Shown here: piece by piece, positions 1 through 53,921 of the stretch
How positions within the stretch are numbered: position 1 is the first letter of the stretch
How the letters are laid out: each line of letters begins with the position of its first letter
Virus record (IMG/VR): IMGVR_UViG_3300024529_000001
Span: 1-53,921 of that record
Direction: 5' to 3' (one strand)
DNA: 53,921 bases
DNA from: a virus
Taxonomy: Duplodnaviria > Caudoviricetes
The notes under the pieces: model-generated
What the model saw: the letters and a program-made list of their open reading frames with translations, nothing else
What the model was told of the DNA's origin: nothing
Databases searched by the model: none
Program-made: the position numbers and the translations under genes

Positions 1-936
1 GCTAAAAAAGATGAAAAAAGTGGTAATTGGACTACTAAATGGGCAGATGAACAGCTTGTAGAAGATTATAAGAAAAAAGGATATCAATCAACTGGTAAAT
101 CACAAATGGGACACTGTGTTCCTAAGTGGATTGCTAATAAAAAAGATGGTGGTATTTTATTATTAGATGATTGGAACAGAGCTGAAGTAAGATTTATTCA
201 AGCTGTTATGGAATTAATTGACAGACAAGAATATATTTCTTGGACTTTACCAAAAAATTGGCATATTATATTAACTGCAAATCCAGATAATGGAGATTAT
301 TTAGTTAATTCAATTGATTCAGCACAAAAAACTAGATTTATATCTGCAAATTTACAATTTGATGCAGAAACATGGGCTAAGTGGGCAGAATCTGCAGAAA
401 TAGATGGTAGATGTATCAATTTCTTATTAATGCATCCTGAGTTAGTTACACAAGAAACTAATGCAAGAGCAATTACTACTTATTTTAATGCAATTAGTTC
501 ATTTGAAAAATTTGAAGAAAGTCTTCCTATGATTCAAATGATTGGTGAAGGTTCTGTAGGAACAGAATTTTCTACTATGTTTACTACATTTATTAATAAT
601 AAACTAGATAAATTAGTTACTCCAGAAACAATGTTGACACATGAAAATGATCAACATGTTAAAACTTTATTAAAAGAAGCAATTGGAGTTGATCATAATT
701 ATAGAGCTGATGTAGCCGCTGTATTATGTACAAGATTAGCTAATTATGCATTACATTATGCTACTAATAATAGTATTACACAAAATATTATTGATAGATT
801 AATTATGTTATCTACTGAAGATATTTTTGCTAATGATCTTAAATATTTTGCTATCCGTGAAATATTAAATGGTAATAAACAAAAATTTCAAAAATTAATG
901 ATGAATGCAGAAGTTGTAAAAATGGCAACTTCTTAG
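1..936 (+). CDS. MoxR-like AAA+ ATPase, 5'-partial (frame open from base 1)
   Basis: Walker B 'ILLLDDWNRA', sensor 'IILTANP', Arg finger 'DSAQKTRF'; frame 1 has no stop from base 1 to the ATG at 106; Walker A lies outside the window. Confidence 0.85.
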   Translation, partial: AKKDEKSGNWTTKWADEQLVEDYKKKGYQSTGKSQMGHCVPKWIANKKDGGILLLDDWNRAEVRFIQAVMELIDRQEYISWTLPKNWHIILTANPDNGDYLVNSIDSAQKTRFISANLQFDAETWAKWAESAEIDGRCINFLLMHPELVTQETNARAITTYFNAISSFEKFEESLPMIQMIGEGSVGTEFSTMFTTFINNKLDKLVTPETMLTHENDQHVKTLLKEAIGVDHNYRADVAAVLCTRLANYALHYATNNSITQNIIDRLIMLSTEDIFANDLKYFAIREILNGNKQKFQKLMMNAEVVKMATS

Positions 937-953
937 TAACTTAATTATAACTT

Positions 954-975
954 AGGGGGGATTAAATTCCTCCCT
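954..975 (+). terminator. GC-rich hairpin after the ATPase gene (possible terminator)
   Basis: AGGGGGGA-ttaaat-TCCTCCCT stem with one G-U pair; weak U-tract. Confidence 0.5.
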
Positions 976-990
976 TAAAAATAATATATT

Positions 991-1140
991 ATGAGTTTAA
1001 ATTGTAAAATAAATAATATTCTAAAAGAATGTATAAAAAGAAAATATAATATTAATACTGCACAAAGATATCTAAAATTATTTTGTAAGATTACTTTATC
1101 AAATGAAGTATTAATAGAACGCCACAAGCTACTGAAGTAA
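991..1140 (+). CDS. small basic hypothetical protein (49 aa), not in the ORF track
   Basis: ATG 991 to TAA 1140 encodes MSLNCKINNILKECIKRKYNINTAQRYLKLFCKITLSNEVLIERHKLLK; overlaps the convergent gene by 50 nt. Confidence 0.4.
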   Translation: MSLNCKINNILKECIKRKYNINTAQRYLKLFCKITLSNEVLIERHKLLK

Positions 1141-1501
1141 CTAAGGACGTAAGTTTTAATGTTTTAACTTTAACTTTTTCTTTCTTTAAAGACTTTTCTA
1201 AAGTTTTAATATAATAATCATTTGATTTGATTATTTTATTTTGGTTGTATGAAATAGAATCTAAATTAGTTAATTGATTATTTAAATGTAATACTTGATT
1301 ATCTAATAATTTAATTTCTTTATTAGATGCAATTAAAATTAAGTTACATTCTTTTAAATTAATTAATTTTTTAGCAATTTTTTTAGCTTCTTCAGTTGTA
1401 TAACATATAATTGTATCTCCATATTCATTAATCCCAATTTGCCCGTATGATACTGTCAATTTGAGAAACATTAGAATTATCAATATATTTAATTGTTTCA
1501 T
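1091..1501 (-). CDS. putative spanin-like membrane protein (signal peptide, coiled coil, C-terminal TM)
   Basis: Hydrophobic N-terminus ending SYG-Q, heptad-rich middle, C-terminal LVTSVACGVLLILHLI; overlaps the upstream Rz-like gene. Confidence 0.5.
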   Translation of the reverse strand: MKQLNILIILMFLKLTVSYGQIGINEYGDTIICYTTEEAKKIAKKLINLKECNLILIASNKEIKLLDNQVLHLNNQLTNLDSISYNQNKIIKSNDYYIKTLEKSLKKEKVKVKTLKLTSLVTSVACGVLLILHLIK

Positions 1502-1736
1502 AATAAACTTTTTTAATTGAGTCTTTATAAATAATTACAGTATCTCTTTGAGATTTAAGATCATTAATAGTTATTGATAATGAATCATTTTTAATTTTAA
1601 GTAAATTTATTTCATTAATAAACCTGCTATTATCCGTTGGTTTAGGAATAATAACAGGTTTAGAGATGATCATATAACCAACTAAAATAATTATTATTAA
1701 AAATAATATTAATATTATCTTAGTAGTTATTTTCAT
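1428..1736 (-). CDS. putative Rz/i-spanin-like protein
   Basis: N-terminal TM IILILFLIIIILVGYMII followed by a coiled coil; directly downstream of the holin-like gene. Confidence 0.5.
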   Translation of the reverse strand: MKITTKIILILFLIIIILVGYMIISKPVIIPKPTDNSRFINEINLLKIKNDSLSITINDLKSQRDTVIIYKDSIKKVYYETIKYIDNSNVSQIDSIIRANWD

Positions 1737-1931
1737 TTACTTTTTTTTGAGTCCGTCTGCAAGATGTTCAACACCATTGCCAATTGCATATGTACCAAAA
1801 ACCCATACAACAAAATTAGACCATTGAGGAAAATCACACTTACTTGTGAAAAGAAATATGCTTACAATTAGCATTAATACTAATGCAAAAAACATTTTTC
1901 TACCTCCTAAAAATTTAAAAAATTTTTCCAT
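1737..1931 (-). CDS. putative holin (64 aa, two TM helices)
   Basis: GGRK then two hydrophobic segments and a basic C-terminus (LKKK). Confidence 0.65.
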   Translation of the reverse strand: MEKFFKFLGGRKMFFALVLMLIVSIFLFTSKCDFPQWSNFVVWVFGTYAIGNGVEHLADGLKKK

Positions 1932-1965
1932 AATTTTATTATTTATAATTTATAATTAATAATCT

Positions 1966-1974
1966 AATATACAA
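1966..1974 (-). promoter_or_regulatory. TTGTATATT motif (candidate late-promoter element) upstream of the holin
   Basis: Same core at 17496-17509 (+), 45489-45502 (-) and 51591-51601 (-), all intergenic. Confidence 0.4.
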
Positions 1975-1978
1975 TATT

Positions 1979-2422
1979 ATGATAATAACACCAAAAAATA
2001 AAAAAGATGCTGAAGGTTATATAAAAAGATTTAAAAAAAGATTTAAAAAGAAATTTTCAGCAAAAATAGAAATTAAATATACTTTTACTGAAAGTATTAA
2101 TTCAATTGAATTACCATTAATTGAACTTGATCAATTACAAGAAATAGTTGATGAATATTTAAAAGCAAATACAGGGCATAATACTATACTTTGTGAATCT
2201 AGATTAGGTGAAATTGCTTTATATAGACATATTTTTTGTAAAATTGCTCGTGAAATGGATTACCAGTGGACAACTGTTGGTATATTTTTGAATAGAACAC
2301 ATGCAAGTATTATTAACGGACATAAAAAAATAACTAATTGTTTAATGATTAAAGATAAACAAATAACAAAAATGTATTTGGAAATTATTTCACATATAAA
2401 ACTTCTAGAAAATTATGAATGA
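1979..2422 (+). CDS. DnaA C-terminal (domain IV)-like HTH DNA-binding protein
   Basis: SRLGEIALYRHIFCKIARE...VGIFLNRTHASIINGHKKI resembles the DnaA domain IV signature (R..RQ...IG..F.RDHTTV). Confidence 0.7.
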   Translation: MIITPKNKKDAEGYIKRFKKRFKKKFSAKIEIKYTFTESINSIELPLIELDQLQEIVDEYLKANTGHNTILCESRLGEIALYRHIFCKIAREMDYQWTTVGIFLNRTHASIINGHKKITNCLMIKDKQITKMYLEIISHIKLLENYE

Positions 2423-2999
2423 ATTATTTAAAATAATTGTAAGAAACAAGTTAACACCAAACGGTTTATATATATTAAACAGTATGATAGAAAATGTTAG
2501 TTCTGTAAATTTATGCTTAGAAGAAGAATTATTAAAACTTAAAAAAGATAAATGGATAACTAATGATAATAAAATTACTGATAAAGCTAAAAGACTAATT
2601 AATGAAGTTAATGCTTTATTTAAAAAAGTAAAAAAGAAAACTAATGATAAAATAATGGGAAATAACTATAATGAAAAAATTGATGAGTATAATCAATTAT
2701 TTCCTAAGATGAAATTACCAACAGGTAAAGCAGCAAGATCATCAAAAAGTAATTTAGAAAACGCTTTTAGATGGTTTTTTCAAAATCATGATTATGATTG
2801 GGAAACTGTTTTAAAGGCGACAAATGCTTATTTAACTGAAAGAAAATTAAATGAATGGAAATTTACAAGAAATTCACAATATTTTATCAGAAAACAAGTA
2901 ATTGATAAAACCTGGGAATCATCATTAGCAAATTGGTGCTTGATTATTGAAGACGGATTAGATGAAACTGTAAATCCTTTTCAAGAAAAAGTATTTTAA
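2415..2999 (+). CDS. hypothetical replication-module protein (possible initiator or helicase loader)
   Basis: 194-aa ORF overlapping the DnaA-like gene and upstream of DnaB; function inferred from position only. Confidence 0.55.
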   Translation: MNELFKIIVRNKLTPNGLYILNSMIENVSSVNLCLEEELLKLKKDKWITNDNKITDKAKRLINEVNALFKKVKKKTNDKIMGNNYNEKIDEYNQLFPKMKLPTGKAARSSKSNLENAFRWFFQNHDYDWETVLKATNAYLTERKLNEWKFTRNSQYFIRKQVIDKTWESSLANWCLIIEDGLDETVNPFQEKVF

Positions 3000-3046
3000 T
3001 TTTTTATACTTATTGATATTAATATTTAACAAATTAAAATATATCA

Positions 3047-3205
3047 ATGAGTAAATTAACTAAATTATTTTTATTTCATGTAATATCATTTATTATATTG
3101 ATGTTAGTTTTAAAATTAAATTGTATTGAATATATTTTTATTCAATTTATTTTGATTTTGAATTATAAATTTTTAAATTTATCTTCCTCAAGAAGACACA
3201 ATTAA
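3047..3205 (+). CDS. small hydrophobic (two-TM) hypothetical protein, 52 aa, not in the ORF track
   Basis: ATG 3047 to TAA 3205 encodes MSKLTKLFLFHVISFIILMLVLKLNCIEYIFIQFILILNYKFLNLSSSRRHN; fills an otherwise empty gap. Confidence 0.4.
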   Translation: MSKLTKLFLFHVISFIILMLVLKLNCIEYIFIQFILILNYKFLNLSSSRRHN

Positions 3206-3241
3206 AAACTTACTTAAAACTAACTAAACTTAATATATTAT

Positions 3242-4234
3242 ATGATTGGACAATGGAAATCTCAAAAAGAAGCATATCAAGAATCTTTAGTATATTTAAA
3301 AGGAAGAAAAAATGGTTTAATAACCAGCATTAAAACACCCTGGGTAAAATTTAATGATGCATCTACAAATGGTATTGAATGGAATTCAATGACTGTTATT
3401 GGAGGTAGACCTGGTGCAGGTAAAACATTAATTAAAGACCAACTTGTAAGAAACGCCTTTCCTTTAAATCCCGCTGAAAATTTTAGAGTTTTAGAATTTC
3501 AACTAGAAATGGTTGGTAAAAATTCTGCTATACGTGCATACGCAAGTGAACTCGGAACAAGTTATAAATATTTATGTAGTGCAGATGGTGTTTTATCTGA
3601 CAATGATTTAGCAAGATGTTTTGATTATGCTAAAAAAGCTATCAAATATCCAATTGATATTGTTGAAGAAGCACCTACTGTGTTAGAATTTAAAACAATT
3701 ATAACTAATTATTTAAACCAACATGTAAAAGTATTTAAATGTTCAAAAACTGGAGATGATATAAAAGAATATACTAAAACTATAATAACTTTAGATCATT
3801 CTATATTAATACGTAATAAACCTAAACAAAGTAAGCAAGACATGCTTTATGAGTTAGGTGAAGTATTAACATCACTCAAAAGAAAATATCCAATTGCTTT
3901 TATAATATTATCACAACTTAATAGAGGAATTGATTCTCCTGAAAGAAATGAAGATGGTAAATATGGTAATTATATACTAGCTTCTGATATTTTTGGATCA
4001 GATGCTTTGTTACAACATGCAGATATGGTTGTAGGTTTAAATAGACCTGGTTCACAAAAAATTAGATTTTATGGACCTGAAAGATATATAATTGAAAATG
4101 ATAAATTGTTAGCTATGCATTTTATAAAATGTAGAAATGGTGAAACAGGAATAGCATTTTTTAAAGCTGTATTTGAAAATATGAAAGTTTTAGAAACTGA
4201 AACACCACCAAAAATGAATCTAAATATAAGATAA
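3242..4234 (+). CDS. dnaB: replicative SF4 DNA helicase (DnaB-like, lacking the N-terminal domain)
   Basis: GGRPGAGKT Walker A, FQLEM, ITLDH, IILSQLNR, ADMVVGLNRP, KCRNG. Confidence 0.92.
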   Translation: MIGQWKSQKEAYQESLVYLKGRKNGLITSIKTPWVKFNDASTNGIEWNSMTVIGGRPGAGKTLIKDQLVRNAFPLNPAENFRVLEFQLEMVGKNSAIRAYASELGTSYKYLCSADGVLSDNDLARCFDYAKKAIKYPIDIVEEAPTVLEFKTIITNYLNQHVKVFKCSKTGDDIKEYTKTIITLDHSILIRNKPKQSKQDMLYELGEVLTSLKRKYPIAFIILSQLNRGIDSPERNEDGKYGNYILASDIFGSDALLQHADMVVGLNRPGSQKIRFYGPERYIIENDKLLAMHFIKCRNGETGIAFFKAVFENMKVLETETPPKMNLNIR

Positions 4235-4749
4235 TGAATACAAAAACTAAATTAACTCCTCTTGCAAGAAAAGAAAAAGTGCAAGAGTTAAAAAAATTTC
4301 ATGAACAAACTTTTAAAGAATTGAATGTTAGTGATCCAGTTTATATACCTAAAATGGCTCATTTTGCATCAGGACTTCAAGGTTTGCATATGGGATTTTT
4401 TGAAAGTGAAATAAATCACGGACAAGATGTATATACAGAAAAAGTAAGTAAAATAATGGAGTCAGAAGATCCTAAAAGAGTTTTATATAGATATAAATAT
4501 AATCCTCATTTTCAAGAAGAATATTCTACATCTGCTCCTGTAAGTACAGGTAATGTACGTTACTTAGTTCCAGTAGAGGAACTTGAAATTGTTGATACTT
4601 CAGAAATTGAAGATGAAGAATTTAACTTAATGAATCCTGATGAAGATTTACCACTTGATCAGTTAACAATAAGAGATGTTGCTGCATTATTGTTAAAGAA
4701 ACCCGTCAGCAAAAAAGTATGGTTAAACCAAATAATAAACAAAAAATAA
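4234..4749 (+). CDS. hypothetical protein
   Basis: 171-aa ORF coupled by TAATG overlaps to both neighbours. Confidence 0.75.
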   Translation: MNTKTKLTPLARKEKVQELKKFHEQTFKELNVSDPVYIPKMAHFASGLQGLHMGFFESEINHGQDVYTEKVSKIMESEDPKRVLYRYKYNPHFQEEYSTSAPVSTGNVRYLVPVEELEIVDTSEIEDEEFNLMNPDEDLPLDQLTIRDVAALLLKKPVSKKVWLNQIINKK

Positions 4750-5432
4750 TGGCACAAAGTATTTTAATAATAGGAGAGTCAGGATCAGGTAAATCTACAG
4801 GAGGTAGAACTTTAAAACCTGAAGAAACTTTTTGGATTAATGTTGCTAATAAACCTTTACCATTTAAAGGTTGGAAAAGCAAATATCCAAAAATTAGCAA
4901 AGAAGTAAAAGATGGTAGATTATCAACAGTAAATAGTCCAAATGGTATCATAAAAGCTATGGAATATGTAAATACTGAAAGACCAGAAATCAAAAATTTA
5001 ATTATAGATGATTGGCAATATATGTCAGCATTTGAGTTTTTTGATAGAGCTGATGAAAAAGGTTATGATAAATTTACAGATATTGGCAAATGGTTAGCTG
5101 CAACTGCAAAAAAACCTATGTCATTAAGAGATGACTTATTTATATATTTTTTAACTCATTCAGAAGAAAATACTGATGCTTTAGGTAAAAGAAAACAAAA
5201 AGCAAAAACTATTGGAAGAATGGTTGATGAAAAACTAACTTTAGAAGGTTTATTTTCTATTGTACTATATGCAAAAGTTAAAAGAAATGATGATGGAGTA
5301 TTAACATATGTATTTGAAACTAAAAATAATGGTATGAATACTTGTAAAACTCCTATGGGAATGTTTGAAAAAGAAGATATCCCAAATGATCTTGATTATG
5401 TTAAAAATAAAATTGTTGAATTCGAAAAATAA
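4749..5432 (+). CDS. AAA_24/Sak4-like P-loop ATPase (recombination)
   Basis: ILIIGESGSGKST Walker A, LIIDD Walker B, FLTH; likely start is the ATG at 4749 (TAATG overlap) rather than 4719. Confidence 0.8.
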   Translation: MAQSILIIGESGSGKSTGGRTLKPEETFWINVANKPLPFKGWKSKYPKISKEVKDGRLSTVNSPNGIIKAMEYVNTERPEIKNLIIDDWQYMSAFEFFDRADEKGYDKFTDIGKWLAATAKKPMSLRDDLFIYFLTHSEENTDALGKRKQKAKTIGRMVDEKLTLEGLFSIVLYAKVKRNDDGVLTYVFETKNNGMNTCKTPMGMFEKEDIPNDLDYVKNKIVEFEK

Positions 5433-5438
5433 TAAAAA

Positions 5439-6113
5439 ATGATTAGTACTAAAAAAACAAATGATAACGGAACAGAAAGTTCTTTTGTAAATAAATCTTT
5501 ACAGCCAGGTAATACTGTAATAAAAGTTGATAAAATATATTTAGAAGATTTTCCATTTGGAGAAAATGCATATAATTTAATATTAGAATGTCAAGGACAA
5601 GATCTAGAAAATTTTGATGGATTTTTTATTGATAAAGATGATGAGTCAAAAGGTAAATATAAATGTCAAGTAGGAAGAATTAAATCAAGTCAATGGGCTT
5701 ATGCAGATAAGCAGTTAAATGATGATGTATTTATTTCAAGAGATGAAGAAATAGTAAAATTTCTAAGAACATTATGTTATGCTACTGATTCAATTGATTG
5801 GTTAGATGGTGTAGATGGTAAATATGAAACTATTGAAACATTAGTTGAAGCATTAAATACAGATTGTCCATTTAAAGATAAATGGTTAAGTGTATGCATA
5901 GGAGGTAGAGAATATCAAAATAAAGCTGGTTATACTGCATATGATTTATTCTTACCTAAATTCTCTAAAGAAGGAATACCATTTGCAGCATTTGATTCAG
6001 AAAATTCAAATTCACAAATATTTACTTTTAACAATGATACACATATTAAAAGAAAAGTTGTAAAAAATGTTGATTCATTTGAGCCAGCAAGTAAAGAGGA
6101 TTTTGAATTATAA
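5439..6113 (+). CDS. putative single-stranded DNA-binding protein
   Basis: Follows the Sak4-like ATPase; beta-rich body and acidic/aromatic C-terminal tail (DSFEPASKEDFEL). Confidence 0.55.
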   Translation: MISTKKTNDNGTESSFVNKSLQPGNTVIKVDKIYLEDFPFGENAYNLILECQGQDLENFDGFFIDKDDESKGKYKCQVGRIKSSQWAYADKQLNDDVFISRDEEIVKFLRTLCYATDSIDWLDGVDGKYETIETLVEALNTDCPFKDKWLSVCIGGREYQNKAGYTAYDLFLPKFSKEGIPFAAFDSENSNSQIFTFNNDTHIKRKVVKNVDSFEPASKEDFEL

Positions 6114-6133
6114 AAAATTTTTTTTGTTTACAC

Positions 6134-6157
6134 GGGGAGTTTTTATAGCTCCCCTTT
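6134..6157 (+). terminator. intrinsic terminator
   Basis: GGGGAGTT-tttat-AGCTCCCC stem followed by TTT. Confidence 0.65.
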
Positions 6158-6170
6158 AATATTTTAAATT

Positions 6171-7118
6171 ATGATAAGTACTATAAATAAAATTGATAAA
6201 ATTCCTACTACATGGATATTTGAAAACTATTGTAATTTAGAAGAAAAATTACATGGACAAGATGTAAAAATTTTGTCTATGTTTAATTCTAATGATACAA
6301 TTCCTTCTATGTTTATATATATGTTTAATACAAAATATTTTTTTAAAGATTATTCATCTGGTAAAACAGGAGATGGAATAAAATTAGTATCATATCTATT
6401 TAATATAAGCAGAAAAAATGCTGAAAAAAAAATAATTAATGATTACTCAGAAAAAAATGAATATATCGCAAGTGATAATTTAAAAAAAGTTGAAAAATAT
6501 AAAGTAACTTCATTTATAAAAAGACCTTGGAATGAATTAGATGCAAAATATTGGATACAATTTAATATTGGATCTACATTATTAAAAAAATATAATGTTT
6601 TTGCTTTATCTGAATATACTATGTCTAAAAAATTAAATAATGAACTATCAGAAATAAATATAAAAAATAATCACATATATGGTTATTTTAAAAATAATGG
6701 AACATTGTATAAAATTTATCAACCTAATATTAAAAAGAAAAAATTTATTAAAGTAAAAAACTATATACAAGGAACTGATCAATTATTATATAATAAACCT
6801 AATTTAATCATTGCATCTTCATTAAAAGATATTATGTGTTTAGATTCTTTGAATCTTAATGCAGAATTTGTATCACCAGATAGTGAGAATACTTTAATTT
6901 CTAAAAAAATTATATCTTCTTATTTGTTAAAGTACAATAATATATATACATTATTAGACAATGATAGTGCAGGACACATTGGAATGAATAAATACTGGAA
7001 TGAATACGGAATAAATGGTATTTATCTAAATTTATCTAAAGATGTTTCTGATTCTGTAAAAGATTTTAATAAAACCACAGTTAAAAATTATATTAATCCT
7101 TTAATACCTATAATATGA
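6171..7118 (+). CDS. dnaG: DNA primase (TOPRIM, crAss-type)
   Basis: IIASSLKD, SPDSE and LLDNDSAG (DxD) TOPRIM motifs, plus KDVSD. Confidence 0.85.
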   Translation: MISTINKIDKIPTTWIFENYCNLEEKLHGQDVKILSMFNSNDTIPSMFIYMFNTKYFFKDYSSGKTGDGIKLVSYLFNISRKNAEKKIINDYSEKNEYIASDNLKKVEKYKVTSFIKRPWNELDAKYWIQFNIGSTLLKKYNVFALSEYTMSKKLNNELSEINIKNNHIYGYFKNNGTLYKIYQPNIKKKKFIKVKNYIQGTDQLLYNKPNLIIASSLKDIMCLDSLNLNAEFVSPDSENTLISKKIISSYLLKYNNIYTLLDNDSAGHIGMNKYWNEYGINGIYLNLSKDVSDSVKDFNKTTVKNYINPLIPII

Positions 7119-7288
7119 GTGCAGAAGATTTAAAAAATGTTTATACTGAAAAAATTGAAAATGAAAAAAGCCCTTTTATGAAAAATATATTAGAAGCTGA
7201 ATTAAAACATAAACTTGAATTATTAGAATTAGGTATTGAAAATATAACTCCTCCTGATCCTGATGATTGTATTGCATGTAGTGGATGA
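7115..7288 (+). CDS. 57-aa protein ending in a CxxCSG redox-type tail, not in the ORF track
   Basis: MSAEDLK...ITPPDPDDCIACSG; ATGA overlaps with both the primase stop and the RuvC start. Confidence 0.8.
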   Translation: MSAEDLKNVYTEKIENEKSPFMKNILEAELKHKLELLELGIENITPPDPDDCIACSG

Positions 7289-7728
7289 AAATACTAAGCT
7301 TAGATATTGCCAGTACAACTGGATGGTGTTTGGATAAACACTTATATGGAACCTGGAATTTTAAAACTAGGAAAGATGAATCAATGGGTATGAAACTCAT
7401 TAGATTTTTAGCAAAATTAAAAGAAGTATATGAACTTGAAAAGTTTGATATAGTAGTGTATGAACGCCCTGCAGGAAGACATGCACATGCTATTATACAC
7501 CAAGCTAAATTAATAGCTATATTAGAACAATTTTGTGAAGAAAATAATGTAGAATATAAATCTTATTCTGCATCTGAAATTAAAAAATTTGCTACTGGAA
7601 AAGGTAATGCAAATAAACAGCAGATGATAGAAGCTGCAAAACAAAAATATCATTATTTAGGAAATGATGATAATGAAGCTGACGCAATTCATATGCGTTA
7701 TTTAGCTAAAGAAGAACTAGGAATATAA
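7285..7728 (+). CDS. ruvC: Holliday junction resolvase, RuvC-like
   Basis: ILSLDIA, VVYERP, IKKFATGKGNANK, DNEADAI. Confidence 0.88.
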   Translation: MKILSLDIASTTGWCLDKHLYGTWNFKTRKDESMGMKLIRFLAKLKEVYELEKFDIVVYERPAGRHAHAIIHQAKLIAILEQFCEENNVEYKSYSASEIKKFATGKGNANKQQMIEAAKQKYHYLGNDDNEADAIHMRYLAKEELGI

Positions 7729-7745
7729 CTTAAAATTTAAAAAAA

Positions 7746-8888
7746 ATGGCATTCAATCCTTTTATAGTATTGGATGATGGTGAAGTCTCAAAACTTGGTT
7801 TTGATTTTACACGTCATCCATATATTTATTATACTGAAAATTACGGAATAAAACTTGGAGAAATATTTAAAGTAAAAGAAGATATTTATAATAAAATAAC
7901 AAAATTAATGTCTGGAAATGAAAATACAACTATCAATAAAAAAGATAAAGTATTTATATGTCCAGGATGTAAACTTCCTTTATACAGAATTAAAGAACAC
8001 TTAAGAACAATTGGTGCAACAATAACAAGAGATATTGAAAAAGCAACAATTATATTATCAACAAATAATATTTGTGAAAATGTTGATAATTGTTATAGAG
8101 AAAATAAACAAGCTAGATTAAGAAAATTATTTTTTGAAGATGATGGTATGTATTTTATTAGAAAAGGAGAAGAACTTACTCTTTCAGATTATACAAATAT
8201 ATCTGATATGTTTGACAATAAAATTACAGATACAGAAGAAATAGAAAATGTAATGTTCAGCAGTCTTGTAAAAGACAATATATCTTTTCATGGTTCTTTT
8301 GTTAGAAATGCTGATTATGATAATCAACATTATCTGTATCCTATTTCAATAAAAATTATATATGAAATATTATCAAAAAAAATACCTATTATTCATGAAG
8401 ATGTTTTTTGTTTAAGTGCAAATTCTGGTCTTAAATTAAATGATAAAGATACTTTTAATAATATTATAATGATGCTTGATAGTGTAGATTCAAAAGATAG
8501 AGAAATGGCAAAAGAAATGATTTCTAATTCAGATTTTAGTGATGCTGATCATCAATTATTTTATTTAGCACAAAATTTTTATATTAGTCTTTCAAATTCA
8601 AAAAATAAAAATCATAAATATTTTGTTGATGAATCTAATTTAAGAAAATATTATAACATGAATGACTTTCAATTTATACAATATTTAAAAAATAATAATA
8701 ATCTTTCTGTTGAAAAATTTAAAGAAAAATTACAAAATTTTATTGAAGAGTGTTTAGATGATATAAGTCATACAAGTTATAAAGAAATGTTTAATATAAG
8801 AATTTCTCTAAAAGAAGAATGGTTAAACTTTGTAAATGAAGAAGATAAAGATTTAAATTACGAACTAAATAATGAAAAAGATGATTAA
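7746..8888 (+). CDS. hypothetical protein with BRCT-like segment (paralog A)
   Basis: DKVFICPGCKLP...GATITRDIEKATIILS; shares motifs with the next gene. Confidence 0.6.
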   Translation: MAFNPFIVLDDGEVSKLGFDFTRHPYIYYTENYGIKLGEIFKVKEDIYNKITKLMSGNENTTINKKDKVFICPGCKLPLYRIKEHLRTIGATITRDIEKATIILSTNNICENVDNCYRENKQARLRKLFFEDDGMYFIRKGEELTLSDYTNISDMFDNKITDTEEIENVMFSSLVKDNISFHGSFVRNADYDNQHYLYPISIKIIYEILSKKIPIIHEDVFCLSANSGLKLNDKDTFNNIIMMLDSVDSKDREMAKEMISNSDFSDADHQLFYLAQNFYISLSNSKNKNHKYFVDESNLRKYYNMNDFQFIQYLKNNNNLSVEKFKEKLQNFIEECLDDISHTSYKEMFNIRISLKEEWLNFVNEEDKDLNYELNNEKDD

Positions 8889-10134
8889 AATAGATTCAAT
8901 TATTTATATAAAAACTATGAAACCGCCAAATCATAATGATGAATTTCATGAGCATACTTATAGAAATGGTAGATATGAAAGAGTAAAATTTACCAATATA
9001 GGATATTTTGAAAGAAAAATAAGTTTTGATAATTTATCTAGTATTGTATCTTCAGATGAATATATACCAAAAGATAATGATAAATTATTTTTTAGTGAAG
9101 GATGTACAATACCAAGACATAAAGTTAGAAATTGGGGTAAAGAAAAGAACATTACAATAACTGTAAAACCTGAAAAATCAAATGTATCAATTGTATCAAA
9201 AAGTTTTTTTAATAGTGTTATAGATCATAGTTTAACTTATCGCACTATTCTTTTAGATAAACAGAAATATATTGATTTTATAAAATTTAATTATGATACA
9301 GATGCTATTAATATTTTAATAGATAAAATTAAAGCTACAAGTTCAAAATATGTTTTAGTTGCATATAATTGGGATGATAACGTTATGATGTTAGGACATC
9401 GTTATGAAAATAAAGATTTATTTAGTCATTATTATAATAATTATCAATTTTCAGATATTGAATTACATGAAAAACAAGTTAAGAGTACATATTGTAATAT
9501 GTATGAAAATAATGAGTTTGATACTTATCAAGATAAAACTAAATTAAAATATGTAATATTTGATGATAACTTTTTAAAAATGAAATCATTAAATAAAATT
9601 TTAAATATAAGTCCTAATAATACTATAATATTTGATACAGTATTAATTGATGTTGTTAACCAAGACTCTATAACAATTGATAAAGAAATGTTTGAAGGAA
9701 TAAGAAACATGTTTAATAGTGAAGACAAAAAAAATCATTTAATAGCTTTAGAAATATTAGCTAATTGTAATTATAAAACATCTTTACATAAAATATTATT
9801 AATATTTAGAGAATTCGCTCCTATAAAAATAAATAATATGAGAGAAAAATCACATGTTAATTTTAAAAGTCTAATAAAATTTATAAATATTAATGATTGG
9901 TATTATCCTTCATATGATGATATTATTAATTCTTTAATGGATAAAAATTATTTAACTAAAGAAATATTAAGTGAAATATCAATTCTTGCAAAAAAAGAAA
10001 TGGAAGAACGCTTAAGAAATCACGGATATCAAGTTTTTGAAATTAAAAATATAACATTATCTAATAAAGTAAAAAGATACTTTGGACATGATATACCTTA
10101 TTCAGAAAAAGAAATGCTAGAAAATAAAATATGA
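8872..10134 (+). CDS. hypothetical protein with BRCT-like segment (paralog B)
   Basis: DKLFFSEGCTIP...NITITVKPEKSNVSIVS; C-terminal helical motif shared with paralog A. Confidence 0.6.
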   Translation: MKKMIKIDSIIYIKTMKPPNHNDEFHEHTYRNGRYERVKFTNIGYFERKISFDNLSSIVSSDEYIPKDNDKLFFSEGCTIPRHKVRNWGKEKNITITVKPEKSNVSIVSKSFFNSVIDHSLTYRTILLDKQKYIDFIKFNYDTDAINILIDKIKATSSKYVLVAYNWDDNVMMLGHRYENKDLFSHYYNNYQFSDIELHEKQVKSTYCNMYENNEFDTYQDKTKLKYVIFDDNFLKMKSLNKILNISPNNTIIFDTVLIDVVNQDSITIDKEMFEGIRNMFNSEDKKNHLIALEILANCNYKTSLHKILLIFREFAPIKINNMREKSHVNFKSLIKFININDWYYPSYDDIINSLMDKNYLTKEILSEISILAKKEMEERLRNHGYQVFEIKNITLSNKVKRYFGHDIPYSEKEMLENKI

Positions 10135-11165
10135 TGGATGAAAAACAATTAATAAATAATTTTTATAATAAAGAGTTTTCATATAGTTACTCTTCTTTAA
10201 ATAAACTATTATATGATCCACAATTATTTTTTAAATGGTATGTTTTAAAACAAAAAGAAGATAAATTGGACCAACATCTCATTGATGGGAAGTTGGTTCA
10301 CTGCCTTCTTTTAGAAAAACATAATTTTGAAAATAATTTTGTACTTGTAGATTTTAAAGTTCCATCTGGAAACAATAAAAAAATTGTTGAATACATATGG
10401 AAATTAAATATGGGAACAGATAACTTAGAATTATATGAAATAGAAATTATTCAATGGTTAAAATGGAATAATTTACATCAATCTTTAAAAGATGATAAAG
10501 ATCCTAAAGCTTCAGATTATAAAACTGGTGATCTAAAAAGAATGAAAAAAATTCTAACAGATGAAAATAAAAAATATTTAGAATTTTTATATAAATCTGA
10601 AGGTAAAAACATTGTAGATAAAGAAACATATGAAAAATGTTTAGAATCAGCTGATAAAATAAAATCTAATAAAGATGTATATAAATTATTAAAATTAGAT
10701 GGTTCTGAAGATTTTGAAAATATAGATGTTCATAATGAACTTAAAATAGAGGGTTATTCTGATTATTTTGAATGTAATATAAAAGGTATAATAGATAATT
10801 TAGTTATTGATTATAAAAATAAATATGTATATATAAATGATGTTAAAACATCAGGTAAAACATTATTAGAATTTGAAGACACAGTAGAATACTATAAATA
10901 TTGGGTTCAAATGGCAATTTATGAAGAACTTGTAAAAATATATTTAAAAAATAAATCTTTAAACTTTAATAAGTTAAAAATTATTTCTACTTTTATAGTA
11001 ATTGACAAATATCAAAATGTTTACCCATTTGAAGTTTGTGGATCATCTATAGAAAAATGGAAACATAAAACTAAAATAAATGTAATTGATAAAGCAAAGT
11101 ACCATTATAATGAAAAAAATTATTCATTACCATATGAATTTTTAATAGAGAAAGTAATACTTTAA
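10131..11165 (+). CDS. PD-(D/E)xK exonuclease (RecE/DUF3799-like)
   Basis: SYSSLN, GKLVHCLLLE, E...KGIIDNL...INDVKT, Y..QMAIY. Confidence 0.82.
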   Translation: MMDEKQLINNFYNKEFSYSYSSLNKLLYDPQLFFKWYVLKQKEDKLDQHLIDGKLVHCLLLEKHNFENNFVLVDFKVPSGNNKKIVEYIWKLNMGTDNLELYEIEIIQWLKWNNLHQSLKDDKDPKASDYKTGDLKRMKKILTDENKKYLEFLYKSEGKNIVDKETYEKCLESADKIKSNKDVYKLLKLDGSEDFENIDVHNELKIEGYSDYFECNIKGIIDNLVIDYKNKYVYINDVKTSGKTLLEFEDTVEYYKYWVQMAIYEELVKIYLKNKSLNFNKLKIISTFIVIDKYQNVYPFEVCGSSIEKWKHKTKINVIDKAKYHYNEKNYSLPYEFLIEKVIL

Positions 11166-11176
11166 ACTATCAACTT

Positions 11177-11755
11177 ATGGAAGAAAATATTATTGAATTG
11201 TATAATGCATATTTCCAAAAATCAAGGGTATTTTTATACCCTTATTTGGAAATAAAAAGAGGTACTAAAATTGTACCTATAGAAACATATGTTTCTTGGA
11301 AAAATAAAATTGAATATTATGAAAATCAATTTATATGTTTATATGAAATAAATAAAACTACAAAATTTCAAAATTTTGAAAATATTTATTTATTAGGAAA
11401 TAAACATTTTAATTCTTTTTATCAAATTGATGAAAATAAAGGTATTTATACATTTAATTTTGAAAAATCAGATTGGAAACATTTTTTATCAGGAAGATAT
11501 TCTTTATTATCTAGAAAGTTAAAAACTAAAATATTAACTTTTTATAAAAATAATCCTAATATAGATAATGTAAAAAGTTATTTATATCCTGAAGAATATT
11601 ATCAAGCATACTCTGAATTACTATCAACAAGCACTAATGAAAAAGATAAATTAAGTAAAATAATAATGGATGTTGGAGAATTATGTGATAAACCTGATTT
11701 AAAAAAAGAACAACTAATTTTAACTCCTAAAACTTTGAAGTTACAAGATATATGA
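11177..11755 (+). CDS. hypothetical protein
   Basis: 192-aa ORF in operon context. Confidence 0.75.
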   Translation: MEENIIELYNAYFQKSRVFLYPYLEIKRGTKIVPIETYVSWKNKIEYYENQFICLYEINKTTKFQNFENIYLLGNKHFNSFYQIDENKGIYTFNFEKSDWKHFLSGRYSLLSRKLKTKILTFYKNNPNIDNVKSYLYPEEYYQAYSELLSTSTNEKDKLSKIIMDVGELCDKPDLKKEQLILTPKTLKLQDI

Positions 11756-11784
11756 TTAATTTAGTAAAAATTAAAAACTAACTT

Positions 11785-12234
11785 ATGTCTGAAAAAACAA
11801 AAAAATGGGGAAAGGAATCTATGTTACTTGTTACAGGTAATTATGGTCCTACTTTAACATTTAAATTAATGCCTGTATCATTAGATTCACCTTATATTGA
11901 AGCTATTTTTAATCCAATGGCTAAAGTATTAGCAATAATCGGAACTAGAAAAAAAGATGTTTTTCATATGATTGAAAGACTTGATGAAAATGGTGATCCA
12001 AAAATGAGAAAAGCAAAAATTACAAAAGATGAACCTCATCAGAAACAAAGAGTTTCAGTAGAAAGTTATAGTGAATACTATATTACTGAAAGAGATGAAA
12101 TTGATGATTTCATAACTAATATTGCTGTTAATCATAATAGTTTTGATTATAAAAAATATCTTGATTTAAAAACTATGGAAAGTCCTAATCTTTTAGGAAC
12201 TACACCTCCTCCAGTTGATTTAATTAAAGTTTAA
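11785..12234 (+). CDS. hypothetical protein
   Basis: 149-aa ORF followed by a terminator. Confidence 0.75.
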   Translation: MSEKTKKWGKESMLLVTGNYGPTLTFKLMPVSLDSPYIEAIFNPMAKVLAIIGTRKKDVFHMIERLDENGDPKMRKAKITKDEPHQKQRVSVESYSEYYITERDEIDDFITNIAVNHNSFDYKKYLDLKTMESPNLLGTTPPPVDLIKV

Positions 12235-12254
12235 TAAAGTTAATTCTTTATTAT

Positions 12255-12281
12255 AAGCACGGATAGTCCGTGCTTTTTTTT
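12255..12281 (+). terminator. intrinsic terminator
   Basis: AAGCACGGA-tag-TCCGTGCTT perfect stem running into a T-tract. Confidence 0.85.
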
Positions 12282-12306
12282 GCTCTAATTTTTAAAAATT
12301 AAAAAT

Positions 12307-12651
12307 ATGAAACCAATAATGAATATACTTACACGTCAAAATTTTGAATCAATGCAATTAGCAGGTCAAATATTAAATATTCCTACTTCAAAAATTAAAG
12401 AAAGTGCTGATAATAATAAAATTATTTTAATAAAAAAGAAAAAATATTTGTTTAAATATTCTACTATTACTGAAACAAGAAATTTTAAAGTAAGAAGATT
12501 TACTTTTGGTAAATACAAAAATAAACTTATAAAAAAATGTGATGATCTTTCTTATTTAGAATGGTATATTAAATTACCAATATTAAATGCACAGTTTAAA
12601 CATGCAATTAAAACTAGAATAAAAGATCTTAAAACAAAAAAAAATGACTAA
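12307..12651 (+). CDS. NUMOD1-like HTH fused to a DUF3820/ExoX-C-terminal-like domain
   Basis: N-terminal ILTRQNFESMQLAGQILNIPTSKI; C-terminal FTFGKYKNK...DLSYLEWY. Confidence 0.55.
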   Translation: MKPIMNILTRQNFESMQLAGQILNIPTSKIKESADNNKIILIKKKKYLFKYSTITETRNFKVRRFTFGKYKNKLIKKCDDLSYLEWYIKLPILNAQFKHAIKTRIKDLKTKKND

Positions 12652-14629
12652 CCATTGGGTAATGGATTATGAAACTATGGCCAATTGTTTTGTAGCTGTA
12701 TTTGAGCATTATAAAACAGATGAACAAAAAATTTTTGTAATACATGAAAAAACAAATGATTTTAATGACTTTATAACTTTTTTAGAAAAAAATATATTTA
12801 ACAAAGAAAGACATATTTCATATAATGGTCTTGGATTTGATGCACAAATAACTGAATACATGTTAGCTGCAAAAGATGAATGGTCAGAATATAATGCAAA
12901 AGAAATAACGTATGAAGTATATAAATTAGCACAACATGTTATAAATAAGCAATCAAGTCGTGAATGGCTAGATTATTATGAGTATAATATGCAAATACCT
13001 CAATTAGATGTTTTTAAACTAAATCATTGGGATAATGCAGCTAAAAGATCAAGTCTTAAATGGATTCAGTTCTCAATGAGATGGAAAAATTTACAAGACA
13101 TGCCTTTACATCATGGTGATCCTATTTATAAAAAAGAAGATTTAGATATGATAATTGATTATTGTATTAATGATGTTAAGTCTACTAAAGAAATATTTAA
13201 AAGGTCAATTGATCAAATTAAATTGAGAAAATCTTTAACAACTGAATATAAGATAAATTTATATAATGCTTCAGAACCAAAAATTTCTAAAGAATTATTT
13301 TTATATTTTTTAACCAAAAAAACTGGTTGGAAAAAAACTGATATAAAATATTCTAGTACACAAAGATCAACAATTGATGTAAGTAAAATTTTACTACCAT
13401 ATATTAAATTTAACAATAAACAACTTATTGAATTATTAGATAAATTTAAATCAAAAATAATTGATCCTTCAAAAACAAAAGGAGGTTTTAATGCTAGTAT
13501 TAAATTTCACGGAGTCAAAACTGATTTTGGTTTAGGTGGTATACATGGAGCTCGTAGTAGTGGTATATATAAGACTAATGAAGATATGATGATTATGTCA
13601 TCAGATGTTACTAGCTTTTATCCTAATCTTGCTATTAGAAATAAATGGTCTCCAGCTCATTTACCAAAAGAAGCTTTTTGTGAACAGTATGAATGGTTTT
13701 TTAATGAAAGAGTGAAAATACCAAAATCTGATATTAGAAATTATGTATATAAAATTATCTTAAATTCAACATATGGTTTAAGTAATGATAAATATAGTTT
13801 TCTTTATGATCCGCAGTTTACAATGCAGATAACTATTAATGGACAACTTAGTTTATTAATGTTATATGAAATGATTATGGACAAAATACCAGGATCAATT
13901 CCATTAATGCAAAATACAGATGGATTAGAAACTTTAATACCTAAAAAATATAAAGAAAAATATCTTGAAATATGTAAAGAATGGGAAGATATTACTAGTT
14001 TAAATTTGGAACATGATAGTTATAGAAAATTAATATTAGCTGATGTAAATAATTATATCGCAGTACATGATTGGAAAAGAGTAGAACGTGATGAATACAA
14101 TAAACTAAAAGAAAATCCTCATAATTTAATTAAACAAGAAAAAGGTAATTTTTATCATTCTAAAGTTAAATGTAAAGGTAGATTTGAATTTCAAAATTTA
14201 CCATTACATAAAAATCCAAGTAATTTAATAGTCCCTCAAGCATTGTATCATTATTTTTTAAATGATGTAACGCCTGAAAAGTACATAGAAAATAATAAGA
14301 ATATTTTTGATTATTGTATTGGTAAGAAAATTAAAGGTAATTGGAAATTTGAAAAAAGATGGATTGACAAAGAATATAAAACTGAAGATTTACAAAAAAC
14401 TATACGTTATTATGTAAGTAATCAAGGTTGTAAAATTGTAAAAGTAAATAAAGGAGATGGACGTGAAATCCAAACAGATAGTGGAAAATGGCTATTAACT
14501 TTATTTAATGCATATAAAAAAAAAGAATGGTCTAAATACAATATTAATGATAAGTATTATTTGAATTCTATTTATACAGAAATAGAAAATATTGCAGGCC
14601 CTAAAACTAAACAAATAAAATTATTTTAA
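12644..14629 (+). CDS. polB: family B DNA polymerase with 3'-5' exonuclease
   Basis: ExoI MDYET, ExoII YNGLGFD, ExoIII YCINDV; motif A DVTSFYPN, motif B KIILNSTYG, motif C NTDG. Confidence 0.93.
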   Translation: MTNHWVMDYETMANCFVAVFEHYKTDEQKIFVIHEKTNDFNDFITFLEKNIFNKERHISYNGLGFDAQITEYMLAAKDEWSEYNAKEITYEVYKLAQHVINKQSSREWLDYYEYNMQIPQLDVFKLNHWDNAAKRSSLKWIQFSMRWKNLQDMPLHHGDPIYKKEDLDMIIDYCINDVKSTKEIFKRSIDQIKLRKSLTTEYKINLYNASEPKISKELFLYFLTKKTGWKKTDIKYSSTQRSTIDVSKILLPYIKFNNKQLIELLDKFKSKIIDPSKTKGGFNASIKFHGVKTDFGLGGIHGARSSGIYKTNEDMMIMSSDVTSFYPNLAIRNKWSPAHLPKEAFCEQYEWFFNERVKIPKSDIRNYVYKIILNSTYGLSNDKYSFLYDPQFTMQITINGQLSLLMLYEMIMDKIPGSIPLMQNTDGLETLIPKKYKEKYLEICKEWEDITSLNLEHDSYRKLILADVNNYIAVHDWKRVERDEYNKLKENPHNLIKQEKGNFYHSKVKCKGRFEFQNLPLHKNPSNLIVPQALYHYFLNDVTPEKYIENNKNIFDYCIGKKIKGNWKFEKRWIDKEYKTEDLQKTIRYYVSNQGCKIVKVNKGDGREIQTDSGKWLLTLFNAYKKKEWSKYNINDKYYLNSIYTEIENIAGPKTKQIKLF

Positions 14630-14630
14630 A

Positions 14631-16052
14631 ATGCCAACAAAAATAGGAAACATAAGTGAAGCAGAAATTAAACAAGTTTCTCTTCCAACAGGATTTAGTA
14701 AACAATATGTAACAGTTCCTCACGGATATATAATTGATACTGTTAAAAATTTATTAAGTCAGAAAAATTACGAAATAAATAAAACTGAATACAGATGTAC
14801 AAATGGTGGAGAAGTAGTTCAGGGTGTATATTATATTAATCATGGTGATGATCCAGAATTAGGTCTTATGTTTGCATGGTCAAATTCATATGATAGATCT
14901 CAGAGATTTAAATGTGCAGTAGGTGCACATGTATTTGTATGCGGAAATGGTATGCTTGTAGGAGATATGGCCAATTATGGAAAAGTACATAAAGGTGATA
15001 AATCTCAAGTATTAAAAAATGTAAGTGATCATATTGAGTTACAAATAAATTCTGCTTCTAATTTTTATGATATGATTAAAAAAGATAAAGAAGCTATGAA
15101 AAATAAATGTTTAACTGAAAGTGAAATAGCTGAATTAATGGGTGTTTTATTCTTTAAAGAAGATTTAATTACAAGTGGACAATTAATTACTGCTAAAAAG
15201 CAATATTTAGAACCTGCTCATGATTATAATGCTCCTTTAAATTCTTTATGGACTATATATAATCATATTACATATGCTTTTAAATCATCTCATCCTAAAA
15301 AATGGATGGATACATTAGCTAATTTTCATTCATTTATATCAAAAAGATATATAGAAGACAATACAGTTACTGTAAATCCAAACCAGGTAACATTAGATCA
15401 GTTAATTAATCAAGAAGATGTTATTGATAAAGAAGTGACTCCAAACCCACTTGATAATTTATTAGGAACAGACGATATGAATTCTTGTCCTGAAGCTACT
15501 GAAGAAGAAGCTAATGAACTCTTACATGGAGTTGATAATACTGGAGGTTTAGAACCTGAACATAATCCTGTTAGTTTAAGAGTGAGAGATGATAAAATAG
15601 AACAGTTTGATGATGAAACAGGTGAAGTAATAAGAAATGAAGCTTTAGATAATTTAGCTGATGAGGAAGCTGATATGATTGAAAAAGAAGAGATCATTGA
15701 GGAGAGAGAAGAAGAGGATGTGTTTAATGCTATTGCTGATAAAGTCAGACCAGAAGTTTCTGAAGAAATAATTGAAAAAACAGAGGCTGAAGACATTTTA
15801 GGTGAGGCAGAAAATATAGAAGAATCTAATAATGATTTATCTTTTGATAATTATTTTGGAGAAGAGTCTATAGATGAAGACATAAATCTTTCTGATATTA
15901 ATGACATTAAAACTGAACTTAAAAATGGATCTCAAGAAGATTTTGATGAGAAAGTTGAAAATGAATCAGACGTTGAAAATGTGGAAGATGTGGAAGATAT
16001 TGTTGAAGAACCAAAAGAAGACAAATTGGAGTTGCCTGAATTTGATTTTTAA
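14631..16052 (+). CDS. DUF932/DUF945-like protein with a long acidic C-terminal region
   Basis: NSYDRS...GAHVFVCGNG and SLWTIYNHIT motifs; the last ~230 aa are D/E-rich. Confidence 0.75.
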   Translation: MPTKIGNISEAEIKQVSLPTGFSKQYVTVPHGYIIDTVKNLLSQKNYEINKTEYRCTNGGEVVQGVYYINHGDDPELGLMFAWSNSYDRSQRFKCAVGAHVFVCGNGMLVGDMANYGKVHKGDKSQVLKNVSDHIELQINSASNFYDMIKKDKEAMKNKCLTESEIAELMGVLFFKEDLITSGQLITAKKQYLEPAHDYNAPLNSLWTIYNHITYAFKSSHPKKWMDTLANFHSFISKRYIEDNTVTVNPNQVTLDQLINQEDVIDKEVTPNPLDNLLGTDDMNSCPEATEEEANELLHGVDNTGGLEPEHNPVSLRVRDDKIEQFDDETGEVIRNEALDNLADEEADMIEKEEIIEEREEEDVFNAIADKVRPEVSEEIIEKTEAEDILGEAENIEESNNDLSFDNYFGEESIDEDINLSDINDIKTELKNGSQEDFDEKVENESDVENVEDVEDIVEEPKEDKLELPEFDF

Positions 16053-16059
16053 CAATAAA

Positions 16060-16085
16060 AAAAGGGAGGTGAAAACCTCCCTTTT
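16060..16085 (+). terminator. intrinsic terminator (potentially bidirectional)
   Basis: AAAAGGGAGGT-GAAA-ACCTCCCTTTT perfect stem with a GNRA loop. Confidence 0.85.
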
Positions 16086-16179
16086 AAACTTAAAACTAGA
16101 ATTCTATGAACATATAGAAAACAAACACATTTCAAATATAAACATTATTTATTTATAAACAAATTAAATTTAAAAAAAA

Positions 16180-16656
16180 ATGGCATCAACAAAAACATAT
16201 CTTAGAGATGGTAAAAATTGGACAAAAGAAGAATTAAATACTTTATTGGACCAACATATAGAAGGTGAAACTGATAAAACTATTGCATATGTACTAGATA
16301 GAAGAATCAAAGGAGTACGTAATAAAAGAACTGAACTTATGAGAGAATTAGTAAATGACTTTACTAAACTAGATACTAATGGTTTAGATGAAAAAGGAAT
16401 AGAACCTGGAGAAGGTTACTATATAACTAAAGAAAATTATGAGAAAATATTAAAGCTTATTAATAGTGATTTAGATTCTAATTTATTTAATTTATTAATT
16501 AAAGAAAATTTAGAAAAAAATGCTATAATGAATACATTATTTAATGATGGTGTAGCAGGAATTGTAATACAAAATGCAATTGATGCTGCAAAAGCAATTA
16601 CAAATGATGACATTGAAAAAAGAAAAATAGAACTTAATGATTCAAAAAGTAACTAG
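16180..16656 (+). CDS. hypothetical protein with N-terminal Myb/SANT-like HTH
   Basis: GKNWTKEELNTL...IAYVLDRRIKGVRNKR. Confidence 0.6.
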   Translation: MASTKTYLRDGKNWTKEELNTLLDQHIEGETDKTIAYVLDRRIKGVRNKRTELMRELVNDFTKLDTNGLDEKGIEPGEGYYITKENYEKILKLINSDLDSNLFNLLIKENLEKNAIMNTLFNDGVAGIVIQNAIDAAKAITNDDIEKRKIELNDSKSN

Positions 16657-17491
16657 AAAATCTATGATAATAAGGCCATCAGGAAGGAGTAGTGATTATA
16701 TTGCTCCTTCTTTTGGTTATGGTTGTTTATTAAACTGTTCTTATTGTTATATGAAACGTAATGTTCCAGAAGGATTAAGTGTTGCAAAAAATATAGAAGA
16801 TATATTAACTGCAATAAACAATCATTCATTATTTGATACAATAGAAAAACCAAACCAAACTGATCCTAAGTATATAACATATGATATTGCATGTAATGAA
16901 GATTTTGCTCTTCATTCTAAATATTATAATTGGAAAAAGATATTTCAATTTTTCCTTGAACATCCTTATGCAAAAGCAACATTTGCTACTAAAATTATTC
17001 CTATTAAATTTTTAGAATACAATCCTTTAAAAAAAGTTAGAATAAGATTTAGTTTAATGCCACAAAAAATATCTAGTATTGTAGAACCAAATACTCCTGA
17101 TATTATAGACAGGATTAAAGCTGTTAATGCGTTTATTGAAGCAGGATACGAAGTTCATTTAAATTTTAGTCCTGTTATAATTAATGATAACTGGCTTAAA
17201 GATTATAGTTTATTATTTAATATGTGTAATGATTATATAGATTACAAAGATGAAGTAAAATCAGAAGTTATATTTTTAACACATAATAAAAATAAACATC
17301 AATATAACATTGATAATAATATTCCAGGAGAAGATTTACTATGGAATCCATCAACACAAGAAGAAAAGACTTCTAGTTATGGCGGAGTTAATGTAAGATA
17401 TAAAAGATCATTAAAACAAGAATCTATAAACTTGTTTAAAGAATTGCATGATAGTATTATTCCATGGAATACAATAAGATATATTTTTTAA
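16637..17491 (+). CDS. splB: spore photoproduct lyase-like radical SAM protein
   Basis: GYGCLLNCSYCY (CxxxCxxC), DIACNED, TFATK, RIRFSLMP, HLNFSPVI. Confidence 0.82.
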   Translation: MIQKVTRKSMIIRPSGRSSDYIAPSFGYGCLLNCSYCYMKRNVPEGLSVAKNIEDILTAINNHSLFDTIEKPNQTDPKYITYDIACNEDFALHSKYYNWKKIFQFFLEHPYAKATFATKIIPIKFLEYNPLKKVRIRFSLMPQKISSIVEPNTPDIIDRIKAVNAFIEAGYEVHLNFSPVIINDNWLKDYSLLFNMCNDYIDYKDEVKSEVIFLTHNKNKHQYNIDNNIPGEDLLWNPSTQEEKTSSYGGVNVRYKRSLKQESINLFKELHDSIIPWNTIRYIF

Positions 17492-17495
17492 AAAT

Positions 17496-17509
17496 TTTGT
17501 ATATTTACA
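17496..17509 (+). promoter_or_regulatory. TTTGTATATTTACA candidate promoter element
   Basis: Identical 14-mer on the - strand at 45489-45502, directly upstream of a virion gene. Confidence 0.45.
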
Positions 17510-17551
17510 GCATAATTATGTTTTTTTGCGTAATTATTGTTTTTCATGTTT

Positions 17552-17581
17552 AAAGGTGGCAGAAATGTCACCTTTTTTTTT
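17552..17581 (+). terminator. intrinsic terminator at the junction of the convergent modules
   Basis: AAAGGTGGCA-GAAA-TGTCACCTTT stem running into a long T-tract. Confidence 0.85.
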
Positions 17582-17942
17582 AATCAATAATATCTCCTTC
17601 TTTTTTTCTGAAAGCTTCATAATCATGCAAAATTTCTGAATCTTTTTTAATATTAGTTTTAGTAATAACTGTTATAAGATTTTTTTCACAATTTATTGAA
17701 ACTCTTATATTAGGTTTAGAAGAACTATTATAAATTCCAAGATATCCTAATGGAAATAATACTGCCCAAGGTTTTTGATTATGACTATAACAATACTTAA
17801 AAAGTATATCTTGAGGTTTTTTAGTTAATAAGATACCTGGAGAAATTTCTATCTTTGTTCTTTTAGGTATGTCCTTCTTTGCAAATACACCTAATCCATG
17901 TAAATTAGATTCTCTAATTTCAATATAATCACTAATAAACAT
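17580..17942 (-). CDS. SET-domain protein (lysine methyltransferase fold)
   Basis: IRESNLHGLGVFAKKDI, YNSSSKPN (canonical NHSxxPN), IKKDSEILHDY. Confidence 0.85.
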   Translation of the reverse strand: MFISDYIEIRESNLHGLGVFAKKDIPKRTKIEISPGILLTKKPQDILFKYCYSHNQKPWAVLFPLGYLGIYNSSSKPNIRVSINCEKNLITVITKTNIKKDSEILHDYEAFRKKEGDIID

Positions 17943-20900
17943 TATCTAAATCTTTGTCTAAACGAATTAAAGTTTCTTGCTCCTAAATAAGGATCCATTG
18001 AACTTCCTGTTATACCAAATGCTTTAAATGCATTATTCCATATTTTAAAAGAATCTTCTTTTTGCCAAACATATGGGCCAACATCTTTTTTATATCTTGA
18101 TTTTTTACCTTCCCCAAAAAACTCTTCATTCATATCTGTAATTATTTTTACATATGTATCAGTAGTAGGACCAAACACAACTGAACTAACATTTTTCATT
18201 TGTGATAAATCTTTTAATCCATATTTTGATAAAGGAATAAACTGCTCATTCTCTGCTCTTATATTCATAAGAAGATATAATAAATGTTGTTGTAAGTATC
18301 CACCTAATTTAAATTCTCTGTCGTCTTCAACAAAAAATCCAGGTAATGGACCAGAAAGTTTTTTCATTTTTTTCCATCTATCCTCATCATCGTCATTATA
18401 TCCAACTAAGCCGTATGCTAATACTGTAAGATTTAACATAGCAAATTCTAATATAGTTCTCTTAAGAGCATTTGCTTGATCAGGAGTCATATATTTAATA
18501 GCAGTAGTTCCTCTTTTTAAAACTTCACCTGCAAATTTAAAAGTTTCTATATAATAACCTAGCTGTACTTCTGCTAATCCCATATTATATCTACCATCTA
18601 TTGAATAACCAAAAATCTTATTTGAATCTTTAGTAAGTTTCATACCAAATCTTCTCATCATCATAGTTGTAAAATACTTTCTCATATATGATGCCATTCT
18701 AAACATTAAATATCTATTAGCTTCAGGCTGATCTTCTGCTGCATATGCACCTTGCAAATCTCTAGTGACAGCACTCATTCTATTTTTTATTTCAAAAAAC
18801 TTTTTCCCATTAACATCATATTCAGGATCTAATCCTTCTTTCAAAGATAATTGTCCATCTACTAATTCAAATGCTTCCGCATAAGGAACACTTTGGGTAA
18901 TTTCATCTACTTTAATTTGATTACCATCTTTATCTACTTTTGGCACATTAACATTATACATCATTCCTCCAAATGCTTGCAATGTAGCACCCATTTCCAT
19001 AAATTTTCTAGGAGAATAAACCCAACTACCTGAAACAACATCTCTAAGTAAACTTCTTCCAGCAGCATCACCTTTTCTTTCTTCCTGATAACCTTGTATA
19101 GCATCAAATGCAAATACTAATTGAGCATTTAGTGTTTTAGAACCTACTTTATATAATTGTGATGTAATTTCCATTTGAGCTTTTGCTGACCAAACCCTTC
19201 CTTGGGCATAAGAAAAAGGAGTCATATACTTCATAGCAGCTGTTTCTATTATACTTTGAAATATTGCACCATATCTGTTTTTAAGAGCTGATGGTATGTT
19301 TAAAGCAAAGAAACCAAAAGACGCCCTTTTTTGTAACCAACCAACTGATTTATGCAACCAAGCTTGATCTTTTGTTCTACCTGTAATATTAATACCATAA
19401 AAGTCTCTTTCTATAATATTATCTATACCTTTTGCTCTTACACTTTTTCCTTCTTTTTTCAAACTAGTTTTTAAACCATAATTTTGATATGTTTTTTTAA
19501 TGATTTTTTTAACACCATTAACAGTATCTATTACACCTTGTTCATTAAGTGTTGTTGATAAAGCTTCTGCAATCGGACTTATTTCAATTAGTTTTAATTG
19601 TCTTTTAGCTGATAACTGATATTTTTCAACTGCTGACAACAAATCTAATGATACTTCATCTAAATCCATTTGATATCTTCCTGATATAGGTATTTTTGCG
19701 GTTTTATCACTAAGTAAATCTAAATTTACCTCAACATGCTGATCATCTGGATTTAATCCAACTTCCCAATCTTCTTTAGTTTTAACAAATTTAGATTTTG
19801 TGTCTTTAACAAAAGCTGTCCAACCATTTAATTTTTCTTTTCCTTGTGTGACAATATTTTTTCTTTGAAATAACCCAAGTCTTTCTAATCTATATCTAGG
19901 AACATCGTATCCTAATTTACTATTTCTATTTAACCCTTTTTGATTATTAATATGATATTTTTTAACTTTTTCTAAAAGTTTAAATTCAGAGCTATTCTTA
20001 TCCATATTTTCATAATCCATATTTATATATCTATAAGGATCTTCTAATTGTGGATTTTTAGCAACTATTTTTTGCATTTCAGAATAAGATTTTGGCAACC
20101 AATTCCCTTTTACATCAACAGTTTTTCCAATTTCTTTAGGAGTATGATATTCTTTTTTAACAACTTTCTGTCTAAATTTATAAGAAGGTTTTCCAAAAAT
20201 TTCATCTATTTCATTTCCTTGAGCGTCATAAAGTTTAGTTTTTTCATAAAACTTACTTGGACCTGTAGATCTAACTACACCATCTTTTTCTTCAAATTCA
20301 TCTTGAGGTTTAACTTTGCTCCAAACATATACTCTTTTATATGATGTATATTCATCACCATTCCTATCTACCTTATCATTTGCTAAATGATTTTTATCAA
20401 ACCATTTTTTAAAACCTTTATTTCTTCTTAATGAAGCCAATACACCTGAAAAATCTTTTGTTAAAAGCTTATTTGCTAACTCATTATCAAATTCTTTTTT
20501 ATCTGTAGAATTTTCTAAAGTAGAACTTAAATTTTCTTTTTGTATAATATTATTTATTTCATCGAGATAATATATAGTAGCATCAGTTTTTTGTAATTCT
20601 GATAATCTTTCAAATGCAGCAAATAATCTTTTTTTCTGTAGTTTACTTAAACCTAATTCAGATCTAGTTTCTGATAAAGTTTTAAATTCATTAAATTGCG
20701 ATTTAGTTAACTTTTGTTTATTACGCAACATTCTAAAATAATTTTGTAATGTTTCATATTCTAATGTAGTTAAACCAGTTAAACCCGCATATTCTTCCTT
20801 TATTGCTTCTATATCATATTGTAATTGTTTTACATCACTAATCCTTTTTTCATCCATTTCTAAAGCATTAGGCTCATTATCATCATCTCTAAAAGGTGTT

Positions 20901-23900
20901 ACTGCGTCAAATATTTTTTCATATGCTTCTTCAATATTAATACTTTCTTTAACATTAACAGGTAAATCTTTTGTGATATCTTTTATTATATCAAACTGTT
21001 GTTGTCTTAGGTCATACCATTCTTGTGATACTTGAGGAATAGTATTTTTATCTATCCATTCTTGTTTTAATCTATTATATTCATTATCATATTTACTTGT
21101 ACCTTGTTCAAATTCTTCATCAGATAACTTTTGTTCTAATTTTTCAATAAAATTTAAATATGCGTTATTAAATACATTTGGTAATTCAACCCAATCATAA
21201 AATTCATTTTTAGCATTTCTATACTCTTTTAATAATTTTGCTTTTGCTTTTCCTTCTTCATCTTTACCGTATTCAGAAAATAATAATCTATATTTTTTCC
21301 ATAATTGATCTAAAACATCATAGTTTTGAAATTCATCATATTCATCTTCCATTTGATCTTGTAATAATGATATTTCTTCTAATATAGAATCTCTTTCTTT
21401 TAATGCTTCTCTTCCTATTTCATTTTCCATCATTTTATCAGGTTCATAAAATGAATCTAAATATGTATTATTAAAAAATAACTTTTTATGATTTCTATAT
21501 TTTTCAACTAAATCTGCATAAATCTTAAAATCTTTTTTATCTCTTGTAGAGCTATACTTTTGTTTTGCTTCATCTACATTTTGTTGCATTATTGCCATTT
21601 TAAGCCTATAATTTTTATATGGATTTAACATAGTCCATACTTCAAATTTTTCAATATTACCTTCATCATTTTTAGTAACATCCTCATCAATAAATAAATA
21701 TTTTTTCCAGAACTTTTCTAAATTATTTGGATTATAACCCGCATCTTTTAGATCACTTTTTATACTATTTAAAAATTTATTTGATTCTCTATCACTTTCA
21801 TTCATTATTTCAGTCAAATTATTTCTTAAATACACTCCAAAACTTGAAATTATTGGATCATTATTATACATATAACCTTCTAAGAAACTGTTAAATGCAT
21901 TTGCATCTCCCATCTCACCTTTAAGATACTCTTTCATCTTATCTTTAGAAATCAAATATTTTTTATAATCATTGTATTCTTTTTCTATTTGACTTTTAGG
22001 AGCTTCTCTAGCAACTAATTTTGCTTTTCTTTGTTCCCATAATTCAGTCATTCTATCATTTACAACATCAAACTGTTCTGATAATATATCAACTAAACCT
22101 TTTTCAAATACTTTATTTATAATAGTTGTAGAATCATCAATTCTATCTGAAATATTACCAACTAAATTACCTATATCTGAATCTGATTGTACACCAGCTT
22201 CACGCATTGTCTTTTTTGTATCATCAATAAAAGTTTTCCAATTCATAAGTAAGTTATTATAATAAGTTATTTGAATTAAATTTTCCTTATTATTAGGACT
22301 TTCTTTCATTAAATTAATATGCTTATATATATGCTTTATTAGCTTGTTAGTTTTAATTAAATTACCTGTAAGTGCTAATGCAGCCTTTTTTTGAAATTCC
22401 ATACTATCTAACAACTCTTCAATTGATTCATCTGTGTTTGTTAAAGTTTGTACTTTAGAAATTCCTTGTTGTAACTCATCATAAAGACCAGTTCCTTGTT
22501 CAGGAGCTAATATGTATTTTAAACCTTCATAATTTTCATCATCTCTCACTTTTAAAATATGAGATCTAATCAACTCATACTGTGAATTAATTATTTTAAT
22601 TACTTCTTCTCCTTCTATGTTTAAAATATCTTTAGCAAAATTTTGAGTATCTGTTAAATATTGCACTACTTTATCTTCTGTTACTATACTAGTATTTACA
22701 TTAAATGAAACATTATTATCAGGATCAGCAGCTTGATTTAACATTTCTGCTAACTCTTTTAAATTTGTTAATGGGTTTAGTTTTTCAATTTTAATTTTTT
22801 TACCAAATAATTTTCTTAGAACTTTTTTTATACCAAGTATTATCCTTTGCACTATACTTTTCATTTCAGAAGAGCTCTGTTCTTTTTTATTAATAAATTC
22901 AGCAGCATTTGTTAATGCTTTTACTAACATTTCATCTGTTACAGCATAATGATTTGAATCAAAACCTGGATATTCATTTAAAGATTCATCTAATAACTTT
23001 TTTCCTATTGCAGTGTTTTTTAAATCAAAAACTAACTTATTATATAAATTTGGATTTGATTCTCTTATAGCGGATATAAAAGGATGAGAAAATTCATGTA
23101 ATAATTGTTCAGTTGATTGCAACTCATTTATAAAATATAATTCACCTTGATAATAAAAAGAAGGGTTTTGTCCTGTATAAGGATTCTGAGATTCTTCAGT
23201 TAATGTTATTGCATCTTTCTTTGATATCATATTATAATTGATATTAAAAGAATTTTTTAATGCTAAAGCTATTTGTGTTAATGCATCATTAGCTATAATA
23301 TTTTTTTGACCTTCTATATCAAGATCTACAAGATGAACATTTTCAGTTGGATTTAATAAAGCAGCATCTTCAAAAAATTCTTCATCTGTAACAATATCTT
23401 CTTTTAATGTAAAGAATCTAAACCCTTTATTTTTTAATTTATATTTATCTTTAACAAAAGGAACAAAAAATATTAAATCATTTAAATCTTTTGTTCTACC
23501 CATTTTTATTTTAGCTTCAAATATTTCTTTCCAATCTTTAAAATAATTACCAAACATTTGAGGATATGCTTTTTTATTTTTGTCATATGGAACAGTTCTA
23601 AGAAAGAAATCTACTTGGTATCTTTTTGGCATAAATTTTCCATGATCAGGGCTAAAAACATTGTTTACATTTTCCATTTTTGTAGGATGTTCAATATATC
23701 CCATTATCACAACAGTTTCACCATTTTTTTCAGATTTTCCAATAAATGATTTTTCAAAAACAAATTTTCCACCTTTACTTTTGCTAGGAAATTTATCTGT
23801 TATTTCTTTATACCATTTTTGTTGTTCAATAAATTTTTTAACTCCAACGTTAAACTCAAAAGCTCTACCTCCATGACTTAATGCAATACCTGTATCTTCT

Positions 23901-25414
23901 ATCCATTTTCTAAAAACTAAAGCATTACTTTCTTTTATAAAATCATCATACAATATTGAACCATCAATATCATGTATTTCTTCATTTACTGATCTTAATA
24001 TTTTTCCGTATTTTCTTAATGCTAATGATCCAGATAATTCAAAATTTGCTGAAGAAAGATTAAATAAAGTTTTTAATATCCTAGCTGCAAAAGGATCATT
24101 ATTTAATGACTCTTGATAATTTTTAATTTCATATTCAACATTTTTTACGTCCACAACTTTTTGAGTTACAGGATCAATATTATATGCTCTTATAATTTTA
24201 TTAAAATTTTCTTTATAAACATCATCAGCTACATCTAAAGCAATATCTACCAGGTTATCATAATTTAACTTTTTAAATGTTTTATTATTAAAAACTCTAT
24301 GTAAAAAATTCCAAATAGCATTATAAAATGCTTTTAATACATTTTCTTCAAATCTATCTTTTGCACCTGATTTTAATATAAAGTCTTTAGTTATATCTGG
24401 ATTCTCTCTTTTTTCTCCTAAATATTCATTATCTAATCCATGCTCAAGAGCTTGTGCAATAAACGTAATAACTACTTGTTTTCTAATCCAATAATTATCT
24501 TTTTTTATATCAAAAACATCACCATATATATCTTCGTCAATCTCTGATTCAAATCTATTATACTTATCTTTATCTTTAATTTTTTCAAAACTTACTTTAT
24601 ATTTATCATAATACTTTTGATATTCAGACCATTCGCTAATATTTTTCATAAACTGAAAAGATAAAAATGATCTTTTACCAAGCATTGTAAAGATTATATT
24701 AGCAGATTGCATTAATAAATCTTTATCTGTAACATTGTCTCTTAATACTAATATTTTTTGAAGTTGATCATATCCAGACATTGGATTTTGACCACGTATA
24801 TTCATTTCATCTAATACCTTATCAGCATCTTCATTTGTTATTTCAATATTTAAACCTTTTATATACTTACTTAATTTTTTTCTTAATTCTAGATTAAACT
24901 TTTGATGAGCCATTTCACCTAATGTTTTATCTACTTCTTGATTTGATATCTCATTATATGAATTTGGTAATATTTTAAATGCATTATTTTTTTTGAATAT
25001 AACATAATCAGTAATGCCACTTTCATCATTAACTCCTATATAACCTTTAGAATTTATATTTAAATTTTCAGTTTTTAATATTTCTGGATTAACACTTGTT
25101 AAATTTTTAGCAGATATTACATATGGTGATTCATTTTCAATATATGCAGTTGTAAATTCAAATCTATTAGTAGTCCCCTTTTTTTTATAAACTAAAATAG
25201 GTTCATTATTTTCATCTTTTACATTTGAATCAGAAAACCATTTTTTAAAAGCTGGTGTATAAACTTTAGCCCAAATTCTTAAAGCGTCTTCTTTTGATTT
25301 TACTTGCGGTAAAGATTCAATTTGCGCATAAAGTTTTGACTCAGCACCAGTAGGTGAAAGAACACTTGTTATTTGATTTGATTTTTTATCTCTTATAATT
25401 CTACAAGTTGCCAT
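17942..25414 (-). CDS. giant virion cargo/ejection polyvalent protein (2490 aa): degenerate ART-like, nucleotidyltransferase and zincin domains
   Basis: TPAFKKWFSDS..DENNEP; SGSLAL...HDID...VDFF...KIKMGRTKDLND; LLHEFSH; long helical C-terminal region; adjacent to the virion RNAP. Confidence 0.75.
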   Translation of the reverse strand: MATCRIIRDKKSNQITSVLSPTGAESKLYAQIESLPQVKSKEDALRIWAKVYTPAFKKWFSDSNVKDENNEPILVYKKKGTTNRFEFTTAYIENESPYVISAKNLTSVNPEILKTENLNINSKGYIGVNDESGITDYVIFKKNNAFKILPNSYNEISNQEVDKTLGEMAHQKFNLELRKKLSKYIKGLNIEITNEDADKVLDEMNIRGQNPMSGYDQLQKILVLRDNVTDKDLLMQSANIIFTMLGKRSFLSFQFMKNISEWSEYQKYYDKYKVSFEKIKDKDKYNRFESEIDEDIYGDVFDIKKDNYWIRKQVVITFIAQALEHGLDNEYLGEKRENPDITKDFILKSGAKDRFEENVLKAFYNAIWNFLHRVFNNKTFKKLNYDNLVDIALDVADDVYKENFNKIIRAYNIDPVTQKVVDVKNVEYEIKNYQESLNNDPFAARILKTLFNLSSANFELSGSLALRKYGKILRSVNEEIHDIDGSILYDDFIKESNALVFRKWIEDTGIALSHGGRAFEFNVGVKKFIEQQKWYKEITDKFPSKSKGGKFVFEKSFIGKSEKNGETVVIMGYIEHPTKMENVNNVFSPDHGKFMPKRYQVDFFLRTVPYDKNKKAYPQMFGNYFKDWKEIFEAKIKMGRTKDLNDLIFFVPFVKDKYKLKNKGFRFFTLKEDIVTDEEFFEDAALLNPTENVHLVDLDIEGQKNIIANDALTQIALALKNSFNINYNMISKKDAITLTEESQNPYTGQNPSFYYQGELYFINELQSTEQLLHEFSHPFISAIRESNPNLYNKLVFDLKNTAIGKKLLDESLNEYPGFDSNHYAVTDEMLVKALTNAAEFINKKEQSSSEMKSIVQRIILGIKKVLRKLFGKKIKIEKLNPLTNLKELAEMLNQAADPDNNVSFNVNTSIVTEDKVVQYLTDTQNFAKDILNIEGEEVIKIINSQYELIRSHILKVRDDENYEGLKYILAPEQGTGLYDELQQGISKVQTLTNTDESIEELLDSMEFQKKAALALTGNLIKTNKLIKHIYKHINLMKESPNNKENLIQITYYNNLLMNWKTFIDDTKKTMREAGVQSDSDIGNLVGNISDRIDDSTTIINKVFEKGLVDILSEQFDVVNDRMTELWEQRKAKLVAREAPKSQIEKEYNDYKKYLISKDKMKEYLKGEMGDANAFNSFLEGYMYNNDPIISSFGVYLRNNLTEIMNESDRESNKFLNSIKSDLKDAGYNPNNLEKFWKKYLFIDEDVTKNDEGNIEKFEVWTMLNPYKNYRLKMAIMQQNVDEAKQKYSSTRDKKDFKIYADLVEKYRNHKKLFFNNTYLDSFYEPDKMMENEIGREALKERDSILEEISLLQDQMEDEYDEFQNYDVLDQLWKKYRLLFSEYGKDEEGKAKAKLLKEYRNAKNEFYDWVELPNVFNNAYLNFIEKLEQKLSDEEFEQGTSKYDNEYNRLKQEWIDKNTIPQVSQEWYDLRQQQFDIIKDITKDLPVNVKESINIEEAYEKIFDAVTPFRDDDNEPNALEMDEKRISDVKQLQYDIEAIKEEYAGLTGLTTLEYETLQNYFRMLRNKQKLTKSQFNEFKTLSETRSELGLSKLQKKRLFAAFERLSELQKTDATIYYLDEINNIIQKENLSSTLENSTDKKEFDNELANKLLTKDFSGVLASLRRNKGFKKWFDKNHLANDKVDRNGDEYTSYKRVYVWSKVKPQDEFEEKDGVVRSTGPSKFYEKTKLYDAQGNEIDEIFGKPSYKFRQKVVKKEYHTPKEIGKTVDVKGNWLPKSYSEMQKIVAKNPQLEDPYRYINMDYENMDKNSSEFKLLEKVKKYHINNQKGLNRNSKLGYDVPRYRLERLGLFQRKNIVTQGKEKLNGWTAFVKDTKSKFVKTKEDWEVGLNPDDQHVEVNLDLLSDKTAKIPISGRYQMDLDEVSLDLLSAVEKYQLSAKRQLKLIEISPIAEALSTTLNEQGVIDTVNGVKKIIKKTYQNYGLKTSLKKEGKSVRAKGIDNIIERDFYGINITGRTKDQAWLHKSVGWLQKRASFGFFALNIPSALKNRYGAIFQSIIETAAMKYMTPFSYAQGRVWSAKAQMEITSQLYKVGSKTLNAQLVFAFDAIQGYQEERKGDAAGRSLLRDVVSGSWVYSPRKFMEMGATLQAFGGMMYNVNVPKVDKDGNQIKVDEITQSVPYAEAFELVDGQLSLKEGLDPEYDVNGKKFFEIKNRMSAVTRDLQGAYAAEDQPEANRYLMFRMASYMRKYFTTMMMRRFGMKLTKDSNKIFGYSIDGRYNMGLAEVQLGYYIETFKFAGEVLKRGTTAIKYMTPDQANALKRTILEFAMLNLTVLAYGLVGYNDDDEDRWKKMKKLSGPLPGFFVEDDREFKLGGYLQQHLLYLLMNIRAENEQFIPLSKYGLKDLSQMKNVSSVVFGPTTDTYVKIITDMNEEFFGEGKKSRYKKDVGPYVWQKEDSFKIWNNAFKAFGITGSSMDPYLGARNFNSFRQRFR

Positions 25415-25417
25415 TAT

Positions 25418-28400
25418 TTAACAATTTTGATCAAATATTTCTAATATTTGGTTTATACTATTCTCTATATTATCTTCTAACATCTTATTAGTTATATTCT
25501 GACTATTATTTATATTATCAGTTATAACACTATTTTCTATAGATTTTGGATTTATGTATCCAAATTTTTTATAAAGCTGTTCACTAAGATATTGATAAGT
25601 TTTAGGTGCTTTTCTATATAAATTTTCTCCATAACCACTGCTTAAAAATAATAATTTATTTCCATTATTCATTTCTGTAACATAATAATCTATATCAGTA
25701 TCAATATTTTCTTTATTAAATTCAAAATTTTCATCATTTTGAATATCATTTAAAATAATTCCCATATTTCCATCTACATAATTTTTAGACTTAATTTTAT
25801 ATGCTTTGTTATTTAGATAAAAGTTTTCATTTTGTACTGGTAAAACAATTAACTCATTAGTATTTTCAGTTTTTTCAACTAAACTGTCTATATAAGCACC
25901 ATTTTTTCTATAAGTATTAATAAGCTGTATAGATGAATTATTTATATAAATATTATTTATATCAGTAAGTGTTTCTTTTAAATTACTTGTTTTTTCTGTC
26001 CAATTTTTAAATCTCCAAGCTTTTTGATTTTGATCTTCATATTTATTAATAAGACTTTTAGTAAATGAATCTAAATATTCTGCACTTTTCATTCTTCCAT
26101 CATAAGTTTTATCATTAAACATATCAATGACATCCTTATGAGCAGACTTTAATACTTCTAATATTTTTTCATTAGGTACACCTCTTACTAAAGATAGCGG
26201 ACTATTTATATCTTGTCCTGTTTGAAAAAACGCAAAAAATGGAAAATCTTTAAAAAACTCTGTTATCATTTTATTATCTTCTTCATTTTCTACCTTTTTT
26301 ATATTTGGATCCATTAATTCTGAAACATTTAAATAATAATTTTCAAAAGTTTCACCGTCATCTATTTTTTCGTTATACTTTAAATTAGTCACATAATTTC
26401 CTTTATCAATTACTAAATTGCTTAATATTTCGTATTGATTAATTAAATCTGGATGTTTATCTAAAATTTCTGATAACCTAACCGCATAAGTATTAGTTGA
26501 TTTAAATAGTTTTTGTTTATTATATATGTTATCTAATGTTTTTTGATTTAAATAAAAATCATAAACTTTTTTTAGACTTTCTTTTTTCTTTTCTGTTTCT
26601 TCTTCAGCAACATATTCATCATATAAATCAGTAAAATATTTATCATCATATAAATCTTCTGCTGTTGTTGAAGATTTTAATAATTCTTTTTGTAAAGCAA
26701 ATTCAAAATAATCATCAAAAGAAGTTATATATCTACCAATTTTAGGATCTTTTTTAGCATCTAAAAAATCGCTATTAAGTTTATTTGAATTTACATATAT
26801 AACATCATCTTTAATTGCTACACCTTGTTTTAGATTTTGTACATATTCAATTTTTAAATCTTTTTCAACTTTAAGGCCGCTTAATACTAATTTTCCATCA
26901 ACAATTTTAGGTAAAAAAGATTCTCTTATTTTATTTTGAAACATAAATGATACAAGATCATTTTTAAAAATATTAACAAATCTTTCTTTACCATCTACAT
27001 CATTAGTCATTCCCATCTTTTTCAATGGAACGCTTCCTGAAGCTATTTCATTAGATAAATGATTATTTATATCTGGATGATTTCTTAATTCAAATAAATT
27101 AGATAAATACTTTAATGAAAATTCTGATATATCAAATAATCCTATTATAGATGTATTAATCATTTTACTAATTAAATTTGGATCAAAATAGTTTAAATTT
27201 AATAATCCTAATTTTGCTTTTTCTCTTTCAAATGCTGCATATAATGAAGTTGATTTTTTAGTATCATAAGTTAAATTAGTTTTAATCTGTGTCATTTCAT
27301 TAGATGGAGCTCTAAGTTTTAAATAATGATAAAACGCTGCTTGCGCAACTTCTCTATTATTATCATCAATACCATTCATTGCAATATCTTTTAAAATTTC
27401 AATATTATCTATTTCTTTTTCATACTTTTCAATTTCTGTATTTGCAATCTTAAAAGAATTAAAATTAAAATTTTTCTTAGATGTATTAAATTCTTTAGGA
27501 AATTTATTTAAAGGATTTAATATAACAGCTTCTTCAGCTTTTATATTTATTAACCTAAGACCAAATGGAGATTTACTCGCCTCTTCAGATTGCTTTGTCA
27601 AGTATGCTTTTGATAATTCATAAAATACAGATTTTTTTATTCTAACTTGTTTTATATAATTTACTACATAAGGATTAGAAATAAAATAAATTGCTTTTTC
27701 TTCTGGAACACCGCTTTCAGTTAACAAAGTAAGTAAAGGAGCATTTTCAATTCCTGCATTAATATCAAATAACCAGGCTTTCTTTTCAACATCTACTGCA
27801 CCATTTATTAATTGAGAATTTGTATCAGATATTTTAGTTGTACCATTAACATCATAAATATTAGAAAGAGATATATACTCTTTTTTATTTTTTAAAAATT
27901 TATTATGTGATAGCTTTAATTTAACTTTTTGTGTAATTCTTGGTTTATTACCTGTATGATAAACAGTAAATTTTGCATCTATAAGTTGTAAATATTCAAT
28001 AAATCTTTCATCAACACCAGGCATATCACCAACAATAAAAGTTACTCCTCTTTTAGCTTGTTCTACTATTTTTTGTTTTGTATACTCACTTAAATCAGTG
28101 TACTTATATGAAGCATTACGTGCTAACATAACAACTGAAGTTTCATCATTTAAAATATTTTTTGAATCTTCATTTTCATCAACTTCTTCTAAATTTATTT
28201 TTCCTTTTATTTTATTTAAAGATGTATTACTACTACTATCTTCTTTTCTTATTTCACCAATAAAACCATTAGCATCTTTACGCATTGCAGCATCTTTAGC
28301 ATCTCCTTCAGCTGTACCTTTTCCTTTATTACTAGATCCAGGAATAGCTTTTGTATTAAAATCAATATCATTTATATATGCTCCCATTCTATTATATACA

Positions 28401-31400
28401 GAATTAAATGTATTGTTTACAGCATATAAACCTAATACAGCTTTTCCAATTGCATTAGATGCATGTTTATACAAATTATAAATTGGTTCAAATATTCTTG
28501 CAACTTCTAATACATCACTTTCACCTTCATCAGTATTTAATTGCTGATATTGAGAATATTTCTTTTTACCAGCAGGACTTTGAGCCATTTTATCAGCTAA
28601 TGCTTCTAATGATGCATTACCTAATGGTAAAACTAAATCAATAAAATTTTCTGGTTGCTCAAGTATTTCTCTTATAACTTTAATAGTGTCATTATCTATA
28701 CCTTTTGAACCAACAGAATTTAACTTTCTTTTATTTTCAGCTAATTTTTCATATAAAGGTTTTAGAATATTTTTTTCTTCTTTATTAAAAATTTCATATT
28801 CTTCTGTTAAATAAAATTGTTCTAATGCTTCTAATCTATTTTCTACCTCATTAATAGCATTTCTAGTTTCATATAGTTTATTAGTAACATATGTTCCTTT
28901 TACTTTTAATGATTGAGTATATAATTCATTCCAGGTAGTAAGTAATTGTTTTTTAAGTTTTCTATCAACTTTTGATTCTTGTCTAAAAGTTTCTTCTTTT
29001 TCTTGAAACTCAATTTGAAGCTCAGGACTTAATTTTTTCTTTCTTTCTTTCCACTTACTTTTTCTCCAATTATTTCTTTTTTCTTTTATTTGATCTTTTA
29101 TAAAATCTATTTTATTTTCTAAGTCTTCTTTATTTTCAGTTACATCTAAATTTTTAATTAATTCTGTTTTACCATTAATAACTGTTAAGTTAGGCATATA
29201 TATAGAAAGCTTATCAACATCAAAATCTGAACCTGATTTAGCAACCATTTCAGAAGGAGGTATAATTATATTACCAGCTGATTCAGGCAAAAATTCTCCA
29301 ACTTCCATAAATTCCATAGAGTTAAGACCTTGAACTGGTATACGTACACCAACCATAGTAATCATTCTTCTATTGTCATCTTTATTTAACCAATCTTCAT
29401 TTTTTATTACCTTATTCAATCTTTCTCTAGTACGAATTTTATCACCTTTTAAATCTGTTAAATTAAGTAATTTTGTAAAATCACCTTGTAATGCAATTTT
29501 AATTTTCATTGCAGAGGTCAGACCATTATTAGCATTTTCTTGATATGAAGCTAAACCATCAGTACCATATGTTTGTTTATCTAATTCTGTTGCGTTTGTA
29601 AACTGTGAACTTTCAAAACCAGAATTAGAAACTAATACAAGCATTTCTCCATTTAGTTTTGACTTAATTAATTTATTATTAACTAATGCCATTAACATTT
29701 TTTCTATTTGTGGAGCATTTAGAGATAAAGATAAATCAGTAACTATTTCACCATTATAATCAACATTAATAAAATCAAGCTCATGTGCAGCAAGATCTCT
29801 AGCTTTTAATTGCCTAGCTACCATTTCAACTAAACCTGAAACATCTTCAGATCCTAAAGTATATCCTGATTCTCTTAATATTTCTTTTTTAGTACTTTCA
29901 ATTTTTTGTTCTAATAAATTTTCATATGTAGTAGCAAAAGCTTTCATTTTTTTAGAAATAGCTCTTCCTTTTTCAAATATATTTAACTCTACTAATTTTC
30001 TAAATTGAGTTGAAAATGTAGCCTTTCTTTTAAATTCTGGATGAATATCAATTTGATCTTTTAAGTATTCTAAATAAATTGGATTAGAAATAAATTTACT
30101 TTCTTCATTAAATTCTCTACTTTCTGTAGGTTTTATATCTCCTTTATATAATAATGAATTTTCACCATTTTCAGTTATTGTAGAAATCTTACTTCCTGAA
30201 CCATATGTACCATAAGTAATATTTTCTCTTGTCATTTTATTATGTAACTTTTCCAAGTTAGTTCCTTCAATTACATTTGGTATTAAAGGCATTAATGAAT
30301 ATTTATGAAAACCTGTTAAAGGTACACTATTAGTAGTAGCTAAAGGTCCAAAATATTGATATTTTCTAACTGGAAAAAATTCTGATAAATTGTATTTAGA
30401 TACATCTTCTTTATTAATAATTTTTTGGAATAACTCTTCTTGTTTTTTTGACCATTTACCTTGTAATTTACCAAGTATTCTATAAGCATCAAATGTAAGA
30501 TATCCTTGACCATCACCTTCTTCCATTTTTAGATATGGTTTTATTGCACTTTGAACTGCATTATTTATCATATCATCTTTTACAGTTTTAGATAATTTAA
30601 GATTTTTATATCTTTCTATATAATATTTTCTAAATGCTTTTTCATAATTTTCAGCATATGCAGATTCTATTTCATTTTCTTTTAAAACTATAGTATTAAG
30701 TTTACCATTAAAATATAAAAGAACATTAGACATTAAACCAAGTGATTGTGCGTATGTTGTATTACGTGTTGGATTTGAAGTATTAGGAGCAGTAAATACA
30801 TTATTAATCCAATTATACATTGCTTGATCAGTTCTAAAGATTTGACCTGCAGAAGCCATCGCTGCATTTCTTTTATGAAAATCTTCTTTTAGCATATTAT
30901 ATTGAGAAGGATCTCCATAAAATATTGTCATTAAATCAAATTTATTTAACATTTGATTTGCAACATATGAGCTTACTATTATTTCTGCCATTTGTTCTTT
31001 TGAAAGCTTTTCATCAGTATATTCTCCTAATTCTTTAGATATTTTATTTTCTAAAGACTCTGATATAAAAGGCATTTCATTAAATTTCTGATATGTCTGT
31101 TCATAAACATTATTTAAATAATCATTTAAATCAAGAGTTAACCAATCTCTTAATGACCAATTTAAATCATAGTCATCATCAAGAAATTCTTCAACTGTAT
31201 CATATTCTTTATCTAATACATCCATATCCAATTGATCTTGAATATTATCATAAAGCTCTTCACTTATCATTCCTTTAAAAGTATACAACTCTGTACCTTT
31301 AGCTTTTATTTTATTTGTACCAACTGTATATCCTAAAACTTCAGGTTGACCACCTTTTTTTATTATTTCTATTTTTTTAATATCAGCTATTATATGATCT

Positions 31401-34400
31401 ATAATTTTGTTAATAGTTTTTACTGTTCCATCAGTTGTAACAACTTCACTAAAATTCTCACCATCATAAAACTTTATTGTTTTCTCATAATCTTTAGAAA
31501 ACTCTACACTGTCAATATATACATGTTTATTTTTTCCAGAATTTTTAACTCTTGATGGCGAAGCAGCTAGTGATGTAGATTTTGAAGCATGTCTTGGAAA
31601 TTCAGGATTACCTCTTATTATAGTATCATGTATATCTTGAATTAATTTATCATTATCTGTTAAATCAGCTGTTACATTTGACTTATCTAAAATTTCATCT
31701 TTTACTTTAGCAACTCCAGATAAATTTGTTAATTTAAGTACTATTTCTTTTTTAGTTGTTTTATCAATCAGTTTTGGACCTTCTCCATTTCCAATATCAA
31801 ATATTGAATTTAATATACCATTTGATAATACAGAAGGATTATTTCTAAAATCTAAGAAAGACATATAAGGTTTAGAAACTAATTCAGAATAAGTTTTAGA
31901 TTTATTAATTGCATTTACAATTCTATTTACAGTCCCATTATAAGTATGTTCATTTTGTAAATCATTGTTTGCGTTATTTACAGAAAAATTAGAATATTTA
32001 TCAGAAAATTTAGATTCAGCATTTAATATTTCAGTTACTCTAGCAGTTTCACTTGATAAGTCTTTAATTATATCAAATATTAAACCTTTTCTTTTTTTAT
32101 CTATTAATGCAGTATATATGTATTTTATTGATTCTTTATATTTTTCTTTATTATTAATCTCATTAATTAATAAGTTATTATTATCTAAATTAAAACCAAT
32201 ATTTTTTAAAAATGTAAAAGGATTTTTTTGAGCAGCATAATAATCAGGATAAGTTCTTCTAAACTTAGTATTTTCTCCAGTTTTTAAAACAGGTACTTTT
32301 CCTCTTCCTTTTATTTTTATTTCTGTTATATACTTATTTGGATCTCTTTTTATTGATTTAAAAAATGAAGAAAAATTAGCTCTTATTTTTTGTAAATTAC
32401 CATGTGCAGCACCAGAAGTTAATTCATATTCAAGAATAGATTCATAATCTTTCTTCCCAGATTCACTTTTTATTTCTTTTTTAGTATTTAATTTAACAGT
32501 TATCTGCTCTAATGGTACTCTTGATTTATTAAACACTTGCCAAAAATCTGTCCATATGTCTACTTCAGAATCTGCTTTAGCTAAATTAGGATCACCTAAT
32601 TTTTTTAATAATTCATTTATTGTACCTGCTACATTTGCATCTGCTTTAGAAGCTTTTTTAAGAGCATCATACATTTCTTCTGGATGTTCTATTGACTCTA
32701 AAGTTTTTAATAATCTACTCCAAGTTTTATTAAATTCAGAAAGTTCATGAATATCAATTTGATTAAGTTTTGGTGAACCATCTTCATTATATTTATGTAA
32801 ACTTTTTATTAAAAATAAAATTTGTTTTGACGCACTTTGAATTGTTGAAAGCTTATTACTTGACCCTTCAATTACTTGTTGCCATTGTTGATTTTCTGTG
32901 TTAACACTTATTAAGTCTTTTACTGCTTCTGCATCTAAAGAATCAGTTAAACTTCCTGTATATTTAGAGTTATTTCTATGATATGCTGCTACACCTTTTG
33001 TAGATCCTAAATCACTTATATCACCCCATTGAGATATTGCATAATCTAATAATTCTTTTTTATATTCTGTATCTGCAGTTTCTCTAAGTTCTGTAAACTT
33101 ATATAAAGCAAATTGATATGCATGTTTATAGAAAAATTCAGGAGCGGTATGCCATGCAGATGACCATTTAGTATTTTTATCTTGATCAATCCTCATATTA
33201 ATAAATGTAGAAATAAATGAATCTATAGATTTCATTAATACTCTTGACTTTTGAATGTCTAAATTTTCTACATTTTCATTTAAAGACTCTATTCCGTAAT
33301 TTAGTTTTCCCCATTTAACATTGTTAATAGAATAATTTCTCTGTTCAAAATCCCCATTATAAAGCTCTTTTTGTAATTTTCTTACTGAATTTAATATTTC
33401 TGGCCTTACAATTGCACTTTCATAAGAAGTATTAGTAAATAAAGATTTTAGAAAGTTAAATATTCTACTAAATATATTATTTCTTTTAGGAGAATCTTTC
33501 TTAGTAATTTTTCCTCCTGAAAGGCCATACGCTCTATAATCTTCTGCTAAATACTCTTCTATTTCTTTATCATTAGCTTCAGAAAACTTTTTAGTTACTC
33601 CTTTATATGTTACAAAAGTCCCAGTATCTTTTTTTACTTCATTATATAATTCAGATTTTTCTTCTAGAGTTAAAAATAATTGGGTGAAACCATGCCATGA
33701 TTCATGGTAAAGATCTGTGTAATTAAAACCATCATGTAATGTTATACCATCTACTGTAAACTGTGCATATATATTAGAGTTTACAATATTAGATATTATT
33801 TCATATGGTAAATACTTAGACATAGGATTTGAATCATACCATTGTTTAGCTCTTTTTTGTTGTCTTTTTGTTTCGGCTCTTTGAGTTTCTCCTGCAGGTT
33901 TTGTTCTATATAATTCTTCAGAAAGATCATCAGTAGAATTAAATCCTGTATTATTCTTTTTAGGTTCTTTTTTTATTTTTACCTCACTAGTTTGTGCTGG
34001 TTGAGTAGATTCTAATTCCTGTTGAGCTAATTTTAAACCTTCAAGAAAAGCTTGGTCAATTAACTGATTAGTATTATGCGTGAAATTTTCATATTGCATT
34101 AACTTTTTAGCAGGTTCTGAATTAGGATTTTGTTTAAATGATTCAACTACAAGTTGCTTCATTAAACCTAAACTATCTGCTGCTTTCATTTGTGCAACAG
34201 TAGCTTTGCCTCTTATTTTTCTTCCGTATCCAGGTGTAGTTTTAAGATTATTATATTTATTATAAGTTGTTTGATCAAAAGTACCAGACTTATTAGATTG
34301 ATAAGCATGTTCTACACTACCATATTCTCTACCTTCCCAAGTAAATTTTCTTGGGGCTAAATTAGATAATACTTTGGTAGATTTTTCAGATTCAGCTTGT

Positions 34401-37400
34401 CCCCAATAAACATTTATAGTTCCTTTTCTTTCAACCTCACTAGTTTGTGGTGTTGGTTGAGCTTTTAATGCAGTAGTAAGAATATTTTTAATATTTGTTT
34501 TTTCTTGAGCGGTAAGTTTACTACCTCTATTACCTGCGACATTAAGAGTTTTAATATTATTATCAGCTAAGAATTTTCTTAATTGTTCCGCTGTAGGGTT
34601 TAGAATAAAAGGCTTACTATGTTTTTTAGCATATCTTTCTGTAGCAATTTTTCCTGCACTATCTGCACTAGTAGCAAAATAAGCTGTTCCATCTGAATTT
34701 AAAGTATTCATTTCTGTTCTAGCAGTATAAGCATCAGTTTTACCTTCTGCATATTTATCCTGTTCTTCTGCTGTGATTTCTTTGACACCATATTTTTCTG
34801 CTAAAGAAGGGTCTTTTTTACCAGCTTCTGTTAAAAATCCTACAGGAGCTGTTCCACCAGTTTTCATTCCTAATGCTTTTCCAACTTCTAAACCAATCTG
34901 ATCTACACCTGTTTGCCCTCCAGAAATAACTTTAGTAACTTGTTGTGTTGGTTTTAAATTAGGTATTTTTTCTAATTTTTTTAATTTATATGGTTTTTCA
35001 ATTCCAGAAAATTCAGATGGATAAGTTGTATATTCACCTCTTACAGATGCAGCTTTAATAGGAATTATTAATAATTCAGATGCACTAAGACCATCTGTGT
35101 TATTTAAGAGAATGTTATATGTTGATAATTGTTTTGAAAACTTAGAAGCATCACTTTCACTACCTTCAAAACCACTGTCAAAGAACTTACTACCAGCTCT
35201 TTTGGTTTTCATATCCCAAATCTTTATTTCTCCAGTCTTCTTATTTATAGTTAAAAGATCTAATGTTCCTGCTATACCTAACTCATCATTATAAACAAGC
35301 ATTCCTTCTGAATAAACTTTTTCATCTTCTGAAATATTTTCTTCAGTCCAATAATCAATTGCATCAATAACATCTTTATACGCTGATCTTTTAATTGCGT
35401 TCTTTTTAAACTCACTATTAGCAATAAAGTTTTTATATAATTTGGGACCATCTTCAGAAAAATAATCTCTAAAAATTTCATCAAAAGTAGTTCCAATAAC
35501 TGCTCCTGTTTTAATTCTTAATATTGCATCTTCTTCAGTGTTATTATTTTTATCTATAGGATTATCTAATAAATCTAAAAGATAACTAGACTCAAGCCTG
35601 TTTCTATCAATATTTATAGTTCCATCATCATTAAACACAAATGCATCTTTTTTTTCTACTTCTCTTAAATTATCAAGAGTGTCAGATGATTCAGATATTA
35701 CATCCGTTACTCTATTATAAGTACGTATTACATTTCTATTTTCATCAAGTTGAATATATGTTTTTTTATCAGGCGATAATATAAAATTTTCTGATCTAGC
35801 TACAATCTGATCTAATACAACTATACTATTAGCTACAGAAGAATTTTTAAGACTTGTATTACCTTTTATTATTCTTTTATTTCTTTTAAGATTATTTAAA
35901 TCAGATACAGAAAAAGTGTAATAACCTCCAAGTAATGGTACTTGACCTTCAGCATTAACTACAAAAGGAGATGAAAAGTTTTCTTTTACAAAATCATTAT
36001 AATCTTTTTCTTGTGTTTCAACTTTATTATTTTCTATAGAAATTATATCATTTATTTTAGTTCCTAATGATCGTGAATCAAGATTTAATTGTAAAACAAA
36101 GCTTTTTTCTATTTTCTTTTTATTTTTATCTGTTATAGAATATTTATAACCTTCTATTTTTTTCTCTATATCTTTTTTTAATTGCTTCTTAGTATATACA
36201 TCCCCTTTTTTATTTTTTACAATTAATTCTTTTGGATTTTTTTTGTCATAACTATATTTATAATCACTTATATACGTATATTGTTTAATTAATTTAATTC
36301 TTTCTAAAGCCTTTATATCCAAGTCATCATTTAAAAGAAGTTCTTTTATAAAATCTGCGTACTTAGTATCCTTTAGAAGTAAATAATCTATTGGTATATT
36401 AGGTGTAAAAGGATCAGAAACTTTTATAACAGCCTTTCCTTTATTCTCTCCTACTTTTTCTATTTCAATATCAAAAGGTAAAGTTTCATTAAAATTTATT
36501 TCACTTAATGGAACCTTTTCTTCATAGTTAACAACTGCATGACCTGGATTTACAGTTGTAATTTCAGTAATAACTTTATTATTCTTTTTATCACTTTGAA
36601 TATATTTTATTGCATCATCTACAGCTTTCCAATCTGCATCAAATCTTTTTTTAACTTCTTTAACTGATTCTCCAGTTTTTTTAGCTACATCTTGAAAAGA
36701 TGCTAAACCTCTATAAAAATTTTCTTTATTTCCAAAAGTTCTTCTAACATTATCATATGAAGCAATTCCTTCTTCAGCAGATACCACATTATAATTACCA
36801 GAGTCATCTTCCTTAAAATATAATATATTACCATTATTATCTGTAATAACAGCAGATATACCATTTTGATAATCTACTTTTCTCTGAGCTAATGTTTGTT
36901 TCTTTTGAACTACATCTTTTTTTAATTTTTCATCCCATCTATAATCAATATGTTCTTTATCAGTAATTCTTCTTAAATGATCTGGTCTTAAATCTTCTTT
37001 TCTCAACATTGTTTGAGACATAAGAGTTATTTTAAAACCTGTATGTCCTCCAAAAGTAAGATCAGACATTGATAAATTATCTGATTTATCTAATGCTAAT
37101 GCAAATGCTTTTTTTAAATTTTTATAAAATGTATTTTCTTTATCTAAGATTCCTTGTTGAGATGATAGTGCAGCATACAAGTGAGGTCTAGTTATTGTTG
37201 ACGCAACATCTTGCGGTTTAGCATCAAAAATAACATTTGTTACTCTACTTTTTTCATCTATTGAATTTCCTGCATTATTTCTTTTTAACTTCTTTTTTTG
37301 TTTACGAGATAATGTAGAAGGATCAATTTTAAAATATTTAAAAAACTTGTTAAAATCACTAAATTCTTCTACTAATTTTCCTAAATTATCTAAACTAAAA

Positions 37401-37657
37401 CCTTTACCTATTTGTTGCAACAATAATTCTTGATTTCCCGATATAACTTGCAACATTATACTTGGTGTTAATTGCATAAGAGATAATGCTGTTAAAGGTA
37501 CTACACCGTCTTCTATTGAAGCATTATAATAAGTATCAATAATATTTTCAACATTAATTAACTCATCTTTTTGAAAAGATTGTTTAGCAAAAGCTGAAGC
37601 AACACCTAAAACTGCTATTTGCTGTTCTTCATTTAATATTACACATTTAACAGACAT
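25418..37657 (-). CDS. virion-packaged single-chain (two-barrel) RNA polymerase with accessory domains (4079 aa)
   Basis: RIPVQGLNSM...GSDFDVDKL (DFDVD at 29213-29227), KRNAA, DGQGY, HKYSLMPL; also PD-(D/E)xK, SLOG, NADAR and HESWH motifs. Confidence 0.9.
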   Translation of the reverse strand: MSVKCVILNEEQQIAVLGVASAFAKQSFQKDELINVENIIDTYYNASIEDGVVPLTALSLMQLTPSIMLQVISGNQELLLQQIGKGFSLDNLGKLVEEFSDFNKFFKYFKIDPSTLSRKQKKKLKRNNAGNSIDEKSRVTNVIFDAKPQDVASTITRPHLYAALSSQQGILDKENTFYKNLKKAFALALDKSDNLSMSDLTFGGHTGFKITLMSQTMLRKEDLRPDHLRRITDKEHIDYRWDEKLKKDVVQKKQTLAQRKVDYQNGISAVITDNNGNILYFKEDDSGNYNVVSAEEGIASYDNVRRTFGNKENFYRGLASFQDVAKKTGESVKEVKKRFDADWKAVDDAIKYIQSDKKNNKVITEITTVNPGHAVVNYEEKVPLSEINFNETLPFDIEIEKVGENKGKAVIKVSDPFTPNIPIDYLLLKDTKYADFIKELLLNDDLDIKALERIKLIKQYTYISDYKYSYDKKNPKELIVKNKKGDVYTKKQLKKDIEKKIEGYKYSITDKNKKKIEKSFVLQLNLDSRSLGTKINDIISIENNKVETQEKDYNDFVKENFSSPFVVNAEGQVPLLGGYYTFSVSDLNNLKRNKRIIKGNTSLKNSSVANSIVVLDQIVARSENFILSPDKKTYIQLDENRNVIRTYNRVTDVISESSDTLDNLREVEKKDAFVFNDDGTINIDRNRLESSYLLDLLDNPIDKNNNTEEDAILRIKTGAVIGTTFDEIFRDYFSEDGPKLYKNFIANSEFKKNAIKRSAYKDVIDAIDYWTEENISEDEKVYSEGMLVYNDELGIAGTLDLLTINKKTGEIKIWDMKTKRAGSKFFDSGFEGSESDASKFSKQLSTYNILLNNTDGLSASELLIIPIKAASVRGEYTTYPSEFSGIEKPYKLKKLEKIPNLKPTQQVTKVISGGQTGVDQIGLEVGKALGMKTGGTAPVGFLTEAGKKDPSLAEKYGVKEITAEEQDKYAEGKTDAYTARTEMNTLNSDGTAYFATSADSAGKIATERYAKKHSKPFILNPTAEQLRKFLADNNIKTLNVAGNRGSKLTAQEKTNIKNILTTALKAQPTPQTSEVERKGTINVYWGQAESEKSTKVLSNLAPRKFTWEGREYGSVEHAYQSNKSGTFDQTTYNKYNNLKTTPGYGRKIRGKATVAQMKAADSLGLMKQLVVESFKQNPNSEPAKKLMQYENFTHNTNQLIDQAFLEGLKLAQQELESTQPAQTSEVKIKKEPKKNNTGFNSTDDLSEELYRTKPAGETQRAETKRQQKRAKQWYDSNPMSKYLPYEIISNIVNSNIYAQFTVDGITLHDGFNYTDLYHESWHGFTQLFLTLEEKSELYNEVKKDTGTFVTYKGVTKKFSEANDKEIEEYLAEDYRAYGLSGGKITKKDSPKRNNIFSRIFNFLKSLFTNTSYESAIVRPEILNSVRKLQKELYNGDFEQRNYSINNVKWGKLNYGIESLNENVENLDIQKSRVLMKSIDSFISTFINMRIDQDKNTKWSSAWHTAPEFFYKHAYQFALYKFTELRETADTEYKKELLDYAISQWGDISDLGSTKGVAAYHRNNSKYTGSLTDSLDAEAVKDLISVNTENQQWQQVIEGSSNKLSTIQSASKQILFLIKSLHKYNEDGSPKLNQIDIHELSEFNKTWSRLLKTLESIEHPEEMYDALKKASKADANVAGTINELLKKLGDPNLAKADSEVDIWTDFWQVFNKSRVPLEQITVKLNTKKEIKSESGKKDYESILEYELTSGAAHGNLQKIRANFSSFFKSIKRDPNKYITEIKIKGRGKVPVLKTGENTKFRRTYPDYYAAQKNPFTFLKNIGFNLDNNNLLINEINNKEKYKESIKYIYTALIDKKRKGLIFDIIKDLSSETARVTEILNAESKFSDKYSNFSVNNANNDLQNEHTYNGTVNRIVNAINKSKTYSELVSKPYMSFLDFRNNPSVLSNGILNSIFDIGNGEGPKLIDKTTKKEIVLKLTNLSGVAKVKDEILDKSNVTADLTDNDKLIQDIHDTIIRGNPEFPRHASKSTSLAASPSRVKNSGKNKHVYIDSVEFSKDYEKTIKFYDGENFSEVVTTDGTVKTINKIIDHIIADIKKIEIIKKGGQPEVLGYTVGTNKIKAKGTELYTFKGMISEELYDNIQDQLDMDVLDKEYDTVEEFLDDDYDLNWSLRDWLTLDLNDYLNNVYEQTYQKFNEMPFISESLENKISKELGEYTDEKLSKEQMAEIIVSSYVANQMLNKFDLMTIFYGDPSQYNMLKEDFHKRNAAMASAGQIFRTDQAMYNWINNVFTAPNTSNPTRNTTYAQSLGLMSNVLLYFNGKLNTIVLKENEIESAYAENYEKAFRKYYIERYKNLKLSKTVKDDMINNAVQSAIKPYLKMEEGDGQGYLTFDAYRILGKLQGKWSKKQEELFQKIINKEDVSKYNLSEFFPVRKYQYFGPLATTNSVPLTGFHKYSLMPLIPNVIEGTNLEKLHNKMTRENITYGTYGSGSKISTITENGENSLLYKGDIKPTESREFNEESKFISNPIYLEYLKDQIDIHPEFKRKATFSTQFRKLVELNIFEKGRAISKKMKAFATTYENLLEQKIESTKKEILRESGYTLGSEDVSGLVEMVARQLKARDLAAHELDFINVDYNGEIVTDLSLSLNAPQIEKMLMALVNNKLIKSKLNGEMLVLVSNSGFESSQFTNATELDKQTYGTDGLASYQENANNGLTSAMKIKIALQGDFTKLLNLTDLKGDKIRTRERLNKVIKNEDWLNKDDNRRMITMVGVRIPVQGLNSMEFMEVGEFLPESAGNIIIPPSEMVAKSGSDFDVDKLSIYMPNLTVINGKTELIKNLDVTENKEDLENKIDFIKDQIKEKRNNWRKSKWKERKKKLSPELQIEFQEKEETFRQESKVDRKLKKQLLTTWNELYTQSLKVKGTYVTNKLYETRNAINEVENRLEALEQFYLTEEYEIFNKEEKNILKPLYEKLAENKRKLNSVGSKGIDNDTIKVIREILEQPENFIDLVLPLGNASLEALADKMAQSPAGKKKYSQYQQLNTDEGESDVLEVARIFEPIYNLYKHASNAIGKAVLGLYAVNNTFNSVYNRMGAYINDIDFNTKAIPGSSNKGKGTAEGDAKDAAMRKDANGFIGEIRKEDSSSNTSLNKIKGKINLEEVDENEDSKNILNDETSVVMLARNASYKYTDLSEYTKQKIVEQAKRGVTFIVGDMPGVDERFIEYLQLIDAKFTVYHTGNKPRITQKVKLKLSHNKFLKNKKEYISLSNIYDVNGTTKISDTNSQLINGAVDVEKKAWLFDINAGIENAPLLTLLTESGVPEEKAIYFISNPYVVNYIKQVRIKKSVFYELSKAYLTKQSEEASKSPFGLRLINIKAEEAVILNPLNKFPKEFNTSKKNFNFNSFKIANTEIEKYEKEIDNIEILKDIAMNGIDDNNREVAQAAFYHYLKLRAPSNEMTQIKTNLTYDTKKSTSLYAAFEREKAKLGLLNLNYFDPNLISKMINTSIIGLFDISEFSLKYLSNLFELRNHPDINNHLSNEIASGSVPLKKMGMTNDVDGKERFVNIFKNDLVSFMFQNKIRESFLPKIVDGKLVLSGLKVEKDLKIEYVQNLKQGVAIKDDVIYVNSNKLNSDFLDAKKDPKIGRYITSFDDYFEFALQKELLKSSTTAEDLYDDKYFTDLYDEYVAEEETEKKKESLKKVYDFYLNQKTLDNIYNKQKLFKSTNTYAVRLSEILDKHPDLINQYEILSNLVIDKGNYVTNLKYNEKIDDGETFENYYLNVSELMDPNIKKVENEEDNKMITEFFKDFPFFAFFQTGQDINSPLSLVRGVPNEKILEVLKSAHKDVIDMFNDKTYDGRMKSAEYLDSFTKSLINKYEDQNQKAWRFKNWTEKTSNLKETLTDINNIYINNSSIQLINTYRKNGAYIDSLVEKTENTNELIVLPVQNENFYLNNKAYKIKSKNYVDGNMGIILNDIQNDENFEFNKENIDTDIDYYVTEMNNGNKLLFLSSGYGENLYRKAPKTYQYLSEQLYKKFGYINPKSIENSVITDNINNSQNITNKMLEDNIENSINQILEIFDQNC
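33981..34005. repeat. direct repeat copy 1 (encodes the TQPAQTSEV linker)
   Basis: ACCTCACTAGTTTGTG-c-TGGTTGAG; the 16-nt core is identical to 34434-34449. Confidence 0.8.
34434..34461. repeat. direct repeat copy 2 (encodes the AQPTPQTSEV linker)
   Basis: ACCTCACTAGTTTGTG-gtgt-TGGTTGAG; with copy 1 it brackets the NADAR-like domain in frame. Confidence 0.8.
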
Positions 37658-37674
37658 ATTCTAAAATATTTAAC

Positions 37675-40600
37675 TTAACAATTATTTTTAGTTTTATTAC
37701 TTGAATTTTTCATTGCAGCAAGCGGATCTATTGCATCATCAAATCCTTTTTTGATTTGGTCATTAGAAATTTCTATATTATTTTGATTTTCATTTGCTGC
37801 ACCAGCTTCCCCATCAGTTGGATTTACATCATCATCTTCAATAGGAGCAGTATCATTAATAAGTTTAAAACTTTTATCTTTCATAATTTCTTCTGTAAAT
37901 TCATATTCTTCTAAATCAGCAATGTTAACAGATTTATATAATATTTCATCATTTGTTTTATTCATAATATAATATTTTTTTCTTTTATATTTAAATACCT
38001 GACCTACTTCAATATCTTCAATAGGCACATTAGATAATACTTCATTTAAATACTCATTTAAGATTTCATCAATATCATTTATTTCATCATTATATAATTT
38101 TATTTCATCTTTACCTTTTCCAATTTTATCATTATTTGATGTAAATTCATTTGTCCATCTTTCAAATTCTTGATCTGCATTTGATCCAGCTTTTTTAAGT
38201 CTATCTTTTATTTCATTTATATAATTTGAAATTATACTTTGTCTTTCATGTTCATCTATATCTGGAGTTGTTTTCATTCTTTCAAATGAATATACATTCA
38301 TTTTACCTTGACCTTCAAAATAATTTTTTAAAGTTTGAGGCATATAAACAGTCAATAAATCTGTACCTTCTTGATATTCATATTTTTCAGTATTAACTTT
38401 ATCTGCTTTTGTAGGATAATTTTTTAATATACCTCTTAATGTATTTAATTTATTTTCTCTACCTAAAACTTCATCAAAACTAATGTAACCAAAATATTTT
38501 AATTTAAGACTATTTTTAGCATCTATAAAGGTTTGTCCTTTATCTTTCACTTCGTCTAAATTTTTTATTTTATTGTTCACACCTTTAAAAAAGTATCCTG
38601 ACCTTGCATCTGGATCTAATTCATTTATTATTTCATCATTTAATGTAATAGTTAAATCTGTAGGTTGAGATTCAGATGATAATTGTGCTAGTTTATTTTC
38701 TAATCCTTCTATTTTTGCATTTTGAGCTTGAATTATAGGACTACTACTTTCATAGTCATCTAACAACTCTTCTAATTGTTTGTAAGCATTTTTTATGGCT
38801 TCTTCTAATTTTTCTATTTCAGTAAGCTTTTTCTTTTTAGTTTTTATTTTTGGGTCACCTTTTTTATTTTTAAAAGTATTTATAATTCCTGTTATAATTT
38901 TTTTATTCTTTTTGTCTTTGTACCAATTTTGAAATTCACCACCTTCTAAATTGTCTATATCAATATTATTTGTTTCTGCAAACTTTAAAAATCTGTTTTG
39001 TAACTTTTCAAATAATTCTTTTGGAAGATCTTCAATTGCAGTATCTACAGATAATTCTTTTTCATCCTCTTTTCCTTTCCCTTTTTCCTCCCCTTCTTCT
39101 TCTTCTACTACTACATCCGTTGTCACATTTATACTAGGTAATTTAGATTCTTTTAAGAATTCATCAACTACCTTTTGTATTTCCGCTAAATCTTTTTCAT
39201 CAGTTACTTCCTGTCCTGCATTTTCTTTATCATCAAACTTATAATAAAAAGGTATTTTTTGATTCATACCACTATTGCCTTTAGTTATTACTGGTAACCA
39301 AATTGGCTGTATCCAATAACCCGCATCCCATAATTTATTTGCAAAAATATTTCCGTTTAAAAGATTTCTATATTTATCATATGCATATCTTAAATCTTCT
39401 TCTTTGTTACTAAAATTTCTTTGAAATTCTTTAAAGGCATTTTGTCTAAACTTTTCAAATCCTCCTGGATTCAAAAGTATATTAACTGCATTTTCTAGAT
39501 TTAAAGCATCTGACTCAAGCTCATGATGATCAAGTATAAGTTCAAATGATTCTCTTATTTTATCACTTGTTATATATTCTCCATTTGATCTTGCCAAAAC
39601 TTTTAAGTAATCTTCATATAAATCAAAAAGATCATTAACTACCCTTTCAGTATTTTTTGCATTTTGAACGCTTAAATAAGAAATATTATTTTTTGATACT
39701 GTAACAGTTTTACCATCTGACCTTTTAACTTTTACTTTACCATCATCTAGTTCTTCTATAATAGTTCCTTTAATTTTTTGTTTTTTACCATTTAAAGTTC
39801 CTTCATATTGAATCTCAGTTTCATCAGCTGGTTTATCTTTTTTCTTTTTCTTAAATTCTTCTTTTATTTCTGATAGTTTAGTATTGAATGTCTCTAATTT
39901 TTCTCTTTTATCCTTAAGATTTTTAAGTTGTTTTTTCTGAGACTTGGTCATTGATTCATTTTGCTCTCTTGAAAATATATCAGAATTTAATATATCCAAC
40001 TCTTGATTCATACTAATTTCATTTAATAGTATAGTAAAATCAGTTGATGATACTTTTGACAAAGGTTTATTTGAACTAATAGTATTTGCTATATTAGTCA
40101 TCCTTTCTAATGTCTTATCAAAACTATATTGCATAAATACAAGTTTATCTTTTGCGTCTTCAAATGATATATAATTTTCTTCTGCTTGCTCTCTTTCTAT
40201 AGTATCTGGTTTAAATGCATTTGGATTAAATGGATTTACTTCTTGATCTGCTATTGTTTTTCTTTTCTTTATATTTTCAGCATTATCTAAAACACTTTGT
40301 AACTTAGCTCTTAAATCAGTATTTTCTAATTCTTCAAGAGTCATAGAAGAACTAAAAGCTTCTTGTAAAGATTGATCATCTAATTCTTGAAATTGTTTTA
40401 TTCTGTCTACAAAACCATCATATAAACCTAATTTTAATACACTAGATACATGAGTATATTGTTGAGTATTAACAAGGTCCCTATATGCTTTAACATCTCC
40501 ACTTTTTATTGCATCAATTTTAGCTTGTTCAATTCTTGTTTGATTTACTACATTATCTTGTAAGGCGTTTGCATATTTAAGAGGACTACTAAAAACTTCA

Positions 40601-42387
40601 TTTAGCATTTTTATATTTGCTTCTCTTACATCTTCTTCTTTTTTTTGATTTGCTTTATATTTAGCAGCTCTACTTCCTGTTCTAGCATAAACATCTAGAG
40701 CAGCGGATTTAGCTCCTCCAGTAAACCCTACTAATCCACCCATTGTAAATCCAGACATAAACACTCCAAAGCCTTCCATACTTTTCATAGTGTTCATTCC
40801 TTGTATCATAGTATTATAATAACCTCCTCTTTCTAATTCATCTTTAACATAGTAATCAGTTAATCCTGCAGCAATTCCTTCTTGATATAATTCTTGAACA
40901 CCTTCTGCCCAGTTTCTTGAAGTGTATTTTCCTATATTTCTTGCAATATTTTTAGGTTTATAAAATCTTTTTAACCAAGGTTTTGCAGTAAAATTTTCAA
41001 TTGTTGCTGAACCACCTTTTGCTACTTTTGAAACATCAGCAATCTGACCTCCAGGAAGCTTAGATTTAAATCTTCTAAAAGGTTGCATTATACCATCAAA
41101 TACAATTTGGTTAGTTCCATATATTAATGGAAAATTCCAAAGTAAAGTTTCATATCCAGCTTTCTTAGAATCATGTGTTATTGATTTTACTTGTTCTTCT
41201 GAAATAGGACCTTCTTGTTTATCAAGTTCTTCATATCTTTTTTTAGAAACTTCTAGTTCAACTAAACCTGCTTCAAGTTTAGACTCAGCTAATGCCATAT
41301 TAACATTACGCACATCTCTAACCATAGCTCCAAACATAGTGTAGCCATCAATAAAATCAACAGCATTTTCAGTTGATTTAACTTTGTTTGCTGCACTTTT
41401 TGCAGCTAATAATCTTCCTGTACCTATACTACCTTCAAGTGGATTTATAATTTTTCCAGTGTTTTTAACTGTATTCCATGCTACTCTAGCTGCACCAAGT
41501 TCATTAATTTTTTTCATGTCACTAATGAGTCCTCCTCCTACTCTTCCAAACTTACCAATTGAACTCATTCTTGCACTTGCCTGTATACCTTGTTTAAATC
41601 TAAATGCCCCATGTGCCATTTTTGCTAAAAAAGGAGTAGCTCCAGCACCACCTGCAGGAGCAGTACCTATACCAGCTAAAGCAGCACCAAAAACTAATGC
41701 AGCTTCTTCTGCCATAAATGCTCCAATCATACCAAAGGTCATTCCTGAATTTATAACAGTATTATTTGCCCAAGAAGCAATACCTTCTCTAGATGAACTA
41801 CCAATAGCCATTGCTCTTTCCATTCCTCTTGCACCTTCAAGATCAGAACCTGTTATGTCACCAGAAAATATATCACCATAACTTGTAAAATAATTTTTAA
41901 AACCAACTCCAAAAACATTCCAAAATTGATTATTACCTCTTTGCCAATCTTTCCATCCAGAACTATGATTATTATATAAAGTTTCATTATCTCTAAAAGG
42001 AGAAAATCCTAATTTTTGAAATAAACCAGAATCTGTATGACTTGAATATCTTTCAAAGTTGTAACCATCATAATCTGCATTGTAAGTACCAACAGCACCT
42101 GCTATATTATCATCTGTAGAATTACTTATAGCATTTGAAATATTATTATTAAAACGAGCCACTGGATCATCAACTACTTGACGTGGAGGATTATTTAAAT
42201 TACCAGCTTCAGTATTTGAAATTGCTATATTCTTATATGGACCATTATCCCACGGAGATTCAGGACTTAGTAAATCAGGAAAATTTGGAGTTAAATCAGG
42301 TTGATTAACATCCATATTCAGACCTTGATTAGAAGGATTAAATAAAGAACTATTATCTAGTTCTGGAATATCTTGTTCTTCATCCAT
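37675..42387 (-). CDS. large virion cargo/ejection protein with Gly/Ala-rich membrane segments (1570 aa)
   Basis: FGMIGAFMAEEAALVFGAALAGIGTAPAGGAG, EGVQELYQ, FMSGFTMGGLVG; coiled coils; immediately upstream of the RNAP. Confidence 0.7.
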   Translation of the reverse strand: MDEEQDIPELDNSSLFNPSNQGLNMDVNQPDLTPNFPDLLSPESPWDNGPYKNIAISNTEAGNLNNPPRQVVDDPVARFNNNISNAISNSTDDNIAGAVGTYNADYDGYNFERYSSHTDSGLFQKLGFSPFRDNETLYNNHSSGWKDWQRGNNQFWNVFGVGFKNYFTSYGDIFSGDITGSDLEGARGMERAMAIGSSSREGIASWANNTVINSGMTFGMIGAFMAEEAALVFGAALAGIGTAPAGGAGATPFLAKMAHGAFRFKQGIQASARMSSIGKFGRVGGGLISDMKKINELGAARVAWNTVKNTGKIINPLEGSIGTGRLLAAKSAANKVKSTENAVDFIDGYTMFGAMVRDVRNVNMALAESKLEAGLVELEVSKKRYEELDKQEGPISEEQVKSITHDSKKAGYETLLWNFPLIYGTNQIVFDGIMQPFRRFKSKLPGGQIADVSKVAKGGSATIENFTAKPWLKRFYKPKNIARNIGKYTSRNWAEGVQELYQEGIAAGLTDYYVKDELERGGYYNTMIQGMNTMKSMEGFGVFMSGFTMGGLVGFTGGAKSAALDVYARTGSRAAKYKANQKKEEDVREANIKMLNEVFSSPLKYANALQDNVVNQTRIEQAKIDAIKSGDVKAYRDLVNTQQYTHVSSVLKLGLYDGFVDRIKQFQELDDQSLQEAFSSSMTLEELENTDLRAKLQSVLDNAENIKKRKTIADQEVNPFNPNAFKPDTIEREQAEENYISFEDAKDKLVFMQYSFDKTLERMTNIANTISSNKPLSKVSSTDFTILLNEISMNQELDILNSDIFSREQNESMTKSQKKQLKNLKDKREKLETFNTKLSEIKEEFKKKKKDKPADETEIQYEGTLNGKKQKIKGTIIEELDDGKVKVKRSDGKTVTVSKNNISYLSVQNAKNTERVVNDLFDLYEDYLKVLARSNGEYITSDKIRESFELILDHHELESDALNLENAVNILLNPGGFEKFRQNAFKEFQRNFSNKEEDLRYAYDKYRNLLNGNIFANKLWDAGYWIQPIWLPVITKGNSGMNQKIPFYYKFDDKENAGQEVTDEKDLAEIQKVVDEFLKESKLPSINVTTDVVVEEEEGEEKGKGKEDEKELSVDTAIEDLPKELFEKLQNRFLKFAETNNIDIDNLEGGEFQNWYKDKKNKKIITGIINTFKNKKGDPKIKTKKKKLTEIEKLEEAIKNAYKQLEELLDDYESSSPIIQAQNAKIEGLENKLAQLSSESQPTDLTITLNDEIINELDPDARSGYFFKGVNNKIKNLDEVKDKGQTFIDAKNSLKLKYFGYISFDEVLGRENKLNTLRGILKNYPTKADKVNTEKYEYQEGTDLLTVYMPQTLKNYFEGQGKMNVYSFERMKTTPDIDEHERQSIISNYINEIKDRLKKAGSNADQEFERWTNEFTSNNDKIGKGKDEIKLYNDEINDIDEILNEYLNEVLSNVPIEDIEVGQVFKYKRKKYYIMNKTNDEILYKSVNIADLEEYEFTEEIMKDKSFKLINDTAPIEDDDVNPTDGEAGAANENQNNIEISNDQIKKGFDDAIDPLAAMKNSSNKTKNNC

Positions 42388-42392
42388 ATGAA

Positions 42393-45300
42393 TTATTTCT
42401 TAATAGAATTATTATAATCATTAATAACACTAATATTATAAGATTCATTTTCTTGTAATATTGCCCATAAATTATTAAACATCTCATCAGCATTATAATC
42501 TTCATCAATTAGTTCAGAATGAGAGTATGGTACTGAAACATCAGTTAACATATCATCACCGTTTTTATCTTTAATTATTTTATTAGTTAATACTGTACCC
42601 TTAACAACTAAATATCTTTGACCATTCTCTTCAACAACATTAGCAAATGTAGTTCCTGAAGTATTTGAAAACTCAGTAATTTTAATTTCATTTAATAAAT
42701 TTTGATCAATTCTATCTTCTTTAGAAACATAAAGATCTACATCTTCTATTTGATCTTTTGGAACTTTATATATAATACCTTTATTATATTCACTCCAATC
42801 ATATGTAGCTCCTTGTAAGTTTTCAGTTCCTGAATGTTTTTTTACAAAGTCAAGACTAGGTGTAACTTTAAAATAAGAATAATCAGGATCTGCATCAGTT
42901 CCCTCATCTAAAGGAAATAAAGGATTAAACTCAACTTTAAAATCATAACCTTTACTATTATTATCAGTTAAGTCATCTAATACTAAATCTGATATAGCAG
43001 ATTTTTTAGAGTCATTTGATGATATATCCCCCTCAATAATAGTTTCTATATTAGGATTATTTTTTATAATATCTGCAATTTGAAAAACTTCTTCATTTGC
43101 AGGTGAATCATCAAATTTTGTATTAATGTTCATTAAAGTAGTTTTTGCTGTTAATTCATTTCCACCTTTAGTATCAATTCCATCAAAACGAGGAACATGT
43201 TGTGCAGCAAACTCAAAAAATCCATTTGAAGCACTTTTATAAATATCTACTGCATGATATGTTGCAATATCTTTCCAGTCTTTTTTTAGTTTTTTTGGTA
43301 TACCCATCAATGTTGATCCTGAAGTCCAATATTTTGTTACTTCATCTCCAAACTCTTTATAAAATCCTGTTCCTCCTCCTTGAATACCTGTTACTTGACC
43401 CTTTTTTACTAAATACAAATAATCTTTTATAAATTCATCTTCTGTTTTTAAAGTACTACCAACTGGTGCTTTAAAATCAATAAGCATTGAATTTATTTGT
43501 TCAACACTTAATTCATCTTTTTTAGGATATAGATTATGCATAGTTTCATAATCTCCATCATATTTTTTTCCATCTTTTTCTCCCTTATAAAATATATCAA
43601 TATTCTTATCTATAGCAGTTTGTGTTTGCTTATTTACTTTAATTATTTTATTATTAGATTTAGCCATTTCTCTTCTCACTGAACTTAAATTGTATTCTGT
43701 ATTATTCCATGCTTCTTTTGCTTTATCATCTAACATATTTGGATATAAACCAGCATTTTTAGCTTCAGGGGAATTTAAATCAGGTTGATAATCATGATAA
43801 TTATTTATTAAACCGTCTATATAAGAATTTACCATTTGAATACTAGGTTTCCCTTCACCAGCATTATCAGGAAGTGCGGAGATCATCTCTTTTAACGCTG
43901 AAGGTCCCATAGTATTTATTGTATCAGGATCAGTAATACCTAAAATATCATATAAACCAGGAGCTGTTAATTTATATAAATCTGAATTTTGTGATATATT
44001 ATCTATAAAAAGCTGAGGATAATTTTTAGTATAATATTTTATTTTTTCACCTTCGTCATTACTTACTTCTTCAACTAATGTTATTAATTCTTTTCCTTGA
44101 TCTGCCAATGGTTTTTTATTTAACTTTTGATTAATTGAATTATTAGTTCTTATTTTATTTACTCTATCTTCATATGCAATTTTAGCTTTTTCTTCTTTAG
44201 TTAGCTTTTTATTTTTACCACCTTCTAATTTATTTTTAGCAATCATTTTTATTATATCCAGATCATGCTGACGTTCCATTCTATTAAGAGCTAATTCATG
44301 ATCATATCCTGATTTTGCAAACTGATTTATTTTAACTTCTTGTTTTACTCTTCCTTCTTGCCAAGATTTAGCAAAACCGTTTATTTCAGTTTGTAATAAC
44401 TCTTGTGCTACAATACTATTGATTCTATCTTTATATGTATTAATATCATTTATATCAATACCATTAGTTAAAAGATAATTTACTTTTACTAATCTTTGTT
44501 TTTCTGCTTCAACTACTTGTTTTTCACTTTGTAATTGAGCAACTCTTTCAGTTTTTAAATTATTATTAGGAGATTCATGGTTTTTAAGATACTTTTCAAA
44601 CAAACTTAACTCTTGATCAACTTCATTAGAAACTCTATTAATTTGTAAATCTTGTTCATCATAAATATCATATAAAGCGTTTAAAGCATTCATCGCATAT
44701 TTTGATTCAGCTTCTTCAGGAGTAGCAAAATATTTTTCATTTTCACCTAACCAATTTCTTTTTTGCAAATCAGCTTTAACATTATAATAAGATGTGTATT
44801 TAGGATCATTTGCAAACACACTATTTAAATAACTAGTTAAAGGAGCTTTTAGTGCTTCACCGTTTTCAGTAGTAAATATATATTGACCTTTGTTTCCTTC
44901 AAAAGTTACAACTTTAGTTTCAAACCCTGCATCTTTTAATAACTTAGTAGCATCTTTAGCTAAGTTTTGAGCAGGAACATATGAAGGTGCTCGCATTGAT
45001 AAAGCTTCTTCATCTGTAGAATTAGCGTAATCTTGAGCTTGATAATTTAAATGTTGAACACCACCATCCCAATACATTCCATCACATTTTTCTGGATCAG
45101 TACATCTCTTTAGTGCATCAGCTTGACCATATGAAGATTTTAATTTCTTAGTATATGAAACATCATGTATAAAGTTCTCATTTTCATATAAAGGTTTAAA
45201 CAAGTCTGTTGCTGCTCTTAAGTTTTGTTGATTAGATAAATCAACAGAAGATAATCTTTTAATTTCAAAATCAGCAAGTTTTAAAAACTCATCTCTCATT

Positions 45301-45485
45301 TGAATATCACTAGGACGTGTTAAATCACTATTAAATAAGCTACCATATAATGAATTAACTTTATCAAAATTAGTATCATATTGTTTTTGTCTACGTAACA
45401 AAGCATTTTGATACAACTGCAAATTAGGTTGCCATGGTTGTATTTGTGGTACGTATTCTGGTATGTCTTTAATATATTGTGGCAT
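42393..45485 (-). CDS. virion cargo protein (1030 aa)
   Basis: Large helical ORF in the cargo operon; N-terminus PWQPNLQLYQNAL...QYD resembles crAss-like internal proteins. Confidence 0.6.
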   Translation of the reverse strand: MPQYIKDIPEYVPQIQPWQPNLQLYQNALLRRQKQYDTNFDKVNSLYGSLFNSDLTRPSDIQMRDEFLKLADFEIKRLSSVDLSNQQNLRAATDLFKPLYENENFIHDVSYTKKLKSSYGQADALKRCTDPEKCDGMYWDGGVQHLNYQAQDYANSTDEEALSMRAPSYVPAQNLAKDATKLLKDAGFETKVVTFEGNKGQYIFTTENGEALKAPLTSYLNSVFANDPKYTSYYNVKADLQKRNWLGENEKYFATPEEAESKYAMNALNALYDIYDEQDLQINRVSNEVDQELSLFEKYLKNHESPNNNLKTERVAQLQSEKQVVEAEKQRLVKVNYLLTNGIDINDINTYKDRINSIVAQELLQTEINGFAKSWQEGRVKQEVKINQFAKSGYDHELALNRMERQHDLDIIKMIAKNKLEGGKNKKLTKEEKAKIAYEDRVNKIRTNNSINQKLNKKPLADQGKELITLVEEVSNDEGEKIKYYTKNYPQLFIDNISQNSDLYKLTAPGLYDILGITDPDTINTMGPSALKEMISALPDNAGEGKPSIQMVNSYIDGLINNYHDYQPDLNSPEAKNAGLYPNMLDDKAKEAWNNTEYNLSSVRREMAKSNNKIIKVNKQTQTAIDKNIDIFYKGEKDGKKYDGDYETMHNLYPKKDELSVEQINSMLIDFKAPVGSTLKTEDEFIKDYLYLVKKGQVTGIQGGGTGFYKEFGDEVTKYWTSGSTLMGIPKKLKKDWKDIATYHAVDIYKSASNGFFEFAAQHVPRFDGIDTKGGNELTAKTTLMNINTKFDDSPANEEVFQIADIIKNNPNIETIIEGDISSNDSKKSAISDLVLDDLTDNNSKGYDFKVEFNPLFPLDEGTDADPDYSYFKVTPSLDFVKKHSGTENLQGATYDWSEYNKGIIYKVPKDQIEDVDLYVSKEDRIDQNLLNEIKITEFSNTSGTTFANVVEENGQRYLVVKGTVLTNKIIKDKNGDDMLTDVSVPYSHSELIDEDYNADEMFNNLWAILQENESYNISVINDYNNSIKK

Positions 45486-45488
45486 GAT

Positions 45489-45502
45489 TGTAAATATACA
45501 AA
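45489..45502 (-). promoter_or_regulatory. TTTGTATATTTACA candidate promoter element
   Basis: Fills the 21-nt intergenic gap and ends 3 nt before the ATG at 45485. Confidence 0.45.
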
Positions 45503-45506
45503 TTAA

Positions 45507-48500
45507 TTAACTATAATATCTAGGGTCTATATTAGGATTTCTTAGTCCTTTCATGTATGCTGAGTATTGATTATTAGGTGTATATGCAGAGGCTCTATTT
45601 TGTTTTTGCCAAGTCTTCATTTTATTATACCTATCAAACTCTTCTTTAGGTAATTGTCTAAGTTCATCCCAACTTAATTCTGGAGACTTTCTTCCATCAA
45701 GTTGATTACCTGGACCTACAAAATTAGGAGCAAAGTTTGTTATACCATACTGATCAGTAGCTAATAAACCTAAATTAATTGCATTTTCTGCATCTGATTT
45801 ATTTAACATTCTGCCTATGTCATTTCTCATTAACCATCTCTTACGATAATTTAAATCTTCTTTATTTAAATCTGCAAAATAATCACTAAGCTCTCTTGCA
45901 TTTAATGCATTAAGTTGAGAGTCTGCTTGAAAACGTCTAGTTGCATCTTGGTTTAATATATTAACATTTGCTTGATCAATACTATTAGATACTTTCATTT
46001 GATTTTCAAAGTCAGGAGCAATCATTTGTTTATTCCCTGCATATGATCTTTGCATTTCTCTTTGTGCATTTGTATCTGCTAAAACTTTATTTGCTAAATA
46101 ATCTTTTTCTAATAAAGCAACATCTGAATCAGCTCCAGGAGTCATAACAAAATCTCTTTTTTCTTTTGGTGGAATACGAAGACCTCTTAAAAAATTATTT
46201 GGATTTACATATCCATAATTAGGTTGTACATAACCTGGTTTAGTAACATCCATTGGAGTTTTTTCTTTTTCTTCAGGTTCTTCAATAACTTTATCAGTTA
46301 CTATATCTACCATATCAATGTAGGGATTAAAATTATGATGACTAAAACCATATTTATTATTTGTTCCAATTTTTTGTTCTAATTCTGCTATTTTTGCTTG
46401 CTTTTGAGCTGTTGGAAGATTTGAATTTTTAATTTTTTCCAGTTCTTCATATTCAAACTTACCTCTTAAATCAGGTATATCAATACCTGACTCTTTACTA
46501 ATTTTCATTAAGTTATTTATTGAAGCATAATAAGCTTTACCAGCTGGAGTATCTAATTTATTTTCTGGAATATACTCTGCTTTTCCTTTACCTAATGTCT
46601 TTCCTGCCTTCCAATAATCTCTTTCTATAATTGCTTTATTCCTAAGATAATCATCTATTGCATTTTTAAGTGCCATTGCTTTAGTTCTAGTAGTTTTACC
46701 AGACCACTGTCTATTATCTTTACTTGAATCAATTTCTACTCTTTTTTTAGTTACAGGATCCCATACCCAACCATCATGTAAACCTAATACTTTTACCATA
46801 TCATCATCTACTTCATCTCCTCCTTGGTATTTCTTATAAGAGCCTCCATGTCTGTATTCTGGTTTTGCAGATGAAAATGTATCTTTATTAAGCCATTCAT
46901 ATATTTTTTTATTTTGTTCTTTTATAACTGCTGGATCAGAAGTCATACCAGAAGATATTATTCCTGCATCTAAAGCATCCATTGACTCTTGTAAACTAGG
47001 TTTAAAACCTTCAGGCATTTCAGGAATATTTCTTACAACCTTAGTTCTTGAATCTTTACTTACATCACTTATTTCAGCAGGAACTTCTAAATTATGTCTC
47101 TTAGCAAGAGAATTAATTCTTTCTTTCCATGCTAAGTAATTTTCTCCTCTAGTATTTGGATCTGTATTTTTATAAATATCAGCTAATTCTTCAAGTAATC
47201 TATCAGGATCTACTTGATTTAAATCAATACCTTTTATATCATCAATATCTAATGTACCTTTAAGATACTTACTTCTGTCTTCAGAAGGTATTAAACCTTG
47301 TGCAATAGCTGCTGCAACTCTTGGATCCCATCCCATATTAACATTCATCATTCTCATCATTTCAGATTGAGGTGAATTAAATAATTGTACATTATTTTTT
47401 AATTCAGGAAATAATTTTCTAATACCTTGTTTTGGTTTATTATTTTTCATTTGTTTTTTTCCTGTAAGATCACCATCAATATCATATCCTGCTATTTCTT
47501 GTGGTGTATGAGGTGTAGAACCCATTGTTCCACTTTTTGATTCTCCAATATTTTCTTCCATTATAGATTGGAAATTATTAAAATCACCTTTAATAGCTGC
47601 ATCAATGTTAGCTCTTGTATTAGGATTTAAAGCTGTATTTTCAAAATCATGTGATTCTAAAATTTGTTTATTTCTATCTTTTACTCTTTGATCTCCAGTT
47701 CCTGTCATTCTTGCATTACCTTGCCTATCAACATTTGCATAAAGTCCTTGATCTTTATTTGCATAAAAGTTTTCATCACTAAAAGGATTGTTAGCTTCAT
47801 CTTGAGTATCATCTTTTCTAAAAGAATCTAGGAATCCTGATAAATTTCTTCTTTTGTTTCTTTCATCATATTGATTTCTTACATCTTCTAATGACATATT
47901 TTCATCAAATGTAAATGCATTTTTATTAGTATTTGTATCATTAAAGTATTCATTATAATTATACATTCTTCTACCTTCACCTAAATCATCATAACCTGGA
48001 GTTCCTCTTCTACCATCATTAAAACTTCTGTCATATAAATCTAAATTTGTAGGATCATCTAAACCTTCTTTAATTGTACTTCTATAATCTCTTTTTATTT
48101 TTCTAAAATCTCTAGGTGTAAGTCTTCCTTGCTCAGTATCATAAATTTGTGAAATAGGTGTTGTCCCTTCTTCTCCTGTAAAAGTTAATGGATTACCTTG
48201 TTTATCTTTAAATTCATCAAATCCTAATTCATTTAATTTAGATTCTAAACCGCCTTTTGGACTATAATAATCTTGAGATAACTTATCAGTATATGCATCT
48301 TTGTATTCATTAACTAAGAATCTATTAAATCTTTTATCATCTCTTCTATTTCGTCTTATTTCTCTTTGTTCAGGAGAAAAATAACCACGTTGAGCCATTG
48401 GTATATCCATTCCATATCTTGCCATTGGTTGTTCAGGCATTCTTTGTTCAGGCATTTGTTGTTGTTGTCCTTGTTCTTCTTGAGGCATAAACATTTGAGG

Positions 48501-49148
48501 ATCAATATTGTTTGTTTGAAGATAAGGCATAGCAATATCTGGAACACCATTTGGAAAACCTTTATGTGCTTCTTGTATAAGAGCTAGACCTCCAAGTTTA
48601 TGCATATAGTTATTTATCATTAGTTCAGATGTAGTTTTATCATATTGGTCTGTATCACCTGAAAGTAATCTTTTCTTATAATCATTTAAATTATACTTCT
48701 TTGCTATGTCAGCAGGTGTTGAAGGACCTTTCATTCCAAACATTTCTAAAGCTCCTTCATTAGAAATCTTCATTCCTCTTTCTCCATCTTTTCCTTTTTT
48801 ATAATCAGAAAAAATAAAAGAACCTTCTGGAATATCTAAAGCTGTTCCACCTTGAGCATGTCTTTTTCCACCAATTATATAAGTTTCAGGAATACCATCT
48901 CCAAATGATGGCGTACTAGTCAAACCTTGACCTGTATCACTACCATTATAATTTGTTACAGCTACTTCTCCTTTTTCAGCTTCTATGTTTGCTGCTTCTC
49001 CTTTTTTAACAGGTTGTAATGTTCTGTTAACTTCAGTTTTAGGATCACTATAATCATTCAATGTATTAGCACTAAAAGTTTGATTGCCATAAGGGACTTG
49101 AGCTCCTCCTCTTGCAACTGGTAATTTCTTTATTCTAACTTTTCTCAT
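45507..49148 (-). CDS. virion cargo protein (1213 aa)
   Basis: NIEAEKGE...GGKRHAQGGT...FIFSD N-terminal domain of crAss-like virion proteins; ARGG, ARYG, AQRG, YRHGG and YQGG motifs. Confidence 0.65.
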   Translation of the reverse strand: MRKVRIKKLPVARGGAQVPYGNQTFSANTLNDYSDPKTEVNRTLQPVKKGEAANIEAEKGEVAVTNYNGSDTGQGLTSTPSFGDGIPETYIIGGKRHAQGGTALDIPEGSFIFSDYKKGKDGERGMKISNEGALEMFGMKGPSTPADIAKKYNLNDYKKRLLSGDTDQYDKTTSELMINNYMHKLGGLALIQEAHKGFPNGVPDIAMPYLQTNNIDPQMFMPQEEQGQQQQMPEQRMPEQPMARYGMDIPMAQRGYFSPEQREIRRNRRDDKRFNRFLVNEYKDAYTDKLSQDYYSPKGGLESKLNELGFDEFKDKQGNPLTFTGEEGTTPISQIYDTEQGRLTPRDFRKIKRDYRSTIKEGLDDPTNLDLYDRSFNDGRRGTPGYDDLGEGRRMYNYNEYFNDTNTNKNAFTFDENMSLEDVRNQYDERNKRRNLSGFLDSFRKDDTQDEANNPFSDENFYANKDQGLYANVDRQGNARMTGTGDQRVKDRNKQILESHDFENTALNPNTRANIDAAIKGDFNNFQSIMEENIGESKSGTMGSTPHTPQEIAGYDIDGDLTGKKQMKNNKPKQGIRKLFPELKNNVQLFNSPQSEMMRMMNVNMGWDPRVAAAIAQGLIPSEDRSKYLKGTLDIDDIKGIDLNQVDPDRLLEELADIYKNTDPNTRGENYLAWKERINSLAKRHNLEVPAEISDVSKDSRTKVVRNIPEMPEGFKPSLQESMDALDAGIISSGMTSDPAVIKEQNKKIYEWLNKDTFSSAKPEYRHGGSYKKYQGGDEVDDDMVKVLGLHDGWVWDPVTKKRVEIDSSKDNRQWSGKTTRTKAMALKNAIDDYLRNKAIIERDYWKAGKTLGKGKAEYIPENKLDTPAGKAYYASINNLMKISKESGIDIPDLRGKFEYEELEKIKNSNLPTAQKQAKIAELEQKIGTNNKYGFSHHNFNPYIDMVDIVTDKVIEEPEEKEKTPMDVTKPGYVQPNYGYVNPNNFLRGLRIPPKEKRDFVMTPGADSDVALLEKDYLANKVLADTNAQREMQRSYAGNKQMIAPDFENQMKVSNSIDQANVNILNQDATRRFQADSQLNALNARELSDYFADLNKEDLNYRKRWLMRNDIGRMLNKSDAENAINLGLLATDQYGITNFAPNFVGPGNQLDGRKSPELSWDELRQLPKEEFDRYNKMKTWQKQNRASAYTPNNQYSAYMKGLRNPNIDPRYYS

Positions 49149-49158
49149 ACTATATAAT

Positions 49159-51573
49159 TTAATCTAAAAATTCTATTTGTCCACCCATTGATATAAATTC
49201 TTCAATTTGTTGAGGAGACATTTCTTGTACATCTCCTACTTGCATTCCTTTTCGACCTACTGGAGCATTAAATAAACCATAAGAGTCAGCACCTGTTGAA
49301 AACTCCCATTGTTTACCAGTATTTGGATTAATACCATATCCTAAAGCACCTTGATCTTCTGATTCTCTTTTTCCAAGTGCACCTCTATATTGCATATCTG
49401 CAACAAGATTATCTGTCATACCTGCACCTCTTTTTTGCTTATAATTATTTCCCTTTGTAAAGTTAGCTAATAATTCAGTTGTAGCAACAGGATTTAATAA
49501 AGCTTTTTTACCTAAACCTTCTCCAAACATTCTAAGTCTTGATTTGTTATCTGGATCACCAACACCTGATAAAACTCCTTCATCAGTTCCTACAGAAACC
49601 TTTGATTGATAATCTGCATCATATTCTTTTGAGTTAAAATCTAATTTAGGATTATAATTTGGTGTACCTGCAATACCTGATTCTTGATCATTAAAGCTTG
49701 AAAATTGATCCCCGCCTCCGCCAGTATCACCAGCATTATCATAATAATTTTTTATATAATCAGATGTAAATGACTCTCTATTTGCATCAGTATTTTTATA
49801 ATCTATTCCATAATCTAAACCTTCATATTCAGGTTTTGATGCTTGTAACAAATCAATATTTTGATCTGTATAACTCCAAGATGGAACATTAGAATCAGTA
49901 GCTTTATTCCATTTATCAAACCAATTGTCATCATCTGATTCACCACCTTTATCATATTTAAAGGAAGGATTAATATCTCGGTATTGTTTTATTGGAGCTC
50001 TTAAAGGTCTTTCAGGTAGTCCAGTTGATTCAGTTGGAGATAAAAGATTTAAAACATCAGGATTCATTACTGCATTTTGATATTTTTGCTCATCAGTTAG
50101 AGGTTTAGACGCATTAACATTCATGTTTCCTATATCTCCATATACACGTCTTTTATAAGTAACATCTTGACCTTTACTTTTATAACTATTATTTTTAGAG
50201 TCTCCCTCCATTACATCAAGATGCTCAGTAAAAGTTTGAGGAGGTTTGACACGAATCATATATCTATTAATTAAATCTGATAATTGATTATTAGATGCAT
50301 TTGAATCTCCTGTAAATTCTTGATTAGCTTCAGTACTTATAGGAGCTATTCCTCTTGGTTGTATTTGACCTTCCTTTTGATACATTGGAATGTAACCACC
50401 CATTTGCATTTTACCTGCAACTTTCCATGATGCTTTTGCAAATGCAGCTTTCTTATTTATAGCTTTACTATTTGAATTTAATCCTCTTTTTATACATTCT
50501 AATGTTACTTTACCTCCACAATATTTTGTAAATGAACCAACAGTTCCTCTCTTCTTCATTGAATCAGAAGCTTTCTGCATCCATTGTTGACCACCTTCTC
50601 TTGCAAATTGATAAGGCATGTTTTCAATCATATCTGCTTCTTCTAATAATGAGTTATATAATTGTTCTTCTTGATGTTCAGATACTTCTTCTTGTAATAT
50701 ATTTATAAATTGTTGTTTCTTATCATCATATAAAGACATTGGTTGTTCTTGCTCTTGAGGACCTCCTTCTTGAAATTTAACATTTCTGTTTGTTGCAGGA
50801 TCTACTATTCTATAAGATTGTAATACTTTATTTTTGTCATAATAAGGAACTACATTAAAACCATGTTCTGATGCTTCTTTTGTTAATGTACTTAAATTAG
50901 CCCCTTTATTAGCAAAACCTGATGTATTTATATTCCAATGTTTTGCCCAAGCACCTAAATCTGGTTTTACTGTTTTACCTTTATTAGGTAATGTTTTAGG
51001 AGTATTTACAGCTTTTGAAAAATCTATTTTAAGTTGCTTACCTGCTGCTTCTAATCCTTCTTTAACTATTTTTCCTCCAACAAAAGGTAAAGCGGCAGCT
51101 CCACTATACATTAAAGTATTACTAACATCTCCTTGCATAAGATAATCAAGAGCACTTGTAACATCTGCAGCTTCTCCAACTAAAGGATAGTAACTTAAAT
51201 TATCTCTTCCTTCTTGAGTATTTGCGTCAAAAGAAGTTGTATTTATATAATTTTGCAATATATCCATAGCGGCTGGATTACCTGATTCTGGATAACTTTG
51301 ACTTATTTTGTCAAGCATTGCCTTTACTTCACCTTCTTCCTGATACATATCCAGTTCTCCACCCTCTTCATACACACCACCACCACATTCAAAACAAGGC
51401 TTTCCACCTTTACGCATTATAGGTTCATGACCATAATCCATATTTTTCATTTCTAGATGATCTTGGTATACATTTGCCATTGCACCCTCTCCAGTTTCTG
51501 GATTATACATCATATGAGGTTTAAATGATTCTCCTCCTTTTTTATATACTCTAACTCTTCTTTTTTTAGTCAT
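49159..51573 (-). CDS. mosaic virion protein with repeated xxxGG motifs and a pre-toxin-TG-like segment (804 aa)
   Basis: YKKGG, MRKGG, YEEGG, FQEGG, AREGG, MQMGG, YDKGG; PLVGEAAD...GD...AAALPFVGG. Confidence 0.65.
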   Translation of the reverse strand: MTKKRRVRVYKKGGESFKPHMMYNPETGEGAMANVYQDHLEMKNMDYGHEPIMRKGGKPCFECGGGVYEEGGELDMYQEEGEVKAMLDKISQSYPESGNPAAMDILQNYINTTSFDANTQEGRDNLSYYPLVGEAADVTSALDYLMQGDVSNTLMYSGAAALPFVGGKIVKEGLEAAGKQLKIDFSKAVNTPKTLPNKGKTVKPDLGAWAKHWNINTSGFANKGANLSTLTKEASEHGFNVVPYYDKNKVLQSYRIVDPATNRNVKFQEGGPQEQEQPMSLYDDKKQQFINILQEEVSEHQEEQLYNSLLEEADMIENMPYQFAREGGQQWMQKASDSMKKRGTVGSFTKYCGGKVTLECIKRGLNSNSKAINKKAAFAKASWKVAGKMQMGGYIPMYQKEGQIQPRGIAPISTEANQEFTGDSNASNNQLSDLINRYMIRVKPPQTFTEHLDVMEGDSKNNSYKSKGQDVTYKRRVYGDIGNMNVNASKPLTDEQKYQNAVMNPDVLNLLSPTESTGLPERPLRAPIKQYRDINPSFKYDKGGESDDDNWFDKWNKATDSNVPSWSYTDQNIDLLQASKPEYEGLDYGIDYKNTDANRESFTSDYIKNYYDNAGDTGGGGDQFSSFNDQESGIAGTPNYNPKLDFNSKEYDADYQSKVSVGTDEGVLSGVGDPDNKSRLRMFGEGLGKKALLNPVATTELLANFTKGNNYKQKRGAGMTDNLVADMQYRGALGKRESEDQGALGYGINPNTGKQWEFSTGADSYGLFNAPVGRKGMQVGDVQEMSPQQIEEFISMGGQIEFLD

Positions 51574-51590
51574 GACTTATACTATATTAT

Positions 51591-51601
51591 AATATACAAA
51601 A
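51591..51601 (-). promoter_or_regulatory. TTTTGTATATT candidate promoter element
   Basis: Intergenic, about 18 nt upstream of the ATG at 51573; same core as the other copies. Confidence 0.45.
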
Positions 51602-51637
51602 TTTAAATTATATTGTTAAATTTATAAAGTTTATAGA

Positions 51638-53921
51638 TTAATCTAAATATTCTATATCATATCCTTGATTTATTAAATCTCTTATTTCTTCTTCACTTTT
51701 ATATCCTATTTCTCCACCATCTTCTTCTTGTGATAAGATTGTTCCTGTTCCAATTGCTCCAGCAACAATAGGAGTTTTATTTATTAAATCTACTATACCA
51801 GAACGTCCTTTTTTTGATGGTTGTAAAAAACTTAATATTCTATTTTGTTTTCCATTATCTGATCTCCAAAAATTCATTAATATCTTGTCATCAATAGGAT
51901 CTTGAAAATTCTTGATTGCTCCAGATTGATATAATTCATTTCTAAGTTCTCTTAACATTGCAAGAGGTTCAAGTTGCAAACTTGTCTTGTCTATATGAGC
52001 ATCTTGATTTGGAAATCTTTTCTTAAAATTATCAAGATTTCTAGTTGCTTCTTCAACATGATCATTAAGTGATTTAACAAATTTTTCATCACTTCCTCCC
52101 CATTGTTTGTCAAATTCAAGATTTCTTTTTGCTCCCGCTAAGTCATCTTGTAAATCTGATAATTCAACATTATATCTATCTTCAGGTAATAATAAATTTT
52201 TTCTATTAGGTCCATAATCTTTTTGTGTATACTGATATTTTTCTAATTCATTAGTACCTATAAAGTCATCTGTTCTTTTATTTTCTCTAAAAAATTTCGA
52301 AGCAATCCTATCAAAGTCAGTAGATCTATTTTTTATTAAACCTCTTTTTTCCATGTATAATTGCATTAAATGACCTATTTCATGATCACCAACTGTAGAG
52401 GTTGGATTTGGAACATGACTAAATACTTTATTATGCTTATCAATACCTAAGTTAAGTAAATCATCTACATTATCTACATTTCCTTTTGCTAGTTTTCCTG
52501 CAAATGCCTTTCTTACTGGTATATTTGTATATTGAACTTCGTTCATAAGATAACTCATAAAATCATCTGGATCTTTAATTCCTAAATTAACTAGTTTTTC
52601 TCTAGCAGCAGGATTATTAAAATTTTCAATTAAAGGTTTTATATATTCATCAACATTTTCTAAAGGTTCAATGCTTGTTAATAATTCATTATATTGCACA
52701 TCTTTATACTGATCTCTAATTCCTTTATTTTTATTATTTTTTAATTTTTTTAACTCTAAGTTTTTAGCTTCTATTTCTTTATTTGCTAATGCTAATTGTT
52801 CATCTATATTTTGATTATATGCATTATTACCATGAAAAAAAGATTTTGTAGGTTTTTGTTGAATTTGTGGTACAACTATGTCATCAATTATTTGGGTTTG
52901 TTTTAAAGTTTTATTTAGAGGATTAGTTAATTTTGGTATTATATTTTTAGCACCTTTTAAAACATTTCCAGCAGGTTTTATTAAAGGAGCCATAATCATT
53001 GCATCTGTAGCTCCTTCAATCCCTGAACCATATGGATTACCAAGAATATTTTTATCAGCTGAATTAAAATCAAAAGGGTTAATTTCTTTTTTTAGAAGAG
53101 CTCCTATATCAACAGCTGTATTTACAACATCTTTAGCAATTTGTTTAGGATGGTCAATAACACGTAAAGCTGATGGTATTCCAGTAAATTCTGCCATACC
53201 AGCTGTTTGTTTATTCATATCTTTTACTACACGTGGTATGCTATAATAATAATCATCAATTCTTTTTTGTACTTCAGGGTCTATTCCATCTGCTTCTCTT
53301 TTAACTTGCCAATCATTAGTTGCATCTATTGGATCATGTAAACCATATGATGAAACTTGTCCTGGTGCTTTTTGATGTTTGGATATTTTATTTTCTCCTT
53401 TTAAAAATGCATCAAGAACTGATTGGCTAAGTGGACCTTTAGTAGTTTTAGGTATTTTACTTAACTGATCTTTTTCTAATTGTTCTTTAGTTATTTCTTT
53501 ATAATTACCATTTTTATCCTTCTTAAGTATTCTTCCTTTATTTAATGGTACATGTTCTCCTGTTGCAACTACGGGTTTTCCAAGATAACCTGCTGTTGTA
53601 GGAGTTTCTAAAAAAGAATCTTTTGAAAGCTCAACTATATAATCTGAATCATAGCTACTAGCTGTTTCAAAACCTTCTTTACCCGCACCATAATGTACAC
53701 CTCTGTGTTTGGATATTCCTGGCATAGCTTCATGAGATTGTGCTTGTCTAAACATACCTGTAGTAAGAGCATCATCATAACCTTCTTTTCCAATACCTCT
53801 ATAAAATTTAGTTGGATCTGGTGTAAAAACATTTGTATTAGGAGAACCTGGTAAAGTTTTTGATAGAGGTTTTTCTACAGGTTTATATCCTTTTAACCAA
53901 TGAGGAGTATTTAGTTCATTA
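51638..53921 (-). CDS. 5'-partial polyvalent virion protein (ART-like and zincin domains)
   Basis: Frame stays open from 53755 to the window edge (...PHWLKGYKPV...FYRGIGKEGYDDALTTGMFR...); GDHEIGH zincin with downstream EPLA; C-terminal motif shared with the 804-aa protein. Confidence 0.75.
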   Translation of the reverse strand, partial: NELNTPHWLKGYKPVEKPLSKTLPGSPNTNVFTPDPTKFYRGIGKEGYDDALTTGMFRQAQSHEAMPGISKHRGVHYGAGKEGFETASSYDSDYIVELSKDSFLETPTTAGYLGKPVVATGEHVPLNKGRILKKDKNGNYKEITKEQLEKDQLSKIPKTTKGPLSQSVLDAFLKGENKISKHQKAPGQVSSYGLHDPIDATNDWQVKREADGIDPEVQKRIDDYYYSIPRVVKDMNKQTAGMAEFTGIPSALRVIDHPKQIAKDVVNTAVDIGALLKKEINPFDFNSADKNILGNPYGSGIEGATDAMIMAPLIKPAGNVLKGAKNIIPKLTNPLNKTLKQTQIIDDIVVPQIQQKPTKSFFHGNNAYNQNIDEQLALANKEIEAKNLELKKLKNNKNKGIRDQYKDVQYNELLTSIEPLENVDEYIKPLIENFNNPAAREKLVNLGIKDPDDFMSYLMNEVQYTNIPVRKAFAGKLAKGNVDNVDDLLNLGIDKHNKVFSHVPNPTSTVGDHEIGHLMQLYMEKRGLIKNRSTDFDRIASKFFRENKRTDDFIGTNELEKYQYTQKDYGPNRKNLLLPEDRYNVELSDLQDDLAGAKRNLEFDKQWGGSDEKFVKSLNDHVEEATRNLDNFKKRFPNQDAHIDKTSLQLEPLAMLRELRNELYQSGAIKNFQDPIDDKILMNFWRSDNGKQNRILSFLQPSKKGRSGIVDLINKTPIVAGAIGTGTILSQEEDGGEIGYKSEEEIRDLINQGYDIEYLD

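What the first reader, a model, noticed from the sequence alone, without database searches (positions are those of the whole stretch)
25403..37680. Terminal-cysteine code: three giant cargo proteins may be chained head-to-tail by disulfides
Seen (manual scan): the 1570-aa protein has one Cys, its last residue (codon 37678-37680). The 4079-aa RNAP has two, residue 5 (37643-37645) and its last residue (25421-25423). The 2490-aa protein has one, residue 4 (25403-25405). That is four Cys in about 8,100 aa, all at termini facing each other in gene order, while the two outer ends have none and the replication proteins use Cys freely. Inference: C-to-N disulfides (or metal bridges) link 1570 to RNAP to 2490 into a chain threaded through the tail in fixed order and released in the reducing cytoplasm, a post-translational polyprotein for ordered ejection.
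Basis: partly seen in the sequence, partly recalled or inferred. Interest (0 to 1): 0.88.

Follow-up and report, generated by a model that had tools for sequence, protein, structure and literature searches.

The report
Cysteine-tipped junctions chain crAss cargo proteins
Three giant proteins that this crAss-like phage probably packs and injects, its RNA polymerase in the middle, have no cysteine except one at each end that faces the next protein, a rule kept by relatives wherever the genes are split and dropped where they are fused, which points to still untested disulfide bonds tying them into one thread.

Summary
The 1570-, 4079- and 2490-aa proteins hold 4 Cys in 8139 aa: last residue; residue 5 and last residue; residue 4. 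Replication ORFs of the same window have 1.05% Cys.

The pattern is conserved.
- In 79 related viral loci, every upstream protein has a C-terminal Cys (62/62).
- Every polymerase has both (68/69 N-terminal, the miss being a homopolymer frameshift; 76/76 C-terminal).
- Every next protein has an N-terminal Cys (76/76).
- The outer ends have none (0/54, 0/73).

phi14:2 and crAss001 obey the rule too. In crAss001 the first gene lies on the other strand. Four loci have an extra middle protein with Cys at both ends. Two of these extra proteins match residues 118-678 of the window's 2490-aa protein, which is therefore a fusion without junction Cys.

A solved precedent exists: cyanophage A4 gp27 Cys1715 bonded to gp26 Cys5.

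The best reading is head-to-tail disulfides forming a roughly 934 kDa thread. The bond, the ejection order and reductive release are untested in any crassvirus.

This scan has already found the same rule on other genomes. I found no paper describing it for Crassvirales.

The parts
37675..42387 (-). Link 1 ('X'), 1570 aa, 177 kDa. Its single Cys is the last residue. The N-terminus is acidic (MDEEQDIPELDN).
   Evidence: In the family, 33 of 36 homologues have a Cys in the last 10 residues and 0 of 36 have one at the N-terminus.
37678..37680 (-). Codon of Cys1570, the C-terminal residue of link 1 (..AAT TGT TAA)
25418..37657 (-). Link 2, 4079 aa, 467 kDa: a virion RNA polymerase protein of the phi14:2 gp66 type with added domains. 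Cys occur only at residue 5 and at the last residue.
   Evidence: In the family, 93 of 109 homologues have Cys at both ends, and 82 of 109 have nothing else.
37643..37645 (-). Codon of Cys5 of link 2 (MSVKC...)
25421..25423 (-). Codon of Cys4079, the C-terminal residue of link 2 (..AAT TGT TAA)
29213..29227 (-). Catalytic DFDVD motif of the polymerase (residues 2811-2815)
   Evidence: (D2811, D2813 and D2815 invariant in 26 sequences)
33692..33706 (-). HESWH motif (residues 1318-1322), zincin-like. In Steigviridae and Intestiviridae the first junction lies just after the homologous region, whereas here the chain is continuous and Cys-free.
17942..25414 (-). Link 3 ('Y'), 2490 aa, 290 kDa. Its single Cys is at residue 4. 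The C-terminus is basic (..FRQRFR).
   Evidence: In the family, 101 of 108 homologues have a Cys in the first 11 residues and 0 of 108 have one at the C-terminus. C4 is invariant in the 31-sequence alignment A2.
25403..25405 (-). Codon of Cys4 of link 3 (MATC...)
23381..25063 (-). N-module of link 3 (residues 118-678). In loci L017 and L063 it is a free-standing protein of 574 or 586 aa with Cys at both ends.
   Evidence: 40.6% identity over 569 aa, E 2.7e-132 pairwise
23279..23380 (-). Cys-free linker (residues 679-712) joining the N-module to the core. It takes the place of a Cys-flanked junction in L017 and L063.
17966..23278 (-). Core of link 3 (residues 713-2483), which matches the free-standing 1934-aa last link of L017 (its residues 118-1923)

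Best explanation
The three genes encode the internal cargo of a crAss-like virion: a 1570-aa protein, the 4079-aa virion RNA polymerase protein and a 2490-aa polymerase-associated protein. Everything but four thiols has been purged from them. The C-terminal Cys of each protein pairs with the Cys at residues 4-5 of the next one. In the particle these pairs are oxidised to inter-protein disulfides. This gives one linear thread of about 934 kDa in the order 1570, RNAP, 2490, with overhangs of at most 4 residues at each joint. Such a thread is still thin enough to pass a tail channel as a partly unfolded chain.

Shown here: the sequence rule, its conservation, and its co-variation with gene fission and fusion.

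Inferred: the bond itself (by analogy with the solved A4 gp27-gp26 disulfide), docking of the terminal peptides before oxidation, co-packaging and delivery of the links in fixed order and 1:1:1 ratio, and release or loosening by thioredoxin-type reduction in the cytoplasm.

The internal Cys purge would prevent wrong disulfides. It is the same logic already proposed for the Cys-free N4-type ejected proteins.
For: 1. Window. There are 4 Cys in 8139 aa, all within 5 residues of facing termini. Poisson P is 1.6e-31 and the placement probability 3.4e-12.

2. Protein collection. Of the RNAP family, 93 of 109 have Cys at both ends, with 24 inner Cys in 407,796 aa. Of the Y family, 101 of 108 have an N-terminal Cys and 0 of 108 a C-terminal one. 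Of the X family, 33 of 36 have a C-terminal Cys and 0 of 36 an N-terminal one.

3. The 79 viral loci, tallied. X has a C-terminal Cys in 62/62 and an N-terminal Cys in 0/54. The RNAP has an N-terminal Cys in 68/69 and a C-terminal Cys in 76/76. The next protein has an N-terminal Cys in 76/76, and the last link a C-terminal Cys in 0/73. There are 29 inner Cys in 560,689 aa. The one miss (L050) is an A10 frameshift that hides the start MVNCSLSQ.

4. The rule acts at protein level, not at gene junctions. In crAss001, gp47 (Cys at -3) is encoded on the other strand from gp50 (Cys 5, 1334, -9) and gp49 (Cys 5). In L050, L053 and L054 about 800 nt separate the RNAP from the next link. The frames of neighbouring genes agree in only 13/62 and 22/76 loci.

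5. Junctions at non-homologous places are all Cys-flanked. The Steigviridae and Intestiviridae junction maps to about residues 1300-1500 of the window's p4079, which is continuous and Cys-free there.

6. Fission creates Cys. Four loci have an extra middle link with Cys at both ends: L017, L019, L044 and L063. The L017 and L063 links match p2490 residues 118-678. They lie in two separate well-supported clades of the RNAP tree, so at least two changes are needed.

7. Fusion removes Cys. In the Intestiviridae phages, RNAP fused to Y has no C-terminal Cys. In six phages (Fpv1, cr118_1, cr108_1, cr10_1, cr4_1, cr6_1) the RNAP protein has no N-terminal Cys and the protein before it has no C-terminal Cys, yet the single junction to the next protein keeps its pair.

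8. Precedent. In A4, gp27 (1717 aa, its only Cys at -3) and gp26 (1114 aa, its only Cys at 5) are joined by a disulfide seen in the cryo-EM map (passages; sequence).

9. crAss001 virions do hold inter-protein disulfides elsewhere, in the tail and at the portal vertex (passages).
Against: No crassvirus structure or gel shows the bond. The three RNAP-associated proteins gave no clear density in the crAss001 reconstruction (passages).

Capsids are filled in a reducing cytoplasm, and many crassviruses live in an anoxic gut, so an oxidation step has to be assumed.

Gut members keep some inner Cys in these proteins: 3 to 8 inner Cys in proteins of 4091-4946 aa, and cr6_1 has 6 in its last link. The purge is therefore not absolute.

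The A4 pair shows no detectable sequence homology to the crAss proteins, so the precedent is by analogy only.

The loci are related, so the counts are not independent events.

Fifteen of 109 RNAP homologues lack the N-terminal Cys. Five start inside the alignment of their nearest relatives, and seven carry X-like sequence in front of the polymerase part. Three (P0099, P0100, P0101) remain unexplained. P0096, a fused form with no Cys at all, could not be seen in its context.

The acidic head and basic tail seen in this clade are absent in phi14:2 and crAss001.
Confidence: 0.65

Rival explanations
1. The links exist, but they serve capsid loading rather than ordered ejection. Only one member carries a packaging signal and the others ride in by docking to it. 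The disulfide is then a later lock with no role in the order of exit.
For: Only the first link has a distinctive free N-terminus. Its mean net charge is -3.1 over 12 residues, and 92% are at or below -2, against 25% of internal windows. In A4 the disulfide stabilises a static pre-ejectosome ring rather than a thread (passages).
Against: This does not explain why the Cys must sit within about 10 residues of the very ends at every junction. A packaging lock could sit anywhere on a docking surface. The charge polarity is missing in phi14:2 and crAss001.
Confidence: 0.2
2. The terminal Cys bind a metal ion (Zn, Fe or Cu) that bridges the termini. All four thiols might even form one site, instead of disulfides.
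For: The window has exactly four Cys.
Against: Chains with one junction (2 Cys) and with three junctions (6 Cys) are common, so a Cys4 site is not conserved. Two thiols per junction are too few for a stable Zn site, and no His or other ligand is conserved beside them. His makes up only 0.5-0.9% of these proteins. The solved A4 case is a disulfide.
Confidence: 0.05
3. The Cys form homotypic disulfides (X-X, Y-Y, RNAP polymers), or bonds to other virion parts such as the portal or capsid, and not bonds between neighbours in the series.
For: crAss001 is estimated to hold several copies of each cargo protein (passages). Its gp57 forms a homodimer disulfide, 47-47 (passages).
Against: This gives no reason why the first link never has an N-terminal Cys (0/54, 0/36) and the last link never a C-terminal one (0/73, 0/108). 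It also gives no reason why both Cys vanish together where two links are one polypeptide, or why a split-off module gains one at each end.
Confidence: 0.06
4. There is no linkage at all. The terminal Cys serve some other end-specific purpose (a processing or sorting signal, a redox sensor, acylation), or they are a by-product of nucleotide signals at gene junctions.
For: Motifs around the N-terminal Cys are family-specific: C-[SAT]-[LI] in the RNAP, and C-P-N in many Y proteins. They could be recognition sites. Both C-terminal ends in the window share AATTGTTAA.
Against: The position of the C-terminal Cys varies from -1 to -10, and gene spacing from -11 to +36 nt and up to 814 nt. crAss001 gp47 keeps its C-terminal Cys although it does not abut gp50. 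A one-protein signal would not be lost at both partners on fusion.
Confidence: 0.04

Closest known systems
Cyanopodophage A4 (Anabaena phage A-4L, KF356198) ejection proteins gp27 and gp26; PNAS 2025, PMC12002296 (passages read)
   Same: These are two consecutive large ejection proteins. The upstream one has its only Cys at -3 (Cys1715 of 1717), and the downstream one has its only Cys at residue 5. The cryo-EM map shows a disulfide between them, next to a C-terminal helix docked in the partner.
   Different: It is one pair, not a series of 3-4 links, and it includes no RNA polymerase. The pair sits in a five-fold pre-ejectosome ring. There is no detectable sequence similarity to the crAss proteins. 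The authors do not describe a general terminal-Cys rule in the passages I read.
Cellulophaga phage phi14:2 g067-g066-g065 and Bacteroides phage crAss001 gp47-gp50-gp49 (virion RNAP and associated cargo proteins)
   Same: These are homologous proteins: g066 and 6vr4_A match p4079, and g065 and gp49 match p2490. They show the same Cys rule. In phi14:2 the positions are last residue; 3 and -2; 3. In crAss001 they are -3; 5 and -9 (plus one inner Cys at 1334); 5. MS of virions detected them, according to the record notes and passages.
   Different: Their first junction lies about 1300-1500 residues further along the homologous sequence than in the window. The window's proteins are much longer and carry extra modules. 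The crAss001 paper, read in passages and section 15, reports tail and portal-vertex disulfides but says nothing about these termini. The phi14:2 RNAP paper is not held.
N4-like (Schitoviridae) ejected proteins, including the 3400-3500-aa virion RNAP; DEV paper PMC11445570 (passages read)
   Same: A giant RNA polymerase is carried in the capsid and ejected. Cysteine is suppressed in the ejection operon, which the authors explain by passage through the periplasm.
   Different: N4 and DEV have one polypeptide and essentially no Cys at all, so there is no junction to bridge. From recall, their RNAP is of the T7-like single-subunit kind, unlike the gp66 type here.
T7 gp14/gp15/gp16 and P22 gp7/gp16/gp20 ejection proteins (as cited in the crAss001 paper)
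   Same: These are internal proteins stored near the portal that leave the capsid ahead of the DNA, partly unfolded.
   Different: As far as I recall they are held together non-covalently. I did not examine their sequences here.

Membership tests
Crassvirales-type virion RNA polymerase (phi14:2 gp66 / PDB 6VR4 kind) | Sequence similarity of the catalytic region to gp66 | tested here: met
   phmmer of p4079 residues 2200-2860 against the PDB hits 6vr4_A at E 2.9e-21. tblastn hits phi14:2 g066 at E 3e-19. Local blastp aligns g066 842-1376 with p4079 2210-2826. A 1400-aa query found nothing at E 0.001.
Crassvirales-type virion RNA polymerase (phi14:2 gp66 / PDB 6VR4 kind) | Metal-binding DxDxD motif | tested here: met
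   DFDVD lies at residues 2811-2815. All three Asp are invariant in 26 aligned homologues.
Crassvirales-type virion RNA polymerase (phi14:2 gp66 / PDB 6VR4 kind) | Presence in the virion and ejection into the host | not testable with these tools
   This is known only for the homologues in phi14:2 (MS notes in the record) and crAss001 (passages).
Disulfide-stapled ejection-protein pair (A4 gp27-gp26 kind) | The upstream protein has a Cys within a few residues of its C-terminus, the downstream protein has one within its first few residues, and there are few or no other Cys | tested here: met
   Window. A4. Relatives.
Disulfide-stapled ejection-protein pair (A4 gp27-gp26 kind) | Disulfide observed in the particle | not testable with these tools
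   This needs non-reducing gels, disulfide-mapping MS or cryo-EM of a crassvirus.
Disulfide-stapled ejection-protein pair (A4 gp27-gp26 kind) | Homology to A4 gp26 or gp27 | tested here: not met
   The best blastp E-values are 0.03-0.6. Profile scores are about 8 bits or lower. The resemblance is functional, not familial.
Cys-free ejected proteins of N4-like phages | Complete lack of Cys in the ejected polymerase | tested here: not met
   Internal Cys are absent, but two terminal Cys are kept and conserved.

The most novel reading that the evidence does not exclude
Crassvirales, and relatives such as Fipvunavirus, build a redox-gated 'post-translational polyprotein'. Modules of the virion transcription machine and of effector domains are encoded as separate genes, or fused at will. 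Wherever they are separate they are stitched end to end by terminal disulfides into one polar thread of about 1 MDa. In this clade the thread has an acidic head and a basic tail. It leaves the capsid in a fixed order, perhaps drawing the DNA end behind it. Host thioredoxin then cuts it into active parts on arrival. Gain and loss of a Cys pair would be the evolutionary switch between a peptide bond and a disulfide bond.
Probability: 0.3. Interest if true: 0.88.

Novelty: new variant of a known kind. Interest (0 to 1): 0.78.

Why it matters
Crassviruses are the most abundant phages of the human gut. How their large cargo, including the RNA polymerase that starts infection, is packed, ordered and delivered is an open question. 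The crAss001 structure paper states only that the order of exit is likely controlled by packing and mutual interactions (passages).

A conserved terminal-cysteine rule gives a concrete and cheap test, because phi14:2 and crAss001 can both be grown. The tests are non-reducing gels, disulfide-mapping MS and Cys-to-Ser mutants.

The rule also helps annotation. A Cys at residues 2-7 marks the true start of these genes, which corrected two annotated starts and one frameshift here. A Cys pair tells which giant ORFs belong to one cargo series.

If true, this extends the single A4 disulfide to a general device in which a disulfide and a peptide bond are interchangeable during evolution.

Tried and rejected
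1. Chance. Rejected by the numbers and by the conservation.

2. Low-GC codon bias as the cause of Cys loss. Rejected, because the replication ORFs of the same window have 1.05% Cys.

3. Stop-codon read-through fusing p4079 and p2490, which share a frame separated by TAA plus one codon. Rejected as a conserved mechanism, because neighbouring genes share a frame in only 22 of 76 and 13 of 62 loci.

4. Homology of the crAss proteins to A4 gp26 or gp27. Not found.

5. Complex prediction on p4079 residues 3780-4079 with p2490 residues 1-650, each with its alignment. No verdict: score 0.30 against a mark of 0.32, and the controls were not run. This is neither for nor against binding.

A viral-contig scan with P0096 found no relative. 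Their neighbours therefore remain unseen.

7. Pfam and PHROGs on the three proteins. Only a cpYpsA/SLOG domain in p4079 passed its cut-off. PD-(D/E)XK and Myosin_N matches were below cut-off, and there were no PHROGs.

8. Megablast of the region against the phage collection. No match.

9. Fold of the p2490 N-module. Mean pLDDT was 64.6. Foldseek against the PDB gave nothing at E 0.001, and the top rows (TdT, Pol mu, E 0.35-0.6) are only hints.

10. Literature. Searches found no paper that describes terminal cysteines in crAss cargo. 'crass-like' plus 'terminal cysteine' returned 0 papers. The Drobysheva 2021 RNAP paper is not held, and supplements are closed. The extended-data MS tables of the crAss001 paper may bear on this and were not seen.
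Full report
WHAT IS THERE. The window is a 53.9-kb viral record of about 24% G+C, estimated at 45% complete. Its plus strand (1-17.5 kb) carries replication genes: a DnaB-like helicase, AAA_24, a PD-(D/E)XK nuclease, a family-B DNA polymerase (phrog_1252) and an SPL-like radical-SAM protein. Its minus strand carries seven large genes in a row, of 705, 804, 1213, 1030, 1570, 4079 and 2490 aa. The 4079-aa protein is a virion RNA polymerase of the crAss kind. Its residues 2200-2860 hit PDB 6vr4_A at E 2.9e-21. Its residues 2001-3000 hit phi14:2 g066, 'catalytic RNA polymerase subunit', at E 3e-19, along with 79 other phage records, mostly Crassvirales and Flavobacterium phages. DFDVD at 2811-2815 is invariant among 26 homologues.

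THE OBSERVATION. The three proteins have 1, 2 and 1 Cys: the last residue; residue 5 and the last residue; residue 4. They have no other Cys in 8139 aa, while the replication ORFs have 49 Cys in 4659 aa. At that frequency 85.6 Cys would be expected (Poisson P 1.6e-31). The chance that four random Cys hit the four facing 5-residue ends is 3.4e-12. Both C-termini end in N-C-stop (AATTGTTAA). The outer ends are MDEEQDIPELDN and ...FRQRFR.

CONSERVATION. Three searches of the 5.8-billion-protein collection gave 109, 108 and 36 homologues at 22-100% identity, tallied.
- RNAP family: 93 of 109 have a Cys in the first 11 and in the last 10 residues, and 82 of 109 have nothing else. There are 24 inner Cys in 407,796 aa.
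- Y family (the 2490-aa protein): 101 of 108 have the N-terminal Cys, 86 have only that, and 0 of 108 have a C-terminal Cys.
- X family (the 1570-aa protein): 33 of 36 have the C-terminal Cys and 0 of 36 an N-terminal one.

The misses are mostly gene calls shorter than their nearest relatives: X P0220, P0222 and P0248; Y P0177, P0178, P0198 and P0206; RNAP P0008, P0010, P0028, P0050, P0058 and P0095. Others are forms with extra sequence in front: Y P0128 and P0212, and seven RNAPs with X-like segments. P0099, P0100 and P0101 remain unexplained.

A scan of viral contigs with an alignment of 26 RNAPs returned 79 loci (28-97% identity) with flanks, tallied.
- X has a C-terminal Cys in 62/62 and an N-terminal Cys in 0/54.
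- The RNAP has an N-terminal Cys in 68/69 and a C-terminal Cys in 76/76.
- The next protein has an N-terminal Cys in 76/76, and the last link a C-terminal Cys in 0/73.
- There are 29 inner Cys in 560,689 aa.

The single miss, L050, has an A10 run that shifts the frame. The true start reads MVNCSLSQ. These loci are related to each other, and some are near-duplicates, so the counts are not independent.

PROTEIN LEVEL, NOT DNA LEVEL. In phi14:2 the pattern is g067 (1797 aa) with Cys as its last residue, g066 (2180 aa) with Cys 3 and -2, and g065 (1421 aa) with Cys 3. In crAss001 it is gp47 (2341 aa) with Cys -3, gp50 (2412 aa) with Cys 5, 1334 and -9, and gp49 (1349 aa) with Cys 5. Here gp47 lies on the opposite strand and does not abut gp50. 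Gene spacing at the junctions runs from -11 to +36 nt, and to about 800 nt in three loci. The reading frames of neighbours agree in only 13/62 and 22/76 cases. Read-through or a junction DNA motif therefore does not explain the rule. The C-terminal Cys sits anywhere from -1 to -10, and the N-terminal Cys at 2-7, or up to 11 where the start call is doubtful.

CO-VARIATION WITH FISSION AND FUSION. This is the strongest argument.

(a) The first junction of Steigviridae and Intestiviridae maps to about residues 1300-1500 of the window's p4079, just after its HESWH motif. There the window's chain is continuous and Cys-free, whereas the window's own first junction lies about 1300 residues earlier.

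(b) In Carjivirus C0526BW15 and in cr110_1 the polymerase is fused to the Y part. That protein has no C-terminal Cys, while the junction before it keeps its pair: Cys -2 on the upstream protein, and in C0526BW15 a true downstream start MSCGN. In cr110_1 the first Cys of the annotated downstream protein is residue 17, and I did not work out its true start.

(c) In Fpv1, cr118_1, cr108_1, cr10_1, cr4_1 and cr6_1 the RNAP protein is the first link. It has no N-terminal Cys, and the protein before it has no C-terminal Cys. Its C-terminal Cys (-2 to -11) faces Cys 3-5 of the next protein.

(d) Four loci have a fourth, middle link with Cys at both ends: L017 (574 aa; 3, -3), L019 (757 aa; 6, -3), L044 (1325 aa; 4, -1) and L063 (586 aa; 7, -3).

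(e) The L017 and L063 links are homologous to residues 118-678 of the window's own 2490-aa protein (40.6% identity over 569 aa). The L017 last link matches residues 713-2483. So p2490 is a fusion of two links, and its linker 679-712 has no Cys. On a tree of the RNAP core, L017 and L063 fall in two separate well-supported clades, so at least two changes are needed. The fused form is scattered over at least five places. The L044 link matches C-terminal parts of other RNAPs.

In every case the number of terminal Cys is twice the number of junctions. This fits heterotypic head-to-tail pairing. It does not fit homodimers, bonds to a third partner, or a Cys4 metal site.

CHEMISTRY. Two thiols per junction, without conserved His or acidic ligands, point to a disulfide. 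The decisive precedent came as a lead from earlier notes of this scan, and I checked it. In cyanopodophage A4 the cryo-EM map shows a disulfide between Cys1715 of gp27 and Cys5 of gp26, beside a docked C-terminal helix (passages). In the A-4L record, gp27 is 1717 aa with that single Cys at -3, and gp26 is 1114 aa with that single Cys. This is the same signature, but I found no sequence homology. crAss001 particles do carry inter-protein disulfides in the tail and at the portal vertex (passages). Cys suppression in ejected proteins is already described for N4-like phages, which have one giant polypeptide and no Cys at all (passages).

MECHANISM PROPOSED. The terminal peptides dock. Motifs around the N-terminal Cys are conserved: C-[SAT]-[LI] in RNAPs, and C-P-N in many Y proteins. 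The pair is oxidised once the particle is outside the reducing cytoplasm. The result is a linear thread of 177 + 467 + 290 = 934 kDa with overhangs of at most 4 residues here, and up to about 10 in relatives. This is compatible with passage of a partly unfolded chain through tail constrictions of less than 50 Å (figure from the crAss001 passages). In this clade the free ends are charge-polarised.
- The X N-terminus has a mean net charge of -3.1 over 12 residues, and 92% are at or below -2, against 25% of internal windows.
- The Y C-terminus has a mean of +2.2, and 78% are at or above +2, against 18% of internal windows.

This polarity fits a directional thread, but it is absent in phi14:2 and crAss001. 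Delivery in fixed order, 1:1:1 stoichiometry and reductive release are all inference.

LIMITS. No experiment on any crassvirus shows the bond. The oxidation step is assumed. Gut members keep a few inner Cys. The multimer prediction gave no verdict (see Tried and rejected). Supplements and the phi14:2 RNAP paper could not be read.

NOVELTY. Six literature searches found no description of this rule for Crassvirales. The crAss001 paper, read in passages and in its MS method, does not mention these termini. The kind (a terminal disulfide between consecutive ejection proteins, and a Cys purge of ejected proteins) is known from A4 and N4-like phages. What is new is a multi-link chain that includes the virion RNA polymerase, is conserved across an order, and exchanges with peptide bonds in evolution. 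The same rule has been reported repeatedly by this scan on other genomes.

VERDICT. My confidence is 0.65 that the junction Cys form head-to-tail disulfides in the particle, and about 0.4 that this serves ordered threading.

Noticed in passing
window 34502-34930 (-), p4079 residues 910-1052: A circularly permuted YpsA/SLOG domain (PF12694, E 9.6e-23, above cut-off) sits inside the polymerase protein. A PD-(D/E)XK match at residues 759-867 is below cut-off. Short stretches of this region are 72-87% identical to otherwise distant homologues (P0101, P0103, P0107), which suggests a mobile cassette.
   Followed up: partly
window 23963-24031 (-), p2490 residues 462-484: The N-module of p2490 has invariant G-S ... 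H-D-I-D residues in 9 aligned sequences. The AlphaFold model has mean pLDDT 64.6. The top, non-significant Foldseek rows are Pol-beta-type nucleotidyltransferases: TdT at E 0.35, Pol mu at 0.61 and a cGAS-like receptor at 3.1. This is a possible ejected nucleotidyltransferase and is not established.
   Followed up: partly
window 23084-23098 (-), p2490 residues 773-777; also window 33692-33706: Both p2490 (H773, E774 and H777 nearly invariant) and p4079 (H1318, E1319 and H1322 invariant) carry an HExxH, zincin-like motif. Cargo proteins with two metalloprotease-like sites were not examined further.
   Followed up: no
window 45084-45104 (-), 1030-aa protein residues 128-134: The protein just upstream of the chain has only two Cys, at 128 and 134. 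The same pair recurs in relatives: 128/134 in L007, L008, L048 and L062, and 128/133 in L030 and L044. It is a conserved CX5C of unknown role, and it is not terminal.
   Followed up: no
L086 22080-22369 (uncultured phage cr108_1): The RNAP gene is annotated as two CDS split inside the catalytic motif (...AGSD | about 290 nt | YDIDK...). The insert has stops in all frames and looks like a self-splicing intron. It was not tested with RNA family models.
   Followed up: no
L087 17385-17450 (CrAssphage sp. C0526BW15) and L093 12806 (cr110_1): The annotated starts of the RNAP fusion proteins lie upstream of the likely true start. In C0526BW15 an ATG gives MSCGN with Cys at residue 3. In cr110_1 the first Cys is residue 17 of the annotated protein.
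   Followed up: partly
L050 about 12390-12405: An A10 homopolymer shifts the frame about 40 codons into the RNAP gene, so the ORF finder starts it 128 nt late. This is either an assembly error or slippage, and I cannot tell which.
   Followed up: partly
window 16637-17491 (+): A spore-photoproduct-lyase-like radical-SAM protein (PF20903, E 3.2e-24), with Cys at 30, 34 and 37, closes the replication module.
   Followed up: no
L091, L092 (cr4_1, cr6_1): The cargo genes hold 7-57 in-frame table-11 stops inside the annotated CDS, so these phages recode a stop codon. The terminal-Cys rule still holds.
   Followed up: no
method note: phmmer against PDB sequences missed 6vr4_A with a 1400-aa query at E 0.001 but found it at E 2.9e-21 with the 661-aa core.
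   Followed up: yes

Follow-up and report, generated by a model that had tools for sequence, protein, structure and literature searches.

Enzyme-type domains vary between close relatives at a DNA-conserved linker inside a giant polymerase protein of a marine crAss-like phage

Related systems and the carrier protein

Polymorphic toxins carry, at the border between carrier and module, a short peptide with conserved DNA (VENN of CdiA; the pre-toxin motifs of Rhs and MuF), and these junction motifs are thought to guide module-swapping recombination. For lambdoid phages, the modular theory of Susskind and Botstein reportedly holds that short conserved border DNA targets homologous recombination between unrelated segments; such linkers lie between genes, whereas the phage linker described here is intragenic, translated and frame-keeping for domain-sized units. 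Like the polymorphic-toxin junctions, it is a short DNA-conserved peptide bordering a constant carrier and variable modules. In the phage array, unlike in those toxins, multiple slots follow one another in tandem, every module has the motif on either side, and the modules are internal, whereas those of the toxins form C-terminal tips. Neither immunity genes nor orphan cassettes were observed, and the cargo consists of repair and ADP-ribose-type enzymes instead of toxins against competitors.

The polyvalent proteins that phages and conjugative elements encode (Iyer, Burroughs, Anand, de Souza and Aravind 2017, PMC5512222; PMC9503650 for NAD/ADP-ribose domains) are, in the excerpts of these sources, also giant proteins made up of numerous unrelated enzyme domains, with predicted delivery together with the DNA. 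Further likenesses are architectures that differ between relatives, ART-PolyVal domains (weak matches here), Kinase-PolyVal plus ART-PolyVal domains precomputed in relatives, and the NADAR-SLOG pairing. The present carrier differs in being a crAss-type polymerase fusion ('crAss' is absent from the excerpts of PMC9503650), with defined slots, each bordered by an in-frame linker of conserved DNA in which the junctions lie. The cassette passage of PMC5512222 concerns separate small ORFs beside a kinase locus; 'NADAR', 'YpsA', 'AlkB' and 'linker' are absent from the main text of that paper, the supplements of which may list such architectures.

Single relatives of the two domains are also known. 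According to the passages available from PMC11125620, PMC11825919 and PMC11543638, T4 gp30.3/AdfN and other phage NADARs are free-standing and expressed post-infection, whereas the NADAR studied here is a cassette in a polymerase protein that is probably packaged; its Pfam NADAR score is under the cut-off, and its activity and target are predictions. It shares with them the conserved Glu and Lys of the SxEHxYQxxK helix, the last-strand histidine and, in its predicted model, the YbiA-like fold. Phage NADARs are described as acting on ADP-ribosylated guanine in DNA (PMC11125620), and a T4 NADAR as countering DarTG1 (PMC11825919). The same SLOG domain (57% identity) is found in gp055 of the crAss-like IAS virus, a 'molybdenum carrier' (NC_049978.1) whose gene is the one immediately upstream of the polymerase gene, with which it overlaps. 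This gp055 is a separate 837-aa protein, unfused to the polymerase; a tblastn search for a NADAR following the SLOG was negative, and no QTSEV linker was visible in its translation.

The window, that is, the whole stretch of DNA analysed, is a 53.9-kb record of a marine crAss-like phage (45% complete). The carrier and the elements outside the cassette site are the following:

25418..37657, minus strand: giant ORF P0001, 4079 aa (ORF listing)
35057..35383, minus strand: PD-(D/E)XK nuclease-like domain, aa 759-867, constant left flank (Pfam PF12705, E 0.002, 18.6 bits, under the cut-off of 22)
33692..33706, minus strand: HESWH (HExxH) motif, constant right flank (right-anchor region)
29213..29227, minus strand: DFDVD, aligned with DFDID of phi14:2 gp66
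4719..5432, plus strand: AAA_24 (Sak4-type) protein (PF13479, E 6.9e-11)

The N-terminal half of P0001 comprises the PD-(D/E)XK-like domain, the cassette site and the HExxH region, and the C-terminal half is a crAss-type RNA polymerase. Its C-terminal 2193 aa matched gp66 of Cellulophaga phage phi14:2 (E 8e-25), a virion RNA polymerase whose annotation derives from virion MS/MS, and it is on this homology that P0001 is putatively labelled a virion RNAP. DFDVD and DFDID we take to be the polymerase metal-binding motif. When the polymerase core was compared with the PDB by phmmer, no entry was found; tblastn with the giant ORF matched 80 crAss-like or Flavobacterium phage records. Among 98 giant relatives the right anchor was present in all 98 and the left anchor (the PD-(D/E)XK-like flank) was kept in eight; a Pfam search with the HESWH region returned no family. 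The AAA_24/Sak4-type protein is a candidate recombinase of the phage for which short homologies, perhaps including those of the cassettes, could be substrates. A spore-photoproduct-lyase-like repair enzyme is encoded in the window too.

Two cassettes and their linkers

The cassette site, in the direction of translation, contains:

34937..34954, minus strand: left linker KPTQQV, aa 902-907 (repeat family D1, 77% identity)
34502..34930, minus strand: cassette 1, circularly permuted YpsA-type (cpYpsA) SLOG, aa 910-1052 (Pfam PF12694)
34433..34459, minus strand: middle linker QPTPQTSEV, aa 1067-1075, holding the repeat copy 34434-34449
34004..34432, minus strand: cassette 2, phage-type (His-variant) NADAR, aa 1076-1218
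33980..34003, minus strand: right linker QPAQTSEV, aa 1219-1226, holding the repeat copy 33981-33996

An earlier, sequence-only reading had placed a NADAR-like and a SLOG/MoCo-carrier-like domain in the virion RNAP. Both do lie in one minus-strand ORF; their place, however, is its N-terminal non-polymerase half and not the polymerase core. The SLOG assignment was borne out by PF12694, far above its cut-off on aa 910-1052 (E 9.7e-25, 87.4 bits against 26.2), and by a match to the solved relative 3imk (E 1.8e-11). For the NADAR, PF08719 remained under its cut-off on aa 1076-1218 (E 3.1e-4, 21.5 bits against 35.1) and PF08010 (gp30.3) reached just E 0.11. A profile of 22 NADAR-module sequences had YbiA 2b3w (E 0.0037) and the NADAR 8bau (E 0.017) as its top two among PDB sequences. 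The same two entries headed the Foldseek search of the PDB (2b3w, probability 1.00, TMq 0.61; 8bau, probability 0.94) with an AlphaFold model of the cassette (pLDDT 95.7, pTM 0.90), the remaining rows among the matches listed having probabilities of at most 0.12, and 21 of the 50 matches listed in a BFVD structure search were named NADAR. Thus, despite the sub-cut-off Pfam score, the predicted fold agrees with a NADAR. The reading had also cautioned that the C-terminal DxxWG of NADARs is not evident. Its absence is accounted for because in phage NADARs, according to the excerpts of PMC11543638 and PMC11125620, a histidine replaces the acidic residue of the last strand. Here this is H1194, after the last strand, which like E1116 is at least 90% conserved in the NADAR-module family, and K1123 is invariant. 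Proteins of up to 7428 aa carry the module, at no fixed position and with identities reaching 86%, and one protein (P0211) is a free-standing NADAR-SLOG fusion.

The linker has the peptide consensus (K/Q)PTQQTSEV and the DNA consensus CCAACACAACAAACTAGTGAGGT. The in-frame direct repeats said to bracket the NADAR were recovered as two exact copies of the 16-nt ACCTCACTAGTTTGTG in the 53.9-kb record (33981-33996 and 34434-34449), read as QPAQTSEV and QPTPQTSEV, respectively; a third site, at 1123, requires three mismatches, and in a shuffled-sequence control 0 of 100 shuffles reached three matches. TGGTTGAG comes 1 and 4 bases after the two copies. The weaker KPTQQV linker noted ahead of the SLOG is also present, as the canonical CCA ACA CAA CAA ACT AGT GAG GTT minus ACTAGTGAG, and is 9 nt shorter.

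Cassette sets of relatives and linker DNA in IMG/VR

Five relatives with backbones 92–98% identical carry five different cassette sets at the site:

Window: SLOG and NADAR
P0005/L004: ART-PolyVal-like module (E 9.4e-4, under cut-off) and AlkB-type oxygenase (35.2 bits against a cut-off of 31.2)
P0006: NADAR alone
P0007: DGKHR module (ParB-like by eye) and ART-PolyVal-like module
L135: two unknown modules and SLOG

Each of these architectures keeps the reading frame, and their sources are IMG/VR, ENA, Logan, JGI and a WLWF record. The nucleotide identity of L004 to the window was 96.4% to the left of the site and 98.6% to the right, against 46% in the cassette; the flanks of L135 were 94.6% and 97.5% identical, and those of P0005, P0006 and P0007 showed 92–93% (left) and 96–98% (right) amino acid identity. 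The ART-like modules in slot 1 of P0005 and slot 2 of P0007 are 92% identical, and the window and P0006 share 96.5% identity in their NADARs. In three DNA records, 10 of 10 junctions share parts of CCA ACA CAA ACT AGT GAG GTT; the right boundary of P0006 and P0007, SAEKNI(N/K)V, is non-canonical. Junction variants are mosaic inside the linker (KPTQQ-V, VTPTSEV, QPTPQTSEV, STQTSKV). Hence, the comparison of RNAP orthologs for domain gain or loss that had been proposed revealed no fixed architecture, and the changes start and stop in the linker.

Excision variants were sought in public contigs, and one lacks exactly the SLOG unit. This 1291-nt contig (from run X16) joins 34446 to 34942 with at least 255 nt on each side; joined linker to linker, it leaves out exactly 495 nt (the SLOG and one linker), and KPTQQTSEV is thereby re-formed. 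Contigs of the runs X12 and X14 diverge at 34432, 34465, 33941, 34955 and 34987, the loose ends of X12 (34432 and 34465) being at the middle linker; all of this junction-variant evidence consists of assembled contigs, which are prone to break at repeats anyway.

A codon-degenerate scan of IMG/VR for PTQQT(S)EV gave 30 matches, 26 of which encode PTQQTSEV in open frames of at least 338 aa. In all 26 the same 18 nt are identical, the Glu codon being GAG in 20 and GAA in six, whereas the joint probability of the six linker codons by the codon usage of this gene is 0.018 and GAG accounts for 10% of Glu codons. The 26 linkers represent roughly 17 distinct contexts by eye, mostly very divergent giant ORFs, with several in near-duplicate contigs. 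Recent descent and selection on DNA may each explain this identity and are inseparable as causes.

The search of metagenomes for the repeat and its flanked domains yielded 89 linker sites, across which modules are reassorted: one upstream context meets three downstream modules, and one downstream module meets four upstream contexts. Three loci (L021, L029 and L077) differ from L013/L121-type loci only by an extra 513-nt unit that has a linker copy on each side and weakly matches DUF7831 (E 7.6e-4). Judged by sequence identity, the modules are far better conserved than their carriers (SLOG of L039, 86% against 42% for the polymerase core; NADAR of L073, 79% against 23%). The raw 14-mer CAAACTAGTGAGGT showed no excess over chance in IMG/VR (116 loci against at least 119 for the reversed control), and only frame, ORF size and multiplicity distinguished the two: the QTSEV frame lay in an open stretch of at least 1000 aa in 55 of 126 linker matches against 10 of 119 control matches, and nine loci against none had more than one copy. 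An xTSEV-type linker was present in just 6 of the 98 giant relatives and is thus lineage-limited. It was found upstream in 3 of 78 full-length NADAR-module contexts and downstream in none of the 78; modules therefore also move without the linker.

Recombination at the linker and its alternatives

The plug-in array suggested by the sequence-only reading is supported by the five domain sets on near-identical backbones and, independently, by the SLOG-less contig. We consider it likely that the site is a two-slot in-frame cassette array in which linker recombination reshuffles a virion-delivered enzyme kit. Each slot holds one autonomous enzyme-type domain, the cpYpsA SLOG and then the phage-type NADAR, and the unit gained, lost or replaced is a module plus one linker copy. 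The most likely mechanism would be a short-homology crossover between linker copies, either inside a single genome or between relatives that infect the same cell, which would move whole domains with the frame kept; the AAA_24/Sak4-type protein and the PD-(D/E)XK nuclease may help.

That the architectures are assembly chimeras at the short repeat is extremely improbable. These are metagenome assemblies, and Logan contigs do break at linkers, but the repeat of 16–23 nt is shorter than usual assembly k-mers, the five architectures come from separate collections with every one in frame, the alternative modules are absent elsewhere in the 53.9-kb record, and a contig spans the SLOG-less joint. It is also unlikely that the linker is kept for the sake of the protein, whether as a flexible spacer or as a site at which a protease of the virion or host frees the modules post-ejection, with illegitimate recombination plus in-frame selection producing the variants and recent descent the DNA identity. 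The peptide is S/T/Q/P-rich, as is usual for interdomain linkers, the same NADAR module is bordered by TQPSTSVKP or AELAALE in other lineages, an HExxH motif lies within the same giant protein, and the GAA codons indicate that the DNA is not wholly invariant. Against this, the 18 nt are identical in every PTQQTSEV linker where codon usage would predict about 0.02 each, the rare GAG predominates, and the polymerase cores of linker backbones are only 22–44% identical, so that synonymous sites should have diverged. Gain and loss of exactly one module plus one linker is, moreover, what crossover between repeats predicts. As to cleavage, the excerpts of PMC10172136 on crAss001 cargo contain no mention of 'cleav' or 'proteol'.

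A dedicated site-specific enzyme (a recombinase or a homing/nicking endonuclease) recognising the 23-nt linker, in an integron- or shufflon-like manner, would fit a long core that is letter-identical in divergent phages and holds the palindrome ACTAGT. We regard it as very unlikely: Pfam searches of 10 replication-module ORFs and the giant ORF (in a record 45% complete, from which such a gene may be missing) gave no integrase, Rci-type or HNH family, ACTAGT occurs at 9 sites in the window against 11.2 expected, and the mosaic junctions suit varying crossover points better than a fixed cut site. With regard to function, the cassettes may conceivably, though with rather low probability, do phage nucleic-acid housekeeping, such as removing NAD caps or the ADP-ribose by-products of RNA repair, and repairing alkylated template DNA ahead of the incoming polymerase. 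The modules ride on a polymerase that transcribes freshly injected DNA, the window encodes the lyase-like repair enzyme, and the excerpts of PMC9503650 tie NADAR to RNA-repair contexts and give AlkB as a repair enzyme. The fast presence/absence turnover at 92–98% identity is, in contrast, an arms-race pattern, an ART-like domain is among the alternative modules, and an anti-DarTG1 role has been shown for a phage NADAR (excerpts of PMC11825919).

Under the preferred reading of a reshuffled, virion-delivered kit, the homology of the carrier to the polymerase found in phi14:2 virions suggests that its modules would be packaged and then delivered into the host together with the genome. In the available parts of the literature, crAss polymerase-associated proteins are virion cargo (PMC10172136); DNA viruses often combine SLOG, Macro and NADAR domains, and packaging into the virion is common for NADAR, Macro, Nudix and ART proteins (PMC9503650). 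The NADAR would strip phage DNA of its ADP-ribose (T4 AdfN does so against DarT1) or break down molecules derived from ADP-ribose, and the SLOG would bind or process ADP-ribose-type nucleotides; both activities may serve in counter-defence. Close relatives of this phage add, drop and swap enzyme-type domains at a short DNA-conserved linker inside a giant polymerase protein.

The SLOG and NADAR domains and their carrier protein

Both cassettes lie within one giant ORF, and the features needed here are the following.

Features of the giant ORF and of the replication module
25418-37657, minus strand: giant ORF of 4079 aa, which contains the whole cassette finding
aa 759-867, N-terminal half of the giant ORF: PD-(D/E)XK-like domain, below the Pfam cut-off
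Conserved region after the cassette site, N-terminal half of the giant ORF: HESWH (HExxH) motif
4719-5432, plus strand: AAA_24 (Sak4-type) protein, E 6.9e-11
10131-11165, plus strand: separate PD-(D/E)XK nuclease, E 2.5e-5

The SLOG domain (aa 910-1052) matched the Pfam family PF12694 (circularly permuted YpsA) with 87.4 bits (E 9.7e-25; cut-off 26.2) over model positions 1-135 of 145, and the PDB entry 3imk at E 1.8e-11, which bears out the SLOG domain recognised in the sequence-only reading. Binding or processing of nucleotides or ADP-ribose derivatives by SLOG domains is predicted in PMC9503650. The adjacent domain that the same reading had called NADAR-like (aa 1076-1218) scored 21.5 bits against PF08719 (E 3.1e-4), under the gathering cut-off of 35.1, but the other comparisons pointed to NADAR. 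YbiA 2b3w (E 0.0037) and the NADAR 8bau (E 0.017) were the best two PDB sequences found with a 22-member NADAR profile. The AlphaFold model (pLDDT 95.7, pTM 0.90) was compared with the PDB using Foldseek, which ranked the same entries first (2b3w, probability 1.00, TMq 0.61) and second (8bau, probability 0.94), the other listed rows having probabilities of 0.12 or less. Of the 50 BFVD matches listed for the model, 21 were named NADAR, and two others were large crAss-like phage proteins, named DUF7831 domain-containing and uncharacterized. Together, the profile and the predicted structure place aa 1076-1218 firmly within the NADAR (YbiA-like alpha+beta) fold.

Throughout the NADAR superfamily one Glu and one Lys are conserved, with residue roles described in PMC11543638. 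K1123 is found in all 22 sequences of the profile and E1116 in at least 90% of them; both belong to the helix SVEHAYQSNK, which follows the SN(F/L) strand and aligns to SEHYFQAQK of YbiA. According to PMC11543638 and PMC11125620, the catalytic residue of the last strand varies: YbiA has Glu, DarT1-linked NADARs and BC4488 have Asp, and phage NADARs have His. Residue H1194, at least 90% conserved, stands right after the last strand of the NADAR model and, by this position, may correspond to the published His. Since phage NADARs have a His in the last strand and H1194 is conserved after it, the caveat of the earlier reading, that the C-terminal DxxWG motif was not evident, is probably answered.

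The NADAR module has 320 relatives (E <= 1e-3) in the representative library, which occupy any position in proteins as long as 7428 aa or are small proteins standing alone. One free-standing 298-aa protein (P0211) consists of a NADAR followed by a cpYpsA SLOG, in reversed order with respect to the window, and this fusion suggests that the two domains may act on related substrates. Gene 46 of Bacillus phage AgentSmith (L002, 238 aa) carries a C-terminal copy of the window's NADAR subtype (40% identical), preceded by what by eye is a DUF4326-like N-terminal domain; its annotation as toprim-like looks wrong.

The C-terminal 2193 aa of the giant ORF are homologous to gp66, the virion RNA polymerase of Cellulophaga phage phi14:2 (BLASTP E 8e-25, 633 columns), and GSDFDVDK aligns with GSDFDIDK of gp66, the DxDxD motif of the polymerase. 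When the polymerase core was used in tblastn, 80 crAss-like and Flavobacterium phage records were matched; phmmer against PDB sequences gave no match at E <= 0.01. A fusion with gp67 as the origin of the N-terminal half was ruled out, these 1886 aa being dissimilar to phi14:2 gp67 (best E 1.4). One ORF of 4079 aa unites the PD-(D/E)XK-like, SLOG, NADAR, HExxH and polymerase regions. Just past the polymerase core, the stretch VVMLARN...GDMPGVD...FTVYHTG (aa 3150-3260; 27878-28210, minus strand), which is kept in the near-identical relatives P0005-P0007, resembles a second SLOG-type motif; as a second SLOG it was rejected, Pfam giving only a weak SPOUT match (E 0.037). In phi14:2, gp66 is annotated as a catalytic RNA polymerase subunit from virion MS/MS. 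By analogy with this annotation and with the cargo proteins of crAss001 (PMC10172136), the giant protein would be present in the virion and be ejected with the DNA.

The record (53.9 kb, 26% G+C) is approximately 45% complete, and the phage is present in seawater and marine-sediment runs. Six more large ORFs (705-2490 aa) lie beside the polymerase gene, at 17942-25414 and 37675-53755 on the minus strand. No PHROGs family was found for the giant ORF or these six neighbours, and the block is, judged by sequence, very divergent from catalogued phage proteins. The plus-strand replication module encodes a DnaB-type helicase, the AAA_24 protein, the PD-(D/E)XK nuclease, a family B polymerase, a DUF932 protein and a spore-photoproduct-lyase-like protein. 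The AAA_24 protein and the nuclease are a possible phage recombination pair, and may be tied to cassette exchange.

Cassette content on near-identical backbones

Using the constant right flank (aa 1236-1900) as query, 98 giant relatives were found. Four of these and one metagenome locus differ from the window in the content of the site, on a backbone that is almost the same.

Content of the cassette site in the window and its close relatives
Window: SLOG + NADAR
P0005 (protein) / L004 (DNA locus): ART-PolyVal-like module (E 9.4e-4, below cut-off) + AlkB-type oxygenase (35.2 bits, cut-off 31.2)
P0006 (protein): NADAR only
P0007 (protein): DGKHR module (ParB-like by eye) + ART-like module
L135 (DNA locus): two modules without a family + SLOG

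The ParB label of the first P0007 module comes from its DGKHR motif, read by eye, and the module has no Pfam match; no Pfam family was found either for the first module of the relative P0008 or for modules E and F of L135. The DNA identity between L004 and the window is 96.4% to the left and 98.6% to the right of the site, and 46% inside it. Outside the site, L135 is 94.6% and 97.5% identical to the window in DNA, and the proteins P0005-P0007 are 92-93% identical on the left and 96-98% on the right. The three DNA records contain ten junctions, and each of these bears parts of CCA ACA CAA ACT AGT GAG GTT. The sequence-only reading had looked to RNA polymerase relatives for domain gain or loss with breakpoints at the linker, and five architectures on 92-98%-identical backbones, with their junctions in the linker, are what these relatives display.

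Individual modules also change place and partner. The ART-like module occupies the first slot of P0005 and the second of P0007, with 92% identity between the two, and the NADARs of P0006 and of the window share 96.5% identity. The SLOG of L135 shares 80.6% DNA identity with the window SLOG next to a flank that shares 97.5%, so the two SLOGs are of different origin. More distant relatives use the corresponding site, which is empty in P0009, in P0010 holds a module judged AlkB-like by eye from its printed sequence together with the ART-like module, and has an STSEV linker with another module in P0013. By our own count, the precomputed domains in the 98 relatives comprise NADAR (10), AlkB-type (6), cpYpsA (3), DUF7831 (14), helicase (15), and Kinase-PolyVal, ART-PolyVal and RNase H (1 each). 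The two linker-bounded modules at 2701-3408 of L135 (~130 and ~90 aa), which have no Pfam family, are candidate virion-delivered effectors.

Separate DNA evidence was obtained from contigs of four public sequencing runs placed on 32500-36500; these are assembled sequences, not reads, and attest presence only. One 1291-nt contig from run X16 matches 33854-34446 and then 34942-35635, omitting 495 nt that comprise the SLOG and one copy of the linker and nothing else, and its joint reads KPTQQTSEV followed by the NADAR. A variant of the excision type envisaged earlier is present as an assembled contig lacking the 495-nt SLOG unit and joined linker to linker. Unlike sequence sets in within X12 contigs at both edges of the middle linker (34432 and 34465) as well as at 33941, and within X14 contigs at 34955 and 34987. 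Stretches without contig cover in X9, X12 and X14 carry no weight as evidence of absence.

The linker sequence and the exchange of modules

In the window, ACCTCACTAGTTTGTG is found exactly twice, starting at 33981 and 34434, and none of 100 shuffles contained three matches to it at <= 3 mismatches. Read on the coding strand, they give QPAQTSEV and QPTPQTSEV, one on each side of the NADAR, and the KPTQQV upstream of the SLOG is the canonical linker minus nine bases; the in-frame repeats around NADAR and the weaker KPTQQV before SLOG, as read originally, were recovered. The ACTAGT within the linker was tried as a special or avoided site and rejected, with 9 sites in the window versus 11.2 expected. 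CTAG is under-represented in the whole window (82 observed, 128 expected from shuffles).

Raw abundance of the 14-mer CAAACTAGTGAGGT in IMG/VR was dropped as evidence, because the reversed control is equally frequent (116 loci versus at least 119). The reading context of the two differs. Open stretches of at least 300 aa in frame 0 accompany 83/126 occurrences of the linker 14-mer versus 39/119 of the control, stretches of at least 1000 aa 55/126 versus 10/119, and more than one copy was present in nine loci versus none. A codon-degenerate scan of IMG/VR for PTQQT(S)EV gave 30 matches, 26 of which encode PTQQTSEV within open frames of at least 338 aa, in ~17 distinct contexts (own count). All 26 share an identical 18 nt, and GAG is used in 20 of them; under the codon usage of the giant ORF the six linker codons have a joint probability of 0.018, and GAG represents 10% of Glu codons.

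A polymerase-core homologue (22-65% identity) was present in 26 of 125 linker loci, within the fetched stretch. Locus L039 has a SLOG 86% identical and a polymerase core 42% identical to those of the window, and for L073 the values are 79% (NADAR) and 23% (core); by these sequence identities, the modules are much better conserved than their carriers. Across 89 linker sites, one upstream context meets three downstream modules and one downstream module meets four upstream contexts. Loci L021, L029 and L077 match the L013/L121 type except for an additional unit of 513 nt enclosed by two linker copies (in the region L021 10446-10972); this unit is missing from seven loci with the same flanks and matches DUF7831 weakly (E 7.6e-4). 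Its motif MYLFTDNAERTS resembles, by eye, the N-terminal part of gp055, the SLOG-bearing protein of IAS virus. A QTSEV-type linker precedes the NADAR in 3/78 full-length contexts; the linker as a requirement for NADAR mobility was ruled out, since 75/78 contexts have none, and other NADAR contexts are flanked by TQPSTSVKP or AELAALE-like motifs.

These data support the reading of the modules as plug-in cassettes. The simplest way of exchanging them would be crossover between linker copies, with one module plus one linker copy as the unit exchanged. Such crossover would account for that unit and for the frame being kept, for the mosaic variants of the linker, and for its DNA being identical letter by letter in carriers that have diverged. 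The reading that the linker acts at the protein level only, as spacer or cleavage site, does not predict identical codons and ranks second. Action of a site-specific enzyme at the linker is not supported: no gene for such an enzyme was seen among the ten replication-module ORFs scanned with Pfam or in the giant ORF, and ACTAGT is not unusual. An assembly artefact is unlikely, given five in-frame architectures from separate collections and one contig that bridges the SLOG-less joint.

Crossover between linkers could be part of a wider arrangement, which we put forward tentatively and judge somewhat more apt to fail than to stand. The 23-nt linker would be a dedicated translated recombination signal under selection as DNA, and the giant virion proteins of crAss-like phages, marine and others, would be 'domain integrons'. 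A pool of counter-defence modules (NADAR, SLOG, ART, AlkB, ParB-like, DUF7831 and unknown ones) would circulate among phages with backbones only 20-40% identical, plugging in frame into any linker slot, probably via the phages' own single-strand-annealing recombinases. 

A T4 NADAR is reported to counter DarTG1 (PMC11825919), and PMC9503650 predicts that SLOG and NADAR act against signals derived from ADP-ribose; by analogy with these, and in view of the fast turnover of the modules, the cassettes may serve in counter-defence.

Relation to known systems and biological meaning

Like polyvalent proteins (Iyer et al. 2017), the giant ORF is a very large phage protein with several unrelated enzymatic domains, typical family domains are present, and the architecture varies among relatives (five architectures). 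Polymorphic toxins (CdiA/Rhs/MuF) have a variable C-terminal toxin tip, a cognate immunity gene and orphan cassettes, whereas the window modules lie inside the protein and belong to enzyme or repair types; downstream, the neighbouring gene is again a giant ORF, and the window showed no orphan cassettes. The likeness to polymorphic toxins is confined to the junction-motif principle, their VENN-type junction motifs working like the linker junction. Three features set the window apart from both systems: a crAss-type polymerase fusion as carrier, an internal array with several slots, and a linker that is translated and fixed at the DNA level. No description of this carrier or of the linker was found in the main-text literature searched.

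The linker corresponds to the junction motifs of polymorphic toxins, in an in-frame and multi-slot form. If the linker guides exchange, it would offer a simple way to catalogue, by sequence, the enzymes delivered by uncultured phages during the first seconds of infection: one would search for the 18-23 nt and read what sits between the copies. Many such modules have no known family. Linker exchange, if true, would explain the turnover of the kit between near-identical strains, and would make two ideas testable: that polymerase proteins of the crAss type bring functional counter-defence enzymes into the cell, and that selection keeps short translated repeats as sites of recombination.
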